DNA of 63,992 nt, counting the filler, from an uncultured Methanosarcinales archaeon (lineage in GTDB: Archaea; Nanobdellota; Nanobdellia; Woesearchaeales; CALCXY01): NCBI GenBank assembly GCA_964385185.1. It is 4 parts of 4 records of this genome, joined end to end, with 100 filler letters (N's around TTAATTAATTAA, not from the genome) between each part and the next. Parts side by side here need not be neighbours in the genome. Positions count along the whole stretch, not along the records: positions 1 to 26,077 come from CAYLOA010000015.1; positions 26,178 to 50,852 come from CAYLOA010000016.1; 2 more parts are not named here. The stretch is one strand, 5' to 3'. Positions 1 to 63,992 of this stretch are shown here, piece after piece. Under the pieces are notes generated by a model. That model did not search any database and was not told where the DNA came from. It was given only the letters and a program-made list of their open reading frames with translations. Each line of letters opens with the position of its first letter. Within the stretch, counting starts at the first letter, position 1. The position numbers were made by a program, and so were the translations under genes.

Positions 1-156
1 AATATTCTCATCATGGAACTTAACATCCACTCCAGCAGCCATTAATCGAGCTCCTTGAGTAAGCATTGCTGTCGGTAAATATACATGTCCAATAGCTTCC
101 TCTTCAGCAGAGGAAGCATAATTATGCCTTTGGTTTATCATATCAATTGTTACCAT
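1..156 (-). CDS. 5' part of a probable B12-binding (radical SAM-type) protein, runs off the window
   Basis: Own translation: MVTIDMINQRHNYASSAEEEAIGHVYLPTAMLTQGARLMAAGVDVKFHDENI; the P-x-A-x-L...L-x-x-x-G-x-x-V-x-x-x-D-x-N pattern resembles cobalamin-binding N-domains. Confidence 0.5.
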   Translation of the reverse strand, partial: MVTIDMINQRHNYASSAEEEAIGHVYLPTAMLTQGARLMAAGVDVKFHDENI

Positions 157-262
157 TGTTTATCACAATATAGTGATAACATACACAATTCATTAAACCT
201 ACGAGCATATTTTGACCGATTTATAGATATACTTAAATAGAATAACACACTATAACGAAAAT

Positions 263-1246
263 ATGAAGAAAATTCACCTCGATTTAACGGATAAAAAGAT
301 CCTAGAACTATTAGACCTAAACTGCCGTATCTCTAACGCTCAAATAGGAAAAAAAGTACATAAATCAAGAGAGGCAGTAAAATACAGAATCGGGCAACTC
401 CAAAAGAAGGGAGTTATAACCAATTTCATCACTTCTATCAACCCCAACAAATTAGGCTATCTAATGTTCAAGGCATATCTCAAATTAGAAAACATTCCTA
501 ACGAAAGAGAAAAATTCTACAAGGAACTAAAAGAAAACAAAGACATATACTGGATGGGAATTTCAGATGGAGCATACGACTTAGTATTTGCCATCCTCTC
601 ACCTTCAATTACAGAGTATTACACAAAAGTCAACAACCTCCTTTCAAAGTGGCAACATCTGATTGTATCAAAAGTCCTAGGAACCATGGTAGATACAACA
701 CAATACAACAAGAAATTCTTCACCGACAATAAAGAAGGGTCATACGTTGTCTTAGGAGGCAACCAAGTCCAAAATAAAGTAGACTCCTTAGACTCTTCAA
801 TCTTAAACATCCTAGCAAACAATGCAAGAATCCCTTTAGCAGAACTTGCAAGAAAAGTTTCTTCAACCATAGAAATTGTAAGGGGGAGAATAAAAAAATT
901 AGAAAAAAATGAAATCATCTTAAACTACAGAATTGCAGTAGACTTTAACAAATTAGGTCTAGAATTTTTCAAAGCAATCATCTATTTCCGTTCACTCTCA
1001 GAAAAAGATGAAAAATCTCTTTTCGAATGGATGAGAGTCCACCCAAAATCTTTATACTACATCAGATCATTAGCCCCCTGGGAAGTAGAATTTGAATTCG
1101 TTGTTCCCTCGTATCAAGATTTTAACGACATTATCAACGCATTAAGAAAACAATTCCCTCATGTAATAAGAAACTATGAACACTTAATCATGATTGAAGA
1201 AACCTGGATGCCTGCATATAAAGAAATGATCCAACCTGCAATCTAA
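263..1246 (+). CDS. Tandem (duplicated) Lrp/AsnC-family transcriptional regulator
   Basis: Two HTH+RAM units (LDLTDKKILELL..NCRIS and LDSSILNILANNARIP), each followed by an (N)KLG linker. Confidence 0.9.
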   Translation: MKKIHLDLTDKKILELLDLNCRISNAQIGKKVHKSREAVKYRIGQLQKKGVITNFITSINPNKLGYLMFKAYLKLENIPNEREKFYKELKENKDIYWMGISDGAYDLVFAILSPSITEYYTKVNNLLSKWQHLIVSKVLGTMVDTTQYNKKFFTDNKEGSYVVLGGNQVQNKVDSLDSSILNILANNARIPLAELARKVSSTIEIVRGRIKKLEKNEIILNYRIAVDFNKLGLEFFKAIIYFRSLSEKDEKSLFEWMRVHPKSLYYIRSLAPWEVEFEFVVPSYQDFNDIINALRKQFPHVIRNYEHLIMIEETWMPAYKEMIQPAI

Positions 1247-2796
1247 TTTTTCTTACTTAAATATTCTTCTTTAGAAATTTTCTTAACAATCCCTTTATGT
1301 GCATCAACTTCAGCATAATCTCCATCTTGCAACACTCTGGTTGCAATCTTAGTTCCAATGACACAAGGTTTATTCATCTCTCTTGCAACAATTGCTGCAT
1401 GACTCGTCATACCACCCTGATCGGTTACAAAAGCTGCTGCTTTCTTCATAGCAGGAACAATATCTGGATCTGTTGCAATACTCACCAAAATATCTCCTTC
1501 ATTCATCTTCGCCATATCTGCTGGACGAATTACTTGTTTAACTTCTCCAACTGCATACCCTAAACAACCGGTTTGTCCAACCATTTCATCAACATCACCA
1601 ATCTTTTCTTCTTGAATCTGTTCTGACAACTTTTTAGCTTCATTCCTAATATATACTTCTTCAAAATCTTTCTCACAATAATGAACACTAAACTTAGTCC
1701 TGCTATCTAATACCTCTCTATCCACCTTCCCCTGAATCAGAGCTTCTTCTATTTCTTTGGTCAACATGAATCTAGACTGCATATAGGATATATGTAATCT
1801 TCGAGCCAATTCTCGAACTAAAGGTTCCATTCGGTACAAGGCATACATCTGCCCATAACGTCTATAGATCTTCGTAACCATAAAATCTCCAAATCCTTTG
1901 AATACTTTTCTCCATTTGTCCTCAATGTTAAGTTTATCTAACAAATCTTCTCTCTTTTGCAAAGAATCTTGAAATTCCTTTTCTTTACTTTTCAACAAAG
2001 TTAACGCATCTTTCCCCTCGGTGATAAATTGAGTAATTTCTTTGAGATAGTGCTCAAAACTATGTACTCCACTTTTCCCAATCCACATATAGGTGACATA
2101 GTGATATTTTTCATAATGTTTTTGCAATTTTTCCCATATCTCTTTTGAAAAATCTTCCTTTACAACATTTGGAAATTTTTTTACAAGAGTACTATCCTTA
2201 TATATGAGTGCTGCAATTTCTAAGAATTCTTCCTCTTCAAGTTGAATAAGACTTTTACTTGTTGGCTGAGTTAAAATAGTAAAATATTCATTTAAAGGGT
2301 CCTCACCAACACCAATTTCTATCAAATATTCTTTGATTTTCTTAGTAAAATTCCCATGAAACATATCTACTCCTGCTGGCAACCAACACCATCGATAAAA
2401 TTCTGTGTGCAATCTATCCTGTTCTGTAAAGTACCAAGACAATTTTTCATTACTAAGACTTTCCAATTTCTCTCTAGGAATACTATCAGCAAATGTTCTT
2501 AATTCATCAGAAACAATTGGAATATTCTTATTAACTTCTTCAATAAATCCATCTTCTTCTAGAAATTTCTTAGCTATATGATCTCCAACTTTAAAAGAAT
2601 CTTTTTCACCAAAATAAAACCAAAGATGACTCCCTCGGTGAACAGTCATCACCTTCTTATAGGCAATACCTCCAGGGGTTTCAAACTCATTGGCAAACCC
2701 ACTCATACAAATTTGAGACCAAAAAAGGTCACAATCTGGAATATCTTCTGCCAACATCCACGAATCATCATCATTGAGATATTTGGAGTTCATCAT
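1243..2796 (-). CDS. PEP-utilising enzyme mobile (phospho-His) domain protein with long helical N-terminus
   Basis: C-terminal GDILVSIATDPD..FVTDQGGMTSHAAIVAREMNKPCVIGT; no recognisable nucleotide- or pyruvate-binding domain. Confidence 0.8.
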   Translation of the reverse strand: MMNSKYLNDDDSWMLAEDIPDCDLFWSQICMSGFANEFETPGGIAYKKVMTVHRGSHLWFYFGEKDSFKVGDHIAKKFLEEDGFIEEVNKNIPIVSDELRTFADSIPREKLESLSNEKLSWYFTEQDRLHTEFYRWCWLPAGVDMFHGNFTKKIKEYLIEIGVGEDPLNEYFTILTQPTSKSLIQLEEEEFLEIAALIYKDSTLVKKFPNVVKEDFSKEIWEKLQKHYEKYHYVTYMWIGKSGVHSFEHYLKEITQFITEGKDALTLLKSKEKEFQDSLQKREDLLDKLNIEDKWRKVFKGFGDFMVTKIYRRYGQMYALYRMEPLVRELARRLHISYMQSRFMLTKEIEEALIQGKVDREVLDSRTKFSVHYCEKDFEEVYIRNEAKKLSEQIQEEKIGDVDEMVGQTGCLGYAVGEVKQVIRPADMAKMNEGDILVSIATDPDIVPAMKKAAAFVTDQGGMTSHAAIVAREMNKPCVIGTKIATRVLQDGDYAEVDAHKGIVKKISKEEYLSKKN

Positions 2797-2882
2797 ACCT
2801 AATAATGAACCATAATTTAAAAACTTTCCCTCAATATAATATGAGCAAAAACCTTATATAACCTTCTCTCATTCTAAAACTA

Positions 2883-4403
2883 ATGAAACTATCAATAGAA
2901 GACATAACAACATTCTGTAAAAAGAAAGGTTTTGTCTATCAGAACTCCGAAATATACGGAGGTATAGCAGGATTCTGGGATTACGGTCCATACGGTGTTG
3001 AATTAAAAAACAACATAAAACAAGAATGGTGGAAATACCACGTAACTTCTAGACCAGATGTAGTGGGAATTGATGGATCAATCATAAACCACCCAAAAGT
3101 ATGGGAAGCTTCTGGTCACGTTGAGTGTTTTGAAGACCCCCTAGTAGAAGATAAAAAAACAGGTGAAAAATTTAGAGCAGACACATTAATAGAAAAAGAA
3201 ATCAACCAACCCACAGACGGTCTAACAAACAAAGAACTCTGGGAATTAATCAAAAAACATAAAATAAAATCACCTAAAGGCAATCCACTAAAAGAACCAT
3301 CCCCTTTCAATATGATGTTCTCCACCCAAGTAGGTCCAAAACAAGACACATCTTCAAAATCATACTTAAGACCAGAAACAGCCCAAGTTATTTTTACAAA
3401 CTTCAAATTAGTGGCTGAAAATGCGAGACTAAAACTACCGTTCGGAATCGCACAAATTGGTAAAGTATTTCGAAACGAGATCTCACCACGAGATTTTCTA
3501 TTCAGGCTCAGAGAATTCGAACAAATGGAGCTAGAGTACTTTGTCCATCCAGATCATACATTAACCTGTCCTTTCATAAAAGAAGTCTTGAAACACAAGA
3601 TAAGTGTCTATTCAGCCGTTATGCAAAAGAGAAAATTTAAACCAAAAGAAATGTCTATGGAAGAATGCATAAAGAAAAAAATTATCAAAACTGAATGGCA
3701 TGCCTACTGGCTAGCGAAAGAACATCAATGGTTCATAAACTTAGGAGCAAACAAAGACAATTTCAGAATCAGACAACATGTTGATACAGAAAAATCACAC
3801 TACGCTCTAGACACCTGGGATTTAGAATATGAATTCCCTTTCGGATGGAAAGAATTACAAGGTATGGCAAATAGAACAGATTTCGACTTAAAACAACATA
3901 TGAAACACAGTAAAGAAGACCTATCCTTATACGACGAAGAAAAGAAGCAAAAAATAATCCCTCACGTTGTGTGTGAACCATCTCAAGGAGTATCACGAGC
4001 ATTTCTCGTATTCATGTTTGATGCATACCAAGATGATAAAGAGCGTGGTAATATAGTTCTTCATCTAAATCCAAAACTAGCACCTGTAAAATTAGGTATT
4101 TTTCCGCTTTCAAATAAACTAAAACCAGATGCAGAAAAAGTATACAAGCAACTTTCAATGGGCATCCCATCCACATTGGACACATCTGGTTCCATTGGAA
4201 GAAGATACGCAAGAGCAGATGAATTGGGTATACCGTATTGTATCACGGTAGACTTCACCACAAAGGAAGATAATACCGTAACCGTGAGAGACAGAGAGTC
4301 TACTGAGCAAATTAGAATCAAAACAGAAGACCTTCCATCAATCCTACCACAATTATTAAACAACACCCTTTCTTTCGAAAAAGCTGGGAAATTCGTAAAA
4401 TAG
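2883..4403 (+). CDS. glyS: Glycyl-tRNA synthetase (alpha2 type)
   Basis: YLRPETAQ, FRNEISPR, REFEQME, EPSQG, anticodon domain GSIGRRYARADE. Confidence 0.95.
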   Translation: MKLSIEDITTFCKKKGFVYQNSEIYGGIAGFWDYGPYGVELKNNIKQEWWKYHVTSRPDVVGIDGSIINHPKVWEASGHVECFEDPLVEDKKTGEKFRADTLIEKEINQPTDGLTNKELWELIKKHKIKSPKGNPLKEPSPFNMMFSTQVGPKQDTSSKSYLRPETAQVIFTNFKLVAENARLKLPFGIAQIGKVFRNEISPRDFLFRLREFEQMELEYFVHPDHTLTCPFIKEVLKHKISVYSAVMQKRKFKPKEMSMEECIKKKIIKTEWHAYWLAKEHQWFINLGANKDNFRIRQHVDTEKSHYALDTWDLEYEFPFGWKELQGMANRTDFDLKQHMKHSKEDLSLYDEEKKQKIIPHVVCEPSQGVSRAFLVFMFDAYQDDKERGNIVLHLNPKLAPVKLGIFPLSNKLKPDAEKVYKQLSMGIPSTLDTSGSIGRRYARADELGIPYCITVDFTTKEDNTVTVRDRESTEQIRIKTEDLPSILPQLLNNTLSFEKAGKFVK

Positions 4404-4452
4404 ATAGTTCTGTAGATAAAATTTTATAAAACCTAGCTGTTTTACAATAATA

Positions 4453-5052
4453 ATGTCGTTTGATCCTCAATATCGAATTCGTGGAGTTCCTCATCCTTCA
4501 AGTGAGCTCGGAATGATGAGTAACATTACTCAGGACTATCCTCAAGATTATCTAGATGAAGGTGAAAATGTAATTATGCACCTTGGAATACGATTTTTGC
4601 CACCAGTTACAGTCTCCATGTCAGATGGAACCCCAGGATTAACCCTTCCATGGGATTGGCAATCTGAAACCCAGGTTTACAATTCAGATTACCCTCAAGA
4701 AAAAATAAGAGCAGGGGTAAGATGGATGGAAAACCATCAAAAAAAGAAAAGCTCTCTTGCCGCTGTTACAAACAGATTAGTCACTTACGAGCACACTGTT
4801 GTTGCTGGGGAGATATGCTATTACCCTGAGCTAACCCCAGAGACTCTAGGATTTATTAATGACTATATGGACCAACTTGAAGAAACGATTTTCCTAGGTT
4901 CACACGATACACTAACGAGACGTGACCCTGAATTTGAATTACATTATCTTTTAGCAGAGCAGCAGAGACTCATTAAATCAGAAGAATACGAAGAATGTGC
5001 ATTGCTAAAGGAAAGAATTTCTGCGCTTCAGTTAAGGCTAGGAAAGAATTAA
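4453..5052 (+). CDS. Hypothetical protein with C-terminal UVR (UvrB/C) motif
   Basis: LLAEQQRLIKSEEYEECALLKERI; TATA box upstream. Confidence 0.55.
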   Translation: MSFDPQYRIRGVPHPSSELGMMSNITQDYPQDYLDEGENVIMHLGIRFLPPVTVSMSDGTPGLTLPWDWQSETQVYNSDYPQEKIRAGVRWMENHQKKKSSLAAVTNRLVTYEHTVVAGEICYYPELTPETLGFINDYMDQLEETIFLGSHDTLTRRDPEFELHYLLAEQQRLIKSEEYEECALLKERISALQLRLGKN

Positions 5053-5077
5053 ATAGAAAGAATACATTTTCTTTTCA

Positions 5078-5809
5078 ATGCACAAAATACTCTTAATTGA
5101 CAATGGTTCTGGATACATAACCAATTTAGAAACCTCAATTAAAGAACAGGCAAATCAATTAAAGAAAGATAAAAAAATAAAAGATTTCCACATAGACAGA
5201 TTCTCAGCTAAAGAAGTAACCCAAGCAGAAAACTATCCAGAAAATCTTAACGATTACCAAACAATCATCTCATCTGGCTCTTCTAAAGGGTATAAATACG
5301 CCAATGAACTACACAAACATATTATAGAAAATACACCAGATTCAACGAATATCTTAGGAGTATGCTACGGACATCAACAATTCGCTGAAGCCTTAGGTGC
5401 AAAGGTAACCAATTCTGGAAAAATGCATCATGGAGAAAGAGACGGAACCATAAAAAAAGACGATCCATTACTAGAGGGCATTCATGACAATGGAAAATTA
5501 AGATCATATGGAAGACATCAAAAATATATCAAAGTAGGAGAAGAAGGCCCATTAGAAGTCCTCGCAGAATCGACCTCTGATAAAACAAATGAAACCTTTG
5601 TTGAAGCCTACAAAAAAGGTAATGTCTATGGAGTGCAATTCCATCCGGAAAAAATCGATGACCACAAGAAGATTTTCTATAATTTGATGAAAGATACTCC
5701 CTTGGAAAATAAGATGGCAGAGCCGAAACACGATACTAAAATTCACCAATTCAAACCTAAAGAAGAATACAAACCTCAAGCCGAAGAATCTGATGCCAAA
5801 GCAGCATAA
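5078..5809 (+). CDS. Class I glutamine amidotransferase (GuaA-like, stand-alone)
   Basis: IDNGS, GVCYGHQ, GVQFHPE catalytic triad motifs. Confidence 0.85.
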   Translation: MHKILLIDNGSGYITNLETSIKEQANQLKKDKKIKDFHIDRFSAKEVTQAENYPENLNDYQTIISSGSSKGYKYANELHKHIIENTPDSTNILGVCYGHQQFAEALGAKVTNSGKMHHGERDGTIKKDDPLLEGIHDNGKLRSYGRHQKYIKVGEEGPLEVLAESTSDKTNETFVEAYKKGNVYGVQFHPEKIDDHKKIFYNLMKDTPLENKMAEPKHDTKIHQFKPKEEYKPQAEESDAKAA

Positions 5810-5852
5810 AACTTAAATACCTCTTGCAATCCCCTAATCAAAGGTGATATCA

Positions 5853-6290
5853 ATGGCAATAAAAGATTTACAAGCAAGACAAGGAAATGCAGAAGTTCTA
5901 GCAGAAGTTATAGACAAAGCAGAAGTGAGAGAATTTGAAAAATTCGGAAAATCTGGAAGAGTCTGTAATGCTAAAATAAGAGACGATACAGGAGAAGTCC
6001 AACTCACATTATGGAATGAACAAGTGGACCAAGTAGCAGTAGGAGACAAAGTACACATTTCTAATGGTTGGGTAGGAGAATTCCAAGGAGAATTACAACT
6101 CTCAACAGGTAAATTTGGAAAATTAGAGGTTACTAAAGGTGCAGGAGCAGCAACTTCGGACAATGAAGTCGAAGCAGCAGCTTTAAACCCATCTCAACAT
6201 CCCCCACCATCTCAATCTGACCTTACCCCTGACGAAACTGAAGAAGCAGCTTCATCTGGACCTAAGGTTGAAGAAGAACGAGTTGAATAA
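5853..6290 (+). CDS. Single OB-fold ssDNA-binding protein (SSB/RPA-like) with acidic tail
   Basis: IRDDTGEVQLTLWN motif; SD AGGTGA before ATG 5853. Confidence 0.85.
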   Translation: MAIKDLQARQGNAEVLAEVIDKAEVREFEKFGKSGRVCNAKIRDDTGEVQLTLWNEQVDQVAVGDKVHISNGWVGEFQGELQLSTGKFGKLEVTKGAGAATSDNEVEAAALNPSQHPPPSQSDLTPDETEEAASSGPKVEEERVE

Positions 6291-6347
6291 TTTCTTTCTT
6301 TTTTTATTAGTAATCTTTATAAACAATCTTTGACTTTGATAGTTCAT

Positions 6348-6421
6348 GGGAAGGTAGCTCAGACTGGGAGAGCGCAACGCTGAAGACGTTGAAGTCGAGG
6401 GTTCAAATCCCTCTCTTCCCA
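6348..6421 (+). tRNA. tRNA-Phe(GAA), no intron, CCA not encoded
   Basis: Cloverleaf: acceptor GGGAAGG/TCTTCCC, anticodon arm CAACG-CTGAAGA-CGTTG, T arm GAGGG-TTCAAAT-CCCTC; TATA box at about 6316. Confidence 0.97.
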
Positions 6422-6432
6422 TATTATTCTCA

Positions 6433-8568
6433 TTAAGCACCCAAAGTAGCACCCAATATACTATTGGCTATAAAGTTAAAGATAAACATCACAAAGAAGG
6501 CAACTACACAATACAAAATTGTACTTCTAATCATATTCTTACCAATTTGAAATTCTTCATTCAATTCATCTTTCCCATTCTCAATCCCATTAGAAATAAT
6601 AGTTAAAATATAGATCAACTGTACCACATAAATTCCAACGACAATCTGAAAATAATAAGTAGGAATACCCAGACCAAATAAATTAGCCAAAGAACCAGCT
6701 TGAGCTCCCGCTCCTGTAGAACTCACATCCTTAATCTGACTACTCAATTTCCCCAAAATATTAGTAATCATCGAGGTAATACCAATCACAATCCCGGCAA
6801 TAACAGGCGTTAAGAAACTAATTTGGCTTTTCATTGAACTAATTATATCAGCCATTAAATCCTTCAATCGTTCATTTACTTTGTGAATCTCTTTAATATA
6901 CCGAGAAATATTTACAAGTGCTTGAGCAGCAACCTTAGGACCTTTCTCGATGGCCTGTATCAACACTTTCATACTACTTCCAATCAATACAGAAGGAAAG
7001 TAAATCAACGCCCCCGTTTTCGAATTAAAAATCGCATCCTTAATACCCATTCCCAACCTTCTTATATTCATACTCACAATACGAAAGAAATTTCCACTTG
7101 TAGTACCTTCCATAATCTGACTCACCTTTCCAACAGCTAACTCTACCGGTAATCCATCTCCTAATCTATTCCCTAACTGAAATAATGCTCCTGCAAATTC
7201 TTGCTCTAGTTTCTGAGAATCCTCTCTAATCTTCACCAATTTCCCACTTTTAATTTTATAATATATTCCAATTCCAATTCCTAATCCCAATGGTATCAAT
7301 AAACTAACCACAGCAGCCCCAAAACCAAAAGGACCCACACTATCTCCTGTGAGTTCATTTATCTTATACTCCATGATGGTAAATCCTAAAAACTCAGCAG
7401 AAAATGAGGGATTAATAATATGCACAAAGAGGGGACCTAAACCTAAAACTGCCAAACATATTCCTACCATCCAAGCAAAATGTTTTAGACTAACCTTAAC
7501 TCCCAGTATTGTTGTAGAATCATCTTTTTGTACACTGTCTCCTAATTCAGTTTTTCCCTGCCCGGCCGGTCTTTTCACCAAAATATTCTTACCTAAAAAA
7601 TATACACCTATAGGCAGCAACACATTATAAATTGCCGCAATGTGATACCAAGCAACATTCTCCATAAAACTTACCATGAGTGGCAAAATAACCAATCCAA
7701 GAATAGGCAATATAATCCCCATCATATGTAACAAGGTAATAGGCTGTCTCAAGTTTTGCGCATAATGAAGCATCTTTTCATAGGTTTCATCCAAAATAAC
7801 ATCTAGTGATTTATCCAATAAACTCAACCTTCTATCCTCAGACCCTTCATATAAACTACTCTCAATAAGATGCATAGCTTGGACAAATTCCATATTGGTA
7901 TCTCTCCAACCTTCCAAATAAATATCCAAACTCTCTTTAATATTCTCAAATTTTTCAGTCTCAATATCCCAAATAACTTTACGTAAATCGAGAGACAATG
8001 GAGGAGTTAAATGAGCCGATGCAAATTCTATTGCTCTTTCTAAGTTTGAGGTATGTCGCATATACGTTACGATATAAAAAACACCGAGTACCATCTGATT
8101 ACTGGCAGCCATTCTCCATTCAGCAGCAAAATAAAAAGGAATCTTCCCCAATGGAACAATTAATGCTGCCCCTAATATCAACGACATCAATCCAAAGAAG
8201 AGACTTCCTAAAAAGAAAAAACTCACAAAAGATCCCAAAAACATAAAAATTACAGGCCCTATAACTGAAAAACTCACAGCACCGGAAGGAGTAATAGAGA
8301 GATGACAGAGATCAATTGCTTCCTGCAATTTCTGAGCCTTTTTAGGCTTAACTTTCATACTAACAATTTTTTCACAGAAGGCACATGCTTTTTCATACCA
8401 CCCGAGCTTCTTCGGCAAATTTTCTCGCTTAAATTGCTCATACTCAACAGATCGGGCCATTTCCTCCTGTTTTAAATCTTCACGACTACTTCGAACAGGG
8501 TCTTCCGGATTCAATTTTGCATCAAACTTATGCATCATATCATATATTTCGTTTTTGCTGAAGTCCAT
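6433..8568 (-). CDS. Type IV pilus/archaellum-like membrane platform protein (TadB/TadC/ArlJ-like, two T2SSF-like halves)
   Basis: Multi-TM protein with two cytoplasmic helical domains, directly downstream of a secretion ATPase. Confidence 0.75.
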   Translation of the reverse strand: MDFSKNEIYDMMHKFDAKLNPEDPVRSSREDLKQEEMARSVEYEQFKRENLPKKLGWYEKACAFCEKIVSMKVKPKKAQKLQEAIDLCHLSITPSGAVSFSVIGPVIFMFLGSFVSFFFLGSLFFGLMSLILGAALIVPLGKIPFYFAAEWRMAASNQMVLGVFYIVTYMRHTSNLERAIEFASAHLTPPLSLDLRKVIWDIETEKFENIKESLDIYLEGWRDTNMEFVQAMHLIESSLYEGSEDRRLSLLDKSLDVILDETYEKMLHYAQNLRQPITLLHMMGIILPILGLVILPLMVSFMENVAWYHIAAIYNVLLPIGVYFLGKNILVKRPAGQGKTELGDSVQKDDSTTILGVKVSLKHFAWMVGICLAVLGLGPLFVHIINPSFSAEFLGFTIMEYKINELTGDSVGPFGFGAAVVSLLIPLGLGIGIGIYYKIKSGKLVKIREDSQKLEQEFAGALFQLGNRLGDGLPVELAVGKVSQIMEGTTSGNFFRIVSMNIRRLGMGIKDAIFNSKTGALIYFPSVLIGSSMKVLIQAIEKGPKVAAQALVNISRYIKEIHKVNERLKDLMADIISSMKSQISFLTPVIAGIVIGITSMITNILGKLSSQIKDVSSTGAGAQAGSLANLFGLGIPTYYFQIVVGIYVVQLIYILTIISNGIENGKDELNEEFQIGKNMIRSTILYCVVAFFVMFIFNFIANSILGATLGA

Positions 8569-10834
8569 TATATTTTTTAGCAGCTCGTTTAGCCCAAGAT
8601 TCCCATTCAGAATACAATCGTTTTGTATCTATACTTCCCACTTCTCCAGAAATCTTCTCAGTTAAATTATGAAATTCATCGTTTGATTTAATAACAAAGC
8701 CAGCTTCCAAAAGATCCTTATTTCCACTTGACTCAGACAATCCAACTAATGCTTTCTTAATCTTAGCACGAACCAATACATTATCCCAGACAGCATCCCA
8801 ATTTCCTGCCCACTCCTTCACACTGCCAGCTATCCCTTTCAATATTTCACTCTCTCCATTAATGAGTTCATTAGTAGGTACTAATTGATCAGTAACTGCA
8901 TCATATTTCATCAAATCAACAAAGGCACCTTCTCTAAGAGGATCATCTTCCCAATCTTTTCGAATCTCAGTAATGGAAGTAACCCTACGCCATCTATGCA
9001 GTCCATCTGCACTCTTAATAGGATTAGCAACAACAATAATATCGGTGGCTTTAAAACTCGTCCGAGGAACTTTAAGATCATTTACAACTCTGTCAAACAC
9101 ACCATACGGACTATCACCGTGAATAGTACCTGCAACAACGTTAGCTAAAGCTCCCACCCGCATCGCCTCATAGAGGGCCTGAGCTTCTTCCGAACGAACC
9201 TCACCTACAAATAATGCACTATCTCCTAAACGTAAAGTAGTCCTAATTCCTTCTGCCGCAGGAACTTCTGCACTTCCTTTTGACAAAGCAGCAGCAACCT
9301 TCATCGGTTGAATGTTATACCCAAATTTACGCAGCGCACGAACAGGCAATTCCAAAGTATCTTCAATCGTAATTATTCTATATCGACGCATAATTTCAAC
9401 CAATACACTACCTAAGAGAGCTGACTTTCCCGCACTTCGAGTTCCCGCAACTAACATGGTTCTACTTCCATCAATTAAAAAACTCATCAATCCTCCAGCT
9501 AAGTCAGTAATCATTCGATTCTGAACAAATAATGGCAAAGTCCACGGTTTATCCCTATGACGACGAAAGGCATACGCCAGTCCATTAGGATTAAGAGGAG
9601 GGCTTATTACAGCAATCCTCGATTCTGAGCCAGGCAAAGTTAATTCAGTATCCATAATTGGATTCGCTTCATCAAGAGGTCTACCAGAAATTAACCTTAA
9701 TTTAGAAGCCCAACTCTCTGCCTCAGGGGGTGTAGGAATAACATTAGTCCTACAATTATCATAATCTTGATGCACAATAAACATTGGAATCTGCCCCAGA
9801 GGACTGTTAATAGTAATATCCTGTACCTTTTCATCTTTCAATAGCAATTCAATGAGTCCAAAACCAACAGAATAACGCACAAGTATCTCTGTTAACTCCT
9901 GTAATTCTTTCTCACGCAATTTTATGCCATGATGGCTACTCAATTCATCAAGTAAATCTTCTCCAACATGCGTAAACACCTCTCTCATCCGCTCAGGATC
10001 AACAAAATCTGCCCTTTTAGGTTTGTGCTCTGACATAATCTTCCGGGCAGCATCCAATAATTCATATTTATCCTCAGTCAGCCTAAATTCTGGTGGCATC
10101 ATATGATACAAATACAAAGTACTATCAGCGATAGAAAAAATAGTAATCTCCGTACTTCCCACTTTGTACGTGTCCAATTCTTTAGCATCCTGAGGAAATT
10201 TACTCATCACTCGAGTAAACATAAAATCCGGTTTAATCAGCGGAGTAAACACTTCTGAGTAAATCGCCCGATCTCCCACTTTATGACCTTCCAGTTTATG
10301 TTTCGTCTGTCGTATGAGCTCAATCCCATCCAATTCTTTGATGACATATCGTAGAATAGAAAGATACTTCTGTACAGCCAACAAATACCCATCATCTGTA
10401 CTCTTTTCAGCCAATAATTCTTCATTACGCAATAATCTTTTCAACAAAACATACGCCCCTAAGGGATCAGCTTTCAAAGTATTAAACAGAATCTGCTGCA
10501 ACTTTGTAAACCACATCGTGGCATATCTTTCGTATCCGGGAGTCAAAAACACCCTATACTGAATAATCCCTTGCTTCACAATTTTTTTATAGACATGCGC
10601 CAATTGCACTAAATAACGAGTCTGCGTATAATCATATTCATAATCTCTTTTCTGAAAAAACATTATTTTAGTAACTCCAGAAAGTTGAGTCAAGTATTCA
10701 ACAACCCTCCCCATGGTCTGAGGATCATCCTCAATACTCGGCGGCATAGGATGTTTCTCAAAATCAATCCGAAGGATGAGTTCTTCTCCCTCTTTCACCA
10801 CTTCATACTCTTTTTTCTCTTCAAAGAGTGCCAT
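8540..10834 (-). CDS. Type II/IV secretion ATPase (VirB11/TadA/ArlI family)
   Basis: Walker A AGTRSAGKS, Asp box TIEDTLEL, Walker B VGEVR, GTIHG. Confidence 0.9.
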   Translation of the reverse strand: MALFEEKKEYEVVKEGEELILRIDFEKHPMPPSIEDDPQTMGRVVEYLTQLSGVTKIMFFQKRDYEYDYTQTRYLVQLAHVYKKIVKQGIIQYRVFLTPGYERYATMWFTKLQQILFNTLKADPLGAYVLLKRLLRNEELLAEKSTDDGYLLAVQKYLSILRYVIKELDGIELIRQTKHKLEGHKVGDRAIYSEVFTPLIKPDFMFTRVMSKFPQDAKELDTYKVGSTEITIFSIADSTLYLYHMMPPEFRLTEDKYELLDAARKIMSEHKPKRADFVDPERMREVFTHVGEDLLDELSSHHGIKLREKELQELTEILVRYSVGFGLIELLLKDEKVQDITINSPLGQIPMFIVHQDYDNCRTNVIPTPPEAESWASKLRLISGRPLDEANPIMDTELTLPGSESRIAVISPPLNPNGLAYAFRRHRDKPWTLPLFVQNRMITDLAGGLMSFLIDGSRTMLVAGTRSAGKSALLGSVLVEIMRRYRIITIEDTLELPVRALRKFGYNIQPMKVAAALSKGSAEVPAAEGIRTTLRLGDSALFVGEVRSEEAQALYEAMRVGALANVVAGTIHGDSPYGVFDRVVNDLKVPRTSFKATDIIVVANPIKSADGLHRWRRVTSITEIRKDWEDDPLREGAFVDLMKYDAVTDQLVPTNELINGESEILKGIAGSVKEWAGNWDAVWDNVLVRAKIKKALVGLSESSGNKDLLEAGFVIKSNDEFHNLTEKISGEVGSIDTKRLYSEWESWAKRAAKKYNGLQQKRNI

Positions 10835-10971
10835 TATCCTTTCCTCCGCATCTCTTCGAGTGCGATTTCAATAAGGTGACTTCTATTTCGGTATTTTTTC
10901 TTATCAGAAATTTTCTTATCAAGCCACTCTACAAGATCTTCATCAAGCGTAGCACTAATGGGCTTCTTCAT
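10834..10971 (-). CDS. Ribbon-helix-helix (CopG/NikR-like) regulator, 45 aa, not in ORF track
   Basis: MKKPISATLDEDLVEWLDKKISDKKKYRNRSHLIEIALEEMRRKG; SD GAGGT; TAATG overlap with the ATPase start. Confidence 0.85.
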   Translation of the reverse strand: MKKPISATLDEDLVEWLDKKISDKKKYRNRSHLIEIALEEMRRKG

Positions 10972-11083
10972 TACCTCTAATTCCCCTTTTCCCTATATAA
11001 ATCTATCTCATAATATACATATTATATGATAAAATATATATCATATGATAAATTAAATCAATTAAAAAGTAATTCAAGAAAAA

Positions 11084-12241
11084 CTAAGAAACAACAAGTG
11101 TCCCAGTCATACCATTATGACCGCTTCCACAGAATACACTACAATGTATGGTAAACTCTCCCACCTGATCTGCAACAAAAGTAACAACAACTTCTTCCCC
11201 AACAGGCAAAGTAACCTGAACCCCAAATTCTCCTAAAAAAAGTCCATGATCTACATCTTCAGAAGTAATTTTCAAAGTAACACTGTCTCCTTGATTAACT
11301 TCGATTCTTTCAGGTAAAAATGAAAATTGCTTTGCAGTTACAATAAATTCTTTATCTGTACTTTCCTCTTCAACAATCGGCTCCTCACAACTTCCAGAAC
11401 AACACACTCCAGCATCTGAAGCTGTTAACTCATCAATACATGTCTCATCCCCTCCACACAAAACACCTCCTTGATCACTACAACTCATGACAACACATTG
11501 TCCACTTTGACACGCTTCATTACTATTACAACTGACACCAGTACAACTATCAGTCCTTTCATTACATGAAGTACAACAATCACTCCCTAACCTACCAACA
11601 CAGAGTTGTTCAGGACTACACACAACCCCTTTCAACTCACTACAACTGAGAGCAACACAACTTCCCTCTTTACATACCTCTCCACTATCACAATCAACAT
11701 CACCACACACATCATCTATAATACATCCACCCACACAACACAGATTCGTGTCACTACCTACTTTTAAACTTCCATCGCAACTTGATCCACCACCACAAAC
11801 TTGTCCACCTAATTCTGAACAACTTTTTCTAAAACATTCTCCTTCAAAACACTGCTCACCTTCTCTACACACAACTCCCTCGCAAAGATCCTCTACAATA
11901 ACAGATTCAATGGGTTGTGTAACAACACTTTCACCTCTACTTGCTATAACTCCAGCACTCTCAGAATTTCTCCCAATAACCACTTCTTGTTCCACAGGTG
12001 AAAAAGCATTCAATACAAAGAACACTCCAGCAATCACCATCAATATCATTAAAATTCCTACAAAAATTAGTATTTTCCCTGATAAATGATGCTTATTCTC
12101 AACCTGATGATGGGGACGTAATGCTTCTGCCACCTGCCCAGCATTATAACCTTGATTAACCAACGCAGTATACAACTGTCCAGCACTAAATCCTTTGGCT
12201 TTATTTGTAGCTATATAATCTTCAATCCTTTTATCTACCAT
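11084..12241 (-). CDS. Membrane-anchored Cys-rich repeat protein with C-terminal CuA-type cupredoxin domain
   Basis: One TM segment, three Cys-rich units, then DVDHG...HCSVFCGSGHNGM. Confidence 0.8.
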   Translation of the reverse strand: MVDKRIEDYIATNKAKGFSAGQLYTALVNQGYNAGQVAEALRPHHQVENKHHLSGKILIFVGILMILMVIAGVFFVLNAFSPVEQEVVIGRNSESAGVIASRGESVVTQPIESVIVEDLCEGVVCREGEQCFEGECFRKSCSELGGQVCGGGSSCDGSLKVGSDTNLCCVGGCIIDDVCGDVDCDSGEVCKEGSCVALSCSELKGVVCSPEQLCVGRLGSDCCTSCNERTDSCTGVSCNSNEACQSGQCVVMSCSDQGGVLCGGDETCIDELTASDAGVCCSGSCEEPIVEEESTDKEFIVTAKQFSFLPERIEVNQGDSVTLKITSEDVDHGLFLGEFGVQVTLPVGEEVVVTFVADQVGEFTIHCSVFCGSGHNGMTGTLVVS

Positions 12242-12273
12242 TACCTTCTATCCCAGAATACAGTTATATAAAT

Positions 12274-12651
12274 CTATTTCTCCTTAAAATCCAAAGCAGC
12301 AGAATTAATACAAAATCTCTTTCCAGAAGGTTGAGGTCCATCATCAAACACATGAACTAAATGGCCCTTACATTTTTTACAATGCACTTCAGTCCTTTTC
12401 ATAAAAAACTTACGATCACTTTCCGTCTCCACACCAGTGGCCTTTGAAAAACTAGGCCACCCTGTTCCAGAATCAAACTTATCAGAAGATAAAAACAACT
12501 TTCCTCCACAGCCAGCACACATATATGTACCTTTGGCATGATTATCATGCAACCCACCAGAAAAAGCAGGCTCAGTCCCTTTTTCACGCAAGACATGAAA
12601 CTGCTGCGCATTTAACTTTTTCCGCCAACCGTCTTCATCCTTGGGAATCAT
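12274..12651 (-). CDS. msrB: Peptide methionine sulfoxide reductase B
   Basis: KGTEPAF, KFDSGTGWPSF, HVFDDGP, RFCINS. Confidence 0.95.
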   Translation of the reverse strand: MIPKDEDGWRKKLNAQQFHVLREKGTEPAFSGGLHDNHAKGTYMCAGCGGKLFLSSDKFDSGTGWPSFSKATGVETESDRKFFMKRTEVHCKKCKGHLVHVFDDGPQPSGKRFCINSAALDFKEK

Positions 12652-13019
12652 TTAGAAAAAAACTCCAAAGTACCTGGAAGTATTAAAGCAATAGAAATGA
12701 CCAATAAGATCATATTATATTTTAATCCAGGAGTTTGAATACCAAAAAACAAAACTACTAAAGCCATAGCAATCCATCCATAAATATGATGCTGTAATCC
12801 AATCTTATTCTTTGCAAACCACATATTCCATACAAGTGTAGTATAATAAACTAAAAGAATAACTCCCACAAGTAATATCCCAAAACTATACTGCATGAGT
12901 TCAGCTGAAAAGATACTACCAATAGCAAAAGCAAACAAGATCTTTCCCCAAATAGCAAGAGTGAAGTTCCTCTTAGAAAGCTTCCGAATCATCCGCTCTT
13001 CCCATTGTAAAAATCCCAT
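12648..13019 (-). CDS. Hypothetical 4-TM membrane protein
   Basis: Hydrophobic ORF; overlaps the msrB start. Confidence 0.6.
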   Translation of the reverse strand: MGFLQWEERMIRKLSKRNFTLAIWGKILFAFAIGSIFSAELMQYSFGILLVGVILLVYYTTLVWNMWFAKNKIGLQHHIYGWIAMALVVLFFGIQTPGLKYNMILLVISIALILPGTLEFFSK

Positions 13020-13051
13020 ACACCTAATCTAGAATTTATACTATAAAAACT

Positions 13052-13678
13052 TTACTTTTGCAATACAATAACATTATCATATAGTTTAGGTTCTTCCTGA
13101 TTTTCTACATCTCCAGCTTTGGGACCAAGATACTTATCTATAGTATACCCCATGTGTTTTAAACTCGATGTATCTAGCTCCCAACGTCCTTCCTGCAAAG
13201 AATGAATCCCAAATCCTTTTGGTTTTGTAATCGTCAAAGCTTGTTGCAATGTTCCATATTCATAATTATATGATGGTGTAGTGAATCCTCTTGAAGAGAC
13301 ACTTCCAAAGTAAGCCATAGAGGTTATTAGGTCAAATTCACCAACTGCAAAATAATTTGCTATTCTCTGAGCCATACCCCACTTTTTGGTAAATGCATAC
13401 TTTTTGAATGGAAGATGCCATTCATCAAGTCCAACTACCTTTGCTCCTTGAGATGCAAGATATTCTGCCATCCTCGGCCCATTATTATTTTCAAGTTGAA
13501 ATCCCCAAATATCATGGCCACATGCAATATCTAATATAGAAACACCATTAAAATCACCAAATATTTGCTCAGCGAACGCAACTGTTAGTGCAGTTCTTTC
13601 TTTCATTGTAGTATCACTAACGAGAGCATCAACTCTATCTTTAACAATTCCCCTCATTTCAGGTGTTTCAAAGTTCAT
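13052..13678 (-). CDS. Class I SAM-dependent methyltransferase
   Basis: ILDIACG motif I, VVGLD, FDLI, KPKG. Confidence 0.75.
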   Translation of the reverse strand: MNFETPEMRGIVKDRVDALVSDTTMKERTALTVAFAEQIFGDFNGVSILDIACGHDIWGFQLENNNGPRMAEYLASQGAKVVGLDEWHLPFKKYAFTKKWGMAQRIANYFAVGEFDLITSMAYFGSVSSRGFTTPSYNYEYGTLQQALTITKPKGFGIHSLQEGRWELDTSSLKHMGYTIDKYLGPKAGDVENQEEPKLYDNVIVLQK

Positions 13679-13714
13679 ATATCAGAGAAGTCTATATTTC
13701 ATTATAAATCTTTG

Positions 13715-14122
13715 TCAGTAAAACCTATTCTCAAGCCAACTTTTAATTCCCTTCTCACTCCCATCAAAATGGGGTTCAGGCAAATCTTTAGGATCAACCC
13801 ATCGTAATTCTTCACATTTTGTAGGTTCCATTATTTTAGGCTCACCCTTAAATTCCTTAGTATGCAAAATTACAGATGCACCATGAAGACTTTCCTCATG
13901 AAATGATGCCACATTATTAGTCAGACCAACCACACTAGGATCAACAAGCTCGATTCCACATTCTTCCATAATTTCTCGAGTAGCAGTCTCTTCAAAATGT
14001 TCACATTTGTCAACCATCCCTCCAGGGATGCTCCATTTGGGTTGAAAACCACCACATCGTTTCTGCAGTAATATCTTACCCTCTCGCTCAATGATAACTC
14101 CTACTCCAACATGAACACTCAT
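13715..14122 (-). CDS. Nudix hydrolase
   Basis: Nudix box PGGMVDKCEHFEETATREIMEECGI. Confidence 0.9.
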   Translation of the reverse strand: MSVHVGVGVIIEREGKILLQKRCGGFQPKWSIPGGMVDKCEHFEETATREIMEECGIELVDPSVVGLTNNVASFHEESLHGASVILHTKEFKGEPKIMEPTKCEELRWVDPKDLPEPHFDGSEKGIKSWLENRFY

Positions 14123-14209
14123 ATAAAACCTATTTCTCTCAAACTATTTAATATTTACCCCTTACCATACTAGCAAACTTTATTAAACCCCAATCTCATA
14201 TATCTCCTT

Positions 14210-14641
14210 ATGGTAATGGACATGAAGATGGCAGGAAAACCAAAACATGGTTTATTCGGAAGTAAAGCCCCTCCACCACCCTCAGGTCCAGATATGAATA
14301 TTGTTCATGATTTAGCAACACTAACAAGAAGATTAAGAGTTCTAGAATCTCAATACACAAATACAAGAAGAAGAATCACAGTTATAGATGAAAACATGAT
14401 GTCTCATGGAAAGAAATTAAATCAAGAAATTGACACTGTAAATGAAGAAATGACAGATTTAAAAAAAGCAGTAGAATCCATGGATGAAAAATTAGTTACC
14501 ATCATAAAAGAACTTAAACATGCAGCAAAAATAGGCGATGTTGAAGTATTAAAGAAATACATAGAAATATGGCAACCTTTAGACTTTGTCACAAGAGACC
14601 AAGTAGAAAAGATTGTAAAAGACTTTATAGCAGAGCAATAA
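14210..14641 (+). CDS. Coiled-coil hypothetical protein
   Basis: Pro-rich N-terminus, heptad-rich body; TATA box upstream. Confidence 0.65.
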   Translation: MVMDMKMAGKPKHGLFGSKAPPPPSGPDMNIVHDLATLTRRLRVLESQYTNTRRRITVIDENMMSHGKKLNQEIDTVNEEMTDLKKAVESMDEKLVTIIKELKHAAKIGDVEVLKKYIEIWQPLDFVTRDQVEKIVKDFIAEQ

Positions 14642-14676
14642 CAACATTTAAATAAGTTATAACCCAAAAAAACAAT

Positions 14677-15321
14677 ATGTCATTATTCGATCTTAAGAAG
14701 AAAGAGGCACCACCACCTCAACAACCAGCCCCTTTTCCTACGGATCTTCCTCCAGATTTTCCACAAGGACAAGGATCTAATCTTCCTGTAGATAAAATAA
14801 ACAATTTACGATCACAAGGTCTTTCTGATAATCAAATAATTCAAACACTACAAAGGGATGGATTTACTTCTGACCAAGTATTTGAAGCTATGACACAGTC
14901 TGGAATGCAGGCAGCAGGTCCGCTTCCACCCGATCAAGTTCCTCAAGGTATGGCTCCTATGGGTCCTCCTATGCAAATGCCAAACATGGCAAACGATTCA
15001 AGCCACACAGAAGAATTGGTAGAGTCAATTATTAACGAAAAATGGGGAGAATTAGTAAAAACAATTAACAAAATTAATGAGTGGAAAGAACACACAGATA
15101 CCACGTTAAAGAAAATGCAACAACAATTAGTTGATGTAAAGGGTGAATTTACCAACCTCCATAAAGCCTTAATTGGTAAAATATCTGATTACGATCAAAA
15201 CATTCTCAGTGTAGGGACAGAAATTAAAGCTTTGGAAAAAGTATTTCAGAAAGTCCTACCAACATTTACTTCTAATGTTTCAGAATTGGATAGAATCACA
15301 AAGAAACTTAAGAAAAAATAG
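14677..15321 (+). CDS. Pro-rich/coiled-coil hypothetical protein
   Basis: Small helical motif GLSDNQIIQTLQRDGFTSDQV plus C-terminal coiled coil. Confidence 0.65.
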   Translation: MSLFDLKKKEAPPPQQPAPFPTDLPPDFPQGQGSNLPVDKINNLRSQGLSDNQIIQTLQRDGFTSDQVFEAMTQSGMQAAGPLPPDQVPQGMAPMGPPMQMPNMANDSSHTEELVESIINEKWGELVKTINKINEWKEHTDTTLKKMQQQLVDVKGEFTNLHKALIGKISDYDQNILSVGTEIKALEKVFQKVLPTFTSNVSELDRITKKLKKK

Positions 15322-15329
15322 AGACTTCT

Positions 15330-15887
15330 TTACCCATTAGCTAATCGACTAACGGTAAATGCTCCAACTAATAATACAAGAATCATACCTAATACATTAG
15401 GATGAACTAAAGTATCCCAGAAATCATTCTCTTGCTGACTTACTTCTCCTGTTCCTTCTTCATACCCTCGGCTAAAATCAGTCTCACCAACACCGCCAAA
15501 ATCACTGACAACGCTAACGAGAGAACCAACAAAGATCAATAAACCTAATCCCACAATCCAAACATTAAGATAATCATGTCGTGGACTCTTGAAAACTCCC
15601 ATAATATCTCCTTCATTAAATCCAAGAATCATAAACATCATCATGATAAAGAGTATCCCAAAGGCTAAAAAGACAAACCACGGTGCCATCAAACTAATAA
15701 CTTCACGCACAACAGGAAATAGGATAGACAATATTGCCAAAGATAAAGCTGATATGGCACCTAATCCTTTATTCTCCCCAAATATCTTAGTTTTCAAAAA
15801 GATTGCATAAAAGATACAAAAAACTAGAAGAAAAGGAAATATAACTCGAAAGCTTGAAAGTAAGCTTGTATCTATAGGCGTTGCCAT
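15330..15887 (-). CDS. Membrane protein, paralog 3 of PFLLxF..KTKxxG family
   Basis: IFPFLLVFCIFYAIFLKTKIFG. Confidence 0.75.
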   Translation of the reverse strand: MATPIDTSLLSSFRVIFPFLLVFCIFYAIFLKTKIFGENKGLGAISALSLAILSILFPVVREVISLMAPWFVFLAFGILFIMMMFMILGFNEGDIMGVFKSPRHDYLNVWIVGLGLLIFVGSLVSVVSDFGGVGETDFSRGYEEGTGEVSQQENDFWDTLVHPNVLGMILVLLVGAFTVSRLANG

Positions 15888-15890
15888 TCT

Positions 15891-16478
15891 CTAAGGTTTT
15901 TTGAACATATTTCCTAGGCCATCAGTTAATTTACTAAGACCATGGATTTTATTCTGTTCTTCACTGTCTCTAGTAATAAACCAGATCACAATACCGAACA
16001 CCAATAATATGACAATCAACGCCCAGACATCGGGATCCTGTATCCAGCGGAGCCATCCTGGAACATAAGAAAACCATCCGGCAGCTCTTCCAAAAATCCA
16101 GATGATAACAATGAATGAAATAATTGCAATCCAACCACTAAGAGATCCACCCATCCAATGAGCTTCTCCCCCGAGGATACCTATCAAAACAAGTAACATG
16201 ATAATTGCTACAAAGATGATAGATACTTGAGGTAAGGCAGTATTAATAATCAGTACGACGTCTCCTTCCGGAGGATAACTATTCGTCACGTGCGGTATAA
16301 CAACTAAAAGTGAAATAACCAGTGAAACAATAACATTGAAATTCTTTTTACCTTCTCCTAAAACTTTAGTTTTCTGAAGAATTGCAAATAAGATAACGAA
16401 TATCAGTAAAAATGGGAGTAAAGCATCTGTAAGACCCCAACTCTCTAAGACTTCTACGAATTCAACAAAATCAACCAT
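15891..16478 (-). CDS. Membrane protein, paralog 2 of PFLLxF..KTKxxG family
   Basis: LLPFLLIFVILFAILQKTKVLG; SD GAGGTG. Confidence 0.75.
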   Translation of the reverse strand: MVDFVEFVEVLESWGLTDALLPFLLIFVILFAILQKTKVLGEGKKNFNVIVSLVISLLVVIPHVTNSYPPEGDVVLIINTALPQVSIIFVAIIMLLVLIGILGGEAHWMGGSLSGWIAIISFIVIIWIFGRAAGWFSYVPGWLRWIQDPDVWALIVILLVFGIVIWFITRDSEEQNKIHGLSKLTDGLGNMFKKP

Positions 16479-16656
16479 GATTGCACCTCACTGTAATTGG
16501 GTAAAATTGAATTTCTATCATTTTGATTAGTTATTCAATTTTTCCTCTGTGGACTTTGACTTTTATATTTAAACTCAAAGTCCTCAATAGGTTATTCTTT
16601 CATTTTGAGTTTTATGGTATTTAAATCTTTCCATTAACAAGTAAATTAGAAACTAC

Positions 16657-17244
16657 TTAATCATCCTTTTTATGGGGTTTTTTAGGTTCATGTCCATGAT
16701 GTTTGGGTTCTTGAACAATGTACATAATAAATCCAATAATAACTAACATTAACACAATACTCCCTACTGCAGTACTATTGAAATTACTCACAACATAATC
16801 AATAACATATTCTCCCCATGGCTCTCCATCATCAGTCTTTACAGCCCATAAGAATATGACAATAATTCCAATAAACATAATGGCCATGAATAACTTTCGC
16901 CATCCACCTTCTAAAGCAACCAATTCTCCTTCTTTGTAGAAACTTCCTATCAATAATAAAAAGATGACAGCTAAGAATAACAATACCACCATATTACTAC
17001 TCACTTCAGTAATCGTTTGCACTAATTTACTACTAGCAACGACCATAAAGGCGATAACAAAACTCGCCATAGCGTTAAGATTCTTTTTAGTATAACTTTT
17101 ACCCTCTATCTCTTCCATTCCAAGAACTTTAGTTTTCTCAAAAATGGCAAAAACAATAGTAAAGACCAATAAAAACGGCAATAAGACATCATACACTCCA
17201 ATTCTATCAAAGAATTCAATTATATCTCGAAATGCACTTGCCAT
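16657..17244 (-). CDS. Membrane protein, paralog 1 of PFLLxF..KTKxxG family (start moved to MASAF)
   Basis: LLPFLLVFTIVFAIFEKTKVLG; TATA box about 25 nt before ATG 17244. Confidence 0.75.
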   Translation of the reverse strand: MASAFRDIIEFFDRIGVYDVLLPFLLVFTIVFAIFEKTKVLGMEEIEGKSYTKKNLNAMASFVIAFMVVASSKLVQTITEVSSNMVVLLFLAVIFLLLIGSFYKEGELVALEGGWRKLFMAIMFIGIIVIFLWAVKTDDGEPWGEYVIDYVVSNFNSTAVGSIVLMLVIIGFIMYIVQEPKHHGHEPKKPHKKDD

Positions 17245-17329
17245 AATCTTAATTTCAGTTTTGCAATATATAAACGTTTTGTTTAACCTAAAAGAAACCT
17301 TTATATAACCACCTACACACCTTCTAGGA

Positions 17330-17878
17330 ATGCTAAACAAGAAAGAATTTGATAGTATTAGAAAAGACCTAAAATCGTTCGATGAAAAACGAGAAGAAGT
17401 CATCCAATTATCTAGAACTATTATCCAGCTATCAAAGCAAATAATCTACGCATTACATAGAGATGAAGATCCAAAAAAGAAAATAGAAGAAATGCAAGCA
17501 AAAATCGATGAACTTCCTAAAACAAAATTTGATACTAATATAGACAAGGTGGCTTACCAAGAATATGTGGAAGCGTTAACTTATGCACAATTTGTAAAAG
17601 ATAAAACGATTCCTACGAGAAAAGATTTAAACGTCGACACAGAATCATACTTACTAGGTCTTGCAGATTTATCAGGAGAATTAGTAAGAAAAGCTGCAAA
17701 TAGTGTTATTAACAAACAACCGAAGCAAGCAGAAGAAATTCGAGAATTAGTTGAACAAATTTACGGACAGTTCTTAACATTCGATTTAAGAAATGGAGAA
17801 CTGAGAAAGAAATCAGATCAAATTAAATACAATTTACAAAGACTTGACAGTATAGTTTACGATATTAAAAAGAAGTAA
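17330..17878 (+). CDS. Translin/TRAX-family (C3PO-like) RNA endonuclease
   Basis: YQEYVEA and YLLGLADLSGELVR acidic motifs, LRKKSD. Confidence 0.85.
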   Translation: MLNKKEFDSIRKDLKSFDEKREEVIQLSRTIIQLSKQIIYALHRDEDPKKKIEEMQAKIDELPKTKFDTNIDKVAYQEYVEALTYAQFVKDKTIPTRKDLNVDTESYLLGLADLSGELVRKAANSVINKQPKQAEEIRELVEQIYGQFLTFDLRNGELRKKSDQIKYNLQRLDSIVYDIKKK

Positions 17879-17892
17879 AATACAGCCATCAA

Positions 17893-17978
17893 CAGCTGGA
17901 CGATGCCCTTGCATTTCCAGCTAATGGTCTGGAAATGCAGAAGGGCAGGTTCACTGTGTGAACCACCAAGTCCAGCTG
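17893..17978 (+). repeat. Structured intergenic element, copy A (three-way junction)
   Basis: CAGCTGGAC/GTCCAGCTG closing stem; long hairpin with GA bulge; GGTTCAC-TGT-GTGAACC. Confidence 0.85.
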
Positions 17979-18012
17979 CAAAAAGAACAAGTCCAAAAAA
18001 GCCAACAAAAAA

Positions 18013-18582
18013 ATGAAAGATTTAACAAACTACTTTTTCGAAGTAGGAAACCTTCAAAGAGTTGCCAACTCAGGTTGGTGGCTAATTGGAGAAAAGAATC
18101 CAAACTCAGTTGCTGAACACGTTCATAGAGCTTCTACAATTGCATTCTGTCTTGCACACTTAGAGGATAAAGATCCATTTAAAGCATCATCAATTACCCT
18201 CTTCCATGACAATCATGAATCACGAGTAACTGATTTACATAAAGTAGCTCAAAAATATGTAGACTTAAAAAAAGTTGACGTAAAAGTCCTGCAAGATCAA
18301 ACATACAGTCTTCCAAATCAAATCAAAGAAAGCATTCAAACATTATTTAACGAATACCATACACAATCAACTGCTGAAGGTATTATTGCAAGAGATGCAG
18401 ATTTATTAGAGTACGGATTAAAAGCGAGAGAATTAATGGTGCAAGGGAATGTCGCAGCAAAAGATTGGCTAGACAACATTAACAAGTTAGTTAAAACAGA
18501 TTCTGGCATCAAACTAGCAAAATCATTATACAAAGCCGACCCAAATGATTGGTGGAAAGATCTGAAGAACATAAAAAGATAA
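18013..18582 (+). CDS. HD-domain phosphohydrolase (YfbR/HDDC2-like)
   Basis: SVAEHVHR, LFHDNHE, ARDADLLE. Confidence 0.85.
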   Translation: MKDLTNYFFEVGNLQRVANSGWWLIGEKNPNSVAEHVHRASTIAFCLAHLEDKDPFKASSITLFHDNHESRVTDLHKVAQKYVDLKKVDVKVLQDQTYSLPNQIKESIQTLFNEYHTQSTAEGIIARDADLLEYGLKARELMVQGNVAAKDWLDNINKLVKTDSGIKLAKSLYKADPNDWWKDLKNIKR

Positions 18583-18583
18583 A

Positions 18584-19219
18584 ATGCTAGACATCCTCAA
18601 TAAAATTCATTGGCTTGGACATTCTTCTTTCATTATCGAACCTGATAAAACAATAATCCTTGACCCGTTCAAAATCACCACAGAAAAGAAAGCAGACATT
18701 CTATTCATTTCTCACGAACACTATGATCACTGTTCACCAGATGATATTGAAAAAGTAATACAACCCTCAACAATCATTGTCACTGTCCCTGGAAATCAAT
18801 CCAAAATTGCACCTTTCGCAGAGCAAGTTGCAGATGTAAAAATTGTAAAACCCGGAGATTCCTTAGAAATAGATAACATCCACATCCTAGTAACTCCTGC
18901 TTACAATACTAACAAAGATTTCCACCCTAAAGCAAACGATTGGGTCGGATTTATATTAACAATAGACGATACAAAAATCTATTACGCTTCAGATACAGAC
19001 GTAATAGACGAAATGCAAACGATAGAATGTGATATAGCCATCCTTCCTATTTCAGGAAAATTTGTTATGACGCCAGAAGAAGCTGCAGAAGCAACTAAAA
19101 TTCTAAATCCAAAAGTAGCCATCCCCATGCATTATGGAGATATCATTGGAACAGACGAAGATGCTAAGAAATTCGAATCATTATGTGAATGCGATGTTAA
19201 AATATTAGATAAAAATTAA
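18584..19219 (+). CDS. Metallo-beta-lactamase fold hydrolase
   Basis: WLGHSSF, SHEHYDH, IPMHYG. Confidence 0.9.
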   Translation: MLDILNKIHWLGHSSFIIEPDKTIILDPFKITTEKKADILFISHEHYDHCSPDDIEKVIQPSTIIVTVPGNQSKIAPFAEQVADVKIVKPGDSLEIDNIHILVTPAYNTNKDFHPKANDWVGFILTIDDTKIYYASDTDVIDEMQTIECDIAILPISGKFVMTPEEAAEATKILNPKVAIPMHYGDIIGTDEDAKKFESLCECDVKILDKN

Positions 19220-20310
19220 CCAAACTTCTTCCCAATATCTTTACGAACCTTCTCAAAACTGCCCTTCTCAATCCCTTCCCTTATAGAATCCATCAACCTC
19301 TGCATAAAATACAAATTATGATAGCTACAAAGTCGATATCCAGTAGGTTCATTCATCCTCATCTGATAAGAAAGAAAAGCACGTGAAAAGTTCTTACACA
19401 CATAACAATCACAATCCTTATCCAACGCCTTAGAATCTGTCCGAAAAGCAGCATTTTTAATCCTAATCTTACCTTTAGAAGTAAACAACGTCCCATGTCT
19501 AGCATTCTGTGTATGATACGCCGAATCAAAACAATCAACTCCTGCACCAACAGCCTCAACAATATCAGCTGGATTGCCCACACCCATTAAATATCTTATT
19601 TTACTATCATCAAGTTCTTTAATACTCGTCTGCATAGCCTTGACCATTTTAGCATGTCCTTCACCTAATGCCAATCCACCAATAGCAACTCCATCAAAAT
19701 CTAAAGAATCTATAAACTGTGCACTCTTCTTCCGAACATCTAAATGCAACCCTCCTTGACAAATTCCAAATATCTTCTGTTTCTTAATTTTATACTGTAA
19801 ACATTCTTCTGCCCATCGATGCGTTCTATCAAGAGACTTCTCTACATCTTTCTTTCCAGCTTTTACAGAAGGCATATCATCCAAACACATGGCAACATCC
19901 GATCCAAGAGCTTGTTGAACCTGCATAGCATCCTTCGGAGTGTACAAAAACTTATTGCCATGCCAAGGATTGGTAAACACAATACCATCTTCCTGACTTT
20001 TTACATAGAAACTTTCCCTATCAGCCTGAAACCCTCCAGAGTCAGTAAAAATGACACCATCAAAACCACTAAACCTATGTAATCCTCCAACCTTCTCAAC
20101 AATATCAACTCCAGGGTTCAAAGATAACACTAACGAATTTGAAATCCAAGCTCCAGTTCCAATCTCTGATAAATCTTGGGGCGTAATACACTTAACACTC
20201 CCCTTAGTAGCACAAGGCATTAAGAAAGGTGTCTTCACCTTCCGACCATTGACTGACAACTCCCCACTTCTACCATCATTCTTAGAATCTGTTTCCTTAA
20301 TCGTGAACAT
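19216..20310 (-). CDS. tgt: tRNA-guanine transglycosylase, bacterial (queuosine)-type architecture
   Basis: TDSGGFQ, GICQGG, IGGLALGE, RYLMGVG, Zn site CDCYVC..H; 364 aa, no PUA domain. Confidence 0.85.
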   Translation of the reverse strand: MFTIKETDSKNDGRSGELSVNGRKVKTPFLMPCATKGSVKCITPQDLSEIGTGAWISNSLVLSLNPGVDIVEKVGGLHRFSGFDGVIFTDSGGFQADRESFYVKSQEDGIVFTNPWHGNKFLYTPKDAMQVQQALGSDVAMCLDDMPSVKAGKKDVEKSLDRTHRWAEECLQYKIKKQKIFGICQGGLHLDVRKKSAQFIDSLDFDGVAIGGLALGEGHAKMVKAMQTSIKELDDSKIRYLMGVGNPADIVEAVGAGVDCFDSAYHTQNARHGTLFTSKGKIRIKNAAFRTDSKALDKDCDCYVCKNFSRAFLSYQMRMNEPTGYRLCSYHNLYFMQRLMDSIREGIEKGSFEKVRKDIGKKFG

Positions 20311-20387
20311 ACAAATATAAACTGATTCGTAATTTATAAAGTTACCTCACAATAACCTTTATATACATCCAGCCACTTCTTTAACCT

Positions 20388-22151
20388 ATGAAATATAGAA
20401 CACATACCTGCAACCAATTAACAAAAGCTGATGTAGGTAATAAAGTAATCTTATCAGGTTGGAATTCTACAAGAAGAGATCATGGTGGATTAATATTCAT
20501 AGATTTAAGAGATAGATACGGTTTAACACAAGTATCATTTGATCCAACAAAAAACAAAGATGCACATGCAACAGCAGAAAAACTCTCCAGAGAAGATGTA
20601 ATCACAATCCAAGGAACCGTACAACCAAGACCTGACGGTATGACAAACAAGAACCTACAAACAGGAGAAATTGAAGTCATAGCAGAAAAATTAGAAATTT
20701 TCAGTAAAGCAACAACACCTCCTATCGAAGTTGATGACAGAGTCATTGCAAATGAAGAGACAAGACTCAAATACAGATATCTAGATCTAAGAAGACCAAC
20801 TATGATTAAGAACCTAGCATTTAGAGACAAATGTGCAATTGCAGCAAGATCATTCTTCCACCAAAACGATTTCCTAGAGATTGAAACACCTCTTTTAGTA
20901 AGGGCAACACCAGAAGGTGCAAGAGATTACGTCGTACCAAGCAGAACCGTTCCAGGAACTTTTTTCGCACTACCACAATCACCACAATTATACAAACAAA
21001 TTCTAATGGTTGCAGGAATGGATAAATATTTTCAATTTGCAAGATGCCTAAGAGACGAAGATTTACGTTCAGATAGACAACCGGAACATACACAAATGGA
21101 TCTAGAAATGTCATTTGTAACAGCAGAAGATATCATGGAATTCGTAGAAGGCTTATTCAAACATATCACAAAAGAAGCAGCAGGAATTGAAATTAAAGAA
21201 CCATTTGTAAAACTAACCTATGACGAATCCATGAAATTATACGGAACAGACAAACCTGACCTCAGATTCAAATTAGAATTAACAGACGTCACAGATATTG
21301 TAAAAGATTCAGATTTTCAAGTATTCCAAAACGTAGCAAAAGACGGCGGATTAATTAAGTGCATAAATCCAGAACAAGATCTTCCAAGAAAAGAAGTAGA
21401 TGCTTTAATAGATTTCTGCACACAAGCAGGAGCTAAAGGAATGGCTTGGATGAGAGTAACTAAAGACGGCCTAGAGTCAAACATTGCTAAATTCTTTGAC
21501 AAAGAAACACAAACAAAACTTATTGAAGCAACCCAAGCAAAAGAAGGATCCATGTTAATGTTTATAGCAGACAAACCTGCAACAACCAATGCAGTCTTAG
21601 CAGCATTAAGAAATCACTTAGGAGAAAAACTATCCTTAATCGCACCTAATCAATTTTCATACTGTTGGGTAACAGATTTTCCACTATTCGAATTCAATGA
21701 AGAAGAAAATAAATGGGATGCCTGTCATCACATTTTCTCAAGTCCAAAAAAAGAACATATTAAACACCTAGAAACAGATCCAGGAAAAGTATATGGAGAT
21801 CTATTTGACATTGTCCTAAACGGTACAGAAATGGGATCAGGATCTATTCGAATTTCACAGCCAGCTTTACAAAAGCAAATCATGAAAGTAATAGGTTTCG
21901 ACGAAAAAGAAGCAGAACATAAATTCGGATTCCTCCTCAACGCCTACAAGTACGGAGGACCACCTCATGGAGGAATGGGACTCGGTTTTGACAGATTAGT
22001 AGCAATGCTCCTAGGATATACAGACATTAGAGAAGTAATCACCTTCCCTAAAAACAAGAATGCTGAAAACCCTATGGATGGCTGCCCTTCAAACATCACA
22101 GAACAACAAGCTAAAGAATTATACTTAAAGTCAACAGTAGCCAAGAAATAA
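20388..22151 (+). CDS. aspS: Aspartyl-tRNA synthetase, bacterial type (probably non-discriminating)
   Basis: YRTHTC, RRDHGG, PQSPQLYKQ, GAD-like insert, PPHGGMGLGFDR; 587 aa. Confidence 0.93.
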   Translation: MKYRTHTCNQLTKADVGNKVILSGWNSTRRDHGGLIFIDLRDRYGLTQVSFDPTKNKDAHATAEKLSREDVITIQGTVQPRPDGMTNKNLQTGEIEVIAEKLEIFSKATTPPIEVDDRVIANEETRLKYRYLDLRRPTMIKNLAFRDKCAIAARSFFHQNDFLEIETPLLVRATPEGARDYVVPSRTVPGTFFALPQSPQLYKQILMVAGMDKYFQFARCLRDEDLRSDRQPEHTQMDLEMSFVTAEDIMEFVEGLFKHITKEAAGIEIKEPFVKLTYDESMKLYGTDKPDLRFKLELTDVTDIVKDSDFQVFQNVAKDGGLIKCINPEQDLPRKEVDALIDFCTQAGAKGMAWMRVTKDGLESNIAKFFDKETQTKLIEATQAKEGSMLMFIADKPATTNAVLAALRNHLGEKLSLIAPNQFSYCWVTDFPLFEFNEEENKWDACHHIFSSPKKEHIKHLETDPGKVYGDLFDIVLNGTEMGSGSIRISQPALQKQIMKVIGFDEKEAEHKFGFLLNAYKYGGPPHGGMGLGFDRLVAMLLGYTDIREVITFPKNKNAENPMDGCPSNITEQQAKELYLKSTVAKK

Positions 22152-22198
22152 TACTCTATCTACGCAAGCATTAAATACCACACAGCAACCTAAATCAT

Positions 22199-22873
22199 AT
22201 GCCAAAAATTTCAATAATTATACCAGCATTCAATGAAGAGAAATATATAGAGAAAACGATCCAAAAAATAAAAAAATCCACAATAAAAGATTATGAAATC
22301 ATAGTAGCACTAGACTCCTGTACCGATAATACAGAAAAAATAGTAAAAAAGCTCAATGTAAAATACATAAAAGTTAATGCAAGAAAAGCCAGTGCAGCAA
22401 GAAACGCAGGAGTAAAACTAGCAAGAGGAGAAATTTTAGTATTCTTAGACGCAGACACATTAATACCAAAAGAACTACTAGAAGAACTTCCTGAAACAAT
22501 GAAAACCTGCACTATAGCTACTTGCAAAGCAGAACCAGACGTTAAGAAATTCTTAACATCATTATTAATCAAAGCAAAAGATCTCGTTATTTCAATGGGA
22601 TTAATAAAAACATCAAATGGAATTATTATAACAACTAATAAAATATTCAATAAAGTCGGTGGATTCCCACTCCTACCCTATCATGAAGATGGTGTATTCA
22701 TTCGAGCCGCAGCAAAACTAGGAAAATTCACATTCTTAAGCAACCACATTGTAATCCAATCCATGAGAAGATACATCATCCTAGGGTACATCACCCCACT
22801 TTTATTCTGGGGCATAGAATGGGTTAAAGGATTGTTCAATAAACGATCTAAAATCTACCCTGCAGCAAGATAA
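22199..22873 (+). CDS. Glycosyltransferase family 2
   Basis: ISIIIPAFNEE, FLDAD, ED motif. Confidence 0.9.
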   Translation: MPKISIIIPAFNEEKYIEKTIQKIKKSTIKDYEIIVALDSCTDNTEKIVKKLNVKYIKVNARKASAARNAGVKLARGEILVFLDADTLIPKELLEELPETMKTCTIATCKAEPDVKKFLTSLLIKAKDLVISMGLIKTSNGIIITTNKIFNKVGGFPLLPYHEDGVFIRAAAKLGKFTFLSNHIVIQSMRRYIILGYITPLLFWGIEWVKGLFNKRSKIYPAAR

Positions 22874-22890
22874 TTTCTTCACAAGACAGT

Positions 22891-22973
22891 TACTGGACTG
22901 TGCACTTACATTTCCAGCTAATGGCTGGAAATGTAGAGGGGCAGGTGCTCTGTGAGCACCAAAAAGTCCAGTG
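22891..22973 (+). repeat. Structured intergenic element, copy B (three-way junction)
   Basis: Homologous to copy A with compensatory changes; GGTGCTC-TGT-GAGCACC. Confidence 0.85.
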
Positions 22974-23046
22974 CGGCCGTTATTAAGTCCAACGTTCCAA
23001 AATTCTAACCAAAACCTATTTATACATACATCAACCACTAAAGATT

Positions 23047-23331
23047 ATGAATGTAGACGAAGACTTACTAAGAAACGTTGCTAAACTAGCACGTCTAAAG
23101 TTAACAAAAGAGGAAACAATAACATTCTTACCACAATTAAATGAAGTCCTAGACGTTTTCTCAAAACTAGAAGAAGTCAACACAGATAACACTAAATCAA
23201 GCTTCCAACCAGTCCCTCTAAAAAATGCATTAAGAGAAGACAAACCAACAGTATGTAACACTCAAGAAGAAGTACTCAAACTAACTGATCACAAAAAAGA
23301 CGGCTACTTTAAAGGACCAAAGGCAGTATGA
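23047..23331 (+). CDS. gatC: Asp/Glu-tRNA amidotransferase subunit C
   Basis: VAKLARL, LRED, GYFKGP; precedes gatA. Confidence 0.92.
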   Translation: MNVDEDLLRNVAKLARLKLTKEETITFLPQLNEVLDVFSKLEEVNTDNTKSSFQPVPLKNALREDKPTVCNTQEEVLKLTDHKKDGYFKGPKAV

Positions 23332-24719
23332 TTTCAGAATTTATAAAAAAAATACAGTCAGGTGAAATCGACGTAGTTGAACATACAAATAAAGTCTTAG
23401 AGCAAACACATAATCTAAACAACGAATTCCATCACTTAAATATAATCTCAGAAGAATTAGCCCTATCACAAGCACATAAACTAAAAAAAGCACCTAAAGG
23501 AAGACTGGCAGGTCTACCCATCTCAGTCAAAGACTCCATAATAGTAAAAGACGTAGAAAGCCGTGGAGGTTCTAAAATACTCTCAGGCTACAAACCTTTA
23601 TTCAACGCAACAGTCATAAACAAACTCCAAGCAGAAGGAGCAATAATAATCGGAAAAAATGCTCAAGATGCTTTCGGATTTGGATCATTCTCAACTAATG
23701 TAGGTCTAGACCTCCAAACACCCTTAAATCCAAATGACAAAACACGAGCTTGTGGTGGTTCATCAGGAGGTTCTGCAGGATTAACAAAAGCAGCAACATT
23801 CCCTCACACATCACTTGGAGAATCAACAGGAGGTTCTATTGTAGCTCCCGCATCTTTTTGTGGAGTCTACGGTCTTTGTCCCACCTATGGAAGAATATCC
23901 AGAAACGGGTTAATGGCATACGGAAACTCACTAGACAAAATTGGCCCGATGGCAACTTCTCCAGAAGACTTAGCATTAATACTAGAAATCATCTCAGGCC
24001 ATGACAAATTAGAATCAACCTCTCTAAATAACCCAGTCCCAGACTTTACAAAGGAAATCACAAACACTACAAAACTCAAGGTAGGAATTATCTCAGAGAC
24101 GGTGGGAGAAGGAACAGACCCAGCCATAGCAGACAATATCCAAGCCATCGCATCAAAATTAAATGCCACAAAAGTTTCCCTCCCAACCACCCATAAATAT
24201 GGTGTACCCACATATATGCTCCTTGCAACTTCAGAAGCTTCAACAAATCTAGCAAAATACTGCGGAATGCGATACGGCCAACACGAAAAACTAGAAGGGT
24301 CGTTCAACGACTACTTCACTAAGGTAAGATCCAAATACTTCAACGAAGAAACTAAACGAAGAATTATAATTGGAACGTTTGCACGAATGGCAGGATTCAG
24401 AGACGCATTCTATCTAAAAGCTACAAAAGTAAGAACAAAAATCATAGAAGAATACAAAAAACTCTATAAAACCTACGACATCTTGATCAGCCCCACAATG
24501 CCTATTGTAGCTCCCACATTCAAAGAAATTGAGCAACTCACCCCTCTCCAAAATTACATGATGGACATAATGACAGTAGGGCCTAATCTTGCAGGACTCC
24601 CGCACATAAACATTCCATCAGGAACACATAACAACATGCCGATAGGACTCTTAGCAACTTCCAATCACTTAGAAGAATCTAAACTCTTACAATTAGCTCA
24701 TCAACTCAAAAATGGATAA
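23328..24719 (+). CDS. gatA: Asp/Glu-tRNA amidotransferase subunit A
   Basis: Amidase signature ISVKD, GGSSGGS, TGGS; SEASTNLAKY. Confidence 0.93.
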   Translation: MISEFIKKIQSGEIDVVEHTNKVLEQTHNLNNEFHHLNIISEELALSQAHKLKKAPKGRLAGLPISVKDSIIVKDVESRGGSKILSGYKPLFNATVINKLQAEGAIIIGKNAQDAFGFGSFSTNVGLDLQTPLNPNDKTRACGGSSGGSAGLTKAATFPHTSLGESTGGSIVAPASFCGVYGLCPTYGRISRNGLMAYGNSLDKIGPMATSPEDLALILEIISGHDKLESTSLNNPVPDFTKEITNTTKLKVGIISETVGEGTDPAIADNIQAIASKLNATKVSLPTTHKYGVPTYMLLATSEASTNLAKYCGMRYGQHEKLEGSFNDYFTKVRSKYFNEETKRRIIIGTFARMAGFRDAFYLKATKVRTKIIEEYKKLYKTYDILISPTMPIVAPTFKEIEQLTPLQNYMMDIMTVGPNLAGLPHINIPSGTHNNMPIGLLATSNHLEESKLLQLAHQLKNG

Positions 24720-26077
24720 CAAAATTAAAATTGGCTTAGAAATCCACGTCCAACTAAACACAGTTACCAAACTATTCTGTGGGTGTCCTACTCAAGGAGA
24801 AGACACTCCAAATACAAGAACGTGTCCAATCTGCCTTGGCCATCCAGGATCAAGACCTGTCCTAAACAAAGCAGCCGTCGATTTTGCATTAAAAATGTGC
24901 TTAGCAACAGATTGCAAAATATCCAAAGAACTTATCTTCTCTAGAAAATCATATTTCTATCCAGACATGTCAAAAAATTATCAAATTACACAATACGAAA
25001 TACCTTTAGGAGAAAAAGGAAAAATAACATTAAATAACAAAACAATCAACTTAACAAGAATTCATATGGAAGAAGATCCAGCAGCCTTAGTTCATCAAGG
25101 AGATATGGCAACCTCTCCATTTGTCTTAGTAGACTACAACCGTTCTGGAAACCCGTTAATAGAAATTGTAACAGAACCCGACATGAACTCAGCAAAAGAA
25201 GCAAGAGCATTTATGAACAAATTAATCACCATCTTAGAATATCTAGAAATTTTTGACATTAACACCTGCATAATAAAAGCAGATGTAAATGTATCCATCC
25301 AACCACATAAAAGAGTTGAAATAAAAAACGTTACAGGATTTAAAGAGATTCAAAAAGCAATTGAATACGAACTCAAACGACAAGAAGACCCTGCAACACA
25401 TGAGGAAAATATTCACACAAGAAATTGGGACTCTGACCAAGCAATTTCTTCAAAATTAAGAGAAAAAGAATCCGAAGAAGAATACGGATATATTATCGAC
25501 CCAGACTTAACAATTACAGACATAACAGCTGACATGATAAAAAAGACAAAGGAACACATGCCAGAACTAGCTGAATCAAAAATTGCAAAATTCCAGGAAA
25601 AACTCAACATAGCAGAAGACGATGCCAAAATAATTGCAACAGATAAATCCATGGCAGAACTCCTAGAAAGAGTAGCAAAAGTCATCGATCCAGTCCTCGC
25701 CGGAAAATGGATTAGAAGAGAGCTAAACCGTGTCTTAAATTATAATAAAAAATCACTAAAAGAAATTTCTTTAGATGAACCAAACTTCATCAAACTCTTA
25801 AAATTAATCGAAAAGAAAACAATAACAGACTCCACAGCCCAAAAACTCCTAGAAATATTCATAACAAAACCTTTTGATCCAGAAGTCTACGTCAAAGAGC
25901 AAGGCCTTGAAGCAGTCTCAGACTCCTCCCAAATTGAAGAATTCGCAGAAGAAGCAGTGAAGGAAAACCCAGAAGCAGTACAAGATTACAAGAGTGGAAA
26001 CGAAAAGGCCCTCCATTTCATAGTGGGACAAGTAATGAGAAAATCCAAAGGCCAAGCCACACCTGCTGAAGTGAATG
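24712..26077 (+). CDS. gatB: Asp/Glu-tRNA amidotransferase subunit B (3' end cut by contig end)
   Basis: IGLEIHVQL, YFYPD, HMEED, DYNRSGNPLIEIVTEPD, GQVMRKSKG. Confidence 0.95.
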
Positions 26078-26177
26078 NNNNNNNNNNNNNNNNNNNNNNN
26101 NNNNNNNNNNNNNNNNNNNNNTTAATTAATTAANNNNNNNNNNNNNNNNNNNNNNNNNNNNNNNNNNNNNNNNNNNN
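26078..26177. other. Artificial contig-joining linker
   Basis: N-run + TTAATTAATTAA (stops in all frames) + N-run, 100 nt. Confidence 0.95.
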
Positions 26178-26222
26178 TTTAGCAGACTAGATATATGTTA
26201 ATTTGGGCTCTAAAAAAATTGG

Positions 26223-26270
26223 ATTTAACATGTATTAAGCGTAATTTTATTACGTTTAATACTGTAATAT
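26223..26270 (-). other. Candidate att recombination site (GTTAAAT core plus imperfect hairpin)
   Basis: Minus-strand GTTAAAT fits GTTRRRY; 16-bp imperfect hairpin 26228-26265 with one extrahelical base. Confidence 0.45.
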
Positions 26271-26317
26271 GCCATAAAATACGTAATTTTATATAATCAC
26301 TATGTTTTTATTATATC

Positions 26318-27139
26318 ATGGATAGACTGGATAACACCGAAACTGAGATTGAGGATATTATCGTTCAAGAGTGTAAGCTCAAAGGATATTCACAAAAGAC
26401 GATAAATACTTATCTGCACCACATTAAGAAATTTGTACTTTCTGAAAAAACACCAAGAGAATTCCTTCTTGGATTGATTGCGAAAGATAATTCTGATGAA
26501 ACAGTTAGATCTGCAAGTTTTGCAATTAAATTCTATCTAAATACTATAAAAAAGGAGAGTTCAGAAATTCAAGACGTTCTAGATAATTTACCAAATGTAA
26601 AAAGAGAAAAGAAACTTCCAGTAATACTTTCAAAAGAAGAAATTGAAAGACTTATATCATCTACAAAAAATATGAATCATAGGCTAATTATTCAGATAGG
26701 ATACTCAGCAGGTCTGCGAATCAGCGAGATAATAAACCTTAAATGGCAGGATGTGGATTTTGACAGAAACCTGATTCATTTGAAAAGAGCAAAAGGAAAA
26801 AAAGACAGAATTGTTATGCTCTCTTTGAAAGTTAAAGAGGGTTTAATGAATCTGACGCCCAATAAAGAAGGATATATCTTCTTGACAAATAGAGGCGGAA
26901 AATACACACAAAGAACAATACAGAAAATCATTAAGAACGCAGCTATAAATGTAAGCATAAGAAAGAATGTGACCCCTCACACATTAAGACATTCTTTTGC
27001 AACTCATCTATTGGAAAATGGAACAGATATACGATACATTAGGGATTTATTAGGACATTCAGATATTAGTACCACACTAATATATACAAAAGTTTCAAAC
27101 AAGAATATTTGCAACATTAAAAGTCCGTTGGATGGTTAA
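26318..27139 (+). CDS. Tyrosine recombinase, IntI/Xer-like (SPLD C-terminus, no IntI insertion)
   Basis: GYSQKTINTY, KLPVILSKEE, GLRISE, KGKKDR, HTLRHSFATHLLE, LGH..TTLIY, KSPLD. Confidence 0.92.
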   Translation: MDRLDNTETEIEDIIVQECKLKGYSQKTINTYLHHIKKFVLSEKTPREFLLGLIAKDNSDETVRSASFAIKFYLNTIKKESSEIQDVLDNLPNVKREKKLPVILSKEEIERLISSTKNMNHRLIIQIGYSAGLRISEIINLKWQDVDFDRNLIHLKRAKGKKDRIVMLSLKVKEGLMNLTPNKEGYIFLTNRGGKYTQRTIQKIIKNAAINVSIRKNVTPHTLRHSFATHLLENGTDIRYIRDLLGHSDISTTLIYTKVSNKNICNIKSPLDG

Positions 27140-27786
27140 TATTTCACAACAAACATCATATGATCTTTTTGGAAGGGTTCTAGGTCTTTTTTGTCAACTA
27201 TGGTAACATGTTTTTCTAATTCAGCTTGTACTCTGTTAAATATTTTCTTTGGTGAAGCTGTAACGTCTATTGATCTTGCTTTGACTGCTAGAAATGCAAA
27301 GTTTCCTTTTGGGAGAAATGCTTTAATATTTTTTAGGAAAATTTCTACTTGATTCTTTTGCGCTAAATCTTGGTAAATGATATCTGGTGTGCAGATTCTT
27401 TTACTTAATGATTTAATATTGCTTGCTGACTCTAAGATGGGGCAGATGTTTGGTCTTTTTTCAGCCAAGAAAACAAGTTCTCTTGTCACTCTTGGTGCTA
27501 AGTCTACTCCGAAAATTAATCCTTCTGTTAACATGTCTGACAGGTGTGAGATTGTCGTTCCTGTTGATGCTCCTAAGTAGAGTATTACTGAGGATTTTGT
27601 GATATAAATATTTTTAGCTCCTTTTTTTATGTAGGCTGATAGTTTAGATTTGTATGGATTCCAATCTCGATAGATTGTTCCTTTTTCTTTATACTGTCTT
27701 TCATCGTAGACATGACCGGGAACAATAGCTTTTGTATAGATTCCTCTATGATCTTCATAGATTTCGTATAATCTTGATGATTTCAT
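27136..27786 (-). CDS. flpA: Fibrillarin-like rRNA 2'-O-methyltransferase
   Basis: WNPYKSKL, LYLGASTGTTISHLSD, KARSID. Confidence 0.93.
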   Translation of the reverse strand: MKSSRLYEIYEDHRGIYTKAIVPGHVYDERQYKEKGTIYRDWNPYKSKLSAYIKKGAKNIYITKSSVILYLGASTGTTISHLSDMLTEGLIFGVDLAPRVTRELVFLAEKRPNICPILESASNIKSLSKRICTPDIIYQDLAQKNQVEIFLKNIKAFLPKGNFAFLAVKARSIDVTASPKKIFNRVQAELEKHVTIVDKKDLEPFQKDHMMFVVKY

Positions 27787-28658
27787 CCGAATCTTTTCTC
27801 CAATTTATCTTTTATTTTATCTGCGATGTATTCTCCTTTGAAATAATCGACTTTAGCTGCAATTGCAATTTTGTCTGCTACCGCTCTAGCAACTTTTCCT
27901 CTCATACTTGCTTTTGATTTTAATACTAAAGGATGTTCATGAAGAAAACCATATTTTGGGGAGTTAGCTCCTGTCTTTAGGTGTCTGAACAGAGCTTCTT
28001 CTGCTCCTAATAATTGGATAGTTGATGAGGGAAATTCTGAGAGGTGTTTTAGCGAACCTGCTTGATGCAGAAGTTTAGCTCCTACAAGAGGTGTTGCAAT
28101 CGTAGCAACGTTCCTACAATGTCTTTCCATTAAGGTTTGTAAATACGTTTCTTGGAAACTGATAAATTGGAATAAAGATGATATTTGTTTAGCTAAGTCG
28201 AAGATAGGAGTTAGGTCAGATTTATCTAGGTCTGCACCCATACTATCTGTTTTTTTAAGGTAGGCTAAAATGTCCTTCTTGGATTTTTCTAAGACTAAAT
28301 CTGTAAAGTGGTGGTGATCTTCTGTCTTTAATTCAGGAAGATAGAGACCATACCATTCTCTCAATCTTTTTGCTAGGGTGTTTATAGATTTCTTTGTATC
28401 ATCTATTGCAGAACTTGATTGAATAATTAATTGATCATCTGATACAGAAGATTTTACTTGGCTCTTTGTGAGTTCGATATTCTTTTGCCTAAAATCCTTG
28501 AAGTATTGCCTATTTTTGAAAGGGAGAATTGCTTTTGAGATATCTGGTTCAGTAACGTTTGTGGTAAATTCTTCAGCTTTTGCTCCTTCGAATAGGACAT
28601 TGTACTGATTATCTAGGATAAATGTGCCTAGAATATTCTTTTGCTTGAATTTTACCAT
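27783..28658 (-). CDS. nop5: Nop5/Nop56 C/D-box RNP protein
   Basis: RLREWY, PSSTIQLLGAEEALFRHL, PKYG. Confidence 0.92.
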   Translation of the reverse strand: MVKFKQKNILGTFILDNQYNVLFEGAKAEEFTTNVTEPDISKAILPFKNRQYFKDFRQKNIELTKSQVKSSVSDDQLIIQSSSAIDDTKKSINTLAKRLREWYGLYLPELKTEDHHHFTDLVLEKSKKDILAYLKKTDSMGADLDKSDLTPIFDLAKQISSLFQFISFQETYLQTLMERHCRNVATIATPLVGAKLLHQAGSLKHLSEFPSSTIQLLGAEEALFRHLKTGANSPKYGFLHEHPLVLKSKASMRGKVARAVADKIAIAAKVDYFKGEYIADKIKDKLEKRFG

Positions 28659-28690
28659 GAAATTGGGAGTAGAATGGAGTATAAAAACAT

Positions 28691-28927
28691 TTACTTATTG
28701 AGTTCACGGCCGCCAATGACCAAGAGATATGCTCCCAAGGCTGAAAGAATTGCTCCTGGGGTGATATAGAGGAAAGCTTCTTTGTTATCCATAAGGTGAT
28801 ACTCATGGCCATGGTTGTCATCATGTGAGGTATCTAATTTATGATGGATAACATCAGGGATGTGGAGGACGATGAGCCCTACAAATAAGAGAATGATTCC
28901 AATGTTGAATTTATTAATAGAAAACAT
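28691..28927 (-). CDS. Small His-rich 2-TM hypothetical protein
   Basis: MFSINKF start; two hydrophobic segments around a His-rich loop. Confidence 0.45.
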   Translation of the reverse strand: MFSINKFNIGIILLFVGLIVLHIPDVIHHKLDTSHDDNHGHEYHLMDNKEAFLYITPGAILSALGAYLLVIGGRELNK

Positions 28928-28943
28928 AAAAAAAGAAAAAAAT

Positions 28944-29339
28944 TTACTGAGCAGGTGGCTCAGCAGGAGCTTCTGCAACAGGGGCAGGTGAAGATCCAGC
29001 GGATCTTGCTACCATTACTGCGATAACTCCTAGTACTAGATGTAGCACTGTAATTGCCAGATTAATATTCAATAGACTCAATAGTAAATCTTTTACTACT
29101 GGAATAAATCCTAAAATTCCTAGCGCAACAGCAATCCATCCGATTACTTTGTTGTATGTTACTCCTTCTCCTTTTGTTCCTGCATAGATTCCAATTGCTC
29201 CTGCGATAATATGCAGAACGCTTTGGAAAGCATTCACTCCGAAGATACCAAGGATTGAATCAGTAAAGAATCCCCAGACACCTATTAGAGCTAGTACGAT
29301 TCCAACAATCAATGCGAACATTTTTTGTGTATTTGCCAT
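28944..29339 (-). CDS. DUF4383-like membrane protein
   Basis: Two repeats of G-x-x-G-F...N...x-L-H; SD GAGGTG. Confidence 0.7.
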   Translation of the reverse strand: MANTQKMFALIVGIVLALIGVWGFFTDSILGIFGVNAFQSVLHIIAGAIGIYAGTKGEGVTYNKVIGWIAVALGILGFIPVVKDLLLSLLNINLAITVLHLVLGVIAVMVARSAGSSPAPVAEAPAEPPAQ

Positions 29340-29461
29340 AAAAGCACCTCGTTATTTATGTTTTTAAGTGCTTTTGAAAGTTTAAATAGTTTTTGCTTGT
29401 CCAGCAGTTGTTTTGACGTGAAATGGAAATATATTTAAACCAGTTGTTTCCTTCTTTTAAA

Positions 29462-29764
29462 ATGGAGCTTACTTATATTACGTGCAAAGACATCGCTGAA
29501 GCCAAAAAAATTTCTAAAAAATTGCTTGATGAAAAGTTAATTGCTTGTAGTAATATGTTTCCTATTTCTTCGATGTTTCATTGGAAAGGGAAGCTTGTTG
29601 AAGAAGATGAGGTTGTTCTTCTATGCAAGAGTTCTAGAACTGAGTTTCAGTCCCTTATTAAAGTGGTAGAGGGAATGCATAGTTATGACATTCCTTGTAT
29701 TGAAAGGATTTCCTCTGAGGGAAGTGAGAAGTTTGAACAATGGGTTAGAAAGGAGGTTGCATGA
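29462..29764 (+). CDS. cutA: Divalent cation tolerance protein CutA
   Basis: KLIACSN, SMFHWKG, HSYDIPCI. Confidence 0.9.
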   Translation: MELTYITCKDIAEAKKISKKLLDEKLIACSNMFPISSMFHWKGKLVEEDEVVLLCKSSRTEFQSLIKVVEGMHSYDIPCIERISSEGSEKFEQWVRKEVA

Positions 29765-30027
29765 AAGATCACATTTTTTCTGAAATAGATCAAAAATTAC
29801 ATTGTTTGTATTGTAATAGTGAGAATGATGGCAAGTGGAGTAAACAACATCATGACAGCCATCTTTATGATACTCATGTCTGTCAATGTGGGGCTGAGAA
29901 TAGGATCACTACGCATGATCATGGCTCTGGCCATGATGATACTGGAGTTAATGAAGGTGAAACAGCTGGTACTATTATAGAACTTGAGAATATTGTTTCT
30001 AAAATTCAGAATCAAATAAAAAAATAA
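29761..30027 (+). CDS. Small Cys/His-rich putative metal-binding protein
   Basis: CLYC..CQCG..GSGHD; SD GGAGG; overlaps the cutA stop. Confidence 0.6.
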   Translation: MKDHIFSEIDQKLHCLYCNSENDGKWSKQHHDSHLYDTHVCQCGAENRITTHDHGSGHDDTGVNEGETAGTIIELENIVSKIQNQIKK

Positions 30028-30033
30028 AAAAAA

Positions 30034-30063
30034 TTAATTACATCCGCAGTCTTCGTCTCCCAT
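30034..30063 (-). CDS. Putative 9-aa micropeptide MGDEDCGCN
   Basis: Perfect SD GGAGGTGA 6 nt upstream of ATG; followed by a T-rich terminator-like tract. Confidence 0.4.
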   Translation of the reverse strand: MGDEDCGCN

Positions 30064-30065
30064 GT

Positions 30066-30398
30066 TTATTCACCTCCAGACATAAATGTCTTCTTCAAAG
30101 TTTCTTTGCCTTCTTCACACTTAGCTTTTCCTGCCATCATGTGTTGATGTTTTTCAATAGATATTTTTGCAACAACTGATGCAATTTCATCCATCTTAGG
30201 TCCCATAGTTTTTTCAAATTCAGCTTCTAGCTTTCTTCTGAATAGACTTTCCCATGCTTTTTCAGCTTGGCACATCATTTTGTCTGTCATTTCACAGCCA
30301 GATTTTGGACCACAGTCTTTTGGTGCGCAGTTTTTTGGACCGCATCCACATTTTCCTTGGTTACATCCGCAACCACTTTTATTTTCGTTACAACTCAT
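30066..30398 (-). CDS. Small protein with metallothionein-like Cys-rich N-terminus
   Basis: MSCNENKSGCGCNQGKCGCGPKNCAPKDCGPKSGC then helical part; SD GGAGG. Confidence 0.7.
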   Translation of the reverse strand: MSCNENKSGCGCNQGKCGCGPKNCAPKDCGPKSGCEMTDKMMCQAEKAWESLFRRKLEAEFEKTMGPKMDEIASVVAKISIEKHQHMMAGKAKCEEGKETLKKTFMSGGE

Positions 30399-30458
30399 TT
30401 TTTTTCCTCCTTCCACAACATTTATATACTTGTCGTGGTTATTTGTTATATACTAAGT

Positions 30459-30477
30459 TTATTACAAAAGGTAATAA
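30459..30477. promoter_or_regulatory. Inverted-repeat operator candidate for the HxlR regulator
   Basis: TTATTAC-AAAAG-GTAATAA between divergent promoters. Confidence 0.45.
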
Positions 30478-30528
30478 GTATAGGTACTATATAAAGAGTT
30501 TGTAACTGAAATGTTACAAGGTAAACAA

Positions 30529-30906
30529 ATGGAAATAACCTGCTGCCCAATTGAAACTGCTTTTAACTATTTAGGTAAAAAGTGGAGCGTGAATATTATA
30601 CGAGATATGTTTAGAGGCAAAAAGAAGTTTTCTGAGTTTTTGAAAGCTAATCCTGATTTGAGTACTAAGATGTTATCCGCTCGGCTTAAGGATTTGGAGA
30701 AAGATGGATTTATTTCGAAGGATATTGTGAGTAAGAGTCCTATTTCTGTTGAATATCATTTGACTAAAAGAGGAAGAGGATTGAATAAAGTTCTCTTTGA
30801 GGCTTCCGTGTTTAGTATTAAACATTGTCGGGGAGAGGTTTGTAAAAAAGCTGAAGGTAAAGAAGAGGAGTTTATGAAAGCGTTAGGGAAAGTTTTTGGT
30901 GTTTAG
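30529..30906 (+). CDS. HxlR-family winged-helix regulator
   Basis: CCPIE..LGKKWS, LSARLKDLE, VEYHLTKRG. Confidence 0.9.
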   Translation: MEITCCPIETAFNYLGKKWSVNIIRDMFRGKKKFSEFLKANPDLSTKMLSARLKDLEKDGFISKDIVSKSPISVEYHLTKRGRGLNKVLFEASVFSIKHCRGEVCKKAEGKEEEFMKALGKVFGV

Positions 30907-31574
30907 TTAATCGTTGTCCCTTTGAATTCTTTATTTTCTAAGAAGTTTTGTAGGTTTTTAAGATCAGGGCCGAGAATGGTAACTTTTAGTTGTAGAGTAG
31001 TTGCTTCTTTTGTTGCAATAGGATCAAAAGGGGCATTAAGTCCTGGAGACCATTCTTCACCGACGATAGCTTGGAGTTCTGGCCAAGTCATTTTGTCTAT
31101 AGGAGTTGCGTCTTTATGTTTACTTGGATCTTTATCATAGACTTGGTCAACATTGGTGAGATTGATGATATTCTTGATCCCTAAGTTCTTTGCCAACAAT
31201 ACTGCATCATAATCTGTAGAACATCCTGGTTTCCACCCTGCTCCAATTAAAATAGGATGTTTCCACTCAAATTTCTTTGTGGGATCTTTTACAATCTCTG
31301 GACGAGCATGATCTTTGAAAATATCACGCATTAACTGAGCATTTAATCTTGTTGTGTGTATTCCAATCCAATCCTGATCATGTTGGGATATTTTTGCAAT
31401 TTTTTCAGCAGCCTCCATGTAGAGACGTGCTGTTTTTCCACCACCTGTAATAATTGCAACACGATTGTTGCCTTTGATGTAGTTGATAATTAAAGAGTGA
31501 AATTTCTTGAGAAAAGGAATGTTAATATCATCAGGAACTATTAATGATCCGCCTAGTGATATTATGATGTCCAT
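30903..31574 (-). CDS. pyrH: UMP kinase (archaeal type)
   Basis: ISLGGS, GGGKTAR, PGCSTD, NVDQVYDKDP, PFDPIA. Confidence 0.93.
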   Translation of the reverse strand: MDIIISLGGSLIVPDDINIPFLKKFHSLIINYIKGNNRVAIITGGGKTARLYMEAAEKIAKISQHDQDWIGIHTTRLNAQLMRDIFKDHARPEIVKDPTKKFEWKHPILIGAGWKPGCSTDYDAVLLAKNLGIKNIINLTNVDQVYDKDPSKHKDATPIDKMTWPELQAIVGEEWSPGLNAPFDPIATKEATTLQLKVTILGPDLKNLQNFLENKEFKGTTIN

Positions 31575-31575
31575 T

Positions 31576-31923
31576 TTATGATCCAATTCCAATAAATGCT
31601 ATACCGATTATAATTAATACGACAGCTAACCACTTAAATTTATTCATTTTTTCATTTAACATCCAGATGCTGAGAAATGATACCCAAATATAAATGGTTG
31701 CAACTAATGGATATAATACTGATAATTCTCCCCCTTTTAGAGCTGGGATAAACATAGCTGTTCCTATTACATAGAAAAATAATCCCGCTATAAAATTTGG
31801 ATTGGTTAATGATTTAAAATTGAGATGCATTGCGCCTGAAGCTCTTTTTAGGAAAATAGGTCCGAATGATCCCAAGAGAGTTGATGCGAGTACTAAACCA
31901 ATTGCCCAGAGTTCTGTTGTCAT
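31576..31923 (-). CDS. Small DMT/EamA-family 4-TM protein (ArnE/F-like)
   Basis: GELSVLYPL..YIW. Confidence 0.8.
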   Translation of the reverse strand: MTTELWAIGLVLASTLLGSFGPIFLKRASGAMHLNFKSLTNPNFIAGLFFYVIGTAMFIPALKGGELSVLYPLVATIYIWVSFLSIWMLNEKMNKFKWLAVVLIIIGIAFIGIGS

Positions 31924-32309
31924 GTGACAATCACCTCTAACTCTGGTTCTGGATTGTCTTTTGAGCCGAAGCCCATGGCAATGACTCCACCGATGATGAT
32001 TGCGATTCCTACAATTTTGTAGACATTGATCGTCTCTTTGAATATCCAGACAGACAAAATAGTTACCCAGATGTAGGATGTTGAGATAATAGGGTAGAGT
32101 ATGGATAGATCTGCTCCTTTTAATGCTTTGATGAGGATAGCTGCTCCAATTGCATAGAGTCCTAGACCTATTCCGATATGGTAATTGGTAATGATTCCCA
32201 TTGGTGTGAAAACAAGTCGGTCAGCTCCTAGCTTGTAGAATATTTGAGCAATTGATGTAAATAATGTGCAGAACAGAATAAGAATAATTGATTTGTATAC
32301 TTTGTTCAT
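31920..32309 (-). CDS. Small DMT/EamA-family 4-TM protein (ArnE/F-like)
   Basis: ADLSILYPIISTSYIW. Confidence 0.8.
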   Translation of the reverse strand: MNKVYKSIILILFCTLFTSIAQIFYKLGADRLVFTPMGIITNYHIGIGLGLYAIGAAILIKALKGADLSILYPIISTSYIWVTILSVWIFKETINVYKIVGIAIIIGGVIAMGFGSKDNPEPELEVIVT

Positions 32310-32381
32310 ACTTATGGGGTGAGATTGATTCTTTATAAATCTTAGTAATAAAAATCGATAGAAATAAGATTTACAGAGTAT

Positions 32382-33317
32382 TTAGCAATATGCTGTCTTG
32401 ATTGCCTTGAAGATTTTTGAAAAGCAAGCTTTTCTGATGTTAAAGTGTTTAGGATAATATAAAAAACCAAGATGTGATTCTAATTCAATAACGTAGGGTT
32501 TTTGATCTTTGTCTACAATAAAATCTATTGAATAAATGCTTGGTTTAAGTTTTGCAAATTTTTGTGCTATTCCCTTTTGAATTTTTATAATATCTTCTGG
32601 TATTTTGTTATTAGGAATGAATATTTTTCTAGCACCTTGTGCACAGTTTCCTTTGATGGAACCTTTTGGAGGAATTCTTACATATGCATGATGTAGTTTT
32701 CCATTGACGAGGATTAATCGTAAATCATGTCTTCCTTTTATTCCTAAAGCTGGAATTCCCTGTGTAGTGTCTATTAGTGGTTGGACAATATTTCCTTTTT
32801 TAATTTTAGGTATTCTTTTTGGTGTAATCTTTCTGATCCCGATACCTCTAATACCAAATCTTGGTTTTAAGATTGCCCTATTTCCAAATTTCTTAAGTGC
32901 ACGTTTAGCTTCTCTCTTATTTTTGACTAAGATAGTGGGGATGGCATTCTTTTTTGGAAGAAATTTGTAGGTTGCGAATTTATCACAACAGATTTTATCT
33001 AATTCTAAACGATTAATTATTTTTGCTGTTTTTTGTAGCTTCCTCATAAAGGGAAGTCTTTTAGGATTAATTGAAAAATAGATGTATGCCAGTTTGAATT
33101 TAATATCGTATACTTTTTTCCATTTACCTTTTTCTAATGTGTAAGCTTTCTCTAGAACTTTACCATCACACCAACTTCTATGAGCGACAAAAATCTTAAT
33201 CCCTTCTTTTTTTGCTGCTTGAGAGAAGGCTTTATGAAATCTTGTCCATAGATTGGTTCTGCCTGGGGATCTCTTAGACCAATCTTCTGTCCAAGTGAGT
33301 AGTGCTAGGTTTTTCAT
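32382..33317 (-). CDS. ATP-grasp ligase (RimK-like)
   Basis: DKFAT, ILKPRFGIRGIG, HDLRL, IDFIVD..VIELES. Confidence 0.8.
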   Translation of the reverse strand: MKNLALLTWTEDWSKRSPGRTNLWTRFHKAFSQAAKKEGIKIFVAHRSWCDGKVLEKAYTLEKGKWKKVYDIKFKLAYIYFSINPKRLPFMRKLQKTAKIINRLELDKICCDKFATYKFLPKKNAIPTILVKNKREAKRALKKFGNRAILKPRFGIRGIGIRKITPKRIPKIKKGNIVQPLIDTTQGIPALGIKGRHDLRLILVNGKLHHAYVRIPPKGSIKGNCAQGARKIFIPNNKIPEDIIKIQKGIAQKFAKLKPSIYSIDFIVDKDQKPYVIELESHLGFLYYPKHFNIRKACFSKIFKAIKTAYC

Positions 33318-34249
33318 TTTATAAGTTTAACAAGCTCATTTATAATTGCTTGTATAAAAGCTCTTTGCTTATTTTTTGATGAGGGTGATTTGTATGCTGA
33401 ATCTATGACGGGCGTTGATTCGAGCTCTGAAAGAATAGGATTAGTACCATTTTCATACAGAAAATCTGCAGAGTACACTCGTGGGCCATACTTACTTAAT
33501 TTGTCGTCTATATTCTTTATAATTTTTTTTACTTTATTTGGAACTCTATCAACGTGTGTGACGGTTCCACCTAAAGCAATGTTGGCAACTAATCCTTCCT
33601 TTGGTTTTCTTACATATGCATGAAGAATTTTTCCTGAGAGTACGATGACTCTGAAGTCGTGGACTCCAGTTATATTCAATTCCTTTATTCCTTTAGAAGT
33701 GTCAATAAATCTTTGGACTAGTTTTCTTGATCGGATTATGGGTAAGTTGTCTTTCGATCTAATTTGGACCCCTTTGCCCATAATTCCTGATTTGGGTTTG
33801 ATGACTATTTTTTCTGATGGTAATTTTTTAGCTAGATTTCTTAGTTCCTCATTTGTTGTAACGAGAAATGAAGGTACCATATATTTTTGGAAGATTTTTG
33901 TTGTTTTGAATTTGTCCCAACAGATATTATTGAGATAAGGATTATTGAGTAATGGAGTTTTAGCATGCATTGCTGTTTTGACTATCTTCCACGTTTTACT
34001 GTTCCATGTTCTATCTAGAATGACTTCTATTTTTTGATTCTTGATTTTTATGTTCTTCTTTCCAAGAGTTATTGCTTCTGTGAAAGATTTATCTTTGTAG
34101 TTTATCTGTCTGCCAAGAACTACATTGTATCCTTTTTTATTAGCAAGAGTTCCTAGAAGATTATAAGCATCTAATGTTTGCTGCTCTTTTTTAGTCGTTG
34201 GATGGAGCCAACGAGGATATTTTAACCAGAGAACGCCGAGCGTTTTCAT
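33314..34249 (-). CDS. ATP-grasp ligase (RimK-like)
   Basis: WDKF, VIKPKSGIMGKG, HDFRV, ANIALGG, ADF..SELESTP. Confidence 0.8.
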   Translation of the reverse strand: MKTLGVLWLKYPRWLHPTTKKEQQTLDAYNLLGTLANKKGYNVVLGRQINYKDKSFTEAITLGKKNIKIKNQKIEVILDRTWNSKTWKIVKTAMHAKTPLLNNPYLNNICWDKFKTTKIFQKYMVPSFLVTTNEELRNLAKKLPSEKIVIKPKSGIMGKGVQIRSKDNLPIIRSRKLVQRFIDTSKGIKELNITGVHDFRVIVLSGKILHAYVRKPKEGLVANIALGGTVTHVDRVPNKVKKIIKNIDDKLSKYGPRVYSADFLYENGTNPILSELESTPVIDSAYKSPSSKNKQRAFIQAIINELVKLIK

Positions 34250-34255
34250 TTGAAA

Positions 34256-35311
34256 TTATTCTTCACCCATCGGGTGCCACATTACTTTTTGTAATTTTGG
34301 CTTATCTGGAGTTAGAATATACTTGTAATTACTCTTAGACATTTCTTTTGCTTTTACTTCCATTGCCCTTGTAATTTTTTCTGATATACCTTTGATCTTG
34401 TCTTCTAGTTCTTTTTCAACTGCTGCACCATATCCACCTTGGTAGATATTGGTAACTTTGTTAGGGGAGACTCTTTTTACAGCTCCTGCGTATTTACCAT
34501 TGATCACAAACACTCGTAAATCCCAGTATTTGTTCTTATCGACTTTTTTCATAGTAATTCTTCTTTGTACCATAAATCCTGGGCCGATTTTTACATTAGG
34601 TGGCATTCTTGGAGTATTCATTACTTTAACAAATCTTCCTAGTGAGTTTCCTAATGGTTTTACGACATATCCGTTTTTGAATAACTTCTTATTTGTCTTT
34701 AGGATGTGTCTTAGTTCATCATTACTATTCACTAAGAAATATTCTGGAATGTTAATACCCTTTACGTCTTCTACTGATTCATAGCATTTATGCTTAAACC
34801 AGCAGAGATCTCGAACAGCCATAGTATTTATGACATTTACTCCTTCTTGCTCGAATTCTGGGTTTAATTGGAAGTAATTTCTGAATATAATGTCAGGTTT
34901 TACCTTTTTTCGACTTGAATTAAGAACATATGAGTTTCCACCGCCTTTTTGGAAGTTGGTTAATGTTAATTTTATGAAATTATGATCGAGAAAAAATGAT
35001 CTTGCAACTCTTAGATTTGAGTCCATATAACAGATATGAATGTCTTTTTTAACAAACTCCGTGAGCTTATGTGCTAGGTAGTGTGCCTTGTGGCCAGATT
35101 CCCAGTACTTTTTCTTAACGAACATGCAAAAGTTCTTCCCAGGCAAGGTATTGATGTATTTAGCTATCTTCTTGACAGTGGTAGGATCTCCGTAGATCTT
35201 CTCATATTCTTCATGGACTGTTGAAGCGGAATTTGCCTCTAAGAACCAAGGTTTTCCACTTTTATCAAATATAAAGTCCAATCCTGCAATTGGATAGTAT
35301 TCCATTTTCAT
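34256..35311 (-). CDS. Circularly permuted ATP-grasp protein
   Basis: N-terminal GLDFIFDKSGKPWFLEANS; VVKPLGNSLG, WDLRVFV, TNIYQGG later. Confidence 0.75.
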   Translation of the reverse strand: MKMEYYPIAGLDFIFDKSGKPWFLEANSASTVHEEYEKIYGDPTTVKKIAKYINTLPGKNFCMFVKKKYWESGHKAHYLAHKLTEFVKKDIHICYMDSNLRVARSFFLDHNFIKLTLTNFQKGGGNSYVLNSSRKKVKPDIIFRNYFQLNPEFEQEGVNVINTMAVRDLCWFKHKCYESVEDVKGINIPEYFLVNSNDELRHILKTNKKLFKNGYVVKPLGNSLGRFVKVMNTPRMPPNVKIGPGFMVQRRITMKKVDKNKYWDLRVFVINGKYAGAVKRVSPNKVTNIYQGGYGAAVEKELEDKIKGISEKITRAMEVKAKEMSKSNYKYILTPDKPKLQKVMWHPMGEE

Positions 35312-35492
35312 TATAATTGGAACCTCGGAACCCTTTTTAAATGTTTTGTTATTTTAGGTTAGAATTGGGGTTTTTAATTATTGGTTTATTTAAAGTAAAC
35401 AGGCGTTTTTTGGGTAGAAATTGTGTATTTTATTTATATATAGACCCTAGAATTGGTTGTATGATCAAAATGTCTCACTTTTAATTTGTAAT

Positions 35493-37241
35493 TTAATCTT
35501 CAAGTAGAATTTGCATCATTGCTGCGAAGGCTGGTCTTGAAATGAATACTCCAAATGAGACTCCAGCAATTGTGGTGAGTGCGAATCCTTTCAGAAGACC
35601 TGCACCTGCGAATAATAATGGAACCATAGCCATAACAGTTGTTAAATAGGCTCCCATAATGATAAAAAATGCGTTTTTGATCTTTGTTTTCCAATTTTGA
35701 AATTGTTGCTCCTTTCTTAATGTCTCATCAACAATGATGATCTGATGATCGGCTGAAGTTCCTACAGCAATAATGATTCCTGCAATTGCTGCTAGATCTA
35801 GATTCCAACCTACGATGGCTGCAAATCCTAACAGTAAGATTAATTCTGAGGCCATGGTCACAATAACGGGAATTGCTACACTTAACTTTCTATATCTGAT
35901 AAATAACATGGACGCTACTGCCAATATTGCCAAAACTCCTACAAACCAGGCATTTTTGATAAATTCTGGTCCTAATAAGGGTGAGATAGAGTCTGATTTT
36001 ACGATTGTTAATTTGACTGGGAGTGAACCGGTAATGAGGATGGTTTGCATTCTTTTCATAGCTTCTAGTGCATTTTGTGATGCTAGAGCGTCTGTCTGTC
36101 CGAATCCTGGACCGGTTATGGAAATTTCAGGGACAGATCTTCCTTTTAGTTCAGCACCAATGTTTAATGCGTCTACTAATTGATCGTCTAGTAATAAGTC
36201 AATTTGCTTTGATAAGTATTGATTTTGTCGTGATAATGCGTTTCCGTGCTCGTCTATAGTTAACACTTCTAATAGAGCAGTTGCATCTGCCTGTCTTTGC
36301 GCTGCTTCTGGAGTTAATGATATTGAGAATCTAAATCTACATTGCCAGGATCCATCTGGGACAGGGCCACAACCGCTTGCCGGATCAATTCCTGAACAAT
36401 CTGCTGATCGACATACATAGGTAATGTCTTGGCCGCCTCGGAATACGGTTGTATTTCCAATCTTTGCTTCGAATTTTCCTTGTTTTGAGAGTAAATCTTG
36501 TACTTCTTCTTCGTTTGCACCGGCAATTTCTACGACGATGAATTGATTTCCTGATAGGTCACGTGCTGATCTGAGGATGACATCGGAGAGACCAAAGACG
36601 TTTAGTCTTTGCTCCATGTTTGCGATTAGTAAGTCTAATGTTTCTTTATCTACCTCTTCTTCTGGTTGTAATAATACTCTTGTTCCTCCTTGGAGGTCTA
36701 ATCCTTTTCGGATGTTTGTAGAGGGTGCAGGAGCAACTCTAATTCCTAAGTCTTCTACACCAAGAAATTTAGTTTCTGTCTTTTTTCTTGTAATTAATTC
36801 TGGGATTACTTTTGTGATATTTTGTAGTGTGCCGTTTATTTCTACTTCTTCTTGGATAGTTTTGTTTATCGTGATCGTTTCTGTTTCATTTAGTGTGATG
36901 GTGGAGGTAATAGGCCTCACTTGGAGGATGTAGGTTCCCCTGTTTGTTTGGATCGTTACTTGTTGGTCTGGCTTTAATTTTGCAGTAGCTTCATCAAAGG
37001 CTTCTAAGTCGTTAATTTTTACATTGTTAATTGCTATTAGATTTTCTTTTGACAATGGAGGGGCTGTCGGTTTCGGAGGGACAATTCCTGCCACTTGAGC
37101 GGAAGAGTTTGTTGCAACCGACCGAATCATTAGTCCTTCTGGATTTGGGTGGGGGTTTATTGCAACAATAGCTAAGATTACAAATAATAAAAGAGTGATT
37201 ACTCTCCAATTCTTTGCAATTTTCTTCAACTTATATTTCAT
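35493..37241 (-). CDS. secD: Protein translocase subunit SecD
   Basis: KGLDLQGG, TGSLP, AIAGIIIAVGT, LKGFA. Confidence 0.92.
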   Translation of the reverse strand: MKYKLKKIAKNWRVITLLLFVILAIVAINPHPNPEGLMIRSVATNSSAQVAGIVPPKPTAPPLSKENLIAINNVKINDLEAFDEATAKLKPDQQVTIQTNRGTYILQVRPITSTITLNETETITINKTIQEEVEINGTLQNITKVIPELITRKKTETKFLGVEDLGIRVAPAPSTNIRKGLDLQGGTRVLLQPEEEVDKETLDLLIANMEQRLNVFGLSDVILRSARDLSGNQFIVVEIAGANEEEVQDLLSKQGKFEAKIGNTTVFRGGQDITYVCRSADCSGIDPASGCGPVPDGSWQCRFRFSISLTPEAAQRQADATALLEVLTIDEHGNALSRQNQYLSKQIDLLLDDQLVDALNIGAELKGRSVPEISITGPGFGQTDALASQNALEAMKRMQTILITGSLPVKLTIVKSDSISPLLGPEFIKNAWFVGVLAILAVASMLFIRYRKLSVAIPVIVTMASELILLLGFAAIVGWNLDLAAIAGIIIAVGTSADHQIIIVDETLRKEQQFQNWKTKIKNAFFIIMGAYLTTVMAMVPLLFAGAGLLKGFALTTIAGVSFGVFISRPAFAAMMQILLED

Positions 37242-38271
37242 GTTGACCCTCTTTCTTTTCCATGTATAATCTTAGGATTCCCATATTCTGGAACCATGTG
37301 AAAATTAAATCGAAAACTAAACCTATGAATAAGATTGTCATTATTTGTGAGATTACTGCTGAATCTGAGAAGATTAATGCTACTATGATAGCTACTAACG
37401 TTGTGCATGACATCATTAATCCTGTTTTTAGCGACGAGAAAATTCTTTCATTCATAGAAAGATCTTTTCTTCTCAACATTCTTGTTGATAGAAGCATGTC
37501 GGTATCCACTGAATATCCGATAAGCATTAAGAATGCTGCAATACCTGCAGTTGAGAGTTTGATGTTGAGAAGATTGACTACTGCTAACGTTGCAATGATA
37601 TCTGAAACGACTGCAAGGATAACAATACCTGCAGGGACTAATTTTCTGAAATAAATTAAGACGACTAACGCCATAAATAGAAATGCAAAAATCATTGCAC
37701 GGAATGTTTCTTTGAAAAATGATGAACCTAGAGATGAGCCAATTGCTTCTAGGGTGTAATCTCCTTGCACAAGTGGAATGCCTGTTGATTTTCTAACGGA
37801 TTCTAGGAATTGATTAATCTTATCTTGTTGTGTGGTATCTAAGTCTGCATCCAATGTGAATCCTATAAAGGCTCCTGATGAAGTGAGTTCTCTTGCGTTA
37901 ATATCCAACTCTGGAAATTGTTGAGATAGGTCACTTGTGAGGTCGTCAATGTTGAATTCTGTGTCTGTTGGAACGGTTAACGTGATTCCTCCTTTTAATG
38001 AGACACCTTTGTTTAGAAAGTCTCCTGTTGTTGCTGCTTGGAAACCGATTTGTAGAATTGCTAAGATTAGGATGATATTTGGGATGATGAGAAGTTTTTT
38101 GTAGTTATTTATGTAGTATTTTTTTATTTTATCTAGAATAGGTGTTGTGTCTTTTTGAATTTCTGGTTGAGGTTCTACTTTAGGTTCTTCTTTAATTACT
38201 TCTGGTTCAGTTCTATGAATATGCACTTCTTGCGGTTGTTCGTCAGAATCCTGCTTAATCTGTTCATCCAT
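37231..38271 (-). CDS. secF: Protein translocase subunit SecF
   Basis: GVSLKGG, LMLIGYSVDTD. Confidence 0.92.
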   Translation of the reverse strand: MDEQIKQDSDEQPQEVHIHRTEPEVIKEEPKVEPQPEIQKDTTPILDKIKKYYINNYKKLLIIPNIILILAILQIGFQAATTGDFLNKGVSLKGGITLTVPTDTEFNIDDLTSDLSQQFPELDINARELTSSGAFIGFTLDADLDTTQQDKINQFLESVRKSTGIPLVQGDYTLEAIGSSLGSSFFKETFRAMIFAFLFMALVVLIYFRKLVPAGIVILAVVSDIIATLAVVNLLNIKLSTAGIAAFLMLIGYSVDTDMLLSTRMLRRKDLSMNERIFSSLKTGLMMSCTTLVAIIVALIFSDSAVISQIMTILFIGLVFDLIFTWFQNMGILRLYMEKKEGQHEI

Positions 38272-38366
38272 AGTTGGCGAGAGAGGGATATTGTTTTTAA
38301 GTGTTTCTATTAAGTTTTTATGTATGAGATATGGAAGTAATAGAATTTGAAAAAGAGGAGATTGGA

Positions 38367-38411
38367 GGCACTCTCAGAGTGCCCACTCTCGCAGTCTTAC
38401 GACTGCGAGTG
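38367..38411 (-). repeat. Double-hairpin intergenic element, copy C
   Basis: + strand GGCACTC-TCA-GAGTGCC then CACTCTCGCAGTC-TTAC-GACTGCGAGTG. Confidence 0.85.
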
Positions 38412-38460
38412 GATGGCTTCCGCATTTCAGACTTGAGATAAAACTGAGATAAAATTTGAA

Positions 38461-39057
38461 TTACTTCTTTCTTATTATAGAAATGATATGGTATGTGATT
38501 AGGACAAATAGGGCTCCTAATAGGAACCAGATGCCTACGTTTTGCCAGATTGAGGGTTGTGTGACTACAGGTTTTATTATTTGAGGTAATGCTTTAGCCA
38601 TTTCTGGGGCTGCTGAGTCGAAGGCAACCGGTGCTGCTTCGGCAATTGCTGTTTGAGTGGTTGGTGTAACTTTGTTCATAACTCCTATGATGAAGGACGC
38701 TCCTAATGCTAAAATGCCTACTGGTAAGATTGATTTTAGTTTTTCCTTTATTCCATGGGTAGATTTAGGTGCTATGATTATGTATTTGTTTGCTAATTTG
38801 TAATGATTGACTTCTTTTCCTTTTTCACTGTAGTGAAATTCATCTGCTATGACTAATTCAGCTTTAGTAAGGTGTTTTAGATTGTAATGCACGGTTGAAA
38901 GAGGGATGGATAATTTTTGGGAGAGCTCTGATTCTGTTGCTTCTTTTTCTGTTAGGTAGTCCAGGATTTTTCGGCAACTGGCGTTTTGGACGACTTGAGC
39001 TAGTTTTTGTGCTTGGTCGTCTTGTAGTGATACGAGTAGGAATGATTGTTTTGCCAT
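38461..39057 (-). CDS. ArsR-type HTH protein with two C-terminal TM segments
   Basis: CRKILDYL..TESELS..PLSTVHYNL, YSEKG. Confidence 0.8.
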   Translation of the reverse strand: MAKQSFLLVSLQDDQAQKLAQVVQNASCRKILDYLTEKEATESELSQKLSIPLSTVHYNLKHLTKAELVIADEFHYSEKGKEVNHYKLANKYIIIAPKSTHGIKEKLKSILPVGILALGASFIIGVMNKVTPTTQTAIAEAAPVAFDSAAPEMAKALPQIIKPVVTQPSIWQNVGIWFLLGALFVLITYHIISIIRKK

Positions 39058-39159
39058 ACCTCTTGAGGGTTGAATTGGTTATAAAAGAGTTTTGGTAGTT
39101 GCAATTGAGATGGAAGTTATTGCATAATGTTTAAATAATATTTTTGATTAGTATGTTGT

Positions 39160-39609
39160 ATGGGATGTGATTTATGTGGAAAAGAGAGTTCTTTGGTTGT
39201 TGCAAAAATAGAGGGCACTGAGTTGAATGTCTGTAGTGATTGTGGACAACATGGTAAAGTAATTCGAACTGTTCAAGGTATTGTTGTAACTAATACTACC
39301 CCTCAAAGTCGGGAAAGTGGTCCTGAAGTAATGCAATTAGTTGTTCAAGATTACGCTCAAAGAATTAGAGGTAAAAGGGAGAGTATGGGTTTAACTCAAG
39401 AGAAATTTGCTCAACAGTTGAATGAGAAAGAGAGTGTAATCCATCATCTTGAAGTAGGGAAAGGTGGGATGAGCTTGGATTTGGCTAGAAAGTTAGAACG
39501 GAAACTTGGAATAACACTTGTGGAGCAATATGAAGATAGTACTGAAAAAATTAAGAAAACAGATAATGTTGCTTTAACTATTGGCGACCTTATTAAGGCA
39601 AAGGAATAG
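39160..39609 (+). CDS. Archaeal MBF1 (Zn-ribbon + HTH)
   Basis: CDLCG..IEG..VCSDC; HTH GLTQEKFA; LTIGD. Confidence 0.9.
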   Translation: MGCDLCGKESSLVVAKIEGTELNVCSDCGQHGKVIRTVQGIVVTNTTPQSRESGPEVMQLVVQDYAQRIRGKRESMGLTQEKFAQQLNEKESVIHHLEVGKGGMSLDLARKLERKLGITLVEQYEDSTEKIKKTDNVALTIGDLIKAKE

Positions 39610-40297
39610 CTTCGCACTCAGGATATTCTTCTTCAAAATTTGTACAAATTTCTTTTAACAACGTATCTCTGTCTTGTAGACCATTGAAGTTTTTGTTCTC
39701 AATAGCTACGGTAGGATATTCTGATACATTGTATACCTTTTTCAGTATAGGGATGAATGGTTCTTGCTCGAATTGTCCGTCAAATGAGAAAATTAACAGT
39801 CTATCTGTGAATACTCTTTTTAGATAGGTTAAGACGGTTCCTTGATTGGTGCAATCTGCACAATCTGCGTCATTCGAGAAAAAATAGAATGCCGTGACGA
39901 TATCTCTATTACATATTTCTTGAGTTGACTTTGCTAGTATGTAGTATCTTACTTGGGAGATAATATATTGACGTTTTAGATGGGTGTATGCTTTTTCATT
40001 TATCTGAGATGATTTTACAAAATTTTCTAATTGTTTTCTCGTATCCTCGAGCTCTTGGACATTTGCTTCAAACGTTTGTTCTACCGCAGCACATGAACGA
40101 TTATCTTTGGTAAATGAGACATAGAGATATTGAGCTTGGAGCGATTCAAAGTCTATTGCTTGTTCTGTTGCTGCTTCTTGTAGAAACTTAACTCTCTCTG
40201 AAGTGAGTTGGGATCCTATTAAGATTCCAATCGTGAAAAAGCATAGTGTTAGGATGAATGCTGTAATGTGTCTCTTTACGTTTAGTTTTCTTCTCAT
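39593..40297 (-). CDS. Membrane-anchored thioredoxin-like protein
   Basis: N-terminal TM; YFFS..CADC..QG..L; YPTV. Confidence 0.6.
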   Translation of the reverse strand: MRRKLNVKRHITAFILTLCFFTIGILIGSQLTSERVKFLQEAATEQAIDFESLQAQYLYVSFTKDNRSCAAVEQTFEANVQELEDTRKQLENFVKSSQINEKAYTHLKRQYIISQVRYYILAKSTQEICNRDIVTAFYFFSNDADCADCTNQGTVLTYLKRVFTDRLLIFSFDGQFEQEPFIPILKKVYNVSEYPTVAIENKNFNGLQDRDTLLKEICTNFEEEYPECEAIPLP

Positions 40298-40343
40298 ATT
40301 AGTATCTTCAAAAATTTCCTGGTATATATTACTGTAGTATTTA

Positions 40344-41600
40344 TCACCATTTTTGTATTTTTCCTCTCATAAAATCGAATGCGATTCCCACCCATACAAT
40401 GGTGAGTAGGAATGAATAGAGTATTAAATATGCTGGAACAGCAAGTCTTCCTCTAGATTTCCATGATTCTTTTGTATATATGTGTGCGAAATATATAATA
40501 ATCATACCTAATGAAAAAATGACAAAAGCATAAAATACATTGGTGTAGTTTACTTGGATAAAGGAAAAATTAAATTGATATCCTTTTATGAGTGTGATGA
40601 TGTCAAAATTGATATACGCTAATGAAGCCATATATTTGTATGCAGGTTTGATTAAGTCATGGATGGCAATGGTTATGAGGACTAGGGCTAGAATTCCTGC
40701 CGACATGACTCTTGGTGCATGTTGCATTCCAAACTCTTCATATTTTTTGTTGAACATCAAGCCACGGTAACGCCACATGTTAATTAATGATCCTTTGTAC
40801 CATCTATTTCTTTGGCTATAGAATTGGGAAAATTTCTTAGGAGCAATAGTCAATACTTCTGCGTCTAATGTTTGGACAATTCGGTAATGATGTTTTTGTA
40901 GGCGGAGAGTAATTTCAAGATCTTCTGTTAAGTTGTGTTCGTCAAAACCTTTTAGTTTTTTTAGGACTTCTGTTCTGTATACTGAGAAAGGTCCTGGAGA
41001 AACATGGACACAGTCTAAGATTGCCATGAGTTTCTTGTAGAAAAAATTGATAAGGTATTCTGACCATTGGACCTTTTGAAGGAAATTAGTTGTTTCTTTT
41101 AATTTCATTAAAGGTAAGACGGTTGCAATGTCAGGAGCATCAAAATACGGGAGAAGAATTTTTAGGGTATCTTTTCTTGGTTCTGAATCTGCATCGAGGC
41201 AGACAAAAAATTCTCCCTTGGTTTCTTTTAGTCCTGCGTTTAATGCTGCACCCTTTCCTTTATTTTTTTGTGTTATGAGTTTAATATTATAGAGAGGGTG
41301 ACTGTTGATATATTCCTCAGTTATTTTCTTTGTGTTGTCTGTTGAACCGTCGTTGATTACGAGAATTTGTAATTTATCCTTGGGATATTCCATATTGATT
41401 ACTGAATTTAAGGTGTCTGCAATTGATTCTTCTTCATTGTATGCAGGAATAACTATACTTGTTAAGGGGAAAGAATGTAATTTCTTTTTTACGGTGTATT
41501 TATCTGGATCTTCATCGAGAAGGACTAATAACCAGAAAATTAGAAAATAGGAGGCTATAAGAAACGCAATCCAGACTGCTATTTCGCTGAGTAGTAACAT
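40344..41600 (-). CDS. Processive GT2 glycosyltransferase (cellulose/hyaluronan/PNAG synthase-like)
   Basis: DGSTD, DAD, TED, QRNRW; flanking TM helices. Confidence 0.88.
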   Translation of the reverse strand: MLLLSEIAVWIAFLIASYFLIFWLLVLLDEDPDKYTVKKKLHSFPLTSIVIPAYNEEESIADTLNSVINMEYPKDKLQILVINDGSTDNTKKITEEYINSHPLYNIKLITQKNKGKGAALNAGLKETKGEFFVCLDADSEPRKDTLKILLPYFDAPDIATVLPLMKLKETTNFLQKVQWSEYLINFFYKKLMAILDCVHVSPGPFSVYRTEVLKKLKGFDEHNLTEDLEITLRLQKHHYRIVQTLDAEVLTIAPKKFSQFYSQRNRWYKGSLINMWRYRGLMFNKKYEEFGMQHAPRVMSAGILALVLITIAIHDLIKPAYKYMASLAYINFDIITLIKGYQFNFSFIQVNYTNVFYAFVIFSLGMIIIYFAHIYTKESWKSRGRLAVPAYLILYSFLLTIVWVGIAFDFMRGKIQKW

Positions 41601-41627
41601 TTTTGGGTAGGTTGTTTGGATATGGCT

Positions 41628-42935
41628 TTATTTTACTTGCCAGATCTCTACTCCTTGAGCTGAATAAACGTTTTTAAAGGTTTCGTCATTACGTAATAAG
41701 AAGAGTAATCCTTCATCTGGTTGGTTCCAGACGAGACCATTTTTCATTTCTTCGTCTATGAAGATGTATTCTATTTCTGATTGTGATATTAACTGTATTG
41801 CTTTCTCTAGATTTCTCGTGTGGAGTAATTCTTCGGGATTTGTGATGGTTTTTTTCTGGGCTATAGCTTGAATCCAGTAATTTCGAGAAGGATGGGAGAG
41901 GACAGTGTAGAAATGTGGTTCATCATCTAATAACCACTCTAAAGCTTCAATCTGTTCTGGATGAGGAGAGGTTTTTGCAATTGTTGAGAGAAAAGTAACG
42001 TTGGCTATGATTATTCCAATTATAATAAGGTATAGTGATAATTTTTTTAATCTTGGAAGTTCCCATGTTGATGTCATGACAGAGAGTAAACCGAAGGCTG
42101 CTAAAATGTGGATAGGGATGTAGAGATAGATGGAGGCTTCTGGAATCCAGAGAGTTATGGTTGCTATTATTATGAGGAAAATAAATAGTGAATAGTAGGA
42201 CTTCTTCTTTTTCCAGAGATAGAGGAGTCCGAGGATGGCTAATAATAAGTAAAAAAGACTTAATCCATACCAAGATCCTAGTTCGACGAATAAATTTGAA
42301 ATTCTTGGTAAGAGTTGAGGCATGGGGTATTTGTAGTATACTTGAAGAATGACAGTTTGTAATGTAAGGAAGATTGCTATGAATGGAGCATGGGAACAGG
42401 TTTTCTTTTTAGCAACGGCAAACGAGATGAGCAGGATTATGGTGCAGATGGCATAGACTCTGCCCATGAAAGGGATGGTAGCTAGTAGTAAGGTTGCTAT
42501 AATTGAGTTTCTCAGAGTTCCTGAAACCATAAGGTAGATTGATGCAACGGTTATGAGTAAGATTAACGGTAGAGGTGATGAAAAATAAATTAATGAGAGA
42601 TAGAACGGTGTGAAGATGAGCATAATCATGGAGAGATTCCTTATTTCAGAGTCTAATCCTAACTTTGAGAGGAGTGAAGGGAGTATTAATAGGGTGAGAA
42701 TTGTTAAGATGGAGGGGAGGATGATTGAGAGGAGGAATGGTGATAGAGATAGTAAATTATGGTAGAGATTTGGGGAAAGACTGGTGAGTGATTCTGCTGT
42801 TGCTAGGTGAAGATACGATTCAGCTCCTGGCAGAGTGGGTGATAATGTGAGCCTTAGTGCTAAAAGTATGAGGGGTATGAGTATTAAAATGGTGTACTGG
42901 ATTGCTTTGGGATTATTTTTTAATACATCTTTCAT
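41628..42935 (-). CDS. Multi-TM GT-C/STT3-like membrane protein
   Basis: About 11 TM plus soluble C-domain EALEWL..VLS. Confidence 0.6.
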   Translation of the reverse strand: MKDVLKNNPKAIQYTILILIPLILLALRLTLSPTLPGAESYLHLATAESLTSLSPNLYHNLLSLSPFLLSIILPSILTILTLLILPSLLSKLGLDSEIRNLSMIMLIFTPFYLSLIYFSSPLPLILLITVASIYLMVSGTLRNSIIATLLLATIPFMGRVYAICTIILLISFAVAKKKTCSHAPFIAIFLTLQTVILQVYYKYPMPQLLPRISNLFVELGSWYGLSLFYLLLAILGLLYLWKKKKSYYSLFIFLIIIATITLWIPEASIYLYIPIHILAAFGLLSVMTSTWELPRLKKLSLYLIIIGIIIANVTFLSTIAKTSPHPEQIEALEWLLDDEPHFYTVLSHPSRNYWIQAIAQKKTITNPEELLHTRNLEKAIQLISQSEIEYIFIDEEMKNGLVWNQPDEGLLFLLRNDETFKNVYSAQGVEIWQVK

Positions 42936-44428
42936 ATGACTTCCTCAACTTTGCATAATACTTCGAAAATTCTCACTTCGTCATTTTTGTAGACTGTTTT
43001 TAGGCATTTTCTATCAAAAATATCTAATTCGTGAATTTGGTAGTATTCTTTTATTGATTCTGAGAAGATGATGTAGTTAACATTGTATTTTGCCGTTATA
43101 GTGTAGGCTTCTGTTTGTGAAAATGTGGTATAGAGTCTTTCAATATCTTGAGCTCTTTGCTGGGTGTTTGCTATCATTAAAAAATTTGAATCCATTACAT
43201 TTTTTCTTTTTCCTAGATGGGTGATAAGATGACCATCGTCAATCTTTGAGAGGATGATTGATGATTCTGGTGTGTTTTGTAACCAGGTGAATGCTTCGAT
43301 TTCATTATCTGAATACGCTTCTGAAGTTGTTTGTGCACCTAGTACTATTGCAGGGAGGATGGATGTTAGTAGGAAGGATGTGAAGATTAATGCTAAGAAG
43401 TATGATTCCCACTTGGCAAACTTTGTTTTTTGGATGTAGTTGATCGATAGTTTGAATCTTTGTGCAAAGAGGAGGAGAAGGACTGATCCTAGGATCATTA
43501 ATCCAGAAGTGAAGGGGATGAGTTTAAACCAGAGGAGGATACCTGCTGCGAAAACAAATGAGATGAAGAGATAGATGTTTTTTTGATGTTCTCTGAATAA
43601 ATATCTGTATATTACGTAGATTCCATAGAATAAGGGGATGAGTCCAATTTGATAGGTTGCTTGAAGTAATGTAAAATCTTGGAAATAGTTTTGGAGTAGA
43701 CTTGGAGGGATGTTTAATGTTAGTAATTGTGTTCCATGGAGGAGTAAAGCGTTTCTGAAAATTAAGAATTGTGAGAATATTATGAATAAGGTTGAGAAGA
43801 TCATCACTTCGTTTTCTGCTTGATTTGTTTGGAGACCTTCCACTTTGATAAAAATATAGTAGAGGACAAATGCTAAGATGTAGATTATTGAGGATGGATG
43901 GAGGAGGGCGATTGCTGATATGGTGAGGGCTGCTTTTATTCCATACTTTTTATCATGTTTAATATTTACGAAGTAGTAGAGTGAGAGGAAGAGTAAAGGT
44001 ATGATAAGAGAGAATACTGAGATGTCGTTTAGGGTAGTTACAAAGAAGATTGGGATGAAGGGTGAGATGACTGCTCCTAATAATGCAATGTTTTCGTTGT
44101 TTGTGGATTGTATTACTAATCTGTATATAATGAAGACTATTGAGGAGATGAAGATGTTAGGTAGGATTTTTGCAACTAGATGTAATGGTAGGAAAACGTT
44201 GAAAAATGCTAAGACGTACATGAATAATGGATTGAATAATAACGTTCTTCCTGCATGACTTAGGGTGTCTGTGAATAATGGAATTCCCTGATGTGTGATG
44301 TGTTCCACTTGTCTTAGAATGAAGTAAGCGTTATCTGAGGAGAAGTTTGCAGTTGAGAAGGCAAACTTTAGTCTTATGGCTAATGTTAAAGCGAAAATAA
44401 GCCATAATAGGAAGGTTGAACGTTTCAT
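42932..44428 (-). CDS. Multi-TM GT-C/STT3-like membrane protein
   Basis: AYFILRQVE, many TM, C-domain EAFTWL..ILS..GHLI..D. Confidence 0.65.
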   Translation of the reverse strand: MKRSTFLLWLIFALTLAIRLKFAFSTANFSSDNAYFILRQVEHITHQGIPLFTDTLSHAGRTLLFNPLFMYVLAFFNVFLPLHLVAKILPNIFISSIVFIIYRLVIQSTNNENIALLGAVISPFIPIFFVTTLNDISVFSLIIPLLFLSLYYFVNIKHDKKYGIKAALTISAIALLHPSSIIYILAFVLYYIFIKVEGLQTNQAENEVMIFSTLFIIFSQFLIFRNALLLHGTQLLTLNIPPSLLQNYFQDFTLLQATYQIGLIPLFYGIYVIYRYLFREHQKNIYLFISFVFAAGILLWFKLIPFTSGLMILGSVLLLLFAQRFKLSINYIQKTKFAKWESYFLALIFTSFLLTSILPAIVLGAQTTSEAYSDNEIEAFTWLQNTPESSIILSKIDDGHLITHLGKRKNVMDSNFLMIANTQQRAQDIERLYTTFSQTEAYTITAKYNVNYIIFSESIKEYYQIHELDIFDRKCLKTVYKNDEVRIFEVLCKVEEVI

Positions 44429-44494
44429 AGTAGATAATTGTTATTGTTGGTATTTAAAGGTTAGGGATTGTTTTAAAGGGGCTAAAACGGAAAT

Positions 44495-44539
44495 GGCTTG
44501 CACAGCAAGCCGACTCTCGCAGTCTTACGACTGCGAGTT
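44495..44539 (-). repeat. Double-hairpin intergenic element, copy D
   Basis: + strand GGCTTGC-ACA-GCAAGCC then GACTCTCGCAGTC-TTAC-GACTGCGAGTT. Confidence 0.88.
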
Positions 44540-44604
44540 GCGTTGTTATTGTTTGGTCTATTTTCATGGTAATGTATATAAACTTTGGACTGTTGTTATA
44601 GTTT

Positions 44605-45282
44605 ATGGAGAGGGTTAATTCTGGGAGTGAGGAATTTGATGCATTTCTGAGTGGAGGGTATGAGACTGATTGTATTACTGCAATCTACGGCCCTGCAGGG
44701 AGTGGAAAAACTACTCTTTGTTTGTTAGCGGCTATAGGTGCTGTGAAAAGAGGTAAGAAAGTACTCTTTGTTGATACTGAAGGAGGGATTAGTGTTGATC
44801 GATTAGGACAATTAGCCTCTGGGGATGGGAGTATTTTAGAACATTGTTTGTTTTTACGGCCTACAACATTTGTTGAGCAAAAAAAACAGATTGAAAAGAT
44901 AAAAGATATGGTTTCTGATAGTATTGGACTTATTGTATTAGATACAATTGGAATGTTGTATCGTGTAGAGAGAGGACAGAGTTATGATCCCTATGAGATT
45001 GATAATGCTCTTGAGAGTCAGATTAGTAGTTTGAGTGAGATTGCGAGAGTTAAGAAAATACCAGTTTTGATTACCAATCAAGTGTATGATAATCTTAAAA
45101 CTGATAGTGTGAAAATGGTCGGTGGAAATTTATTAGGATATAGTGCCAAGTGTTTGGTAGAGTTGAAGAATTTGACCGGTGGAAAGATTGCATTTTTACG
45201 AAAACATAGAAGTCTTGAAAATAGAGAGATGCCGTTTAAGATTATAGAATCTGGATTACAGGTTGAGAAAAAAATAATTTAA
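44605..45282 (+). CDS. radB: DNA repair protein RadB
   Basis: GPAGSGKT, VDTEGG, TNQVY, C-terminal KHRS. Confidence 0.92.
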   Translation: MERVNSGSEEFDAFLSGGYETDCITAIYGPAGSGKTTLCLLAAIGAVKRGKKVLFVDTEGGISVDRLGQLASGDGSILEHCLFLRPTTFVEQKKQIEKIKDMVSDSIGLIVLDTIGMLYRVERGQSYDPYEIDNALESQISSLSEIARVKKIPVLITNQVYDNLKTDSVKMVGGNLLGYSAKCLVELKNLTGGKIAFLRKHRSLENREMPFKIIESGLQVEKKII

Positions 45283-45545
45283 GGTAAAGGTCTTCTTTTT
45301 AGGATAATTGCTGTAATGATTGCTCCTACAGATAGGATTATTGCAGCGATTGTGAAATCGTGTGATTTTACTATCTTTTCTATAACTGGGATTTGATGGC
45401 AAGCATAATCAGAACCACAATAAAATCCTTCTTCACAGTCTGTGTTTGAATTACAATCTCTCGATTCTATGGTTACATAGTATCCAATTATGAGTATGAT
45501 GATAAGTCCAAAGATAAAGAATCCTGCATTTGCTTTTTTGTTCAT
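45279..45545 (-). CDS. Small 2-TM protein with Cys-rich loop
   Basis: DCNSNTDCEEGFYCGSDYACH between TM segments. Confidence 0.65.
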   Translation of the reverse strand: MNKKANAGFFIFGLIIILIIGYYVTIESRDCNSNTDCEEGFYCGSDYACHQIPVIEKIVKSHDFTIAAIILSVGAIITAIILKRRPLP

Positions 45546-45631
45546 TAAATAGGAGAATCAGGGGGCTTTTTTAAGGATTTGTATTTATAATTTAACAGTT
45601 AACTTTATAAATACCCTCAGAGTTACTATCT

Positions 45632-45688
45632 TTATTACCGATACTGCTAAGGTGATAAATATGCAGCATCTTCTTAGTACGGTAATGG
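45632..45688 (+). promoter_or_regulatory. Structured 5' leader of rps2
   Basis: ATTACCG/CGGTAAT and TGCTAAGG/TCTTAGTA stems between the TATA box (45604) and ATG. Confidence 0.5.
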
Positions 45689-45698
45689 ACATGTTAGA

Positions 45699-46298
45699 AT
45701 GGCTGAAAAAGAACTATTAGTATCACAGGATCAGTACCTAAAATCAGGTATCCATATTGGAACTAAGTTTAGGACTAAGTATATGGCGAGATTTATCTAT
45801 AAAACTCGACCTGATGGTCTTAGTGTATTAAATCTTCAAGAAATAGATGAACGAATCAAAGTTGCAGCTCAATTTCTTGCTCAGTATGAATCAGAAGACA
45901 TCCTAATTGTAAGTCGAAGAGAAAATGGATGGAAAGGAGTAAAATTATTTGGAGAATTAACTGGAGCTAAAACTTTTCCAGGACGATACCCTCCGGGCGT
46001 TATGACTAATCCTAATTTGAACAAATTTATAGAGCCAAAGATTGTTTTAGTAACTGATGTTTGGCCTGATAAGAATGCAGTAATTGATGCAGTTAAGATT
46101 GGAATTCCAGTTCTTGCTATGTGTGATACAAATAATCAATGTAATAATATTGATTTGGTTATTCCCTCTAATAACAAAGGTAAAAAATCACTAGGATTAT
46201 TCTTCTATATCTTAACAAGAGAAGTTCTTCGAGCTAAAGGTAAATTAAAACCTGATGAAGAGCTTAAGCAGACTATTGAAGATTTTACTGAAGAATAA
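45699..46298 (+). CDS. rps2: 30S ribosomal protein S2 (archaeal)
   Basis: YLKSGIHIGT, RPDGL, GRYPPG, CDTNN, IPSNNKG. Confidence 0.95.
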   Translation: MAEKELLVSQDQYLKSGIHIGTKFRTKYMARFIYKTRPDGLSVLNLQEIDERIKVAAQFLAQYESEDILIVSRRENGWKGVKLFGELTGAKTFPGRYPPGVMTNPNLNKFIEPKIVLVTDVWPDKNAVIDAVKIGIPVLAMCDTNNQCNNIDLVIPSNNKGKKSLGLFFYILTREVLRAKGKLKPDEELKQTIEDFTEE

Positions 46299-46668
46299 AT
46301 TCTGTTAAGGTTGTACTATATGATTCTCTTTGGAGTGTAATTTTTGTAGTTATGGTTGCTTTATTGTTTTCTATGGTTACAATTATGGGTTCTTCTTGAG
46401 TGATCGTTATTGTAGGGAATAATTCATTGTTTATACATGTTTCAAATGCTCTTTGTAGGAGGATGGGGTTGTTTTGAAACTTCTCTTCTAGGCAAGTGTG
46501 TAGGTAATCATTTACTTGGGCAAAATCTTTTGCATTTGTAGTTTTTATATTGTATGCTTGGCCTGTTTTGAGGTCAGTTGTTGTATCTATAGTTATGAAG
46601 ATGAATAAGAGTGAAGCTGTTACTATGATTGCTAATGTTAAGTAGAGTGTGATTAGCTTTGTTTGCAT
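46285..46668 (-). CDS. Hypothetical protein with N-terminal TM
   Basis: Hydrophobic N-terminus; TATA box upstream. Confidence 0.5.
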   Translation of the reverse strand: MQTKLITLYLTLAIIVTASLLFIFITIDTTTDLKTGQAYNIKTTNAKDFAQVNDYLHTCLEEKFQNNPILLQRAFETCINNELFPTITITQEEPIIVTIENNKATITTKITLQRESYSTTLTEFILQ

Positions 46669-46738
46669 ATAAGATATTAATTCGAGAAATATTTAAATCT
46701 AGCTATTCTTAAAAAAAAGAAAATAAAAAATTAGAAAT

Positions 46739-47205
46739 TTATTCTTTCTTTGGTTCTTCAGTTTCTTCTGGAGATTCTTCAGCTGGTTCTTCAGCAGGAG
46801 NNNNNNNNNNNNNNNNNNNNNNNNNNNNNNNNNNNNNNNNNNNNNNNNNNNNNNNNNNNNNNNNNNNNNNNNNNNNNNNNNNNNNNNNNNNNNNNNNNNN
46901 GATTCTTCAGCAGGTTCTTCTGGAGATTCTTCCATAGGTTGTGCTTCTTCAGTTGATTCTTCAGCAGGAGCGTCTGATTCAACTGCACCTTCTGCGTCGC
47001 CAACTTTTTCTGCGAAACCTACTTTTCTCAGAACTCTGGTTATTTTAATTCTTACTTCGTCTCCCTCGTTTACACCAGGTACGAACAGAACAAAACCGTC
47101 CTTCTTTGCGATACCGTCTCCTTTGGCACCAACTGCTTCTATTTTTACATCTAATTCGTCGCCTTCTCTTACTGGTGGCGTCATTCCAGGTCTTTCGTCA
47201 TACAT
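46739..47205 (-). CDS. TRAM-domain protein with acidic Glu/Pro tail (spans scaffold gap)
   Basis: PPVREG..GAKGDGIAK..GFVLFVPG; after the gap the tail reads PAEEPAEESPEETEEPKKE-stop at 46739. Confidence 0.85.
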
Positions 47206-47279
47206 TTATATTCACCTTTATTGTCTTTACATTTCTTATGAAATGCATAGAAGTTAGTGGTTAGAATATGTTTATAAAG

Positions 47280-48413
47280 TTATTTGTTTTGTTCCCAAGC
47301 TTCCTTTACTGCTTTAGCTATAACTGGGACAACGTCTTTATTTGTTGCGTAAGGTAGAATTTCATCTTCTGTTGGATTTTCGATTATTCCTGCTAGGGCA
47401 ATTGCTGCTGCTAGCTTCATATCTTCTGTGATTTTAGTTGCTTTAGCTTCAAGAGCACCTCGAAATATTCCTGGAAATCCTAGTACGTTGTTTACTTGGT
47501 TTGGAAAGTCGGAACGGCCCGTTGCAATTACTTTTGCTCCTGCTTCTTTTGCTAAATCTGGTAGTATTTCTGGATCTGGATTTGCCATGGCCATGATTAT
47601 CGGAGAGGTGTTCATTGATTGAACCATTTCTTTTGAGACGCAATTTTTTACTGAAAGACCAATGAAAATATCTGAGTTTTTTAATGCTAATTCTAGATTA
47701 CCTGATTGATCTGTTGTGAATTCAGCTTTGTATTCGTTTACATCTGTTCTTTCTTTTGAAATAATTCCTTTTGAGTCTAGTAAAGTGATGTTTGTAATTC
47801 CGTAATTTTTTAACATCTTTCCTACTGCAATACCTGCAGCTCCAGCACCGTTGATTACTACCTTTGCTGATTTGTCTTTGTTTGTGACTTTTAAAGCGTT
47901 GATAATTGCTGCTAAACAGACTACGGCTGTTCCGTGTTGATCATCGTGCATCACTGGAATACCTAAGTCTTGTAATTGCGCTTCTATTTCAAAACATTTA
48001 GGAGCTTTAATGTCTTCTAAATTAATTCCTCCAAATCCGGGAGCAATGTTTTTTGCTATAAGGATAATTTCCTCTTGATCTTGGGTTGTAGTGCAGATGG
48101 GAAAAGCATCAATATCTGCGAAAGCTTTGAATAATGCACATTTTCCTTCCATGACTGGTAGGGATGCTTCAGCTCCAATATTGCCTAGGCCTAGGACTGC
48201 TGAGCCATCTGAGATAACTGCTACCGTATTTCCTTTGAATGTATATTTGTAGACGTCTTCTTTGTTCTTTGCTATATATCTGCAAGGTTCTGCTACACCT
48301 GGAGTGTATGCTAGTGATAGGTCTTCTTTTGTGTTTAAAGGCATTTTTAAGGAGATTGCTAGTTTGCCTTTTTGTTTCTCATGTAATAGAAGAGATTCTT
48401 GTTGTGTATCCAT
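47280..48413 (-). CDS. Malic enzyme (NAD(P)-dependent)
   Basis: LAYTPGVA, DGSAVLGLG, INLEDI, HDDQHGT, GAGAAG, FPGIFRGAL. Confidence 0.93.
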   Translation of the reverse strand: MDTQQESLLLHEKQKGKLAISLKMPLNTKEDLSLAYTPGVAEPCRYIAKNKEDVYKYTFKGNTVAVISDGSAVLGLGNIGAEASLPVMEGKCALFKAFADIDAFPICTTTQDQEEIILIAKNIAPGFGGINLEDIKAPKCFEIEAQLQDLGIPVMHDDQHGTAVVCLAAIINALKVTNKDKSAKVVINGAGAAGIAVGKMLKNYGITNITLLDSKGIISKERTDVNEYKAEFTTDQSGNLELALKNSDIFIGLSVKNCVSKEMVQSMNTSPIIMAMANPDPEILPDLAKEAGAKVIATGRSDFPNQVNNVLGFPGIFRGALEAKATKITEDMKLAAAIALAGIIENPTEDEILPYATNKDVVPVIAKAVKEAWEQNK

Positions 48414-48484
48414 TTAGAGTTGGATTGGTTGTAAGTTTAAAAGAGTTTTGTAATAGAGAATTGGAGAAATACGAAAAAGGTAAT

Positions 48485-48528
48485 GGCTTGCACAGTAAGC
48501 CGACTCTCGCAGTCTTACGACTGCGAGT
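48485..48528 (-). repeat. Double-hairpin intergenic element, copy E
   Basis: One mismatch to copy D over the shared stretch. Confidence 0.88.
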
Positions 48529-48623
48529 GATTCGCTTGGACTACTGTTCTGAGAAATATGGTAAAATAATTTAGAAGGAGTATTTAAAAAAAGGAAAATA
48601 AAAGAAAAAAATAATTAGTTGGT

Positions 48624-49592
48624 TTATGCCACGTCTTTTAGACCATCAGTCGTGACAAAGAAGTTACACTCACCATCAGGAAGGTTTGGAGCGTCGACAA
48701 GTTTGGCAACACGTGATCCTTTCTTACCTTTTCTTAGGTAGAGTCTAAATGTTGAAGCGTGTGCAACAACGTGACCACCAATAGCTTGAGTTGGATCTCC
48801 AAAAAAGACATCTGGCTTAGCCATCACTTGGTTTGTTACATAGACACACAGATTATGTGAGTCTGCAAGTTTTAGTAAAGCGTGCATGTGCTTATTCAAT
48901 TTTTGTTGCCTCACTGCTAATGTGCCACGTCCGATAAACTCTGCTCTGAAATGTGCGGTGAGTGAATCGATGACCACTACTTTTACATCCAATTTATCTT
49001 TTGTAATGATATCTTGGATTTTTTCTACTAAAAGCATTTGGTGATCTGAGTTAAATGCTCTAGCCACTTTAATGTTTTTTAGACATTCTTGTGGATCTAA
49101 TCCTGCTCCTTTTGACAGTTCGATAATTCTCTCTGGCCTGAACGTATTTTCTGTGTCGATATAGACAATAGAACACCCTGGATAGGTTTTTTGGGCATTG
49201 ATTGCCAATAAATGACCTACCTGGGTTTTTCCTGATCCAAATTCACCAAAACATTCAGTGATAGAACCTGTTTCAAATCCACCAGCCATGAGTTCGTCAA
49301 ATGATGCTGAACCTGTTGAAATCTTACTAATAGATTTTCTCTTTTCTAATAGGTCTGAACCCGATTCAAAACCCATTTCCATAGAATCTCTTGCTGCATT
49401 AATCATTTTTCGTGCAGCAGTCTCTGTTACACCAGCGATTTCAATTAATTCTCCAGGTGTGGATACGGCGACAGCCATAACTCCATTAAATCCTGATTCT
49501 TCTAATTTCGAAACCGTTGCAGCCCCTACACCAGGTAGGTCCTCGATTTTCATCTCTTTTTTTTCCATTTTTATTATTTGTTTTACAGTCAT
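48624..49592 (-). CDS. radA: DNA repair and recombination protein RadA
   Basis: HhH N-domain, GEFGSGKT, IDTENTFRPER, DSL, TNQV, GGHVVAH. Confidence 0.96.
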   Translation of the reverse strand: MTVKQIIKMEKKEMKIEDLPGVGAATVSKLEESGFNGVMAVAVSTPGELIEIAGVTETAARKMINAARDSMEMGFESGSDLLEKRKSISKISTGSASFDELMAGGFETGSITECFGEFGSGKTQVGHLLAINAQKTYPGCSIVYIDTENTFRPERIIELSKGAGLDPQECLKNIKVARAFNSDHQMLLVEKIQDIITKDKLDVKVVVIDSLTAHFRAEFIGRGTLAVRQQKLNKHMHALLKLADSHNLCVYVTNQVMAKPDVFFGDPTQAIGGHVVAHASTFRLYLRKGKKGSRVAKLVDAPNLPDGECNFFVTTDGLKDVA

Positions 49593-49664
49593 TGTAATCA
49601 TCCTCCGTTTATTAATATTGTTGTGTTATAGTTTTAAAAAAATAAAAAAAATTGGAAAGTAGCT

Positions 49665-49949
49665 TTATGCTACTTCCTCTGCAATTCCAGGGCCTTGAGT
49701 AAGAGATACATGCTCATAGGCCTTCGTCAGGACTAAAGATACCCGAGGGATGTCTGTAGTTCTGAAAGAAGTTGTATTCTTCCAATTACCTTCTTTGTCT
49801 TTATAACCCCGTGATAGTGTTATAGACTTGTAGGCAAAGGTTTCACCTGTTTTTTTAGTGCCTTCGTTATTCCAAACTGAAGCACTGATTCCGCCAGCTC
49901 TAAATTGAGTCTCTGGCTGTTTTCCTGTATTTTCGTTTTTTATTTCCAT
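49665..49949 (-). CDS. Small putative ssDNA-binding protein (PC4/Whirly-like, inferred)
   Basis: PETQFRAGGISASVW..SITLSRGYKDKEGNWKNTTSF; SD GAGGT; directly upstream of radA. Confidence 0.55.
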   Translation of the reverse strand: MEIKNENTGKQPETQFRAGGISASVWNNEGTKKTGETFAYKSITLSRGYKDKEGNWKNTTSFRTTDIPRVSLVLTKAYEHVSLTQGPGIAEEVA

Positions 49950-49980
49950 TTTTATTACCTCTTCCTTGTCGGATTTTTTT

Positions 49981-50082
49981 TCAAACTCCCCTTCGTTATG
50001 AGCTGACAGCAAACTTATTTTGGGCCCTGCTGCTCAAGTAATGCTCCAGGGAGCGAGGTTGACCGGAATTATTAGTTCCGAT
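49981..50082 (-). ncRNA. Candidate structured cis-regulatory leader RNA of the radA operon
   Basis: GC-rich multi-hairpin region starting about 25 nt after TATA box 50107-50114; G-U wobbles favour the minus strand. Confidence 0.55.
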
Positions 50083-50208
50083 CTGTATAATAGGTAGATT
50101 TGGTGGTTTAAATAGTCTACCCGTGGTTGTCTTGTGGTTGTGGTTAAAATTTACGAGAATTAGGGTGATTTTCGGAAGAATTGTGGTTTTTGAGGGTTGG
50201 AATAGACA

Positions 50209-50652
50209 TTAGAATAATTTTAATACAATCAGTGCAAATAGAATTATTGTGAAGGCTTTTTCTACTATTGATCCTGTTGTTATAGGGCCGTGTATTCTTG
50301 CTTTGAGGGGCCAAAAGGGTTGGATACCTTGTTTTGTTGTTGCGTCTAAGAATAGGTGAGACATGTATCCGATGAAAATTGCAACAGCTGTTTTGAACGA
50401 GAAAATGTTTATGAAGAGTGCTAAGAGGATGGCAAAGGGAAGTGAGTGATAGATTCCTCTGTGGCCGAACAGGAATTTGCTTAGTCCAGGTAGGAGGGGA
50501 ACTCTTCTTCCTAGATATGATTTTGTTTCATCAAGGTCTGGGAGGAGTGCTCCGACAAGGATGAAAAAAATGAAGAATATGCCTCCTCCGAAATAGCTTT
50601 TTGTATATAATGCGAGGAGTAATGCGAATAGGAGATGTGAGTGGTAATTCAT
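50209..50652 (-). CDS. Membrane-bound metal-dependent hydrolase (YdjM-like)
   Basis: SH, LLPDLD, HRGIYHS, SHLFLD. Confidence 0.85.
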   Translation of the reverse strand: MNYHSHLLFALLLALYTKSYFGGGIFFIFFILVGALLPDLDETKSYLGRRVPLLPGLSKFLFGHRGIYHSLPFAILLALFINIFSFKTAVAIFIGYMSHLFLDATTKQGIQPFWPLKARIHGPITTGSIVEKAFTIILFALIVLKLF

Positions 50653-50852
50653 GATGCGTTTTCTTCGATAACTTCTTGTTCAGGTTGTTTTTGTTCCTCT
50701 GGTGGAATCTCTGTTGGAGTTTCTACAGGAGGTGTTACTGGTTCTGGTGTTTGGGCTGGTGGAGGAGTTGGTTCTTGAACAGGAGTAGGTGTTGGTTCTT
50801 GAGTAGGGGCTGGTTCTGGAGTTACTTCAGGAGTTGGGGCTGGTTCTGGAGT
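50649..50852 (-). CDS. 3' end of a Pro/Glu/Thr-rich protein, cut by contig end
   Basis: TPEPAPTPEVTPEPAPTQEPTP...EENAS-stop, ATGA overlap with the next gene. Confidence 0.6.
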   Translation of the reverse strand, partial: TPEPAPTPEVTPEPAPTQEPTPTPVQEPTPPPAQTPEPVTPPVETPTEIPPEEQKQPEQEVIEENAS

Positions 50853-50952
50853 NNNNNNNNNNNNNNNNNNNNNNNNNNNNNNNNNNNNNNNNNNNNTTAA
50901 TTAATTAANNNNNNNNNNNNNNNNNNNNNNNNNNNNNNNNNNNNNNNNNNNN
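50853..50952. other. Artificial contig-joining linker
   Basis: N + TTAATTAATTAA + N. Confidence 0.95.
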
Positions 50953-51038
50953 AGATCCTGTTAATCCTGCTGTTGGAAGGATTTGGTTACGGACTGATTT
51001 AGAATAAATATATATAGTTTCTAGATTTTATATTATGT

Positions 51039-51710
51039 ATGGATGATATTATACCTTCGGATTTTCATGATGGTGAAGATTTTGAAGAAGATAGATGGTA
51101 TAAAGGCCCTCTGAAGATTATCTTAGGGATTGGATTAGGGATATTAGTTATTATGATGATTGTTCCTTTGTATGCTGTCAAGTTAGATCCTAGCCCTCAA
51201 GGTGTTCCTACACTTTCTGATGTTGTTGGAGAGGATTTTGATGGAGGTAATGTGAGTATTTATGGGGGAAATTATGGAGAATATGTTACCTTAGTAGATG
51301 GATCTGATGCTCGAGTGAAATTAGTTGCCGATAAAATTGTGGGGAGAAGTTGTGAGAGTGGTCAACGAGTATGTTTTGCAAAAGCATTGTTTTATTTTGT
51401 ACGAGATGAGTTTGATTATGTCAACGATCCTTTAGCATATGACTATGTGAAGAGTGCTCCTCTCAGTTTAGAGAGCACTATAGGAGATTGTGATGACAGC
51501 TCAATTCTCATAGCAAATTTCTTGGATTCTATAGGTATAGAGAGTCGTTTTGTCTTTGTTTCTGGCCATGTTTGGGTACAAGCAAAGATTCCAGAAGCTT
51601 TGGATAGGTATAAAGAAGATGGATGGATTAATTTAGATGGAACATGTCAATATTGTGAATTTGGAGAGATTGGATTGCCTTATGTTGAGATGGAAAGGAG
51701 ATATGTTTAA
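51039..51710 (+). CDS. Membrane-anchored transglutaminase-like protein
   Basis: GDCDD, GHVW, WINLD triad. Confidence 0.8.
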   Translation: MDDIIPSDFHDGEDFEEDRWYKGPLKIILGIGLGILVIMMIVPLYAVKLDPSPQGVPTLSDVVGEDFDGGNVSIYGGNYGEYVTLVDGSDARVKLVADKIVGRSCESGQRVCFAKALFYFVRDEFDYVNDPLAYDYVKSAPLSLESTIGDCDDSSILIANFLDSIGIESRFVFVSGHVWVQAKIPEALDRYKEDGWINLDGTCQYCEFGEIGLPYVEMERRYV

Positions 51711-52328
51711 TTATGCAGCATCATCTTTTACTGGACCTAGAATGTCTCTTACTGTGGTAGGATTATCTAAGAATGCGCTCCATCTATCATAGTGGCGTTG
51801 ATCATGCTTGTCTCCGCCTGGAAAAATCACACTATCCTCGATTATGGCTTCTTTTTCTATCCATAATGTTGATTCATCCATTGTATGGAGTGCTCCATAA
51901 GGGATATTTATCTGTGTAATAGGGAGGGGATTATCTTGACTTTCTTCTCTAAAAACAAAAATATACTCTGTATTGAAATGATCTAATACGCCCTCTTCGA
52001 AAGATCCATGTGGCATACATATTGATCGCCTTTCCATCATATGATCTTGGAGCAAGGGAGTTTCTCCAAAGAGGAGAAGATCTGAGAGTGCACGATACAT
52101 ATTTCTGGAATCGTATTTTGGGTTGAGTACATCAAAGTCATCATCTTCGCTTTCTTCCAGAATAAGACCACAATTATATAGGTTCTCCATATCCTGATTA
52201 TCACATTCAGAAATTATTTCACCATCCCATTCAAGAAGCTCTGCCACAATCTCTTTCAATCTTTTGTTCTCGAGAATTGTTTGCTGGACTATGCCTGGGA
52301 GTAATGTATGTGTGCTGTGATATGTCAT
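51711..52328 (-). CDS. Hypothetical acidic protein
   Basis: 205-aa ORF with upstream TATA box. Confidence 0.55.
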   Translation of the reverse strand: MTYHSTHTLLPGIVQQTILENKRLKEIVAELLEWDGEIISECDNQDMENLYNCGLILEESEDDDFDVLNPKYDSRNMYRALSDLLLFGETPLLQDHMMERRSICMPHGSFEEGVLDHFNTEYIFVFREESQDNPLPITQINIPYGALHTMDESTLWIEKEAIIEDSVIFPGGDKHDQRHYDRWSAFLDNPTTVRDILGPVKDDAA

Positions 52329-52406
52329 GGTAAGTAGGGTTTTGAGTAGTTATATAAAGTTTTGTAAGGGGGCAACATTTATATTCTCTTGTTCTTTTGG
52401 TGTGTT

Positions 52407-52538
52407 ATGGATAAAAAACAGGCTAGATGTCCTAAGTGTGATGCTATATTGATGGAAAGAGAGCAATTTTGTCGAAACTGTCAGGAAAGTGTTAATCGGA
52501 AGGATAAAGAGCATGAACCAGTAACTGTTCCTGGGTAA
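52407..52538 (+). CDS. Small zinc-ribbon protein (43 aa), not in ORF track
   Basis: MDKKQARCPKCDAILMEREQFCRNCQESVNRKDKEHEPVTVPG; TATA box about 23 nt upstream. Confidence 0.6.
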   Translation: MDKKQARCPKCDAILMEREQFCRNCQESVNRKDKEHEPVTVPG

Positions 52539-52666
52539 AATTGACTTTAGACAGTTATTTGGGCATACAGAAAGTTTATGCCAACGAAGTTGGCAACAGT
52601 TTTCATTCCTCATTTCATTCGAAATAAAAACCTTTATAAAGGCCCTGTTGTTTCTGAATAGTATTA

Positions 52667-52697
52667 CCCGTTATACTATCTGTATTAGATAGGAGGG
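52667..52697 (+). promoter_or_regulatory. L1-binding autoregulatory leader overlapping the SD of rpl1
   Basis: CCC-GTTATA-CTATCT/AGATAG-GA-GGG internal loop like the GGAG / CG..AC L1 site. Confidence 0.6.
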
Positions 52698-52704
52698 CTA
52701 AAAC

Positions 52705-53430
52705 ATGGAAATAAAAAACCTACTAAATACGCTTAAAGAACTTAAGGAAGCTAGTCCTAAGAGAAAATTTCCTCAAACATATGAACTTATTATTAATCTT
52801 AAAGATCTAGATCTTAAGAAACCTGATCAACAAGTTGATTTCTTTGCAAATTTACATCATTCTAAAGGAAAACCAGTAAAGGTTGCTGCTTTAGTCGGTC
52901 CTGAACTGATTAAACAAGCTAAAGAAGAATGTGATTCAGCATTTGCTGTTGATGAATTTGATACTGTTGCTAAAGATAAGAAAGTGTTAAAGAAAATTGC
53001 TTCAGAACATGATTACTTTATTGCTCAAGCAACTGTAATGCCAAAGATTGCTACTAGTTTTGGACGAGTTTTAGGTCCAAAAGGAAAGATGCCTAATCCT
53101 AAGGCAGGATGTGTTGTCCCGCCAAATGCTAACTTAAAACCATTATATGATAAATTACAAAAAACGGTACGAGTTACTGCTAAAACAGCAATGATGATTC
53201 AAGCTCCTGTAGCAACAGAAGCAATGAAAGAAGAAGATATTGCTGATAACATCAAAACATTATACGATCAAATTATTCATCATTTACCTGCTGAGAAAAA
53301 TAATATTCGAAGAGTTTTACTTAAACTTACAATGGGTAAACCTATTAAATTAGATGATAAAGGAAATATTCTGAAGGGAGAAGAAGAACCTGTTGAAGAA
53401 GCTCCTAAAAAAAATACTAAGAGTGAATAA
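52705..53430 (+). CDS. rpl1: 50S ribosomal protein L1
   Basis: RKFPQTYELIINLKD, GRVLGPKGKMP, KLTMG. Confidence 0.95.
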   Translation: MEIKNLLNTLKELKEASPKRKFPQTYELIINLKDLDLKKPDQQVDFFANLHHSKGKPVKVAALVGPELIKQAKEECDSAFAVDEFDTVAKDKKVLKKIASEHDYFIAQATVMPKIATSFGRVLGPKGKMPNPKAGCVVPPNANLKPLYDKLQKTVRVTAKTAMMIQAPVATEAMKEEDIADNIKTLYDQIIHHLPAEKNNIRRVLLKLTMGKPIKLDDKGNILKGEEEPVEEAPKKNTKSE

Positions 53431-53432
53431 AC

Positions 53433-55136
53433 ATGGCAAACGTAGCAGCATACAAAAAGGACGTTGTAAAGAAATTGATTGAGCTATTTGGACAGTACCC
53501 TATTGTAGGAGTACTGAACATGCAAGATCTTCCTGCTGCGCAACTTCAAGTTATGCGAGGAAAGCTTCGTGAAAAAATGGTCATGTTTATGACTAAAAAA
53601 CGATTAATGAAAATTGCTATGGCTGAAGTTATCAAAACTAAGCCTGAGATTAAGAAATTAGCGGACTTGATTGAAAAAGGAATGCCGGCATTATTCTTTA
53701 CTAAAGAGAATCCATTTACTTTGTATAAAACGATCAAGAAGAGTAAAAGTAAGGCTCCAGCAAAACCTGGACAAGAAGCTCCTTATGATATTGAAATTAA
53801 AGCTGGACCTACTCCTTTCCCACCTGGACCTGTTATTTCAGAATTAGGTGCACTTGGATTAAAAACTAAAGTTCAAGATGGAAAAGTTGCTATTCTAGAA
53901 GATGCAGTTGTTGTTAAAGGAGGAGAGAAGATTGCAGATAATGTTGCAAGTATGCTTATGAGACTTGACATTAAACCCATGGAAATTGGACTTGATTTAG
54001 TCGGTGTCTTGGAGAATGGAGAAATCCTTCAACGAGATATTTTAGATATAGATGAAGATAAATTCATGGCTGATCTTGAAAACAGTGTTAAGTGGGCTAT
54101 TAACTTAAGTGTTGAAGTTGCTTGGCCAACTAAGGATACTATTGGATTAATGATAGGTAAAACATACCGAGATAGTAAAGCTGTCGGGATTGAAGCCGGT
54201 ATTATGGCTGATGCGATTAAAGATGACGTTTTAGCTAAGGTTGAACGACAAGCTCAATCTGTAAAAGAAGCTGGAAATGTTTCTGATGCTCCTAAGGAAG
54301 AACCTAAAGATGAAGATCCTAAGGAAGAAGTAAAAGAAGAACCAAAGGTTGAAGAAGAACCTAAAGTTGAAGAGAAGGCTCCTGAACCAGAAGCACCTAA
54401 GGAGGAGCCAAAAGTAGAGGAAGCTCCTAAAGAGGTAAAAGAAGAGCCTAAGGTTGAAGAAGCTCCTAAGGAAGAAGTTAAAGAAGAAGCTAAGATTGAG
54501 GAAGAACCTGCTCCTGAAGTTAAGGAAGAACCTAAAGTTGAAGAACAAGCTGAAGAATCAAAAGAGCCTAAAGAAGAAGGAGAAGAAGTGAGTGAACAAC
54601 CACCTGCTGACGTTTCTCCTGGGGTTCCAAGTCATACTGAACAAGTAGAAAAGAAGAAAGAACAAGCTGAGATTGCAAAAGAGGCTGAAAAAGAAGAAGT
54701 TGTAGCTGAAGAAGCAAAGAAAGAAGAGATTAAAGCAGAAGTTGAAAAGAAAGATGACGTTCAAGAGCAGAAAGCGGAAGCGGTTGCTCAAGAAGAAGTA
54801 AAAGAAGTTGTAGAAGAACAGAAAGAAGTTGAAGCTAAGGTTGAACAACAAAGTGTAGAAGTAGATGAAACTGCTAAACAAGTTGAGAAATTAGTCAAAC
54901 AAGCTCGAGAGAGAGAACATGGTGCAGAGAATACTGCTGAAGATTTACTCAAAGAAGTAAGTGATGATATTTCTGAAGCTAAGGCTGAGCAAAAGAAAGT
55001 TGATACAGAAGAAAAGAAAATTGAGAAAGATACTTCAAAAGAAATGGACGATGCTAAAGATAAAGAGGAAAAAAAGAGGAAAGAGGTAGAGGACCTAACA
55101 GCTGAGCTGTTAAAAAAGGGAACTCTACGTGACTGA
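53433..55136 (+). CDS. rplP0: 50S ribosomal protein L10/P0 with long acidic C-terminal extension
   Basis: ENPFTL, APAKPG, GPTPFPPGP, three stalk helices, then EEPKVEE-type repeats. Confidence 0.93.
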   Translation: MANVAAYKKDVVKKLIELFGQYPIVGVLNMQDLPAAQLQVMRGKLREKMVMFMTKKRLMKIAMAEVIKTKPEIKKLADLIEKGMPALFFTKENPFTLYKTIKKSKSKAPAKPGQEAPYDIEIKAGPTPFPPGPVISELGALGLKTKVQDGKVAILEDAVVVKGGEKIADNVASMLMRLDIKPMEIGLDLVGVLENGEILQRDILDIDEDKFMADLENSVKWAINLSVEVAWPTKDTIGLMIGKTYRDSKAVGIEAGIMADAIKDDVLAKVERQAQSVKEAGNVSDAPKEEPKDEDPKEEVKEEPKVEEEPKVEEKAPEPEAPKEEPKVEEAPKEVKEEPKVEEAPKEEVKEEAKIEEEPAPEVKEEPKVEEQAEESKEPKEEGEEVSEQPPADVSPGVPSHTEQVEKKKEQAEIAKEAEKEEVVAEEAKKEEIKAEVEKKDDVQEQKAEAVAQEEVKEVVEEQKEVEAKVEQQSVEVDETAKQVEKLVKQAREREHGAENTAEDLLKEVSDDISEAKAEQKKVDTEEKKIEKDTSKEMDDAKDKEEKKRKEVEDLTAELLKKGTLRD

Positions 55137-55143
55137 TCAAGGT

Positions 55144-55242
55144 GTACGTGTTTGATGATATTGGGCCCAGCGGCCATTTTATTTTGCTACGCAAAATAAC
55201 CGCTGCACCGGCACCAATATCACCATCAACACCAAGATGTAC
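55144..55242 (+). promoter_or_regulatory. Long irregular hairpin between P0 and P1 genes
   Basis: Nested stems TGATATTGG/CCAATATCA, GCC/GGC, CAGCGG/CCGCTG, TTATTTTGC/GCAAAATAA. Confidence 0.6.
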
Positions 55243-55254
55243 GGAGGAATAAAA

Positions 55255-55572
55255 ATGGAATATATATATGCGGCAATGTTGCTCCACAAAGCTGGGCAAA
55301 AAGTTGAAGAAGCAAGTGTAAAAAAAGTACTAGAATCTGCAGGTGTCCAAGTGGACGATGGCAGAGTTAAAGCTCTTGTAGCTTCATTAGATGGTGTTAA
55401 TATCGATGAAGCTATTGAAAAAGCTGCAGCTGCTCCAGTTGCTGCTGCTCCTGCTGCAGAAGGCGGAGAAGCAAAAGCTGAAGATGGAGAAGAAAAGAAG
55501 AAAGAAAGTGAAGAAGACTCCAAAAAAGCTGAAGAACAAGCCTCAGCAGGGCTCGGTGCTCTGTTTGGCTAA
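55255..55572 (+). CDS. rpl12: 50S ribosomal protein L12/P1
   Basis: [11 protein letters not shown]...[15 protein letters not shown]. Confidence 0.96.
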
Positions 55573-55586
55573 ATGTGCGTGATTGC

Positions 55587-56510
55587 ATGCCTGAGAAGAC
55601 GAAACTAGATGCAGAACCAAAACTGTCAAAAGAAGAAACAGATGATCTGGTTAGTGAACTCTCTTCAAAGCATGAAGAAATCACTGCGCTAAAGGCTCAG
55701 TTAACCAAACTTAATCAAGCTAAGGAAGCTGCTTTCGATAAACGAGAGCAGCTTTCTAAGTCTATTTCTCAGCACATTACACATATTAAGACTTCTAAAG
55801 TAGAACGAGATAAAAATACAGGTAATGTGAAGCAAATTAAGGCTAAGCGTGACTCTTTTAACAAAATTGTTCGTGAGAAACAGAAAGAGTTGGCCCCTTT
55901 AGAGAAAGAGAAGGAGGATTTAGTTATTAAACATAAAATTAAAGGTAATCCTCAAATTCTTAAGAAAGAAATTCAGAAATTAGAATATTCATTAGAAACC
56001 AATGTTGTTGGTTTTGAAAAAGAGAAGGAATTGAATAAACATATCAAACAATTAAAAAAGCAATTAGGAGATTCAGATGTTGTTAATGTTGTTGTTGAGA
56101 AAATTACTGTTTTGAGAAAAGAAGTACGTGATGCTCGAACGGAAGCTCAGAAATTGCATAAACAAGTTATGGAAATTGCATCTGCTAGTCAGAAAAAACA
56201 TGAATCTATCGTTGGAGAGAGTAAAGAGATTGATACGATTAAAGATACTGAGAAAAATGCTAATGATGAATTTTTGAAAAGGAAGAAAGCTTATCAAGAG
56301 ATTAACGATCAAGTTAAGAAGAAATTTGATGAAATTCATGATATTAATAAAAAATTAGGTCGGATTAAGAAAGAAGAAGAGATGGTTCAGAAAGATAAAG
56401 ATAATGAAATTCTTAAGAGTAAAGAAGAGATTGTTCAAGAGAAAATAAAGACTGGTGGAAAATTAACTACAGAAGATTTACTTGTTATGCAGAAAGTTAT
56501 GAAGGATTGA
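55587..56510 (+). CDS. Archaeal coiled-coil protein (COG1340-like)
   Basis: Long coiled coil, LEYSLET..EKEKEL, C-terminal GGKLTTEDLL. Confidence 0.75.
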   Translation: MPEKTKLDAEPKLSKEETDDLVSELSSKHEEITALKAQLTKLNQAKEAAFDKREQLSKSISQHITHIKTSKVERDKNTGNVKQIKAKRDSFNKIVREKQKELAPLEKEKEDLVIKHKIKGNPQILKKEIQKLEYSLETNVVGFEKEKELNKHIKQLKKQLGDSDVVNVVVEKITVLRKEVRDARTEAQKLHKQVMEIASASQKKHESIVGESKEIDTIKDTEKNANDEFLKRKKAYQEINDQVKKKFDEIHDINKKLGRIKKEEEMVQKDKDNEILKSKEEIVQEKIKTGGKLTTEDLLVMQKVMKD

Positions 56511-56777
56511 TTATTTATTCTCTATTTTTTCTTTAGGAGCTTCTTTTGCTGGTGCTTTATCGTCCTTTGGAGCATCTTTCATTTCTGTGTAGTATGTTTT
56601 ACCGCATGTACTTCTATTCTTATGATTAGCCATAAAGTATCCTGAACCTGCTTTAGGTGAGAATGGATTCTTTCTCGTAAGTTTACCGTCTTTAACTTCG
56701 TATAATTTCCAAACTTGGTAAGGCTTACCTTTCTTTACTGGGCCACCACCTTGTTCTGGTTTTTTATCGTCTGCCAT
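56511..56777 (-). CDS. rps27ae: 30S ribosomal protein S27ae
   Basis: YEVKDGKLTRKN..PKAG.GYFMANHKNRSTCGK; follows rps24e. Confidence 0.88.
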   Translation of the reverse strand: MADDKKPEQGGGPVKKGKPYQVWKLYEVKDGKLTRKNPFSPKAGSGYFMANHKNRSTCGKTYYTEMKDAPKDDKAPAKEAPKEKIENK

Positions 56778-56779
56778 TT

Positions 56780-57130
56780 TTATTCCTTCTTAGCCTCTTC
56801 TTTTGGAGCTTCTTCTTTCTTTTCTTCAGCCTTAGGTGCTTCCTCTGCAGGAGCGTCTCCTTCAGCTTTCTTTACTTTCTTTTTTGGTTCGAATTCTTCT
56901 TTCTTTTCTTTAGATTCGTAATTGTAAGCAGTAACTATTGCTGATCTTGATCCGAAGTTTGTTGCGATTTTCTTAACTACGATTTTTTCAACGGTAGACT
57001 TAGTTGCATCTGCAACTGCTTTAGCAACATCTTCTTTTTTTGGTGTAGCTGCTTCAAATGTAAGCTTACCAGTAAGTTCTTCTCTTCCTAGAAGTGGATT
57101 TTTATTTGTATTTGTTATTTCGATTGCCAT
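56780..57130 (-). CDS. rps24e: 30S ribosomal protein S24e
   Basis: NPLLGREE, ATP, TNFG. Confidence 0.9.
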   Translation of the reverse strand: MAIEITNTNKNPLLGREELTGKLTFEAATPKKEDVAKAVADATKSTVEKIVVKKIATNFGSRSAIVTAYNYESKEKKEEFEPKKKVKKAEGDAPAEEAPKAEEKKEEAPKEEAKKE

Positions 57131-57318
57131 TATCTTACCTTTAATGCGAATTCTCCTTTTACAGTTACGTTAATTTTTTTTGCAATCTCTGATTTTTCTG
57201 GATCTGCTATAAAAACTCTTCCTTGGAAACTATTTGCAGTCTCTTTACTTTTACATAATGGGCATTGTGTCCCATCGTAAAAATGTCTACATTGTTTGCA
57301 CGTTTTTCTTTTGCTCAT
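57130..57318 (-). CDS. spt4: Transcription elongation factor Spt4 (RpoE'')
   Basis: CKQC..CPLC..DPEKSEIAKK..GEFALKVR. Confidence 0.93.
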   Translation of the reverse strand: MSKRKTCKQCRHFYDGTQCPLCKSKETANSFQGRVFIADPEKSEIAKKINVTVKGEFALKVR

Positions 57319-57899
57319 TTTTTCTCTTTCTTCTCTTCTTTTTCTTCTTTCTTACCTGATTTCTTAGCGTTTTCTTCGTCAACCCATTCTGTTTTTCCTA
57401 AGAATGGTTGTCTCATGGTAAGTCCCAATTTTGGATTTGCAATATCTTTGAATGAAACAGCAATAACTCTTGCTCGTAATTTATCTCCTACTTTCAATAC
57501 TTTATTTGATTCTTTTCCCGTTAATGTTTTCTCTTTACTGAATGATACGAAATCATCCATTGTTTGTGATACGTGGATCATTCCTTCTAGTGGTCCTAGA
57601 TTGATGAATGCTCCAAAATCAGCAATATCTTTGATTTTTCCTAGTAATACTTCTTGTAATTCGGGTCTGAAGATTAATAATTCAAATTGTGTGTCATAAT
57701 AGGAAGCTCCATCCCCTGGGATGATTGTTCCTTCACCGATATCTTCAACGTTTGCTACGTCGATAACGACACCTAAGTCTTTATCAATATAACCTTCGAA
57801 TTTCTTTCTGATTCTTTTAGTAACTGCATCTTGTAAATCCAGTCCAAAATGGTCAGGCGGAACCCTAATATGGTCTTTTATTTTTGCTCTATAAAACAT
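57315..57899 (-). CDS. rpo7: RNA polymerase subunit Rpo7 (RpoE')
   Basis: IRVPP, IPGDGA, FGAFINLGP, LTMRQPFLGK. Confidence 0.95.
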   Translation of the reverse strand: MFYRAKIKDHIRVPPDHFGLDLQDAVTKRIRKKFEGYIDKDLGVVIDVANVEDIGEGTIIPGDGASYYDTQFELLIFRPELQEVLLGKIKDIADFGAFINLGPLEGMIHVSQTMDDFVSFSKEKTLTGKESNKVLKVGDKLRARVIAVSFKDIANPKLGLTMRQPFLGKTEWVDEENAKKSGKKEEKEEKKEKK

Positions 57900-57976
57900 A
57901 TTATAAGGGATTTGAGAGGGGTTTTTAAAGGTTTCTTTTTTAAATGGATGTATTTAAATGCAGGTTGGGATTCTTA

Positions 57977-58867
57977 ATGGATATGACTATTGGAAATACA
58001 CTTCAGAAGGGAAATAGTGTTAAAATTGGAGGATCTCAATATACTGTACAGAAGATTGAGAAAAAAAGGCATAAGGAGTCTAGTGCAAACTGCTACCAAT
58101 GTGTTTCTAAAGATATGTCTTTTTTTGTGAAACATTATAACGGAATAATGGATGAAGATAACCGATGGAGTCATGAAATAGATATTCAAGGTGCATTAGG
58201 AGATAATAATCCTCATATTTTAAATTTAATTGATGCCGATAGAAAAGGGGATCAAAGCTATCTTGTGTTTCCATGGTTAAATGGGAGTTCATTAGATAAG
58301 CTTAATCGAAATATTTCTCTAGGCATCGCTAATTATTGGAATTTGTTACCTTCTGTATTGGATGGGTTGACTTATGTTCATTCTAAAGAGATAGTACATA
58401 GAGATATCAAACCAGCCAACATTTTTTTACATGCTGAAGGTGATTTAGAAGAAGCTATTGGCAACAGAACATGTACTCCTGTAATCACTGATTTCGAACT
58501 TGCTATTAGAATTCAAGATCTGGAGGAGGAGGAAGATGAGGACTCCACAAGTGGTACACCTGTGTATATGGTTCCAGAACAAGTATTGGCACCTAAAACA
58601 ATAGATCAAAGGACGGATATATATTCCTTAGGAATATCTAGTTATGAAATGCTCACAGGTATAAGACCATTTAGAAGTTATAGTATTGAAAATGTTCTAA
58701 GTAGAATATTATTTTGGGAAGCTATTAATATGAGGATGTTGGTGCCTACTATTCCAAAGGAAATCTCAGAAATTGCTCACAAAATGATGGAAAAAGGTCC
58801 AAAAGATAGATATCAATCTGCTGAAGAGTTAAAGAAGATTGTGTGTGAGCAGATAGAAGTAATTTAA
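57977..58867 (+). CDS. Hanks-type Ser/Thr protein kinase, atypical motifs
   Basis: HRDIKPAN, GTPVYMVPE, DIYSLG; DFE instead of DFG. Confidence 0.85.
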   Translation: MDMTIGNTLQKGNSVKIGGSQYTVQKIEKKRHKESSANCYQCVSKDMSFFVKHYNGIMDEDNRWSHEIDIQGALGDNNPHILNLIDADRKGDQSYLVFPWLNGSSLDKLNRNISLGIANYWNLLPSVLDGLTYVHSKEIVHRDIKPANIFLHAEGDLEEAIGNRTCTPVITDFELAIRIQDLEEEEDEDSTSGTPVYMVPEQVLAPKTIDQRTDIYSLGISSYEMLTGIRPFRSYSIENVLSRILFWEAINMRMLVPTIPKEISEIAHKMMEKGPKDRYQSAEELKKIVCEQIEVI

Positions 58868-58981
58868 TTAATATACTAACATCTGAGAGTAGTGGTATAT
58901 GTAAGTTTAATAGGACTGACTAAGATAGGTATTAATTTATTCTGGTAAATTATATAAAGGTGAATTCATATATAATTATCT

Positions 58982-60283
58982 ATGGGATTATCACTTGGGA
59001 ACTTTATATGGGATAGGATGAACAAAGGGTTTCATCAAGAGAAAAAAGAACATATTATTCTAGCCCATTAACAGAAAATTATTCACGATTTAATTCAAAC
59101 CATGCAATCCCTAGTAACATTTATCGATAAGCAAAAGGACCATTCATTTATTGGTGAACATCAGGATGAAATTCTAGACATGATGGAAAAAATCTATCAA
59201 TATATTCGTAAAGATGAGAAAATTCATAAGCAAAGTGAAAAAATCTATCAAAAATGTGAATCTTATGTGCGACAGATACATAGACAAATTCAATCTTTTT
59301 TGCCTGACGAAGTTCATAGGCACGACCTTATTCTACAACGGTGCAAAACACAAAATCATGCGATTGAACAATATGAAAGGAAAGAAAAATTGGAAGAAAA
59401 ACTTGTTGAATCTGCTATGATTATTGTAAGGGATAAAAAATCAAGTGAATACAAAAAGGCCTTTGAAGTTGTGGGACAAATTGCTAACTTTTATAGAAAA
59501 TTGTATCCGCTTTTAGCAGCATTTAACAAGTCTATTGGATTACTACTGCATATTGATTTTCTGTTAAAAGAAAAAACAGGTGTTCTCAGTGACAAAGGAT
59601 TTTACTTTGAGGTTGACAAACTATATAGTGCTGATCAAGGGATTCGACTCTCAGGTAATGGATTATCAAGATTTTTTGGGTCTTTTTATTACAATACCTT
59701 AAAGGGTGGGAGCATAGGGGTTTTCAAAGGGATGGACCCCCTTTCAATAGATAAGTATTGTGAAGATAGGCTACAATCACTTCTGCGATTCAAAAAATTT
59801 GAAGCAATTAAGGATGTTAGTGTATTGTTAAAAATATTTTTTATTGTTCAGCATTCAGACAATAATATAGCCTTTATGAAAGAGATGTTTGAACAATTTA
59901 AAAGGCACCCTATGATACACCATCCGAAACTTAAACGGAAATTAGCATTTCTTACCGATCGGGTTGGACTTAAATCAGGAGAGCAAGTGTTTGGTACACA
60001 GAGATATAACACAAATACAATTATGGCTTTATTCCCTATAAAAGGTGCTGAAATCGCTGAAGTAAGGAAAAGTGAAGAGGGATTGAAGTATGCTGTACTT
60101 ACAGGCCAAACAATACATTACATTGATAGTAAAAGAGCAGAGTATGGACTCATTCCTCTTGAAAAATACTTTAGAGATAGTATGAAAGAACTTGTGCCTC
60201 AAGCATATAAAGCAATACAAAAAGAAAAAGGTGTTGTATATATGTGGGTTGAGAGCTATACAAAATTGCGTGGTCAGAGTTAG
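58982..60283 (+). pseudogene. Hypothetical gene with in-frame TAA at 59069 (otherwise CDS 59102-60283)
   Basis: ATG 58982 lies about 24 nt after a TATA box and in frame with the 393-aa ORF. Confidence 0.4.
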
Positions 60284-60669
60284 GGGATCAATTCTAAGAA
60301 TTGTTTTTTTCTTAATATGATTAAAGGGATTTTCTTTGATTTAAGATGCCTTTTTAGTTCTTTGTCTTGGGTTGCGACAATGAATGATTCTTTATTGACT
60401 GTTTCAATAATTAATCTGTCTACGTTTGCGCTTAAGTCAGTCTTTATTTCTGGTATTTTGTATTTTTTTACTAGTTGGAGAGCAATTCTTGCTGCAGATT
60501 TATGTTTTAGTGATTGCTTTTCAATGATGTTTTTTAATTCACCGATGGTCTTGTCTATAATTTTAATTTTGTATTTTGTGGTCATGATCCTTTCTATTTC
60601 TTCGAATATGTCTACCTTGAATTGGGCAGGGATTAAGAGGAAGTTCGTGTCTAAGATGACTGTTTTCAT
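60280..60669 (-). CDS. PIN-domain protein (Fcf1/Utp24-like)
   Basis: ILDTNFL, VATQDKELK. Confidence 0.88.
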   Translation of the reverse strand: MKTVILDTNFLLIPAQFKVDIFEEIERIMTTKYKIKIIDKTIGELKNIIEKQSLKHKSAARIALQLVKKYKIPEIKTDLSANVDRLIIETVNKESFIVATQDKELKRHLKSKKIPLIILRKKQFLELIP

Positions 60670-60700
60670 AGTGGATTGGAAGGTAATAGCCTATATAAAT

Positions 60701-61912
60701 TTAGTCACTTGGGAGGCTAATTCCTTCTGCTTTTAGAAAATGTTTTGATAACTTGATGGTTGCAGTTCCTATGATTATGCTGTATAGTAGGAATGCAAAG
60801 CTGAGATTAATTACTGTGTTTAGTGTTGGGATGTCTAATCCTGCTATGCCTACTAATGATGCTGTTAAGGATAAGACTACAACAGCTACTGCTACTCCTT
60901 TAGATGCATTCAAAGACATGAAGATTATTTCTTTTTGTGAATATTCTTTATTTCTGAAGGTGATATGGAATGTGATGAATCTTATTAATAGGAAGGCTGC
61001 AAATAAGACAGCGGATTTTGTGAGGAATGGACCGTTAAATGGTAGTTTGATGATTAATCCTACGAGGATAAATACTAAAATCTCTAAGATGTTTGATATG
61101 ACTCCTGAAAAGTCGAAGAGTTTTTCCTTTTCTTTTAGATAGATAGCTCCTGTGAATAATCCTAGAGTTGTTACAGCTAGCACACCATTTCCTCCCAAGT
61201 TTTCTGCTAGGATGAAGGTTATTAAAGTAGCAGTTAGGATTGCTAGTGCTGAGAGATCTTCAGAATAATGGTGACGCATGAATTTGAAGATAATAATTCC
61301 TACGAGAATACCTGCACCTATTCCTGCTACAAATTTTAGGGTGAATATTTTTATGATTTCTACTACTTGTGGTGTTTGTGAGTTTAGTATGAAGTCCATG
61401 ACTATGAAGGGGATTAATACCATGATTGGTGTGTTTACGATGGATTCAATTTCTAGGAATGAAACTACTTTTGATTTGGCTTTACCTAGCATGAGTATGA
61501 TTACATCAGGAGATGTTCCTGACATTAATGATGTGAATAATAATAGGAGTGAGATGCTAGTTATTCCGAAAATGAAATAGGTTGCTACACTTAAGAGTAT
61601 GATGTTGAGTATTAACCAGATTACGGAGAATTTTAATGCTTGTGATGAGATTAAGTCAAATTGTTTTAATTTGAAGCCTGCTGAACCTGAGAATACGATT
61701 AATACTAAAGCCATTAATGAGATAACTGCTACGAATTCGTTAGGGAATGTGAAGATTACTTTTCCACCGCTTTTTATTTTTCCTAGGAGAATACCTGCTA
61801 TGAGTAATAATAATAGATTGGGAAGGTGAACTTTTTTACTGATGATTGAAGAGACTAATCCTATTAAGAACACTATTGTTAATAAGGTAAGGAATAATAA
61901 AGGTGTTGCCAT
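60701..61912 (-). CDS. Cation:proton antiporter (CPA1/NhaP-like)
   Basis: GTSPD, EIESIVN, GGNGVLAV, about 12 TM. Confidence 0.85.
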   Translation of the reverse strand: MATPLLFLTLLTIVFLIGLVSSIISKKVHLPNLLLLLIAGILLGKIKSGGKVIFTFPNEFVAVISLMALVLIVFSGSAGFKLKQFDLISSQALKFSVIWLILNIILLSVATYFIFGITSISLLLLFTSLMSGTSPDVIILMLGKAKSKVVSFLEIESIVNTPIMVLIPFIVMDFILNSQTPQVVEIIKIFTLKFVAGIGAGILVGIIIFKFMRHHYSEDLSALAILTATLITFILAENLGGNGVLAVTTLGLFTGAIYLKEKEKLFDFSGVISNILEILVFILVGLIIKLPFNGPFLTKSAVLFAAFLLIRFITFHITFRNKEYSQKEIIFMSLNASKGVAVAVVVLSLTASLVGIAGLDIPTLNTVINLSFAFLLYSIIIGTATIKLSKHFLKAEGISLPSD

Positions 61913-61924
61913 AATGTGTATTTT

Positions 61925-62024
61925 NNNNNNNNNNNNNNNNNNNNNNNNNNNNNNNNNNNNNNNNNNNNTTAATTAATTAANNNNNNNNNNNNNNNNNNNN
62001 NNNNNNNNNNNNNNNNNNNNNNNN
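61925..62024. other. Artificial contig-joining linker
   Basis: N + TTAATTAATTAA + N. Confidence 0.95.
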
Positions 62025-62103
62025 TCGATGTTGCGACAGCTGGAACTACGTTTGTTAAGTCTTTTTCTGTTACCTGTACACCAGGCGAAACTTGAAACGC
62101 CAT
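62025..62103 (-). CDS. Start of T4-like tail sheath protein gp18
   Basis: MAFQVSPGVQVTEKDLTNVVPAVATS; SD AAGGAG. Confidence 0.8.
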
Positions 62104-62198
62104 TCCAATCTCCTTAAATAGAAATGTTATTATATCTATTTAGTCTTTTGATGTTTTTGACTTTACTGGTTTTATACTATTTTTAAGGTATAATGGAT

Positions 62199-62206
62199 TA
62201 TAAATA
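62199..62206 (+). promoter_or_regulatory. T4-type late promoter TATAAATA
   Basis: Exact consensus 5 nt before ATG 62212. Confidence 0.55.
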
Positions 62207-62211
62207 ATTTT

Positions 62212-62514
62212 ATGACACATTACGAGAAATATAAAGAAACTATTAAAAGAGGAATAAGAAAGGCCGAAAGAAAACGTGATATATGGATTAACGAATATCT
62301 TGCCGAGAAGATATGTATATATTGTGGGGAAGCAGAAACGTGTGGATTGGTATTCTACCCTGACAACAAAGAAATCAGAAAGCTTTCAAGATCAAAAGGA
62401 CTTGGAGAAAAACTTAGATTACCAATATTGGAAAAGATACAATCGAATCAGATTGTGTGTGTAATGTGTGAGACTAAACTAAGGAATGATATTCAGTTAT
62501 CACCAATCTTGTAG
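62212..62514 (+). CDS. HNH-like Zn-binding protein, catalytic residues apparently lost
   Basis: CIYCGE...LVFYP...CVMCE. Confidence 0.6.
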   Translation: MTHYEKYKETIKRGIRKAERKRDIWINEYLAEKICIYCGEAETCGLVFYPDNKEIRKLSRSKGLGEKLRLPILEKIQSNQIVCVMCETKLRNDIQLSPIL

Positions 62515-63992
62515 GTATTCTCTATTAGAAGATACAACTGGATTCCATACTGAACCAAATTCATCAATATTTTCTCCAATCTTTTCTCCATGCTCATCTC
62601 TAACACCATCTAAGACAAAACCAAATGGAGCCATATCTTGGTCAACTAAATCTTCTTTCTCTTTCCAAAGTTTTTTACGAATATCCATATCTGTCAATTC
62701 TTTAAAATAAGTCTGGTCTGTCAACCATGCAAACAGTACTAAACACATCACTAGGTCATCAGTATTTCCATCAGAACCTTCCCACGATTGGCCTTTTCCC
62801 ACAAAGGAAAATAGTTCTGCAATAGTATCAAAATCACAAACTAATAGTTTATCATCTTCCATAAGAGTTTTTAGGTTAGAACACCCCACCTTTTTAAGAG
62901 ACTTGGTGGTTCGTACACCTAATTGAGCTTTCTTTCCTGAGAAACCACCCCCAGCAATCTGACCATTTCTACCATGTTGTGTAGTCATAATCAAATTATC
63001 ATACTCCATATCAAACTGCATCGCATCTGCAACTTGAGCTCCAATGTCATTAATTTCAACCATAACATATGCAAGGTTATAAGCTTGTGCAACCTTATAT
63101 ATAACTGTTGGAAATACCATTGGTTTAATTTCATTATCTCTATATACTGCAACCTGTCTATAAGGAACTTCTGAAACATCCATCACCACAAATGCAGAAT
63201 AATCATTTGTCACTCCCCTAGATACATCAACGGTTATTACATATGCAGCTTCAGGATTTGGTTTTTCATATACTCGTAATCCTGCATTATTAGTTATTGG
63301 TGTTGTATGGGATAAAACTCCTAATTTTTTAGCATGAATTAAGGTATTAGAAGAACCTAAAAAAGAACAATCAAACTCTGTCTGAAACTGTTCCTCCCCA
63401 ATATTCTTGATAGTTTCTTCTTTCCACTCCTCATCACGGCCTGGAATCTCACTCCAATGTACCTCTATGGGAATGTAAGTGTTATTACCATTCTCTGCAT
63501 CGTTCCATAACTTGTAAAACATATTCATTCCATTTGGTGTACTCACCATCATTACTTTGGATTCTTTACCAGAAGAAATTGTAGGATATACTGAACTGAG
63601 AAATTGAGCTGCAATGTTATTAGGAACATAGGCAAACTCATCTAGAAAGATAATGTTGTAGGATCCACCTCGAACGGCAGAAGCAGAAGTTGAACTGGCC
63701 AGAATCTTTGAGCCATTCTCTAATTCCAAAGACCCTTTGTTCCATGTCATAACTCCTTGTTGCAACCAATCGGGAAGATGTTCGTATGCAAGTTGAAGTC
63801 TACTGAGTAAGTCTCTTGCAGTTACAGCTTTGTTTGCAAGGATTGCAACACTTACTGTGGGATTAAACAAACAGTAATGTAACAGATATGCAATGATTGT
63901 AGTGGATTTTCCAGACTGTCTAGGAAGTTTGCAGATAGTAAATCTTTCCGTATGGAAAGTCCACATCATCTGTCTTTGGAATTCATAGAGTT
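62500..63992 (-). CDS. T4-like terminase large subunit gp17 (5' end beyond window)
   Basis: PRQSGKST, FLDEFA, STPNG, VDVSRG..DYSA, DDLVM; frame open to window end. Confidence 0.93.
   Translation of the reverse strand, partial: LYEFQRQMMWTFHTERFTICKLPRQSGKSTTIIAYLLHYCLFNPTVSVAILANKAVTARDLLSRLQLAYEHLPDWLQQGVMTWNKGSLELENGSKILASSTSASAVRGGSYNIIFLDEFAYVPNNIAAQFLSSVYPTISSGKESKVMMVSTPNGMNMFYKLWNDAENGNNTYIPIEVHWSEIPGRDEEWKEETIKNIGEEQFQTEFDCSFLGSSNTLIHAKKLGVLSHTTPITNNAGLRVYEKPNPEAAYVITVDVSRGVTNDYSAFVVMDVSEVPYRQVAVYRDNEIKPMVFPTVIYKVAQAYNLAYVMVEINDIGAQVADAMQFDMEYDNLIMTTQHGRNGQIAGGGFSGKKAQLGVRTTKSLKKVGCSNLKTLMEDDKLLVCDFDTIAELFSFVGKGQSWEGSDGNTDDLVMCLVLFAWLTDQTYFKELTDMDIRKKLWKEKEDLVDQDMAPFGFVLDGVRDEHGEKIGENIDEFGSVWNPVVSSNREYLQDW

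Follow-up and report, generated by a model that had tools for sequence, protein, structure and literature searches.

The window, that is the whole stretch of 63,992 nucleotides that was analysed, joins four separate contigs (C15, C16, C29 and C75) across runs of N at 26078-26177, 50853-50952 and 61925-62024, and the first two carry five hairpin elements. Copy A (17893..17978, + strand) is of type I and consists of an outer stem around a long GA-bulged hairpin with a TAATG loop and a shared TGT-loop hairpin at 17948-17964; copy B (22892..22972, +), also of type I, has its shared hairpin at 22944-22960. The other three are type II elements on the - strand: in copy C (38367..38410) a GNRA-loop hairpin is followed by GAGAGT and then by the shared hairpin, here with a TGA loop (38367-38383), copy D (44495..44538) carries the shared hairpin at 44495-44511, and copy E (48485..48528) carries it at 48485-48501 with one A-C mismatch on the - strand (G-T on the other), which an earlier, sequence-only reading had pointed out.

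That reading proposed five hairpins with one architecture and one orientation, on the C/A-rich strand, and both proposals are borne out. The pattern GG-N4-C-TG(T/A)-G-N4-CC has exactly five matches in the window (17948+, 22944+, 38367-, 44495- and 48485-), against a mean of 0.28 and a maximum of 2 when the window is shuffled. The + strand is C-rich in the first contig and G-rich in the second, so all five hairpins are read on the C-rich strand. Folding z-scores on the strand with the TGT loop (the TGT strand) range from -4.8 to -8.8 for the five copies, and the opposite strand is predicted to fold almost equally well. The gene context was also described correctly: copies A, B, C and E lie in sense 3' of a stop codon and copy D lies between divergent genes. 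Copy A splits the junction of a translin-like and an HD-like gene (both named by eye) that overlap in G001, a genome of the same genus. In the gap of copy B, a sister species (L174) has a type II element whose stem differs, and G001 has unrelated DNA.

A 2-nt purine bulge, claimed for all five, stands only in part. Copies A and B are GA-bulged, and an extra enclosing outer stem gives them a predicted three-way junction; across type I, only 8 of 15 copies have a Watson-Crick pair adjoining the bulge, so the bulge is often a 1x3 loop. The predicted minimum-energy fold of copies C, D and E is an unbulged 9-bp stem and their GA-bulged register is an alternative fold only, for which the evidence is that 20 of 22 type II copies place a purine opposite the final T. 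The bulge of A and B is one base further from the second hairpin than that of C, D and E. Resemblances to group II intron domain V, K-turn, bulge-helix-bulge and SECIS motifs were considered and dropped on inspection.

A genome-wide family with variable stems

The source genome, that of a very small marine archaeon of Woesearchaeales type (G000, 1.3 Mb in 85 contigs, rated 100% complete), contains 66 intergenic elements at 50 loci (26 type III, 25 type II and 15 type I), which supports the dispersed family that had been suspected from five copies. There are 34 solo elements and 16 doublets, and every copy lies between genes or tRNAs, the neighbours being largely housekeeping genes. One doublet adjoins a 160-aa gene whose product falls in unnamed Woesearchaeota clusters.

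The G-N4-C/TGT/G-N4-CC hairpin is shared across all three subtypes, and its stem varies in sequence while pairing is kept: Watson-Crick pairs fill 370 of 372 cells of the core and G-T pairs none, over more than ten variants of the stem. In each of the three alignments, covariation is higher than in all 500 shuffles. The TAATG loop of type I also occurs in 5 of 22 type II copies and second-hairpin stems are common to different subtypes, confirming that A/B and C/D/E are related subfamilies. Wobble pairs favour the TGT strand (25 G-T against 4 A-C, with 16 of the 25 in two columns), on which the type II loops are mostly GNRA.

The 5' flanks of types I and II have no conserved tetranucleotide on either strand, GT(A/G)G included, and those of type III vary. 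The longest flanking direct repeats average 6.6 nt against 6.2 in controls and reach at least 9 nt at 5 of 50 loci, all AT-rich, and no consistent target duplication was found at the 50 loci. A two-hairpin module lies 0-5 nt from the CTGTG loop in all four of its occurrences, no free copy of it being found, and three of the four interrupted copies combine arms from different stem variants. Many elements are upstream of a TATA-like box, at no fixed distance (10-95 nt).

Orientation follows strand skew, rather than neighbouring genes

Large contigs keep a single skew sign from end to end. With skew measured at fourfold-degenerate sites, such that coding bias is removed, the TGT strand is the C-rich strand in 33 of 34 solos (p 4e-9). 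The solos share one orientation genome-wide, with that one exception. Doublets are back-to-back in 16/16 cases, with subtypes mixed. Genes lie on the G-rich strand in 561 of 941 cases, and all seven solos that are antisense to tandem neighbours follow the skew; in the comparison of skew with transcription raised by the sequence-only reading, orientation goes with skew in every informative case.

These counts bear on two readings in terms of transcription. A structured RNA with the TGT strand as its sense strand (an mRNA stabiliser, a processing site or a small RNA) has in its favour the GNRA loops, the G-U wobbles and the three-way junctions of type I; among tandem solos, 12 of 19 have the sense orientation, where gene strand would predict 82/209, and two type I copies lie in sense within formerly overlapping gene junctions. 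However, the seven discordant solos track skew rather than transcription, divergent genes flank 14 of the 34 solos, many copies lie ahead of a TATA-like box, and the core hairpin lacks G-U pairs altogether. No Rfam match beyond tRNAs was found in the window or in seven element loci. This alternative is thus weakened to the point of being improbable. Intrinsic transcription termination is less probable by far. Four of the five window copies do lie in sense after a stop codon and pyrimidine-rich DNA often follows type II copies, but convergent loci (2 of 49) are not above background, overlapping operon junctions are split by copies that have no promoter-like box behind them, and the skew-tied orientation upholds the earlier view that termination alone is not the explanation.

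Occupancy in relatives, sister species and strains

In the comparison of filled and empty sites, sites were empty at the level of the genus and swapped in a sister species, and no skipped element was listed among contigs of the same species. None of 22 comparable gaps in G001 holds an element, and ten are simply 88-267 nt shorter. No such hairpin was found in the 1.09 Mb of G001 read, of about 1.6 Mb, a partial absence; the difference from G001 may reflect gain or loss. Of 61 stretches picked up when metagenomes were scanned, 23 proved to be true hairpins (19 from the same species and 4 from a sister species) and 38 were dropped as chance; no holder of the elements was listed among RNA data. 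The four sister-species contigs, which were chosen for carrying an element, have elements in the same gaps as G000 (4/4) with another subtype, stem or order, and the flanking gene order is unchanged; that subtype is not conserved at the same gap also argues against structured RNA. In eight same-species runs no joint skipping an element was listed among assembled contigs, which lose rare variants, and the joints present were explained by other copies.

Further afield, type I was found in 0/150 other genomes of the order, type III gave weak matches in only 1/150 genomes and in 0/150 of a class sample, and the exact type II pattern had no match in viral contigs. A single type III match in species genomes was not a hairpin and was dropped. 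The shared-hairpin pattern in 40 relatives mostly stayed near its reversed-pattern control (highest 13 against 5), the listed matches not being complementary hairpins by eye, and a loose outer-stem pattern run on 400 genomes of the order gave mostly noise, with folded matches only in G027 and G212; no claim draws on three genomes of that run that are marked unpublished (G132, G374 and G112). A related element lies beside a sepF-like gene in G000, G027 and G212 (identified by eye in the latter two). The G027 elements are predicted to form three-way junctions, as in type I, which would also suit a structured RNA, and their loci have almost no skew.

It is conceivable, if unlikely, that the elements are host-maintained, replichore-polarised DNA signals, whose folded strand or cruciform would be bound by a resident protein serving the fork, repair or chromosome organisation; their gaps would be fixed, and copies homogenised by gene conversion or template switching instead of transposition. 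The strict polarity, the gaps occupied in all four sister contigs and the recurrent sepF-like context are consistent with this, as are the near-absence of one-sided stem changes, which fits arm-to-arm copying, and the failure to find a mobile enzyme in G000. Against it stand the absence from the 1.09 Mb of G001, a congener whose gene order is the same, the scarcity of types I and III in the order and class, and nested and junction-splitting insertions that resemble mobile DNA; furthermore, the sister contigs were selected for element presence.

A candidate mechanism and known systems compared

The sequence-only reading ascribed the spread of a REP-like or structured-RNA family to an enzyme encoded outside the window. 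In the 85 contigs of G000, Y1_Tnp (PF01797) and the REP tyrosine transposase/RAYT (NF047646) are absent, HUH motif scans gave no candidate, no TnpB, RT, IS110 or resolvase gene was found, and there is no IS605 element. GIY-YIG had 0 PF01541 matches and an HNH search returned one hit only, below threshold. Pfam yielded no candidate enzyme among 49 chosen proteins (47 of about 100 element neighbours plus two integrases), nor did inspection by eye of 158 basic proteins that have no match in the G001 pieces. Neither window nor genome gave a gene for the proposed mobilising enzyme among the families searched. The REP-like label keeps its multi-copy extragenic hairpins and inverted doublets and loses its GTAG tag and RAYT. 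Y1 transposases are present in 9 of 40 relatives searched, and in two places the ends of their elements loosely resemble the type II hairpin (CAGTC-N3/4-GACTG, a 5-bp stem core).

Five integrase-family hits in G000 raise the possibility that the elements are attC-like sites recombined as folded ssDNA by a tyrosine recombinase, the enzyme being a XerA-like paralogue of the genome. As in attC, sequence varies, the fold is conserved and unpaired bases lie on one arm, and the mixed arms of 3/4 interrupted copies could reflect recombination of this kind. However, the two full-length XerA-like integrases score 192 and 207 against an integron-integrase (TIGR02249) cut-off of 265 and best match archaeal XerA. 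The R boxes of attC read RYYYAAC...GTTRRRY, and 0/65 elements are enclosed by them. The largely housekeeping neighbours, doublets that are inverted and not direct, and the unchanged flanking gene order in sister contigs likewise make this reading a poor prospect, although the wobble-favoured strand would lie on the leading-strand template, where attC bottom strands are found in 25 of 30 sedentary integrons, as reported in PMC5371416.

The explanation that best fits these data, with a probability of roughly one half, is that the elements are non-coding, modular and non-autonomous ssDNA repeats of the PATE/REP kind, and that they owe their spread at the replication fork to a hairpin-processing enzyme that G000 does not encode in any family searched. 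A hairpin-recognising strand-transfer enzyme would insert and swap elements at the fork, with skew presumably marking the replichore and the G-rich strand leading. On folded ssDNA, a putative binding protein may read the unpaired bases together with the invariant CTGTG loop. A preference for existing copies as targets would account for doublets, swaps and nesting. The enzyme would most likely be an IS200/IS605-type Y1 HUH transposase, supplied in trans or since lost. IS200/IS605 elements act on the lagging-strand template, as described in PMC6006769, and the analogy made earlier, taken literally, thus points to the ACA-loop, G-rich strand, which would lie on that template, as the active one. 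The wobble counts and GNRA loops favour the TGT strand, opposite to that expectation. Counting against the non-autonomous repeat explanation are the lack of an enzyme gene in G000 among the families searched, the lack of a tetranucleotide tag, the merely loose likeness to the Y1 element ends of relatives, the strand favoured by wobbles and GNRA loops, stems that vary far more than in REP classes, and the same-species contigs, in which no skipped element was listed to indicate current mobility.

A bolder version, offered tentatively and at odds well short of even, would be a hitherto undescribed fork-coupled DNA-writing system in Woesearchaeota that reads a variable-stem triloop hairpin by shape, inserting modules beside or into copies and replacing them in place without moving flanking genes, with an enzyme outside Y1, RT, GIY-YIG, IS110 and IntI. 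Even a genome of 1.3 Mb appears to acquire some 66 structured inserts inside a single genus, a few of which split genes that overlapped, and the consensus, the polarity rule and the in-place swaps provide a concrete substrate for finding the enzyme. The family is relevant to the open question of how, with no transposase resident, REP-like and PATE/SMR-like repeats manage to spread and persist. Literature searches on DPANN archaea turned up no small hairpin repeats with strict replication polarity.

Among known systems, Ssn nucleases with NTS/SRM hairpin repeats are alike in having oriented hairpin repeats predicted to be read as ssDNA (PMC11893778), but G000 has no GIY-YIG gene and the main text of that paper is silent on archaea. 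Integron attC sites share structure conserved over sequence, unpaired bases on one arm and leading-strand-template bias (PMC5371416; bioRxiv 10.1101/2022.02.06.479319), whereas G000 lacks R boxes, IntI and cassette arrays, and its inverted doublets are dispersed among housekeeping genes. Bacterial REP/BIME/REPIN repeats with RAYT are likewise extragenic multi-copy hairpins with inverted doublets and mosaic units, in lineage-specific classes able to outlast their enzyme (PMC2817692, PMC3116915, PMC3686654, PMC6006769); unlike them, the elements here lack both RAYT and a GT(A/G)G tag 5' of the hairpin, include more solos than doublets, vary in their stems far beyond what one REP class shows, and combine strict skew polarity with an archaeal host.

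The PATEs and SMR-A small mobile repeats of Haloquadratum walsbyi differ in that PATE palindromes match IS605-type ends of the same genome, whereas only a loose match to the IS ends of relatives is seen here; the G000 units are 44-86 nt with stems varying freely around an invariant triloop, and no replication-strand polarity is described for PATEs in the sections of PMC3119063 drawn on. PATEs have no terminal repeats and no target duplications, and are mobile without an intact transposase in one strain (PMC3119063). The elements of G000 are similarly archaeal, transposase-free, palindrome-bearing and without target duplication. Small repeats enter the palindromes of PATEs, as the two-hairpin module does at the CTGTG loop in 4/4 cases, and in both systems different repeats occupy identical positions (PMC3119063).

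A polarised, modular repeat family

The hairpin elements of this genome are a real repeat family, polarised and modular. The assembly (1.30 Mb in 85 contigs, four of which make up the window), whose placement in Woesearchaeales draws on the Atlas taxa for one protein, contains 66 elements at 50 loci, and the shared-hairpin pattern, GG-N4-C-TG(T/A)-G-N4-CC, occurs five times in the window against 0.28 expected. Type I (n = 15), which includes copies A (17893..17978, +) and B (22892..22972, +), has an outer stem that encloses two hairpins, a long bulged one whose loop is TAATG and the shared one. Type II (n = 25) includes copies C (38367..38410, -), D (44495..44538, -) and E (48485..48528, -) and is composed of a GNRA- or TAATG-loop hairpin, then GAGAGT, then the shared hairpin; type III (n = 26), absent from the window, is the shared hairpin lengthened through two bulges, a C and a triplet. 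Types I and II, the two subfamilies of the sequence-only reading, are linked because 5/22 type II copies have the type I loop.

All five window copies fold far better than shuffled sequence on either strand, and the 2-nt bulge previously ascribed to each of them survives in part. In type I, the subtype of A and B, the bulge is often a 1x3 loop. The predicted fold of C, D and E is a 9-bp stem without a bulge; an alternative register, with the GA bulge, finds support in 20/22 type II copies, where a purine faces the last T. With 4/66 elements omitted as degenerate or interrupted, 370/372 cells of the shared-hairpin core are Watson-Crick pairs, and the stems comprise more than ten variants, several common to two subtypes. 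Covariation lies above 500/500 shuffles in each of three alignments, figures that are not probabilities because the copies are related. Arm-to-arm copying in replication could partly produce perfect arm complementarity, so covariation by itself is no proof of selection; the kept bulges and loop argue for it. The CTGTG loop is invariant, and unpaired bases persist in stems that otherwise vary freely; this suggests recognition by shape, in which a protein would read the loop and unpaired bases and leave the stem sequence free. Wobble pairs on the strand showing the TGT loop number 25 G-T versus 4 A-C (two columns account for 16 of the G-T pairs), and either strand may be the one recognised. Structured RNA, a proposal that such wobbles would fit, is improbable, and a search of Rfam with the window returned only a tRNA and no match for the elements in it.

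Orientation relative to skew and transcription

Skew was taken at fourfold-degenerate sites with coding bias subtracted, and genes were predicted with a simple caller of our own, one being corrected by hand. The single orientation first seen in the window, where A-E all lie on the C-rich strand of their own contig, holds genome-wide: the TGT strand is C-rich in 33 of 34 solo elements (p = 4e-9), the only exception lying in a divergent gap. Skew sign is constant along large contigs, and the G-rich strand carries 561 of 941 genes as well as a ribosomal-protein cluster identified by eye. The G-rich strand is probably the leading one, in which case the TGT strand would be the leading-strand template and its complement, the ACA strand, the lagging-strand template.

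The 34 solos comprise 12 tandem-sense, 7 tandem-antisense, 14 divergent and 1 convergent, and element contexts have proportions like those of empty large gaps. When skew was set against transcription, as the sequence-only reading had proposed, 7/7 antisense solos went with skew; the suggestion that the elements are terminators is very hard to credit. Doublets are back-to-back in 16/16 cases. A polarised signal kept by the host would also have a fixed orientation, and is an unlikely though not negligible explanation. Polarity that follows skew against transcription points to elements that would act as DNA at the replication fork.

Elsewhere, the window contains an ORF of 567 aa in which Glu/Lys/Pro repeats abound (53433-55136, +) and three small membrane proteins that are tandem paralogues (15330-17403, -). 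Contig C47, in another part of the genome, has higher GC (0.40) and terminase-like genes by eye, and is possibly viral or mis-binned.

Existing copies as putative targets

Of the 61 stretches that a metagenome scan returned, 23 are true hairpins; the same species accounts for 19, and the other 4 belong to a sister species with 73-80% identity. In all four sister contigs, which were chosen for carrying an element, the matching gap is filled with different content. Opposite the type I copy B lies a type II whose stem differs; the counterpart of a III/III doublet is a single II, that of a solo II a doublet, and that of a III/II doublet II/III. Both sister solos are on the C-rich strand too. A two-hairpin module of ~55 nt, of which no free copy was found, sits at the CTGTG loop of three copies here and one in the sister species, and the interrupted host arms are mismatched in 3/4. 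Taken together, the doublets, the nesting and the in-place swaps suggest that existing copies serve as targets. Target duplications are not consistently present at elements, and eight same-species runs, all assembled contigs, listed no joint skipping an element. Another, separate two-hairpin insert family occurs at L188:340-440, where a second copy of a tRNA gene 3' end follows, and in this genome at C11:18337-18371, C3:50052 and C28:4703.

In a congener, G001 (77% complete; 1.09 Mb read), both flanking genes are adjacent at 22/49 loci, and none of these 22 comparable loci contains an element. Ten of the 22 gaps differ only in length, by 88-267 nt less than here, and the genes overlap at the junctions that correspond to two type I sites, copy A's among them. 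Other structured inserts occupy gaps in G001 that hold elements here, and G001 has its own hairpin repeats without a transposase (L260:3780-4120, L205, L293), of which one set looks, on visual inspection, like the ends of IS200/IS605 elements.

Type I was not found in 150 other genomes of the order. Type III, searched in 150 genomes, matched only in G027; a class sample gave 0/150 for it. Three-way junctions built on the type III outer helix, 3-nt bulge included, occur in G027 (~11: L222, L224-L232, L097) and G212 (2: L221, L223), but their inner hairpins are different. A sepF-like gene adjoins one junction element in each, and a doublet in the present genome.

The inferred enzyme and known systems

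The preferred reading, at a probability of roughly 0.5, takes the family for non-autonomous ssDNA elements that a strand-transfer enzyme able to process hairpins would have spread. That enzyme, most likely a Y1 transposase of the IS200/IS605 kind, would now be gone from the genome; we infer both the enzyme and the active strand. No Y1_Tnp, RAYT, TnpB, RT, GIY-YIG, IS110 or resolvase was found in the genome, HNH gave a sub-threshold match only, and HUH motif scans yielded no candidate. Y1 transposases are present in 9/40 relatives searched, and the ends of their elements resemble type II no more than loosely. Directly beyond a type III/II doublet, L030:3476-3958 (-) encodes a basic protein of 160 aa that falls in Woesearchaeota clusters without a name.

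Of five integrase-family matches, two are full XerA-like proteins that score under the cut-off for integron integrases: a 273-aa tyrosine recombinase encoded at the beginning of the second contig (26318-27139, +) and a 272-aa paralogue on C34. These would be the candidate enzymes if the elements were tyrosine-recombinase sites, an explanation given little weight; no element flanks the 273-aa gene. One and the same C-terminal integrase fragment is present twice (L003:1103-2296 on C11 and L005:1489-2195 on C6), each copy converging on a gene starting MSSID with tRNA genes nearby, and the L003 fragment is directly 3' of a purD-like 5' piece (named by eye).

The family fails the tests for integron attC sites (PMC5371416, bioRxiv 10.1101/2022.02.06.479319), and the Ssn system (PMC11893778) was rejected since the genome has no GIY-YIG gene. 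No report of such repeats in DPANN was found in the literature searched, most subscription journals being outside its coverage. The family probably works like the PATE/SMR-A elements of Haloquadratum (PMC3119063), though it is no more than a possible member of the PATE group, and like REP/BIME elements (PMC2817692, PMC3116915, PMC3686654, PMC6006769), but it is without the REP tag and RAYT.

Follow-up and report, generated by a model that had tools for sequence, protein, structure and literature searches.

In bacteria, REP and BIME repeats and the attC sites of integrons have been studied thoroughly and linked to known enzymes; attC sites are marked by conserved R and L boxes and by extrahelical bases. 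Bacteria also use skewed oligomers as polarity signals. According to PMC3733652, a tetranucleotide tag sits at the 5' foot of the REP hairpin, and the account of sedentary integrons in PMC5371416 places the bottom strands of attC on the template of the leading strand in 25/30. The orientation of IS200/IS605 is described in PMC5027513 as tied to the lagging-strand template. Archaeal structured interspersed repeats appear in the RepRanger report (PMC12306157) only as lists from computer searches.

Here, we describe Fam1, a GC-rich intergenic unit of about 85 nt that occurs in 15 copies in a 1.3-Mb archaeal genome, and two related families, Fam2 and Fam3. On balance, we judge Fam1 to be a lineage-specific intergenic repeat whose function lies in the DNA, one defined strand of which folds, and the best reading of the three families together is a REP/BIME- or attC-like repeat that folds as a single strand. 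Two Fam1 copies, A and B, lie on the + strand of the window (the whole 63,992-nt stretch of DNA that was analysed), where the original prediction had placed them. Their features, and those of three Fam2 elements, are collected in Table 1.

Table 1. Coordinates of Fam1 and Fam2 features in the window
Feature	Position	Strand	Basis
Fam1 copy A, whole three-way junction	17893..17978	+	Fold; model R1 99.4 bits, E 4.8e-23
Copy A P1 5' arm, partner 17970-17978	17893..17901	+	Fold; family P1 covariation
Copy A P2 long hairpin, 3' A-G bulge, CTAATGGT loop	17904..17947	+	Fold; covariation
Copy A P3, 7-bp hairpin, C-TGT-G triloop	17948..17964	+	Fold; module common to all three families
Copy A 5-nt linker ACCAA, just before P1 3' arm	17965-17969	+	
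Copy A P1 3' arm	17970..17978	+	Fold
AAGTCCAA 13 nt past copy A, repeating P1 3' arm	17992..17999	+	
Fam1 copy B, whole three-way junction	22891..22973	+	Fold; model R1 88.3 bits, E 3.4e-20
Copy B P1	22891-22898/22966-22973	+	Fold
Copy B P2	22901-22943	+	Fold
Copy B P3	22944-22960	+	Fold
Copy B linker	22961-22965	+	Fold
AAGTCCAA 13 nt past copy B	22987..22994	+	
Fam2 element, window's second contig, GC skew positive there	38359..38412	-	74.5 bits
Fam2 element	44487..44540	-	74.1 bits
Fam2 element	48477..48530	-	69.0 bits

Folding confirms the predicted architecture of a closing stem (P1), a long bulged hairpin (P2) and a 7-bp TGT hairpin (P3) in both copies, with z-scores from about -7 to -9. 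As RNA, copy A folds at -51.7 kcal/mol (z -7.63) and copy B at -45.9 kcal/mol (z -6.94), values that none of 200 shuffles matched; as DNA, the z-scores are -8.71 and -7.89. The bulge foreseen in P2 is present, but its unpaired bases are A-G on the 3' side, not GA, and the invariant run is A-G-A. The compensatory differences listed between the two copies were all found in the pairwise alignment, and the proposed distance of 14-17 nt from a stop codon also holds, the upstream ORF stops ending at 17878 and 22873, i.e. 14 (A) and 17 nt (B) before P1. The downstream AAGTCCAA does lie at an equal distance from both window copies, but because only 2 of the 21 family members have it, it is no family feature, and its suggested role as an alternative pairing partner fails. 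The window holds three matches to a 17-base core pattern (<=3 mismatches) against 0.22 expected. Two tertiary features were considered and rejected: a pseudoknot formed by the P2 loop with the 5-nt linker, which by eye varies freely (ACCAA, TGCAA, AAAAA and others in the family), and a K-turn in P2, whose 5' strand, judged by eye, is without the required G-A.

The search of the whole genome with a covariance model, which the original prediction had proposed, gave the 15 copies at E <= 4e-17, the next match standing at E 0.005; BLASTN alone recovers 12 of them. Six further copies lie on metagenome contigs of a relative about 80% identical, whereas a search of 60 relatives, among them a genome from the same genus, found none. 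A pattern scan of genome contigs returned six matches (four in Pseudomonas, one each in Thermococcus and Elusimicrobiota), none of which the model accepts, and viral contigs scanned with the Fam1 and Fam2 patterns gave no matches. The copies are dispersed over 13 contigs beside unrelated housekeeping genes (AspRS, GatCA, ValRS, histone, aIF2-alpha), and the genes downstream of the elements include those for an HD hydrolase, GatC, LOG, histone, aIF2-alpha, AlaX, EndA and a dTDP-sugar enzyme, among others. By eye, 'CAA', a putative target motif, is seen at the flanks of several copies, where the background is A-rich in any case.

That the structure is selected is strongly supported. In the alignment of 21 sequences, which was fitted to the model, 96.8% of cells pair and 23 of the 34 pairs show double changes. 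The covariation score is 0.481 against 0.177 for shuffled alignments, of which 0 of 500 reach it, and is at most 0.111 when the partners are slid. RNAalifold run on a plain MAFFT alignment finds compensatory changes in 22 of the 34 pairs. Double changes affect 8 of 9 pairs in P1, the most variable part of Fam1, and 12 of 18 in P2, while the loops and the bulge are conserved.

Together, the three families (15, 25 and 25 copies) make up 65 elements in 1.3 Mb, all outside long ORFs save for overlaps with doubtful short ORFs. Common to them is the TGT hairpin, G-N4-C / TGT / G-N4-C. Fam2 joins it to a GNRA-capped hairpin, with the GNRA tetraloop on the same strand in most copies. Fam3, a bulged ACA/TGT-triloop hairpin, shares with Fam1 the P3 hairpin, the logic of the closing stem and an unpaired run of 4-5 nt 3' of P3; Fam1 differs in the sequence of its closing stem and in P2, an additional hairpin of 44 nt that turns the junction into a three-way one. 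Head-to-head Fam3-Fam1 pairs occur at two loci in this genome and at two in the relative. Nine of the 65 elements, at five loci, lie within 400 nt of one of the 30 tRNA genes; closeness to tRNA genes was rejected as a feature, since no enrichment could be demonstrated.

The orientation of the elements follows a simple rule. In 33 of 35 unpaired elements, the TGT strand is the C-rich strand (+-10 kb), whatever the gene orientation, and this C-rich strand is also the A-rich strand of the chromosome; for unpaired Fam1 copies the count is 10/11. The polarity (binomial p 3.7e-8) persists when the influence of the coding strand is taken out; among the 1224 ORFs, used as a control, 556 have their sense strand on the C-rich strand. 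The relative's six contigs all have the same polarity sign, and within the window, Fam1 is on + where the skew is negative and Fam2 on - where it is positive. Elements that point the other way nearly always belong to a head-to-head pair: adjacent pairs are head-to-head in 15 of 15 cases, with 0-29 nt between model ends and two pairs overlapping, and all four paired Fam1 copies are the member in non-canonical orientation. Since nearly all copies point one way along the chromosome's two unlike strands, action as folded single-stranded DNA, and not as a regulatory RNA, is the most likely. Wobble pairs, too, single out one strand as the one that folds: on the TGT strand, G·U/T wobbles outnumber A·C mismatches by 22 to 2 (11:1 in Fam1 and 11:1 in Fam3). 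Against a DNA-level reading stands that G·U pairs would be tolerated in an RNA, G·T being weaker in DNA.

The G-rich strand carries 55% of the 1224 ORFs and 92 of 153 long ORFs, a weak gene-orientation bias, and tRNA genes are without strand bias (16/30). Judged by ORF orientation, the leading strand would be the G-rich one. At the sole orc1/ORB region the skew keeps its sign, so the polarity can be linked to replication only tentatively. In G027, which has a different junction repeat, the skew is only +-0.03.

Fam1 copies have been gained, lost and swapped between close relatives. Comparison of L064 with C23 reveals a clean 100-nt indel taking in P1; this is the sole clean empty site, and it carries no target duplication. 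At C21 and C30, Fam3 and Fam2 in this genome stand against Fam3 and Fam1 in the relative, and at C7 and C41, the element is kept in both with its stems swapped and compensated. That only one such empty site was found is a limit of the DNA-level reading, in which transposition is presumed. A MITE of the DDE type was rejected on the high variability of P1 and on the missing duplication at that site.

Among the other explanations, a cis-acting RNA element at the 3' end of mRNAs or in intercistronic spacers, where an RNA-binding protein would bind it and it would serve for stabilisation, processing or termination, would account for the tolerated G·U pairs and the same-strand GNRA tetraloops of Fam2, and bacterial REPs have been described in such RNA roles. 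It would also suit the five Fam1 copies, both window copies included, that follow a co-oriented ORF and start 11-20 nt past its stop, in our own simple longest-ORF calls. We nevertheless consider it unlikely: by the same calls, 7 of the 15 copies are flanked by divergent ORFs and placed upstream of the TATA box of each, and 3 of 15 run antisense to the ORFs on either side. In tandem contexts, the unpaired elements, counted over all families, are 8 sense to 4 antisense; orientation instead tracks strand asymmetry (33/35), and every head-to-head pair makes one member antisense in any transcript.

Folded attC-like sites, recognised by a tyrosine recombinase and bordering exchangeable cassettes, would explain a single-strand fold with one preferred strand and modules swapped at fixed positions, and the orientation bias resembles that reported for sedentary integrons (PMC5371416). 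The genome has three full-length tyrosine recombinase genes and two fragments, and one of the full-length genes (C6:3-983) lies about 200 nt from a Fam3/Fam3 pair. This recombinase was rejected as the partner: relatives of it occur in 3 of 60 related genomes and Fam1 in none of the 60, so the two are uncorrelated. Fam1 copies are also single, spread over their 13 contigs by housekeeping genes and not in arrays of short cassettes, and exchange affects the element as such instead of a gene flanked by two sites, all of which makes this explanation improbable. The search for other partner enzymes gave the following results. The Y1_Tnp model (PF01797) has no match at E <= 0.01 in this genome, which is scored 100% complete, whereas 6 of 14 control genomes are positive, and no RAYT gene was found by the same search. 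The TnpB model gives only a 19.8-bit zinc-ribbon match, below the cut-off. Self-BLAST of the genome shows no multicopy gene as a possible transposase, and a 160-aa ORF between elements on C34, tried as a candidate, has no Pfam family. That these searches gave no enzyme counts against the reading as a mobile DNA element.

The original prediction left the choice between an undescribed ncRNA motif and a REP-like mobile element; a REP-like repeat fits the data and a free-standing ncRNA motif does not. Independent small-RNA genes, i.e. 15 paralogous three-way-junction RNAs of ~90 nt with a protein partner that reads the loops, might be proposed from conserved loops and bulge beside covarying stems, from the use of one defined strand and from a TTAWAAAG-like run seen by eye 19-24 nt upstream of some copies. 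In this genome, a TATA-like hexamer peaks 25-34 nt before start codons, and mRNAs are therefore mostly leaderless. The hexamer is upstream of 7 of 35 unpaired elements (Fam1 3/11), no more than in random intergenic windows (25.5%), and a T5 run is downstream of 6 of 35 (Fam1 1/11); thus, neither promoters upstream nor T-runs downstream are enriched. Because paired elements are only 0-29 nt apart, there is no room for promoters in the pairs. With Fam1 absent from the same-genus genome and 59 other relatives, and swapped or lost among close relatives, small-RNA genes are very improbable.

A riboswitch or self-cleaving ribozyme, to which a three-way junction with conserved unpaired bases might point, is scarcely credible, given functionally unrelated neighbouring genes, copies that lie upstream of the next genes' promoters with TATA boxes between element and start codon, and the Rfam comparison, in which, as predicted, nothing was recognised: at gathering scores, the sole match over the window is a tRNA (6348-6421), at E <= 10, none of the five weak matches over 17700-23200 overlaps either copy, and the hammerhead, twister, twister-sister, pistol, hatchet and riboswitch models have no match on the copies.

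For the favoured reading, a repeat acting as folded single-stranded DNA, we can outline how it might operate. A structure-specific trans-acting protein, presumably neither Y1/RAYT nor TnpB, would recognise the shared TGT hairpin together with the invariant bulge and loop, and would mobilise or exchange elements via single-stranded DNA made at replication. New units would insert either by themselves or next to an element already in place, at its 5' foot. Copies may persist where the folding strand is seldom single-stranded, probably the leading-strand template by analogy with the attC sites of sedentary integrons, and RNA effects, for example, of the five copies after a co-oriented gene, would be secondary, as with bacterial REPs. 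A bolder version, which we regard as possible but doubtful, is an undescribed archaeal single-stranded DNA system in which a non-Y1/RAYT protein reads the C-TGT-G hairpin on one strand and inserts or exchanges modular cargo, either the Fam1 junction or the double hairpin of Fam2, against resident hairpins at their 5' foot, marking ~50 strand-polar loci, or in which the elements are host polarity signals for replication, repair or segregation. If true, no REP-like system would have been worked out in archaea before it, and none with a branched unit anywhere.

The rules of these families are very clean (strand polarity of 94%, head-to-head pairing of 100% and modules swapped at orthologous sites), and the set is compact, with three modular architectures in an ultra-small genome that has little DNA to spare. 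Two questions thereby become testable, namely which protein of archaea deals with repeats of folded single-stranded DNA, and whether the direction of replication is reported or exploited by such repeats. Annotators are also cautioned that an 'RNA-like' motif may covary strongly and yet be an element of the DNA level.

Compared with known systems, Fam1-3 resemble the ends and gene-less derivatives of IS200/IS605 in having hairpins that are read from one strand as single-stranded DNA, in lacking terminal inverted repeats, in showing no target duplication at one empty site and in a strand-coupled orientation, which for IS200/IS605 is described as a coupling to replication (PMC5027513). They differ in that no TnpA or TnpB was found and in that Fam1 forms a single closed junction where those elements have two unlike ends; should the leading strand be the G-rich one, their folding strand is also opposite to the one the insertion sequences prefer. 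Like integron attC sites, Fam1 folds from one strand, its sequence is free, its structure is kept and its unpaired bases are invariant, and the strand bias of Fam1-3 is of the same kind as in sedentary attC arrays; unlike attC, Fam1 has neither cassette arrays nor an integron integrase context, and relatives differ by the elements themselves, not by the genes between. In comparison with REP, BIME and REPIN (RAYT, TnpA-REP), the host is an archaeon in which no Y1/RAYT gene was found, no conserved tetranucleotide tag was seen 5' of P1 (alignment A2) or of the stem (A8), the Fam1 unit is a branched three-way junction of ~85 nt instead of a 20-40-nt hairpin, and the bias to one chromosome strand is very strong (33/35). 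What Fam1-3 share with these bacterial repeats is that they are short, GC-rich, structured and intergenic, are present in tens of copies, conserve structure more than sequence, are found alone or in inverted pairs separated by short spacers (here, head-to-head in 15/15) and are lineage-specific with fast turnover.

The two elements, copies A and B, are both present on the + strand where the original prediction had placed them, and each folds independently into the proposed architecture of a closing stem (P1), a long bulged hairpin (P2), a second hairpin of 7 bp with TGT as its triloop (P3) and a linker of 5 nt. In both copies, P2 carries two unpaired bases on its 3′ side. The RNA fold energies are -51.7 kcal/mol for copy A and -45.9 kcal/mol for copy B (z -7.63 and -6.94), the corresponding DNA folds have z scores of -8.71 and -7.89, and for neither copy did any of 200 shuffles match the native energy, as RNA or as DNA. 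Because the copies are near-palindromic, their reverse strands fold about equally well. The compensatory differences between the two can be seen in a pairwise alignment, and the upstream ORFs do end shortly before P1, by 14 nt (A) and 17 nt (B). Comparison with Rfam gave no family for either copy: at gathering scores, tRNA is the sole match in the whole window, and at E <= 10 there are five weak matches in 17700-23200, none of which overlaps copy A or B.

Both copies belong to a repeat family, Fam1, of the window's own genome (1.3 Mb, 85 contigs, completeness score 100%). BLASTN with copy A as the query finds 12 copies in this genome, and a covariance model built from these 12 (R1) finds 15 at E <= 4e-17, the next match having an E-value of 0.005. 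RNAalifold, given a plain MAFFT alignment, predicts 34 pairs, with compensatory double changes in 22. When six copies from metagenome contigs are added to those of the own genome (21 copies), pairing is found in 96.8% of 690 cells and double changes at 23 of the 34 pairs. The covariation score of this enlarged alignment, which is favoured by its having been fitted to the model, is 0.481, compared with 0.177 ± 0.012 for shuffled alignments; none of 500 shuffles reaches it, and sliding the partners by 1-3 columns lowers it to at most 0.111. The stems therefore covary, and the structure is under selection, as had been proposed. In the copy on contig C18, the P1 sequence is wholly different, yet 9 of its 10 positions pair (read from the alignment). 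Hardly any position is invariant other than the bulge A-G-A in P2, the greater part of the CTAATGG loop and, in P3, the G-G/C-C base and C-TGT-G top.

Outside the own genome, R1 finds no Fam1 copy in 60 related genomes, nor in a same-genus genome (77% complete, one of the 60) searched alone at E <= 1. A degenerate Fam1 pattern, which recovers 13 of the 15 known copies, gives six matches in 185,579 species genomes, all of which R1 rejects, no match in viral contigs, and 25 loci in metagenome contigs. Eighteen of these loci are at least 99.7% identical to the own genome and one is a chance match; six carry new Fam1 copies (L052, L054, L063, L064, L066 and L071). As the flanks of five of the six are 77-91% identical to the own genome over the aligned parts, these five can be assigned to a close relative; L054 does not match the own genome.

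Weak R1 matches and a scan for triloop hairpins brought two sister families to light. Among perfect 6-bp stems, TGT and its complement ACA are by a wide margin the commonest triloops (39 and 45, against a median of 8), and about 55 of the TGT/ACA hairpins are GC-rich and intergenic, falling into three groups. Fam1 is the three-way junction (15 copies in the own genome). Fam2 (25 copies) is a nearly invariant 9-bp hairpin with a GNAA cap, followed after 4 nt by the TGT hairpin; four copies have a longer P2, one of them with the Fam1 loop CTAATGGT. Fam3 (25 copies) is a long hairpin in which a lower stem of 11 bp is followed by the TGT hairpin, with four bulged nucleotides 3′ of the latter; 97.1% of its alignment cells are paired, with double changes at 10 of 17 pairs, and it is Fam1 minus P2. 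In two Fam2 copies (L075 and L077), the P2 loop is enlarged and the 3′ tail is complementary to it at seven or eight positions (by eye), so that a pseudoknot is possible. In 150 other genomes of the order, Fam2 was not found and the Fam3 model matches one genome, where its four weak matches belong to another repeat, a three-way junction whose closing stem is similar, rather than to Fam3. A different repeat of about 100 nt occurs in a genome of another family of the same order (G027; L140, L142, L144 and L146). It has a long closing stem (CACCAC...GTGGTG core, bulge on the 3′ side) and an inner stem, and with its two triloop hairpins it makes a three-way junction, so that repeats branched in this way are not limited to one species.

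Features discussed in the text (window positions unless a contig or locus is named; G000 is the window's own genome)
Feature	Location	Strand	Remark
Fam1 copy A	17893-17978	+	
Fam1 copy B	22891-22973	+	
ORF of 248 aa	16657-17403	-	beside translin gene
Contig C15	1-26077		
N spacer	26078-26177		contig C16 follows
Fam2 copy	38359-38412	-	second contig
Fam2 copy	44487-44540	-	second contig
Fam2 copy	48477-48530	-	second contig
Fam2, enlarged loop	C1:103313-103368		L075, L077 (with next row)
Fam2, enlarged loop	C5:8889-8952		
Swap loci, relative	L066:700-1500; L063:1300-1863		orthologous to next row
Swap loci, own genome	G000 C21:16940-17700; C30:1750-2450		
orc1/cdc6 locus L169	G000:C41:403-3678		about locus 2700-2940; contigs C32, C41 and C9
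tRNA-Val locus L174	G000:C6:14181-17258		C6:15200-15272 and 15681-15758

Wobbles and mismatches indicate which strand folds. Counted in helices only, with loop-proximal pairs left out and read on the strand carrying the TGT loop, the ratio of G·U/T wobbles to A·C mismatches is 11:1 in Fam1, 11:1 in Fam3 and 0:0 in Fam2. Since this ratio would invert on the other strand, it is the pairing of the TGT strand that selection maintains; the TGT strand being C/A-rich, mutation pressure would be expected to yield A·C rather than G·T on it.

The own genome has a strong strand asymmetry: once a coding-strand effect of about 0.14 has been removed, the GC skew (0.1-0.3) keeps one sign from end to end of each contig. 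Thirty-three of the 35 unpaired elements carry the TGT strand on the C-rich, A-rich strand (±10 kb; binomial p 3.7e-8), whether the skew is taken raw or corrected in this way. For unpaired Fam1 copies alone, the figure is 10 of 11. One of the two exceptions is on C8, in a region of weak skew with what looks by eye like a degenerate partner hairpin upstream; the other is on C40. As controls, the sense strand coincides with the C-rich strand in 556 of 1224 ORFs, and 16 of the 30 tRNA genes are on the G-rich one. The sign is the same on all six contigs of the relative, which are short and were read by raw skew. Within the window, copies A and B lie on + where the skew is negative, and the three Fam2 copies on - where it is positive; the N spacer between the two contigs has ttaattaattaa at its middle. 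By our own ORF calls, the 15 Fam1 copies lie in seven divergent, five tandem-sense, three tandem-antisense and no convergent contexts. Element orientation tracks the chromosome strand, not genes.

The other 30 of the 65 elements make up 15 adjacent pairs; the model ends are 0-29 nt apart, and two pairs overlap. All 15 are head-to-head: seven Fam2+Fam3, four Fam3+Fam3, two Fam1+Fam3 and two Fam1+Fam2, the Fam1 copy being in each of its four pairs the member in non-canonical orientation. Elements that place their folding strand on the G-rich strand are thus nearly confined to positions against the 5′ foot of a canonical one.

The G-rich strand carries 55% of the 1224 ORFs and 92 of the 153 ORFs of at least 500 aa. 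In most prokaryotes, the gene-richer strand is the leading strand; if this slight excess marks the leading strand here, the folding strand lies on the leading-strand template. The link to replication has a weak point, in that the skew has the same sign on either side of the only orc1/cdc6 gene and the ORB-like spacer beside it. This AT-rich spacer contains two inverted ORB-like boxes. The sign is constant across 16 contig joins made from end overlap, and the largest 30 contigs show no clear switch; either the origin is located elsewhere or replication is unusual.

Across the genome, 124 of the 241 occurrences of the TATA-like hexamer TTTAWA within 70 nt upstream of 459 ORFs fall 25-34 nt before the start codon, where the hexamer peaks. 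This position implies that mRNAs are mostly leaderless, and hence that an element 30-75 nt before a start codon is upstream of the promoter. TTTAWA lies 10-50 nt upstream of 7 of the 35 unpaired elements, compared with 25.5% of random intergenic windows, and a T5 run follows 6 of the 35. The flanking genes are unrelated to one another: the window order is translin, copy A, HD hydrolase, MBL hydrolase, TGT (-), AspRS, GT2, copy B, GatC and GatA, and Fam1 neighbours elsewhere include a valyl/isoleucyl-tRNA-synthetase-like ORF, histone, Hjc, aIF2-alpha, EndA and others (read from translations). The 248-aa ORF in the table has no Pfam family at E <= 0.001. Judged by these sequence signals, the elements are probably neither a transcription unit nor a leader. 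The tolerance of G·U would fit RNA better than DNA, and this is a weak point of a DNA-level reading.

Comparison with the relative reveals turnover. At the C7 and C41 loci, the element is kept at the same place, and the distal P2 stem (at C7 also P3) has changed with full compensation; the changed stems look like those of other paralogues and so point to exchange between copies. At C23, the relative has a complete element and the own genome none, the alignment gap being 100 nt, P1 included, with no duplication. At C21 and C30, a Fam3 hairpin is present in both genomes, differing by compensated pairs, and its head-to-head partner is Fam2 in the own genome and Fam1 in the relative. Whole units including P1 are thus gained, lost and replaced. 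The repeat of the P1 arm downstream, AAGTCCAA, does lie 13 nt after P1 in both window copies, but it failed as a family feature, with 2 of 21 copies at 7 of 8 matches; the C25 copy has 6 of 8 at a different distance. It may mean that copies A and B share a slightly longer ancestral unit, and is outside the family mechanism.

The elements thus combine a structure selected on one strand, a strand polarity blind to transcription, a minority orientation tied to head-to-head pairs, and gain, loss and swapping of units. Known elements that share this combination function at the replication fork, as folded single-stranded DNA, from which we infer a DNA-level mode. A putative structure-specific protein would read the common TGT hairpin, while the invariant bulge and loop could give each family its specificity. 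Units might move or exchange via single-stranded DNA, with the foot of a resident element as a favoured landing site, and copies would persist where the folding strand is rarely single-stranded. It is a weak point of this reading that neither a Y1 transposase nor TnpB, nor any multicopy gene, was found in the own genome. The genome has three full tyrosine recombinases and two fragments, with no apparent connection to the repeats; Fam1 is missing from all 3 of the 60 relatives in which the recombinase we tested occurs. A 39-aa tyrosine recombinase fragment, about 400 nt past a tRNA-Val gene that itself comes after a Fam2/Fam1 pair on C6, looks like the scar of an integrated element.

Our search of the literature on DPANN intergenic hairpin repeats found no paper on such elements, and among the matches listed for palindromic repeats in Woesearchaeota there were only CRISPR or unrelated topics. 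A computational survey includes loosely defined REP-like palindromes in Euryarchaeota and Crenarchaeota (PMC12306157). New here are the family of three-way junctions, the strand polarity, the head-to-head rule for pairs and the swaps between Fam1 and Fam2.

Unlike DDE-type MITEs, the elements show neither conserved terminal repeats nor target duplication. IS200/IS605 ends are folded single-stranded DNA read by Y1 HUH enzymes (PMC5027513), which also read REPs (PMC3333891, PMC3116915); the enzyme and tag that define REPs were looked for here and not found. Integron attC sites are folded single strands read by a tyrosine recombinase, and in sedentary integrons the folding strand is on the leading-strand template, which limits excision (PMC5371416). 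The folding strand here would have the same placement if the G-rich strand is leading, without the array context of attC. By analogy, the elements most likely work like REP/BIME or attC and are members of neither, from which they differ in that the unit is branched and modular, the host is an archaeon, no enzyme is known and the rules of polarity are very strict.

Follow-up and report, generated by a model that had tools for sequence, protein, structure and literature searches.

A replication-polarised family of palindromic repeats resembling REP/BIME elements in a Woesearchaeota genome

The genome of this Woesearchaeota representative (G000), a tiny marine archaeon, carries 66 short palindromic units at 50 intergenic loci, comprising 25 units of type A, 26 of type B and 15 of type C. 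The units are modular, share a core hairpin with an ACA loop and conserve structure while their sequence drifts. Single units and tail-to-tail doublets both occur, placed immediately upstream of the promoters of neighbouring genes. Lone units keep to the G-rich strand, and at conserved sites one unit replaces another from lineage to lineage. With slightly better than even confidence, we interpret the family as lineage-specific, non-autonomous palindromic DNA elements, an archaeal counterpart of REP/BIME sequences (REPIN-like).

Five units lie in the window, the whole 63,992-nucleotide stretch of DNA that was analysed (Table 1). The preliminary description reported a 26-mer identical at 38385, 44513 and 48503. 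This is correct: the 26-mer occupies 38385–38410, 44513–44538 and 48503–48528, all on the plus strand, it was found in 0 of 100 shuffles, and beyond the three exact copies nothing else matches even with 3 mismatches allowed. The copies are, as stated there, intergenic and GC-rich (units 57–59% GC versus 35% for the genome), and the long-hairpin loop reads GTAA on the minus strand. Two hairpins are predicted on both strands of all three copies (z −4.0 to −5.5 versus shuffles). The adjoining 7-bp hairpin, which in copy 1 begins at 38367 as GGCACTC-TCA-GAGTGCC, was said to vary while still pairing; this holds, with one G·T opposition on the plus strand of copy 3 that was not mentioned there. Its loop is TCA in copy 1 versus ACA in copies 2 and 3. 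An assembly artefact, considered at that stage, is contradicted by metagenome contigs L144, L150 and L151, which may come from the same source as the genome and span copies 2 and 3 together with the flanks on either side. In an independent run, contigs extend from unique flanks into each of the three copies, the left junction of copy 1 being bridged by none of the contigs listed. Three copies proved to be an undercount, given the two type C units in the window and the total for the genome.

Table 1. Units of the palindromic family located in the window.
Unit	Position	Strand	Structure	Context
Type A, copy 1	38367..38410	+	7-bp core hairpin, TCA loop; 4-nt linker; 9-bp hairpin, TTAC loop	Between secF start and end of ArsR-type HTH gene
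Type A, copy 2	44495..44538	+	Core GGCTTGC-ACA-GCAAGCC plus the 9-bp hairpin of copy 1	Between divergent 498-aa membrane glycosyltransferase-like gene and radB
Type A, copy 3	48485..48528	+	Core GGCTTGC-ACA-GTAAGCC plus the 9-bp hairpin of copy 1	Between malic enzyme start and radA end
Type C	17895..17980	−	Three-way junction: closing stem, ACA core hairpin, bulged long hairpin, CATTA loop	Contig C15
Type C	22892..22974	−		Contig C15; orthologous site occupied by a type A unit in L172 (sister lineage)

Across the genome, 34 loci hold single units and 16 hold doublets, which are tail-to-tail in every case (16/16). Units measure 44–90 nt and fold into two hairpins or a three-way junction, type A lacking a closing stem. 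A 6–7-bp core hairpin with an ACA loop and a variable stem is common to the three types, and the core stem stays paired in 16 of 18 variants. Core stem variants and loop variants are present in all four combinations, and in 3 units a branched module is inserted into the ACA loop. A-B doublets share a linker that is retained by the singles at C25 and C48; the sister lineage carries a B partner at the C25 site.

Base pairing is close to perfect. Among 1165 stem cells of 63 units (three interrupted units were excluded from this count), 1123 are Watson–Crick, 7 are G·T and 18 are A·C. Compensated pair types comprise 29 transitions and 29 transversions; covariation in types A and B is above that of 500/500 shuffles and every slid control, and in type C compensated changes affect 20 of 29 pairs. 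Wobble (18 versus 7, p 0.04, a weak test on non-independent units), GNRA loops and folding energy lean towards the C-rich strand as the one that folds; the G-rich strand is suggested by two GAA-loop B units and by the sole within-species change (T-A versus T·G).

These features bear on a small structured RNA, the second reading proposed in the preliminary description, here a multicopy small RNA or UTR element with GNRA tetraloops, read off the minus strand. A GTAA or GAAA loop is found on the TGT strand in 17 of 18 short type A units, this strand has the lower folding energy as RNA in 22/23 A and 13/15 C units, and type C forms a covarying three-way junction. However, structured RNAs usually carry more G·U pairs than are seen here, with G·T in at most 18 of the 1165 cells on either strand, and half of the compensated changes are transversions. 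Rfam searches returned only tRNA-Phe in the window, and only tRNAs plus one sub-threshold match over a tRNA at 6 loci. Orientation and position, described next, also disfavour an RNA, which we judge decidedly unlikely.

In 33 of 34 lone units the ACA strand lies on the G-rich strand, as defined by overall and also by third-codon skew (binomial p 4e-9, the copies being not fully independent); the strand lock is read from skew, no replication origin having been located in the 85-contig assembly. The G-rich strand is the lagging-strand template under the textbook assumption. Relative to co-directional neighbour genes, orientation is free (10 versus 6, p 0.45). Since orientation tracks skew and not genes, a replication-linked element acting as single-stranded DNA is favoured over an RNA. 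Among relatives with repeats of their own, the congeneric genome G001 has 8 copies, 6 of them with GAA on the C-rich strand, and skew is near zero in G027.

A TATA-like match was found for 29 of 49 outward-pointing genes examined, and in 24 of these 29 it falls between the unit and the gene, 17–30 nt ahead of the start codon, which places the unit upstream of its neighbour's promoter and not inside its leader, again contrary to an RNA. Core genes flank the units; they have promoters of their own and mixed orientation, and no common function was found among the 98 of them. Two copies do adjoin radB and radA, as first described, but the link is coincidental: the flanking genes are functionally unrelated. 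An SOS-like regulation of radA/radB was rejected in view of these 98 genes together with the unit-free radB spacer of G001. A terminator role was likewise rejected: copy 2 sits between divergent genes, and 2 of 48 loci are convergent versus 59 of 424 background gaps (p 0.067). A PD-(D/E)XK nuclease and a divergent tyrosine recombinase each flank units at one locus only.

The family is confined to a narrow lineage. Models of A, B and C each match at most 1 of 150 other genomes in the order; the weak match of the type A model in G076, at 18 bits, is probably coding sequence, to judge by its appearance. In a GTDB scan, 26 single matches to a degenerate type A pattern, with HMM scores up to 17.4 bits, were treated as chance, and in 401 genomes scanned with a 13-mer more than one copy was found only in G027, the tally including one match in the unpublished genome G182, on which no conclusion here is based. 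A metagenome scan yielded 61 matches, namely 19 from the same species, 4 from a sister lineage and 38 chance-like. IMG/VR pattern scans for viral carriers gave nothing but 1 chance-like match. Relatives have other repeats, GAA-loop three-way junctions in G001 and ANA-loop three-way junctions in G027.

For all four sister-lineage units the corresponding G000 site also holds a unit (probability about 1e-4 under random placement), yet they differ from the G000 units at these orthologous sites, so sites persist while units turn over. This sharing fits retention as well as mobility. A recent spread, as initially suggested, therefore applies to the long hairpin only (20 copies with ≤2 mismatches), whereas sites are common to the sister lineage, at 73–84% identity. 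No insertion polymorphism was detected in 19 same-species loci, which were ascertained by presence, or in 4 runs compared with the window.

The same data suit another possibility, that the units are host-functional, replication-polarised DNA signals at fixed intergenic sites, homogenised by gene conversion. Their chromosomal job would be lagging-strand priming, fork restart or translocase/condensin loading, and a mobile element, since domesticated, may be their ancestor. This is consistent with the strand lock, the shared sites, a different structured repeat upstream of secF in G001, and the finding of no transposase in G000. About 100 kb of same-species alignment contains one difference within a unit, with pairing kept, and pairing is near-perfect even in lone units, unlike the decayed singlets described for REPs (PMC3116915). 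However, a host signal is difficult to reconcile with the narrow distribution of the three models and the empty radB site in G001, with locus spacing that is random among intergenic gaps (9 pairs <7 kb versus 10.2 simulated), or with doublets, in which half of the units face the opposite way. We regard it as rather unlikely, if worth keeping in mind.

The search for a mobilising enzyme of these REP-like elements was negative in the available assembly; as it comprises 85 contigs, a transposase gene could be missing from it. Of 151 genomes in the order, 56 encode Y1 transposases (Y1_Tnp, PF01797), with none in G000 or G001, and a profile built from relatives' Y1 proteins gave no match in G000 (best E 0.66). 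TnpB (PF07282) and reverse transcriptase (PF00078) are absent from G000, and there are no transposases among the 98 flanking proteins. A strict HUH regular expression gave 3 matches, none convincing, and a looser one gave 16. A 244-aa orphan encoded beside a doublet had no usable Atlas match.

In principle the units could be what remains of the fused ends of one particular IS200/IS605 element, similar to PATEs, or a MITE belonging to a DDE transposon. In Haloquadratum, PATEs carry palindromes near their termini, lack target duplication and are targeted by other small repeats (PMC3119063). G000 units likewise lack target-site duplication (longest flanking direct repeat, mean 3.66 versus 3.73 shuffled, p 0.68, with approximate boundaries), and three units carry the branched module within the ACA loop. 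The preliminary description had allowed for ends of a known IS, but no match was obtained to any IS end examined: unit HMMs were compared with 20 Y1 loci of relatives and the type C model with 22, a sample of those in the order, and the best score was 11.9 bits (E 0.69). In addition, no terminal tetranucleotide is conserved and none of the units lies beside a transposase. In IS200/IS605 elements both ends are read on a single strand, whereas doublet partners here are inverted. For a MITE, one would expect terminal inverted repeats and target duplications; type A has no closing stem, and no duplication excess was seen. We consider this origin highly improbable.

Tyrosine recombinases offer a further candidate. 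G000 has two full XerA-like genes, and strong matches number three in G001 and two in G027; the units might be attC-like folded single-strand recombination sites for one of the two G000 enzymes. The units and attC sites share conservation of folded structure over sequence, with fixed bulges, a variable terminal structure and a replication-orientation bias; attC sites have also been reported from Nanoarchaeota (PMC5371416, PMC9668308). One B-B doublet is located near a divergent tyrosine recombinase and a tRNA gene. However, the R boxes RYYYAAC and GTTRRRY are present together in 0 of 66 units, and the XerA-like pair scores 192 and 207 bits against the integron-integrase cut-off of 265, and its alignment to the model is split in two, as proteins lacking the IntI insert should show. 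Neither an IntI nor a co-oriented cassette array was found; the units form inverted doublets, and their neighbours are the core genes described above. We therefore think an attC-like role very unlikely.

A REP-like element, the first of the original proposals, remains the best-supported reading, with tens of intergenic palindromic units and inverted doublets. As in REP/BIME/REPIN systems, the units are extragenic, GC-rich, imperfect palindromes of three related types, with inverted heterodimers joined by conserved linkers, variable yet complementary stems and a lineage-restricted sequence. TnpA-REP binds REPs and cleaves inverted REPs and the linker (PMC3333891), and some REP families have no transposase dedicated to them (PMC3733652). 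Nevertheless, the family is not a member of REP proper: it has no GTAG/CGTC tag, and neither a RAYT flanked by the repeats nor any other Y1 transposase was found. GTAG is found 5′ of the core in 0 of 63 units on the ACA strand, the opposite strand having been checked by eye in alignments, and the hairpin foot is ACTG, ACCG or ACAG in type B and varies in types A and C. Other differences are the archaeal host, the two-hairpin or three-way-junction folds, and singles that outnumber doublets and are undecayed and strand-locked. Moreover, REPs are mostly at 3′ ends, while these units are upstream of promoters. One survey saw no RAYT-type transposases in archaea, where it had only IS200-type subclass 1.1 (PMC6006769). 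The PATEs and SMRs of Haloquadratum walsbyi are also archaeal, transposase-free palindromic repeats without target duplication, nested in one another and with different elements at one position in two lineages (PMC3119063). In contrast, the present units are much shorter and have extensively compensated stems, and neither similarity to relatives' IS200/IS605 ends nor strain-specific insertions were found.

For these REP/BIME-like elements we hypothesize that units within the single-stranded DNA of the replication fork would fold, and that a putative structure-specific strand-transfer enzyme would cut and rejoin them there. The most likely candidate would be an HUH/Y1 transposase that either acts in trans or has since disappeared; IS608 and ISDra2 act on the lagging-strand template (PMC6006769). 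A doublet would be symmetric to replication. Most lone units would be doublets that have lost their inverted partner, or else would have inserted in one orientation, and either route would account for their strand lock. Recombination between units may reshuffle the modules. A more speculative and rather unlikely alternative is that Woesearchaeota maintain a class of replication-polarised structural signals in single-stranded DNA at fixed intergenic sites. These would be constantly renewed as modules of equivalent structure are exchanged, would be handled by a host enzyme unrelated to Y1 transposases, and would have a sequence dialect in each lineage, such as the ACA-loop units here and the three-way junctions of G001 and G027.

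No description of such repeats in Woesearchaeota was found in the literature searched, most subscription journals being outside the search. The main text of a preprint on 208 complete Nanobdellota genomes contains neither "palindrom" nor "hairpin", and its supplements could bear on repeats. The host is uncultured and no enzyme has been identified, which limits the interpretation. The system is marked by heavily compensated stems and the replacement of units at conserved sites. Its strand lock predicts which doublet partner is lost, making the question of REP singlets versus doublets testable. A REP/BIME-like system with a near-total replication-strand lock and no recognisable HUH transposase would point either to a strand-transfer enzyme not yet recognised or to a chromosomal function, and the latter would mean a role for folded single-stranded DNA in DPANN archaea.

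The 26-nt core described in the preliminary description is identical at 38385, 44513 and 48503 and had no match in 100 shuffles. A 7-bp hairpin lies 5′ of it in all three copies; the pairing claimed for this hairpin holds in copies 1 and 2, while copy 3 carries one G·T opposition on the plus strand. The short-hairpin loop reads TCA in copy 1 and ACA in copies 2 and 3, and the two-hairpin fold forms on either strand of each copy (z −4.0 to −5.5). All three lie on C16, one of the window's four contigs (C15, C16, C29 and C75, separated by runs of N), in a host genome of 1.30 Mb, 85 contigs and 35% GC. They are flanked by secF and an ArsR-type gene (copy 1), a 498-aa gene and radB (copy 2), and malic enzyme and radA (copy 3); the nearest Atlas clusters of the 498-aa protein are mostly Candidatus Woesearchaeota. 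Metagenome contigs span copies 2 and 3, and contigs from four runs of four studies, breaking at the repeats, cover the stretch. The copies are thus not the assembly artefact that had been considered at the outset, and they and their family are real.

The exact 26-mer occurs seven times in the genome and 20 times at ≤2 mismatches, and a structure-first search identified the short hairpin as the common core of a larger repeat family. An HMM search of the genome, with author-chosen cut-offs of 16, 17 and 40 bits, gave 66 units at 50 loci, which make up ~0.3% of the genome. Type A (n = 25) joins the core to a second hairpin, five units having longer loops with CATTA in place of TTAC/TTTC; type B (n = 26) sets the core atop a bulged stem with 3-nt periodicity; type C (n = 15) is a three-way junction, one arm of which ends in a CATTA loop. 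The type C model scores type A units of a sister lineage (metagenome contigs at 73–84% identity) at 22 and 19 bits, which makes A and C related folds. A branched module of ~50 nt interrupts the ACA loop in two type A units and one type B unit, as well as in a sister-lineage B unit.

Positions of the repeat units, other repeats and genes mentioned in the text
Feature	Window position	Other contigs or loci
Type A copies 1, 2 and 3 (+)	38367..38410, 44495..44538, 48485..48528	
Type C unit	17895	
Type C unit	22892	
Branched module in ACA loop		C3:34548-34646, C8:30050-30131, C39:4560-4661; L143 (sister-lineage B unit)
Second palindrome family	16550-16583 (C15)	C7, C28, C31, C38, C55
26-nt GT-rich repeat	about 50120-50150 (C16:23945)	C4, C17, C27, C51
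CTTCG-type hairpin repeats		C6:12626, C10:11035, C22:8514, C3:50060, C28:4714-4990, C22:13343, C4:64308
Full-length XerA-like recombinases, two in one small genome	26318-27139	L056:1465-2283
C-terminal tyrosine-recombinase fragments		L057:1507-2296, L059:1489-2195
Three tandem genes, 311-351 aa, putative ATP-grasp (RimK-like) paralogues by eye	32382-35311	

Structure is kept over sequence. Among 63 aligned units (three interrupted units excluded, one C row locally misaligned, B register set row by row), 1123 of 1165 stem cells are Watson–Crick, with 7 G·T and 18 A·C on the strand reading ACA in the core loop. Of 18 core-stem variants, 16 pair perfectly and five occur in more than one unit type. 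Covariation in types A and B exceeds all 500 shuffles as well as slid controls; in type C, 20 of 29 pairs are compensated. Compensated pair types comprise 29 transitions and 29 transversions. All four combinations of core stem and loop variants are found, pointing to module exchange or to recurrent change.

Doublets are always tail-to-tail (16/16) and mostly heterodimers, with A–B doublets running in either direction (5 and 3) and several having a common linker. In lone units the ACA strand lies on the G-rich strand in 33 of 34 cases, as called by total skew and by third-codon skew averaged across both gene directions; the sole exception, on contig C40, adjoins another long hairpin. Strand asymmetry in this genome is very strong throughout (third-codon GC skew ~0.2–0.6) and mostly independent of gene direction. 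Gene direction does not account for the strand lock, since lone units between co-directional genes divide 10 versus 6 (15 further gaps are divergent, 1 convergent and 2 undetermined). TATA-like motifs of the neighbouring genes lie between unit and gene; in 24 of 29 cases the motif precedes the start codon by 17–30 nt. The units are therefore upstream of promoters. No target duplication was found at unit loci, and unit spacing along the genome is not unusual. The 98 flanking genes (92 scanned, 35 of these rescanned, and 6 scanned separately) mix core and unknown genes, which makes the highlighted adjacency to radA and radB incidental.

The transcription-independent strand lock, rare wobble and transversion-rich compensation favour folded DNA over RNA. 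Wobble pairs, loop sequences and folding energies give a slight preference for folding of the minus (C-rich) strand, lending some support to the GNRA tetraloop proposed there; they also keep a structured RNA in view, a reading that we consider unlikely.

Other repeats occur in the same genome. One is an intergenic palindrome, GGACTTTGA-N(~15)-TCAAAGTCC, with six copies whose spacers are AT-rich, which could be a transcription-factor operator. A 26-nt GT-rich non-palindromic repeat has five copies, four on the G-rich strand and the C4 copy not. Further small families carry CTTCG-type hairpins, some tandem and interrupted by assembly gaps.

The core pattern was not found in 60 relatives searched, and covariance models matched 150 other genomes of the order once for A, once for B and never for C, the A match appearing spurious. 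Scans of GTDB and viral sequences gave chance-like matches only. Metagenomes yielded 61 matches, 19 from the same species and four from the sister lineage. Same-species alignment over ~100 kb contains one difference within a unit, toggling T·G and T-A. Sister-lineage units occupy sites also occupied in the host genome in 4/4 cases, each with different content (A versus A–B with another core; B–B versus A; C versus A; B–A versus A–B). A congeneric genome (G001) has an empty radB spacer and other genes between radA and malic enzyme; upstream of secF, where the host has copy 1, it carries a three-way-junction repeat of a different kind. The family of that repeat (L094–L101) comprises at least eight three-way junctions of ~150 nt with GAA/GTA triloops, G·T wobbles falling on the triloop strand. 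G027, which belongs to another family, carries three-way junctions as well, at least 11 of them (L201, L203, L210–L217, L228, L230), with a bulged outer stem resembling type B and a short hairpin often bearing an AGA/ATA loop. Architecture suggests that both families are homologous to the ACA-loop family.

The family works like REP/BIME; however, neither the characteristic tag nor a cognate RAYT was found, and it is therefore likened to REP/BIME without being counted as a member. Tests for attC, MITE and Rfam membership were all negative, nothing tied the units to IS200/IS605 ends, and a literature search returned no description of these repeats; the nearest archaeal precedent is PATEs and SMRs (PMC3119063). 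Searches of the host genome for Y1 transposases, TnpB and reverse transcriptases came back empty; because its assembly is fragmented, a mobile gene could be missing from it. Among 151 genomes of the order, 56 encode Y1 transposases; Y1 loci sampled from relatives have flanks that do not match the units. Closely related IS200-type Y1 transposases of 170–200 aa (L257–L265), from several genomes of the order, have conserved, structured upstream ends. Two full tyrosine recombinases were rejected as IntI, being XerA-like. Two near-identical C-terminal recombinase fragments each have a convergent orphan ORF downstream, the ORFs having similar N-termini; one fragment is near tRNA genes.

The simplest model, by analogy, would be REP/BIME-like processing at the replication fork, with the G-rich strand taken, on a textbook assumption, as the lagging-strand template (the origin was not located in this genome). 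Three points count against it: a mobilising enzyme is missing, no polymorphism was observed, and sites are common to the sister lineage. These keep a host function in view, though as an unlikely reading; an equally unlikely form of it would make the units an ssDNA signal that the host maintains, polarised by replication and differing in dialect between lineages. Under REP/BIME-like processing, minus-strand folding would fit if a unit folding on the exposed template were lost, for which attC sites in sedentary integrons offer a precedent (PMC5371416). TnpA-REP binds one REP and cuts the inverted REP plus linker (PMC3333891), and the lagging-strand template is the substrate of Y1 transposases (PMC6006769). 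On either strand a doublet would offer a direct and an inverted unit, and loss of the latter would leave a strand-locked single. Two singles retain the doublet linker, and for one the partner is still present in the sister lineage; both fit loss of the inverted partner, as they would oriented insertion.
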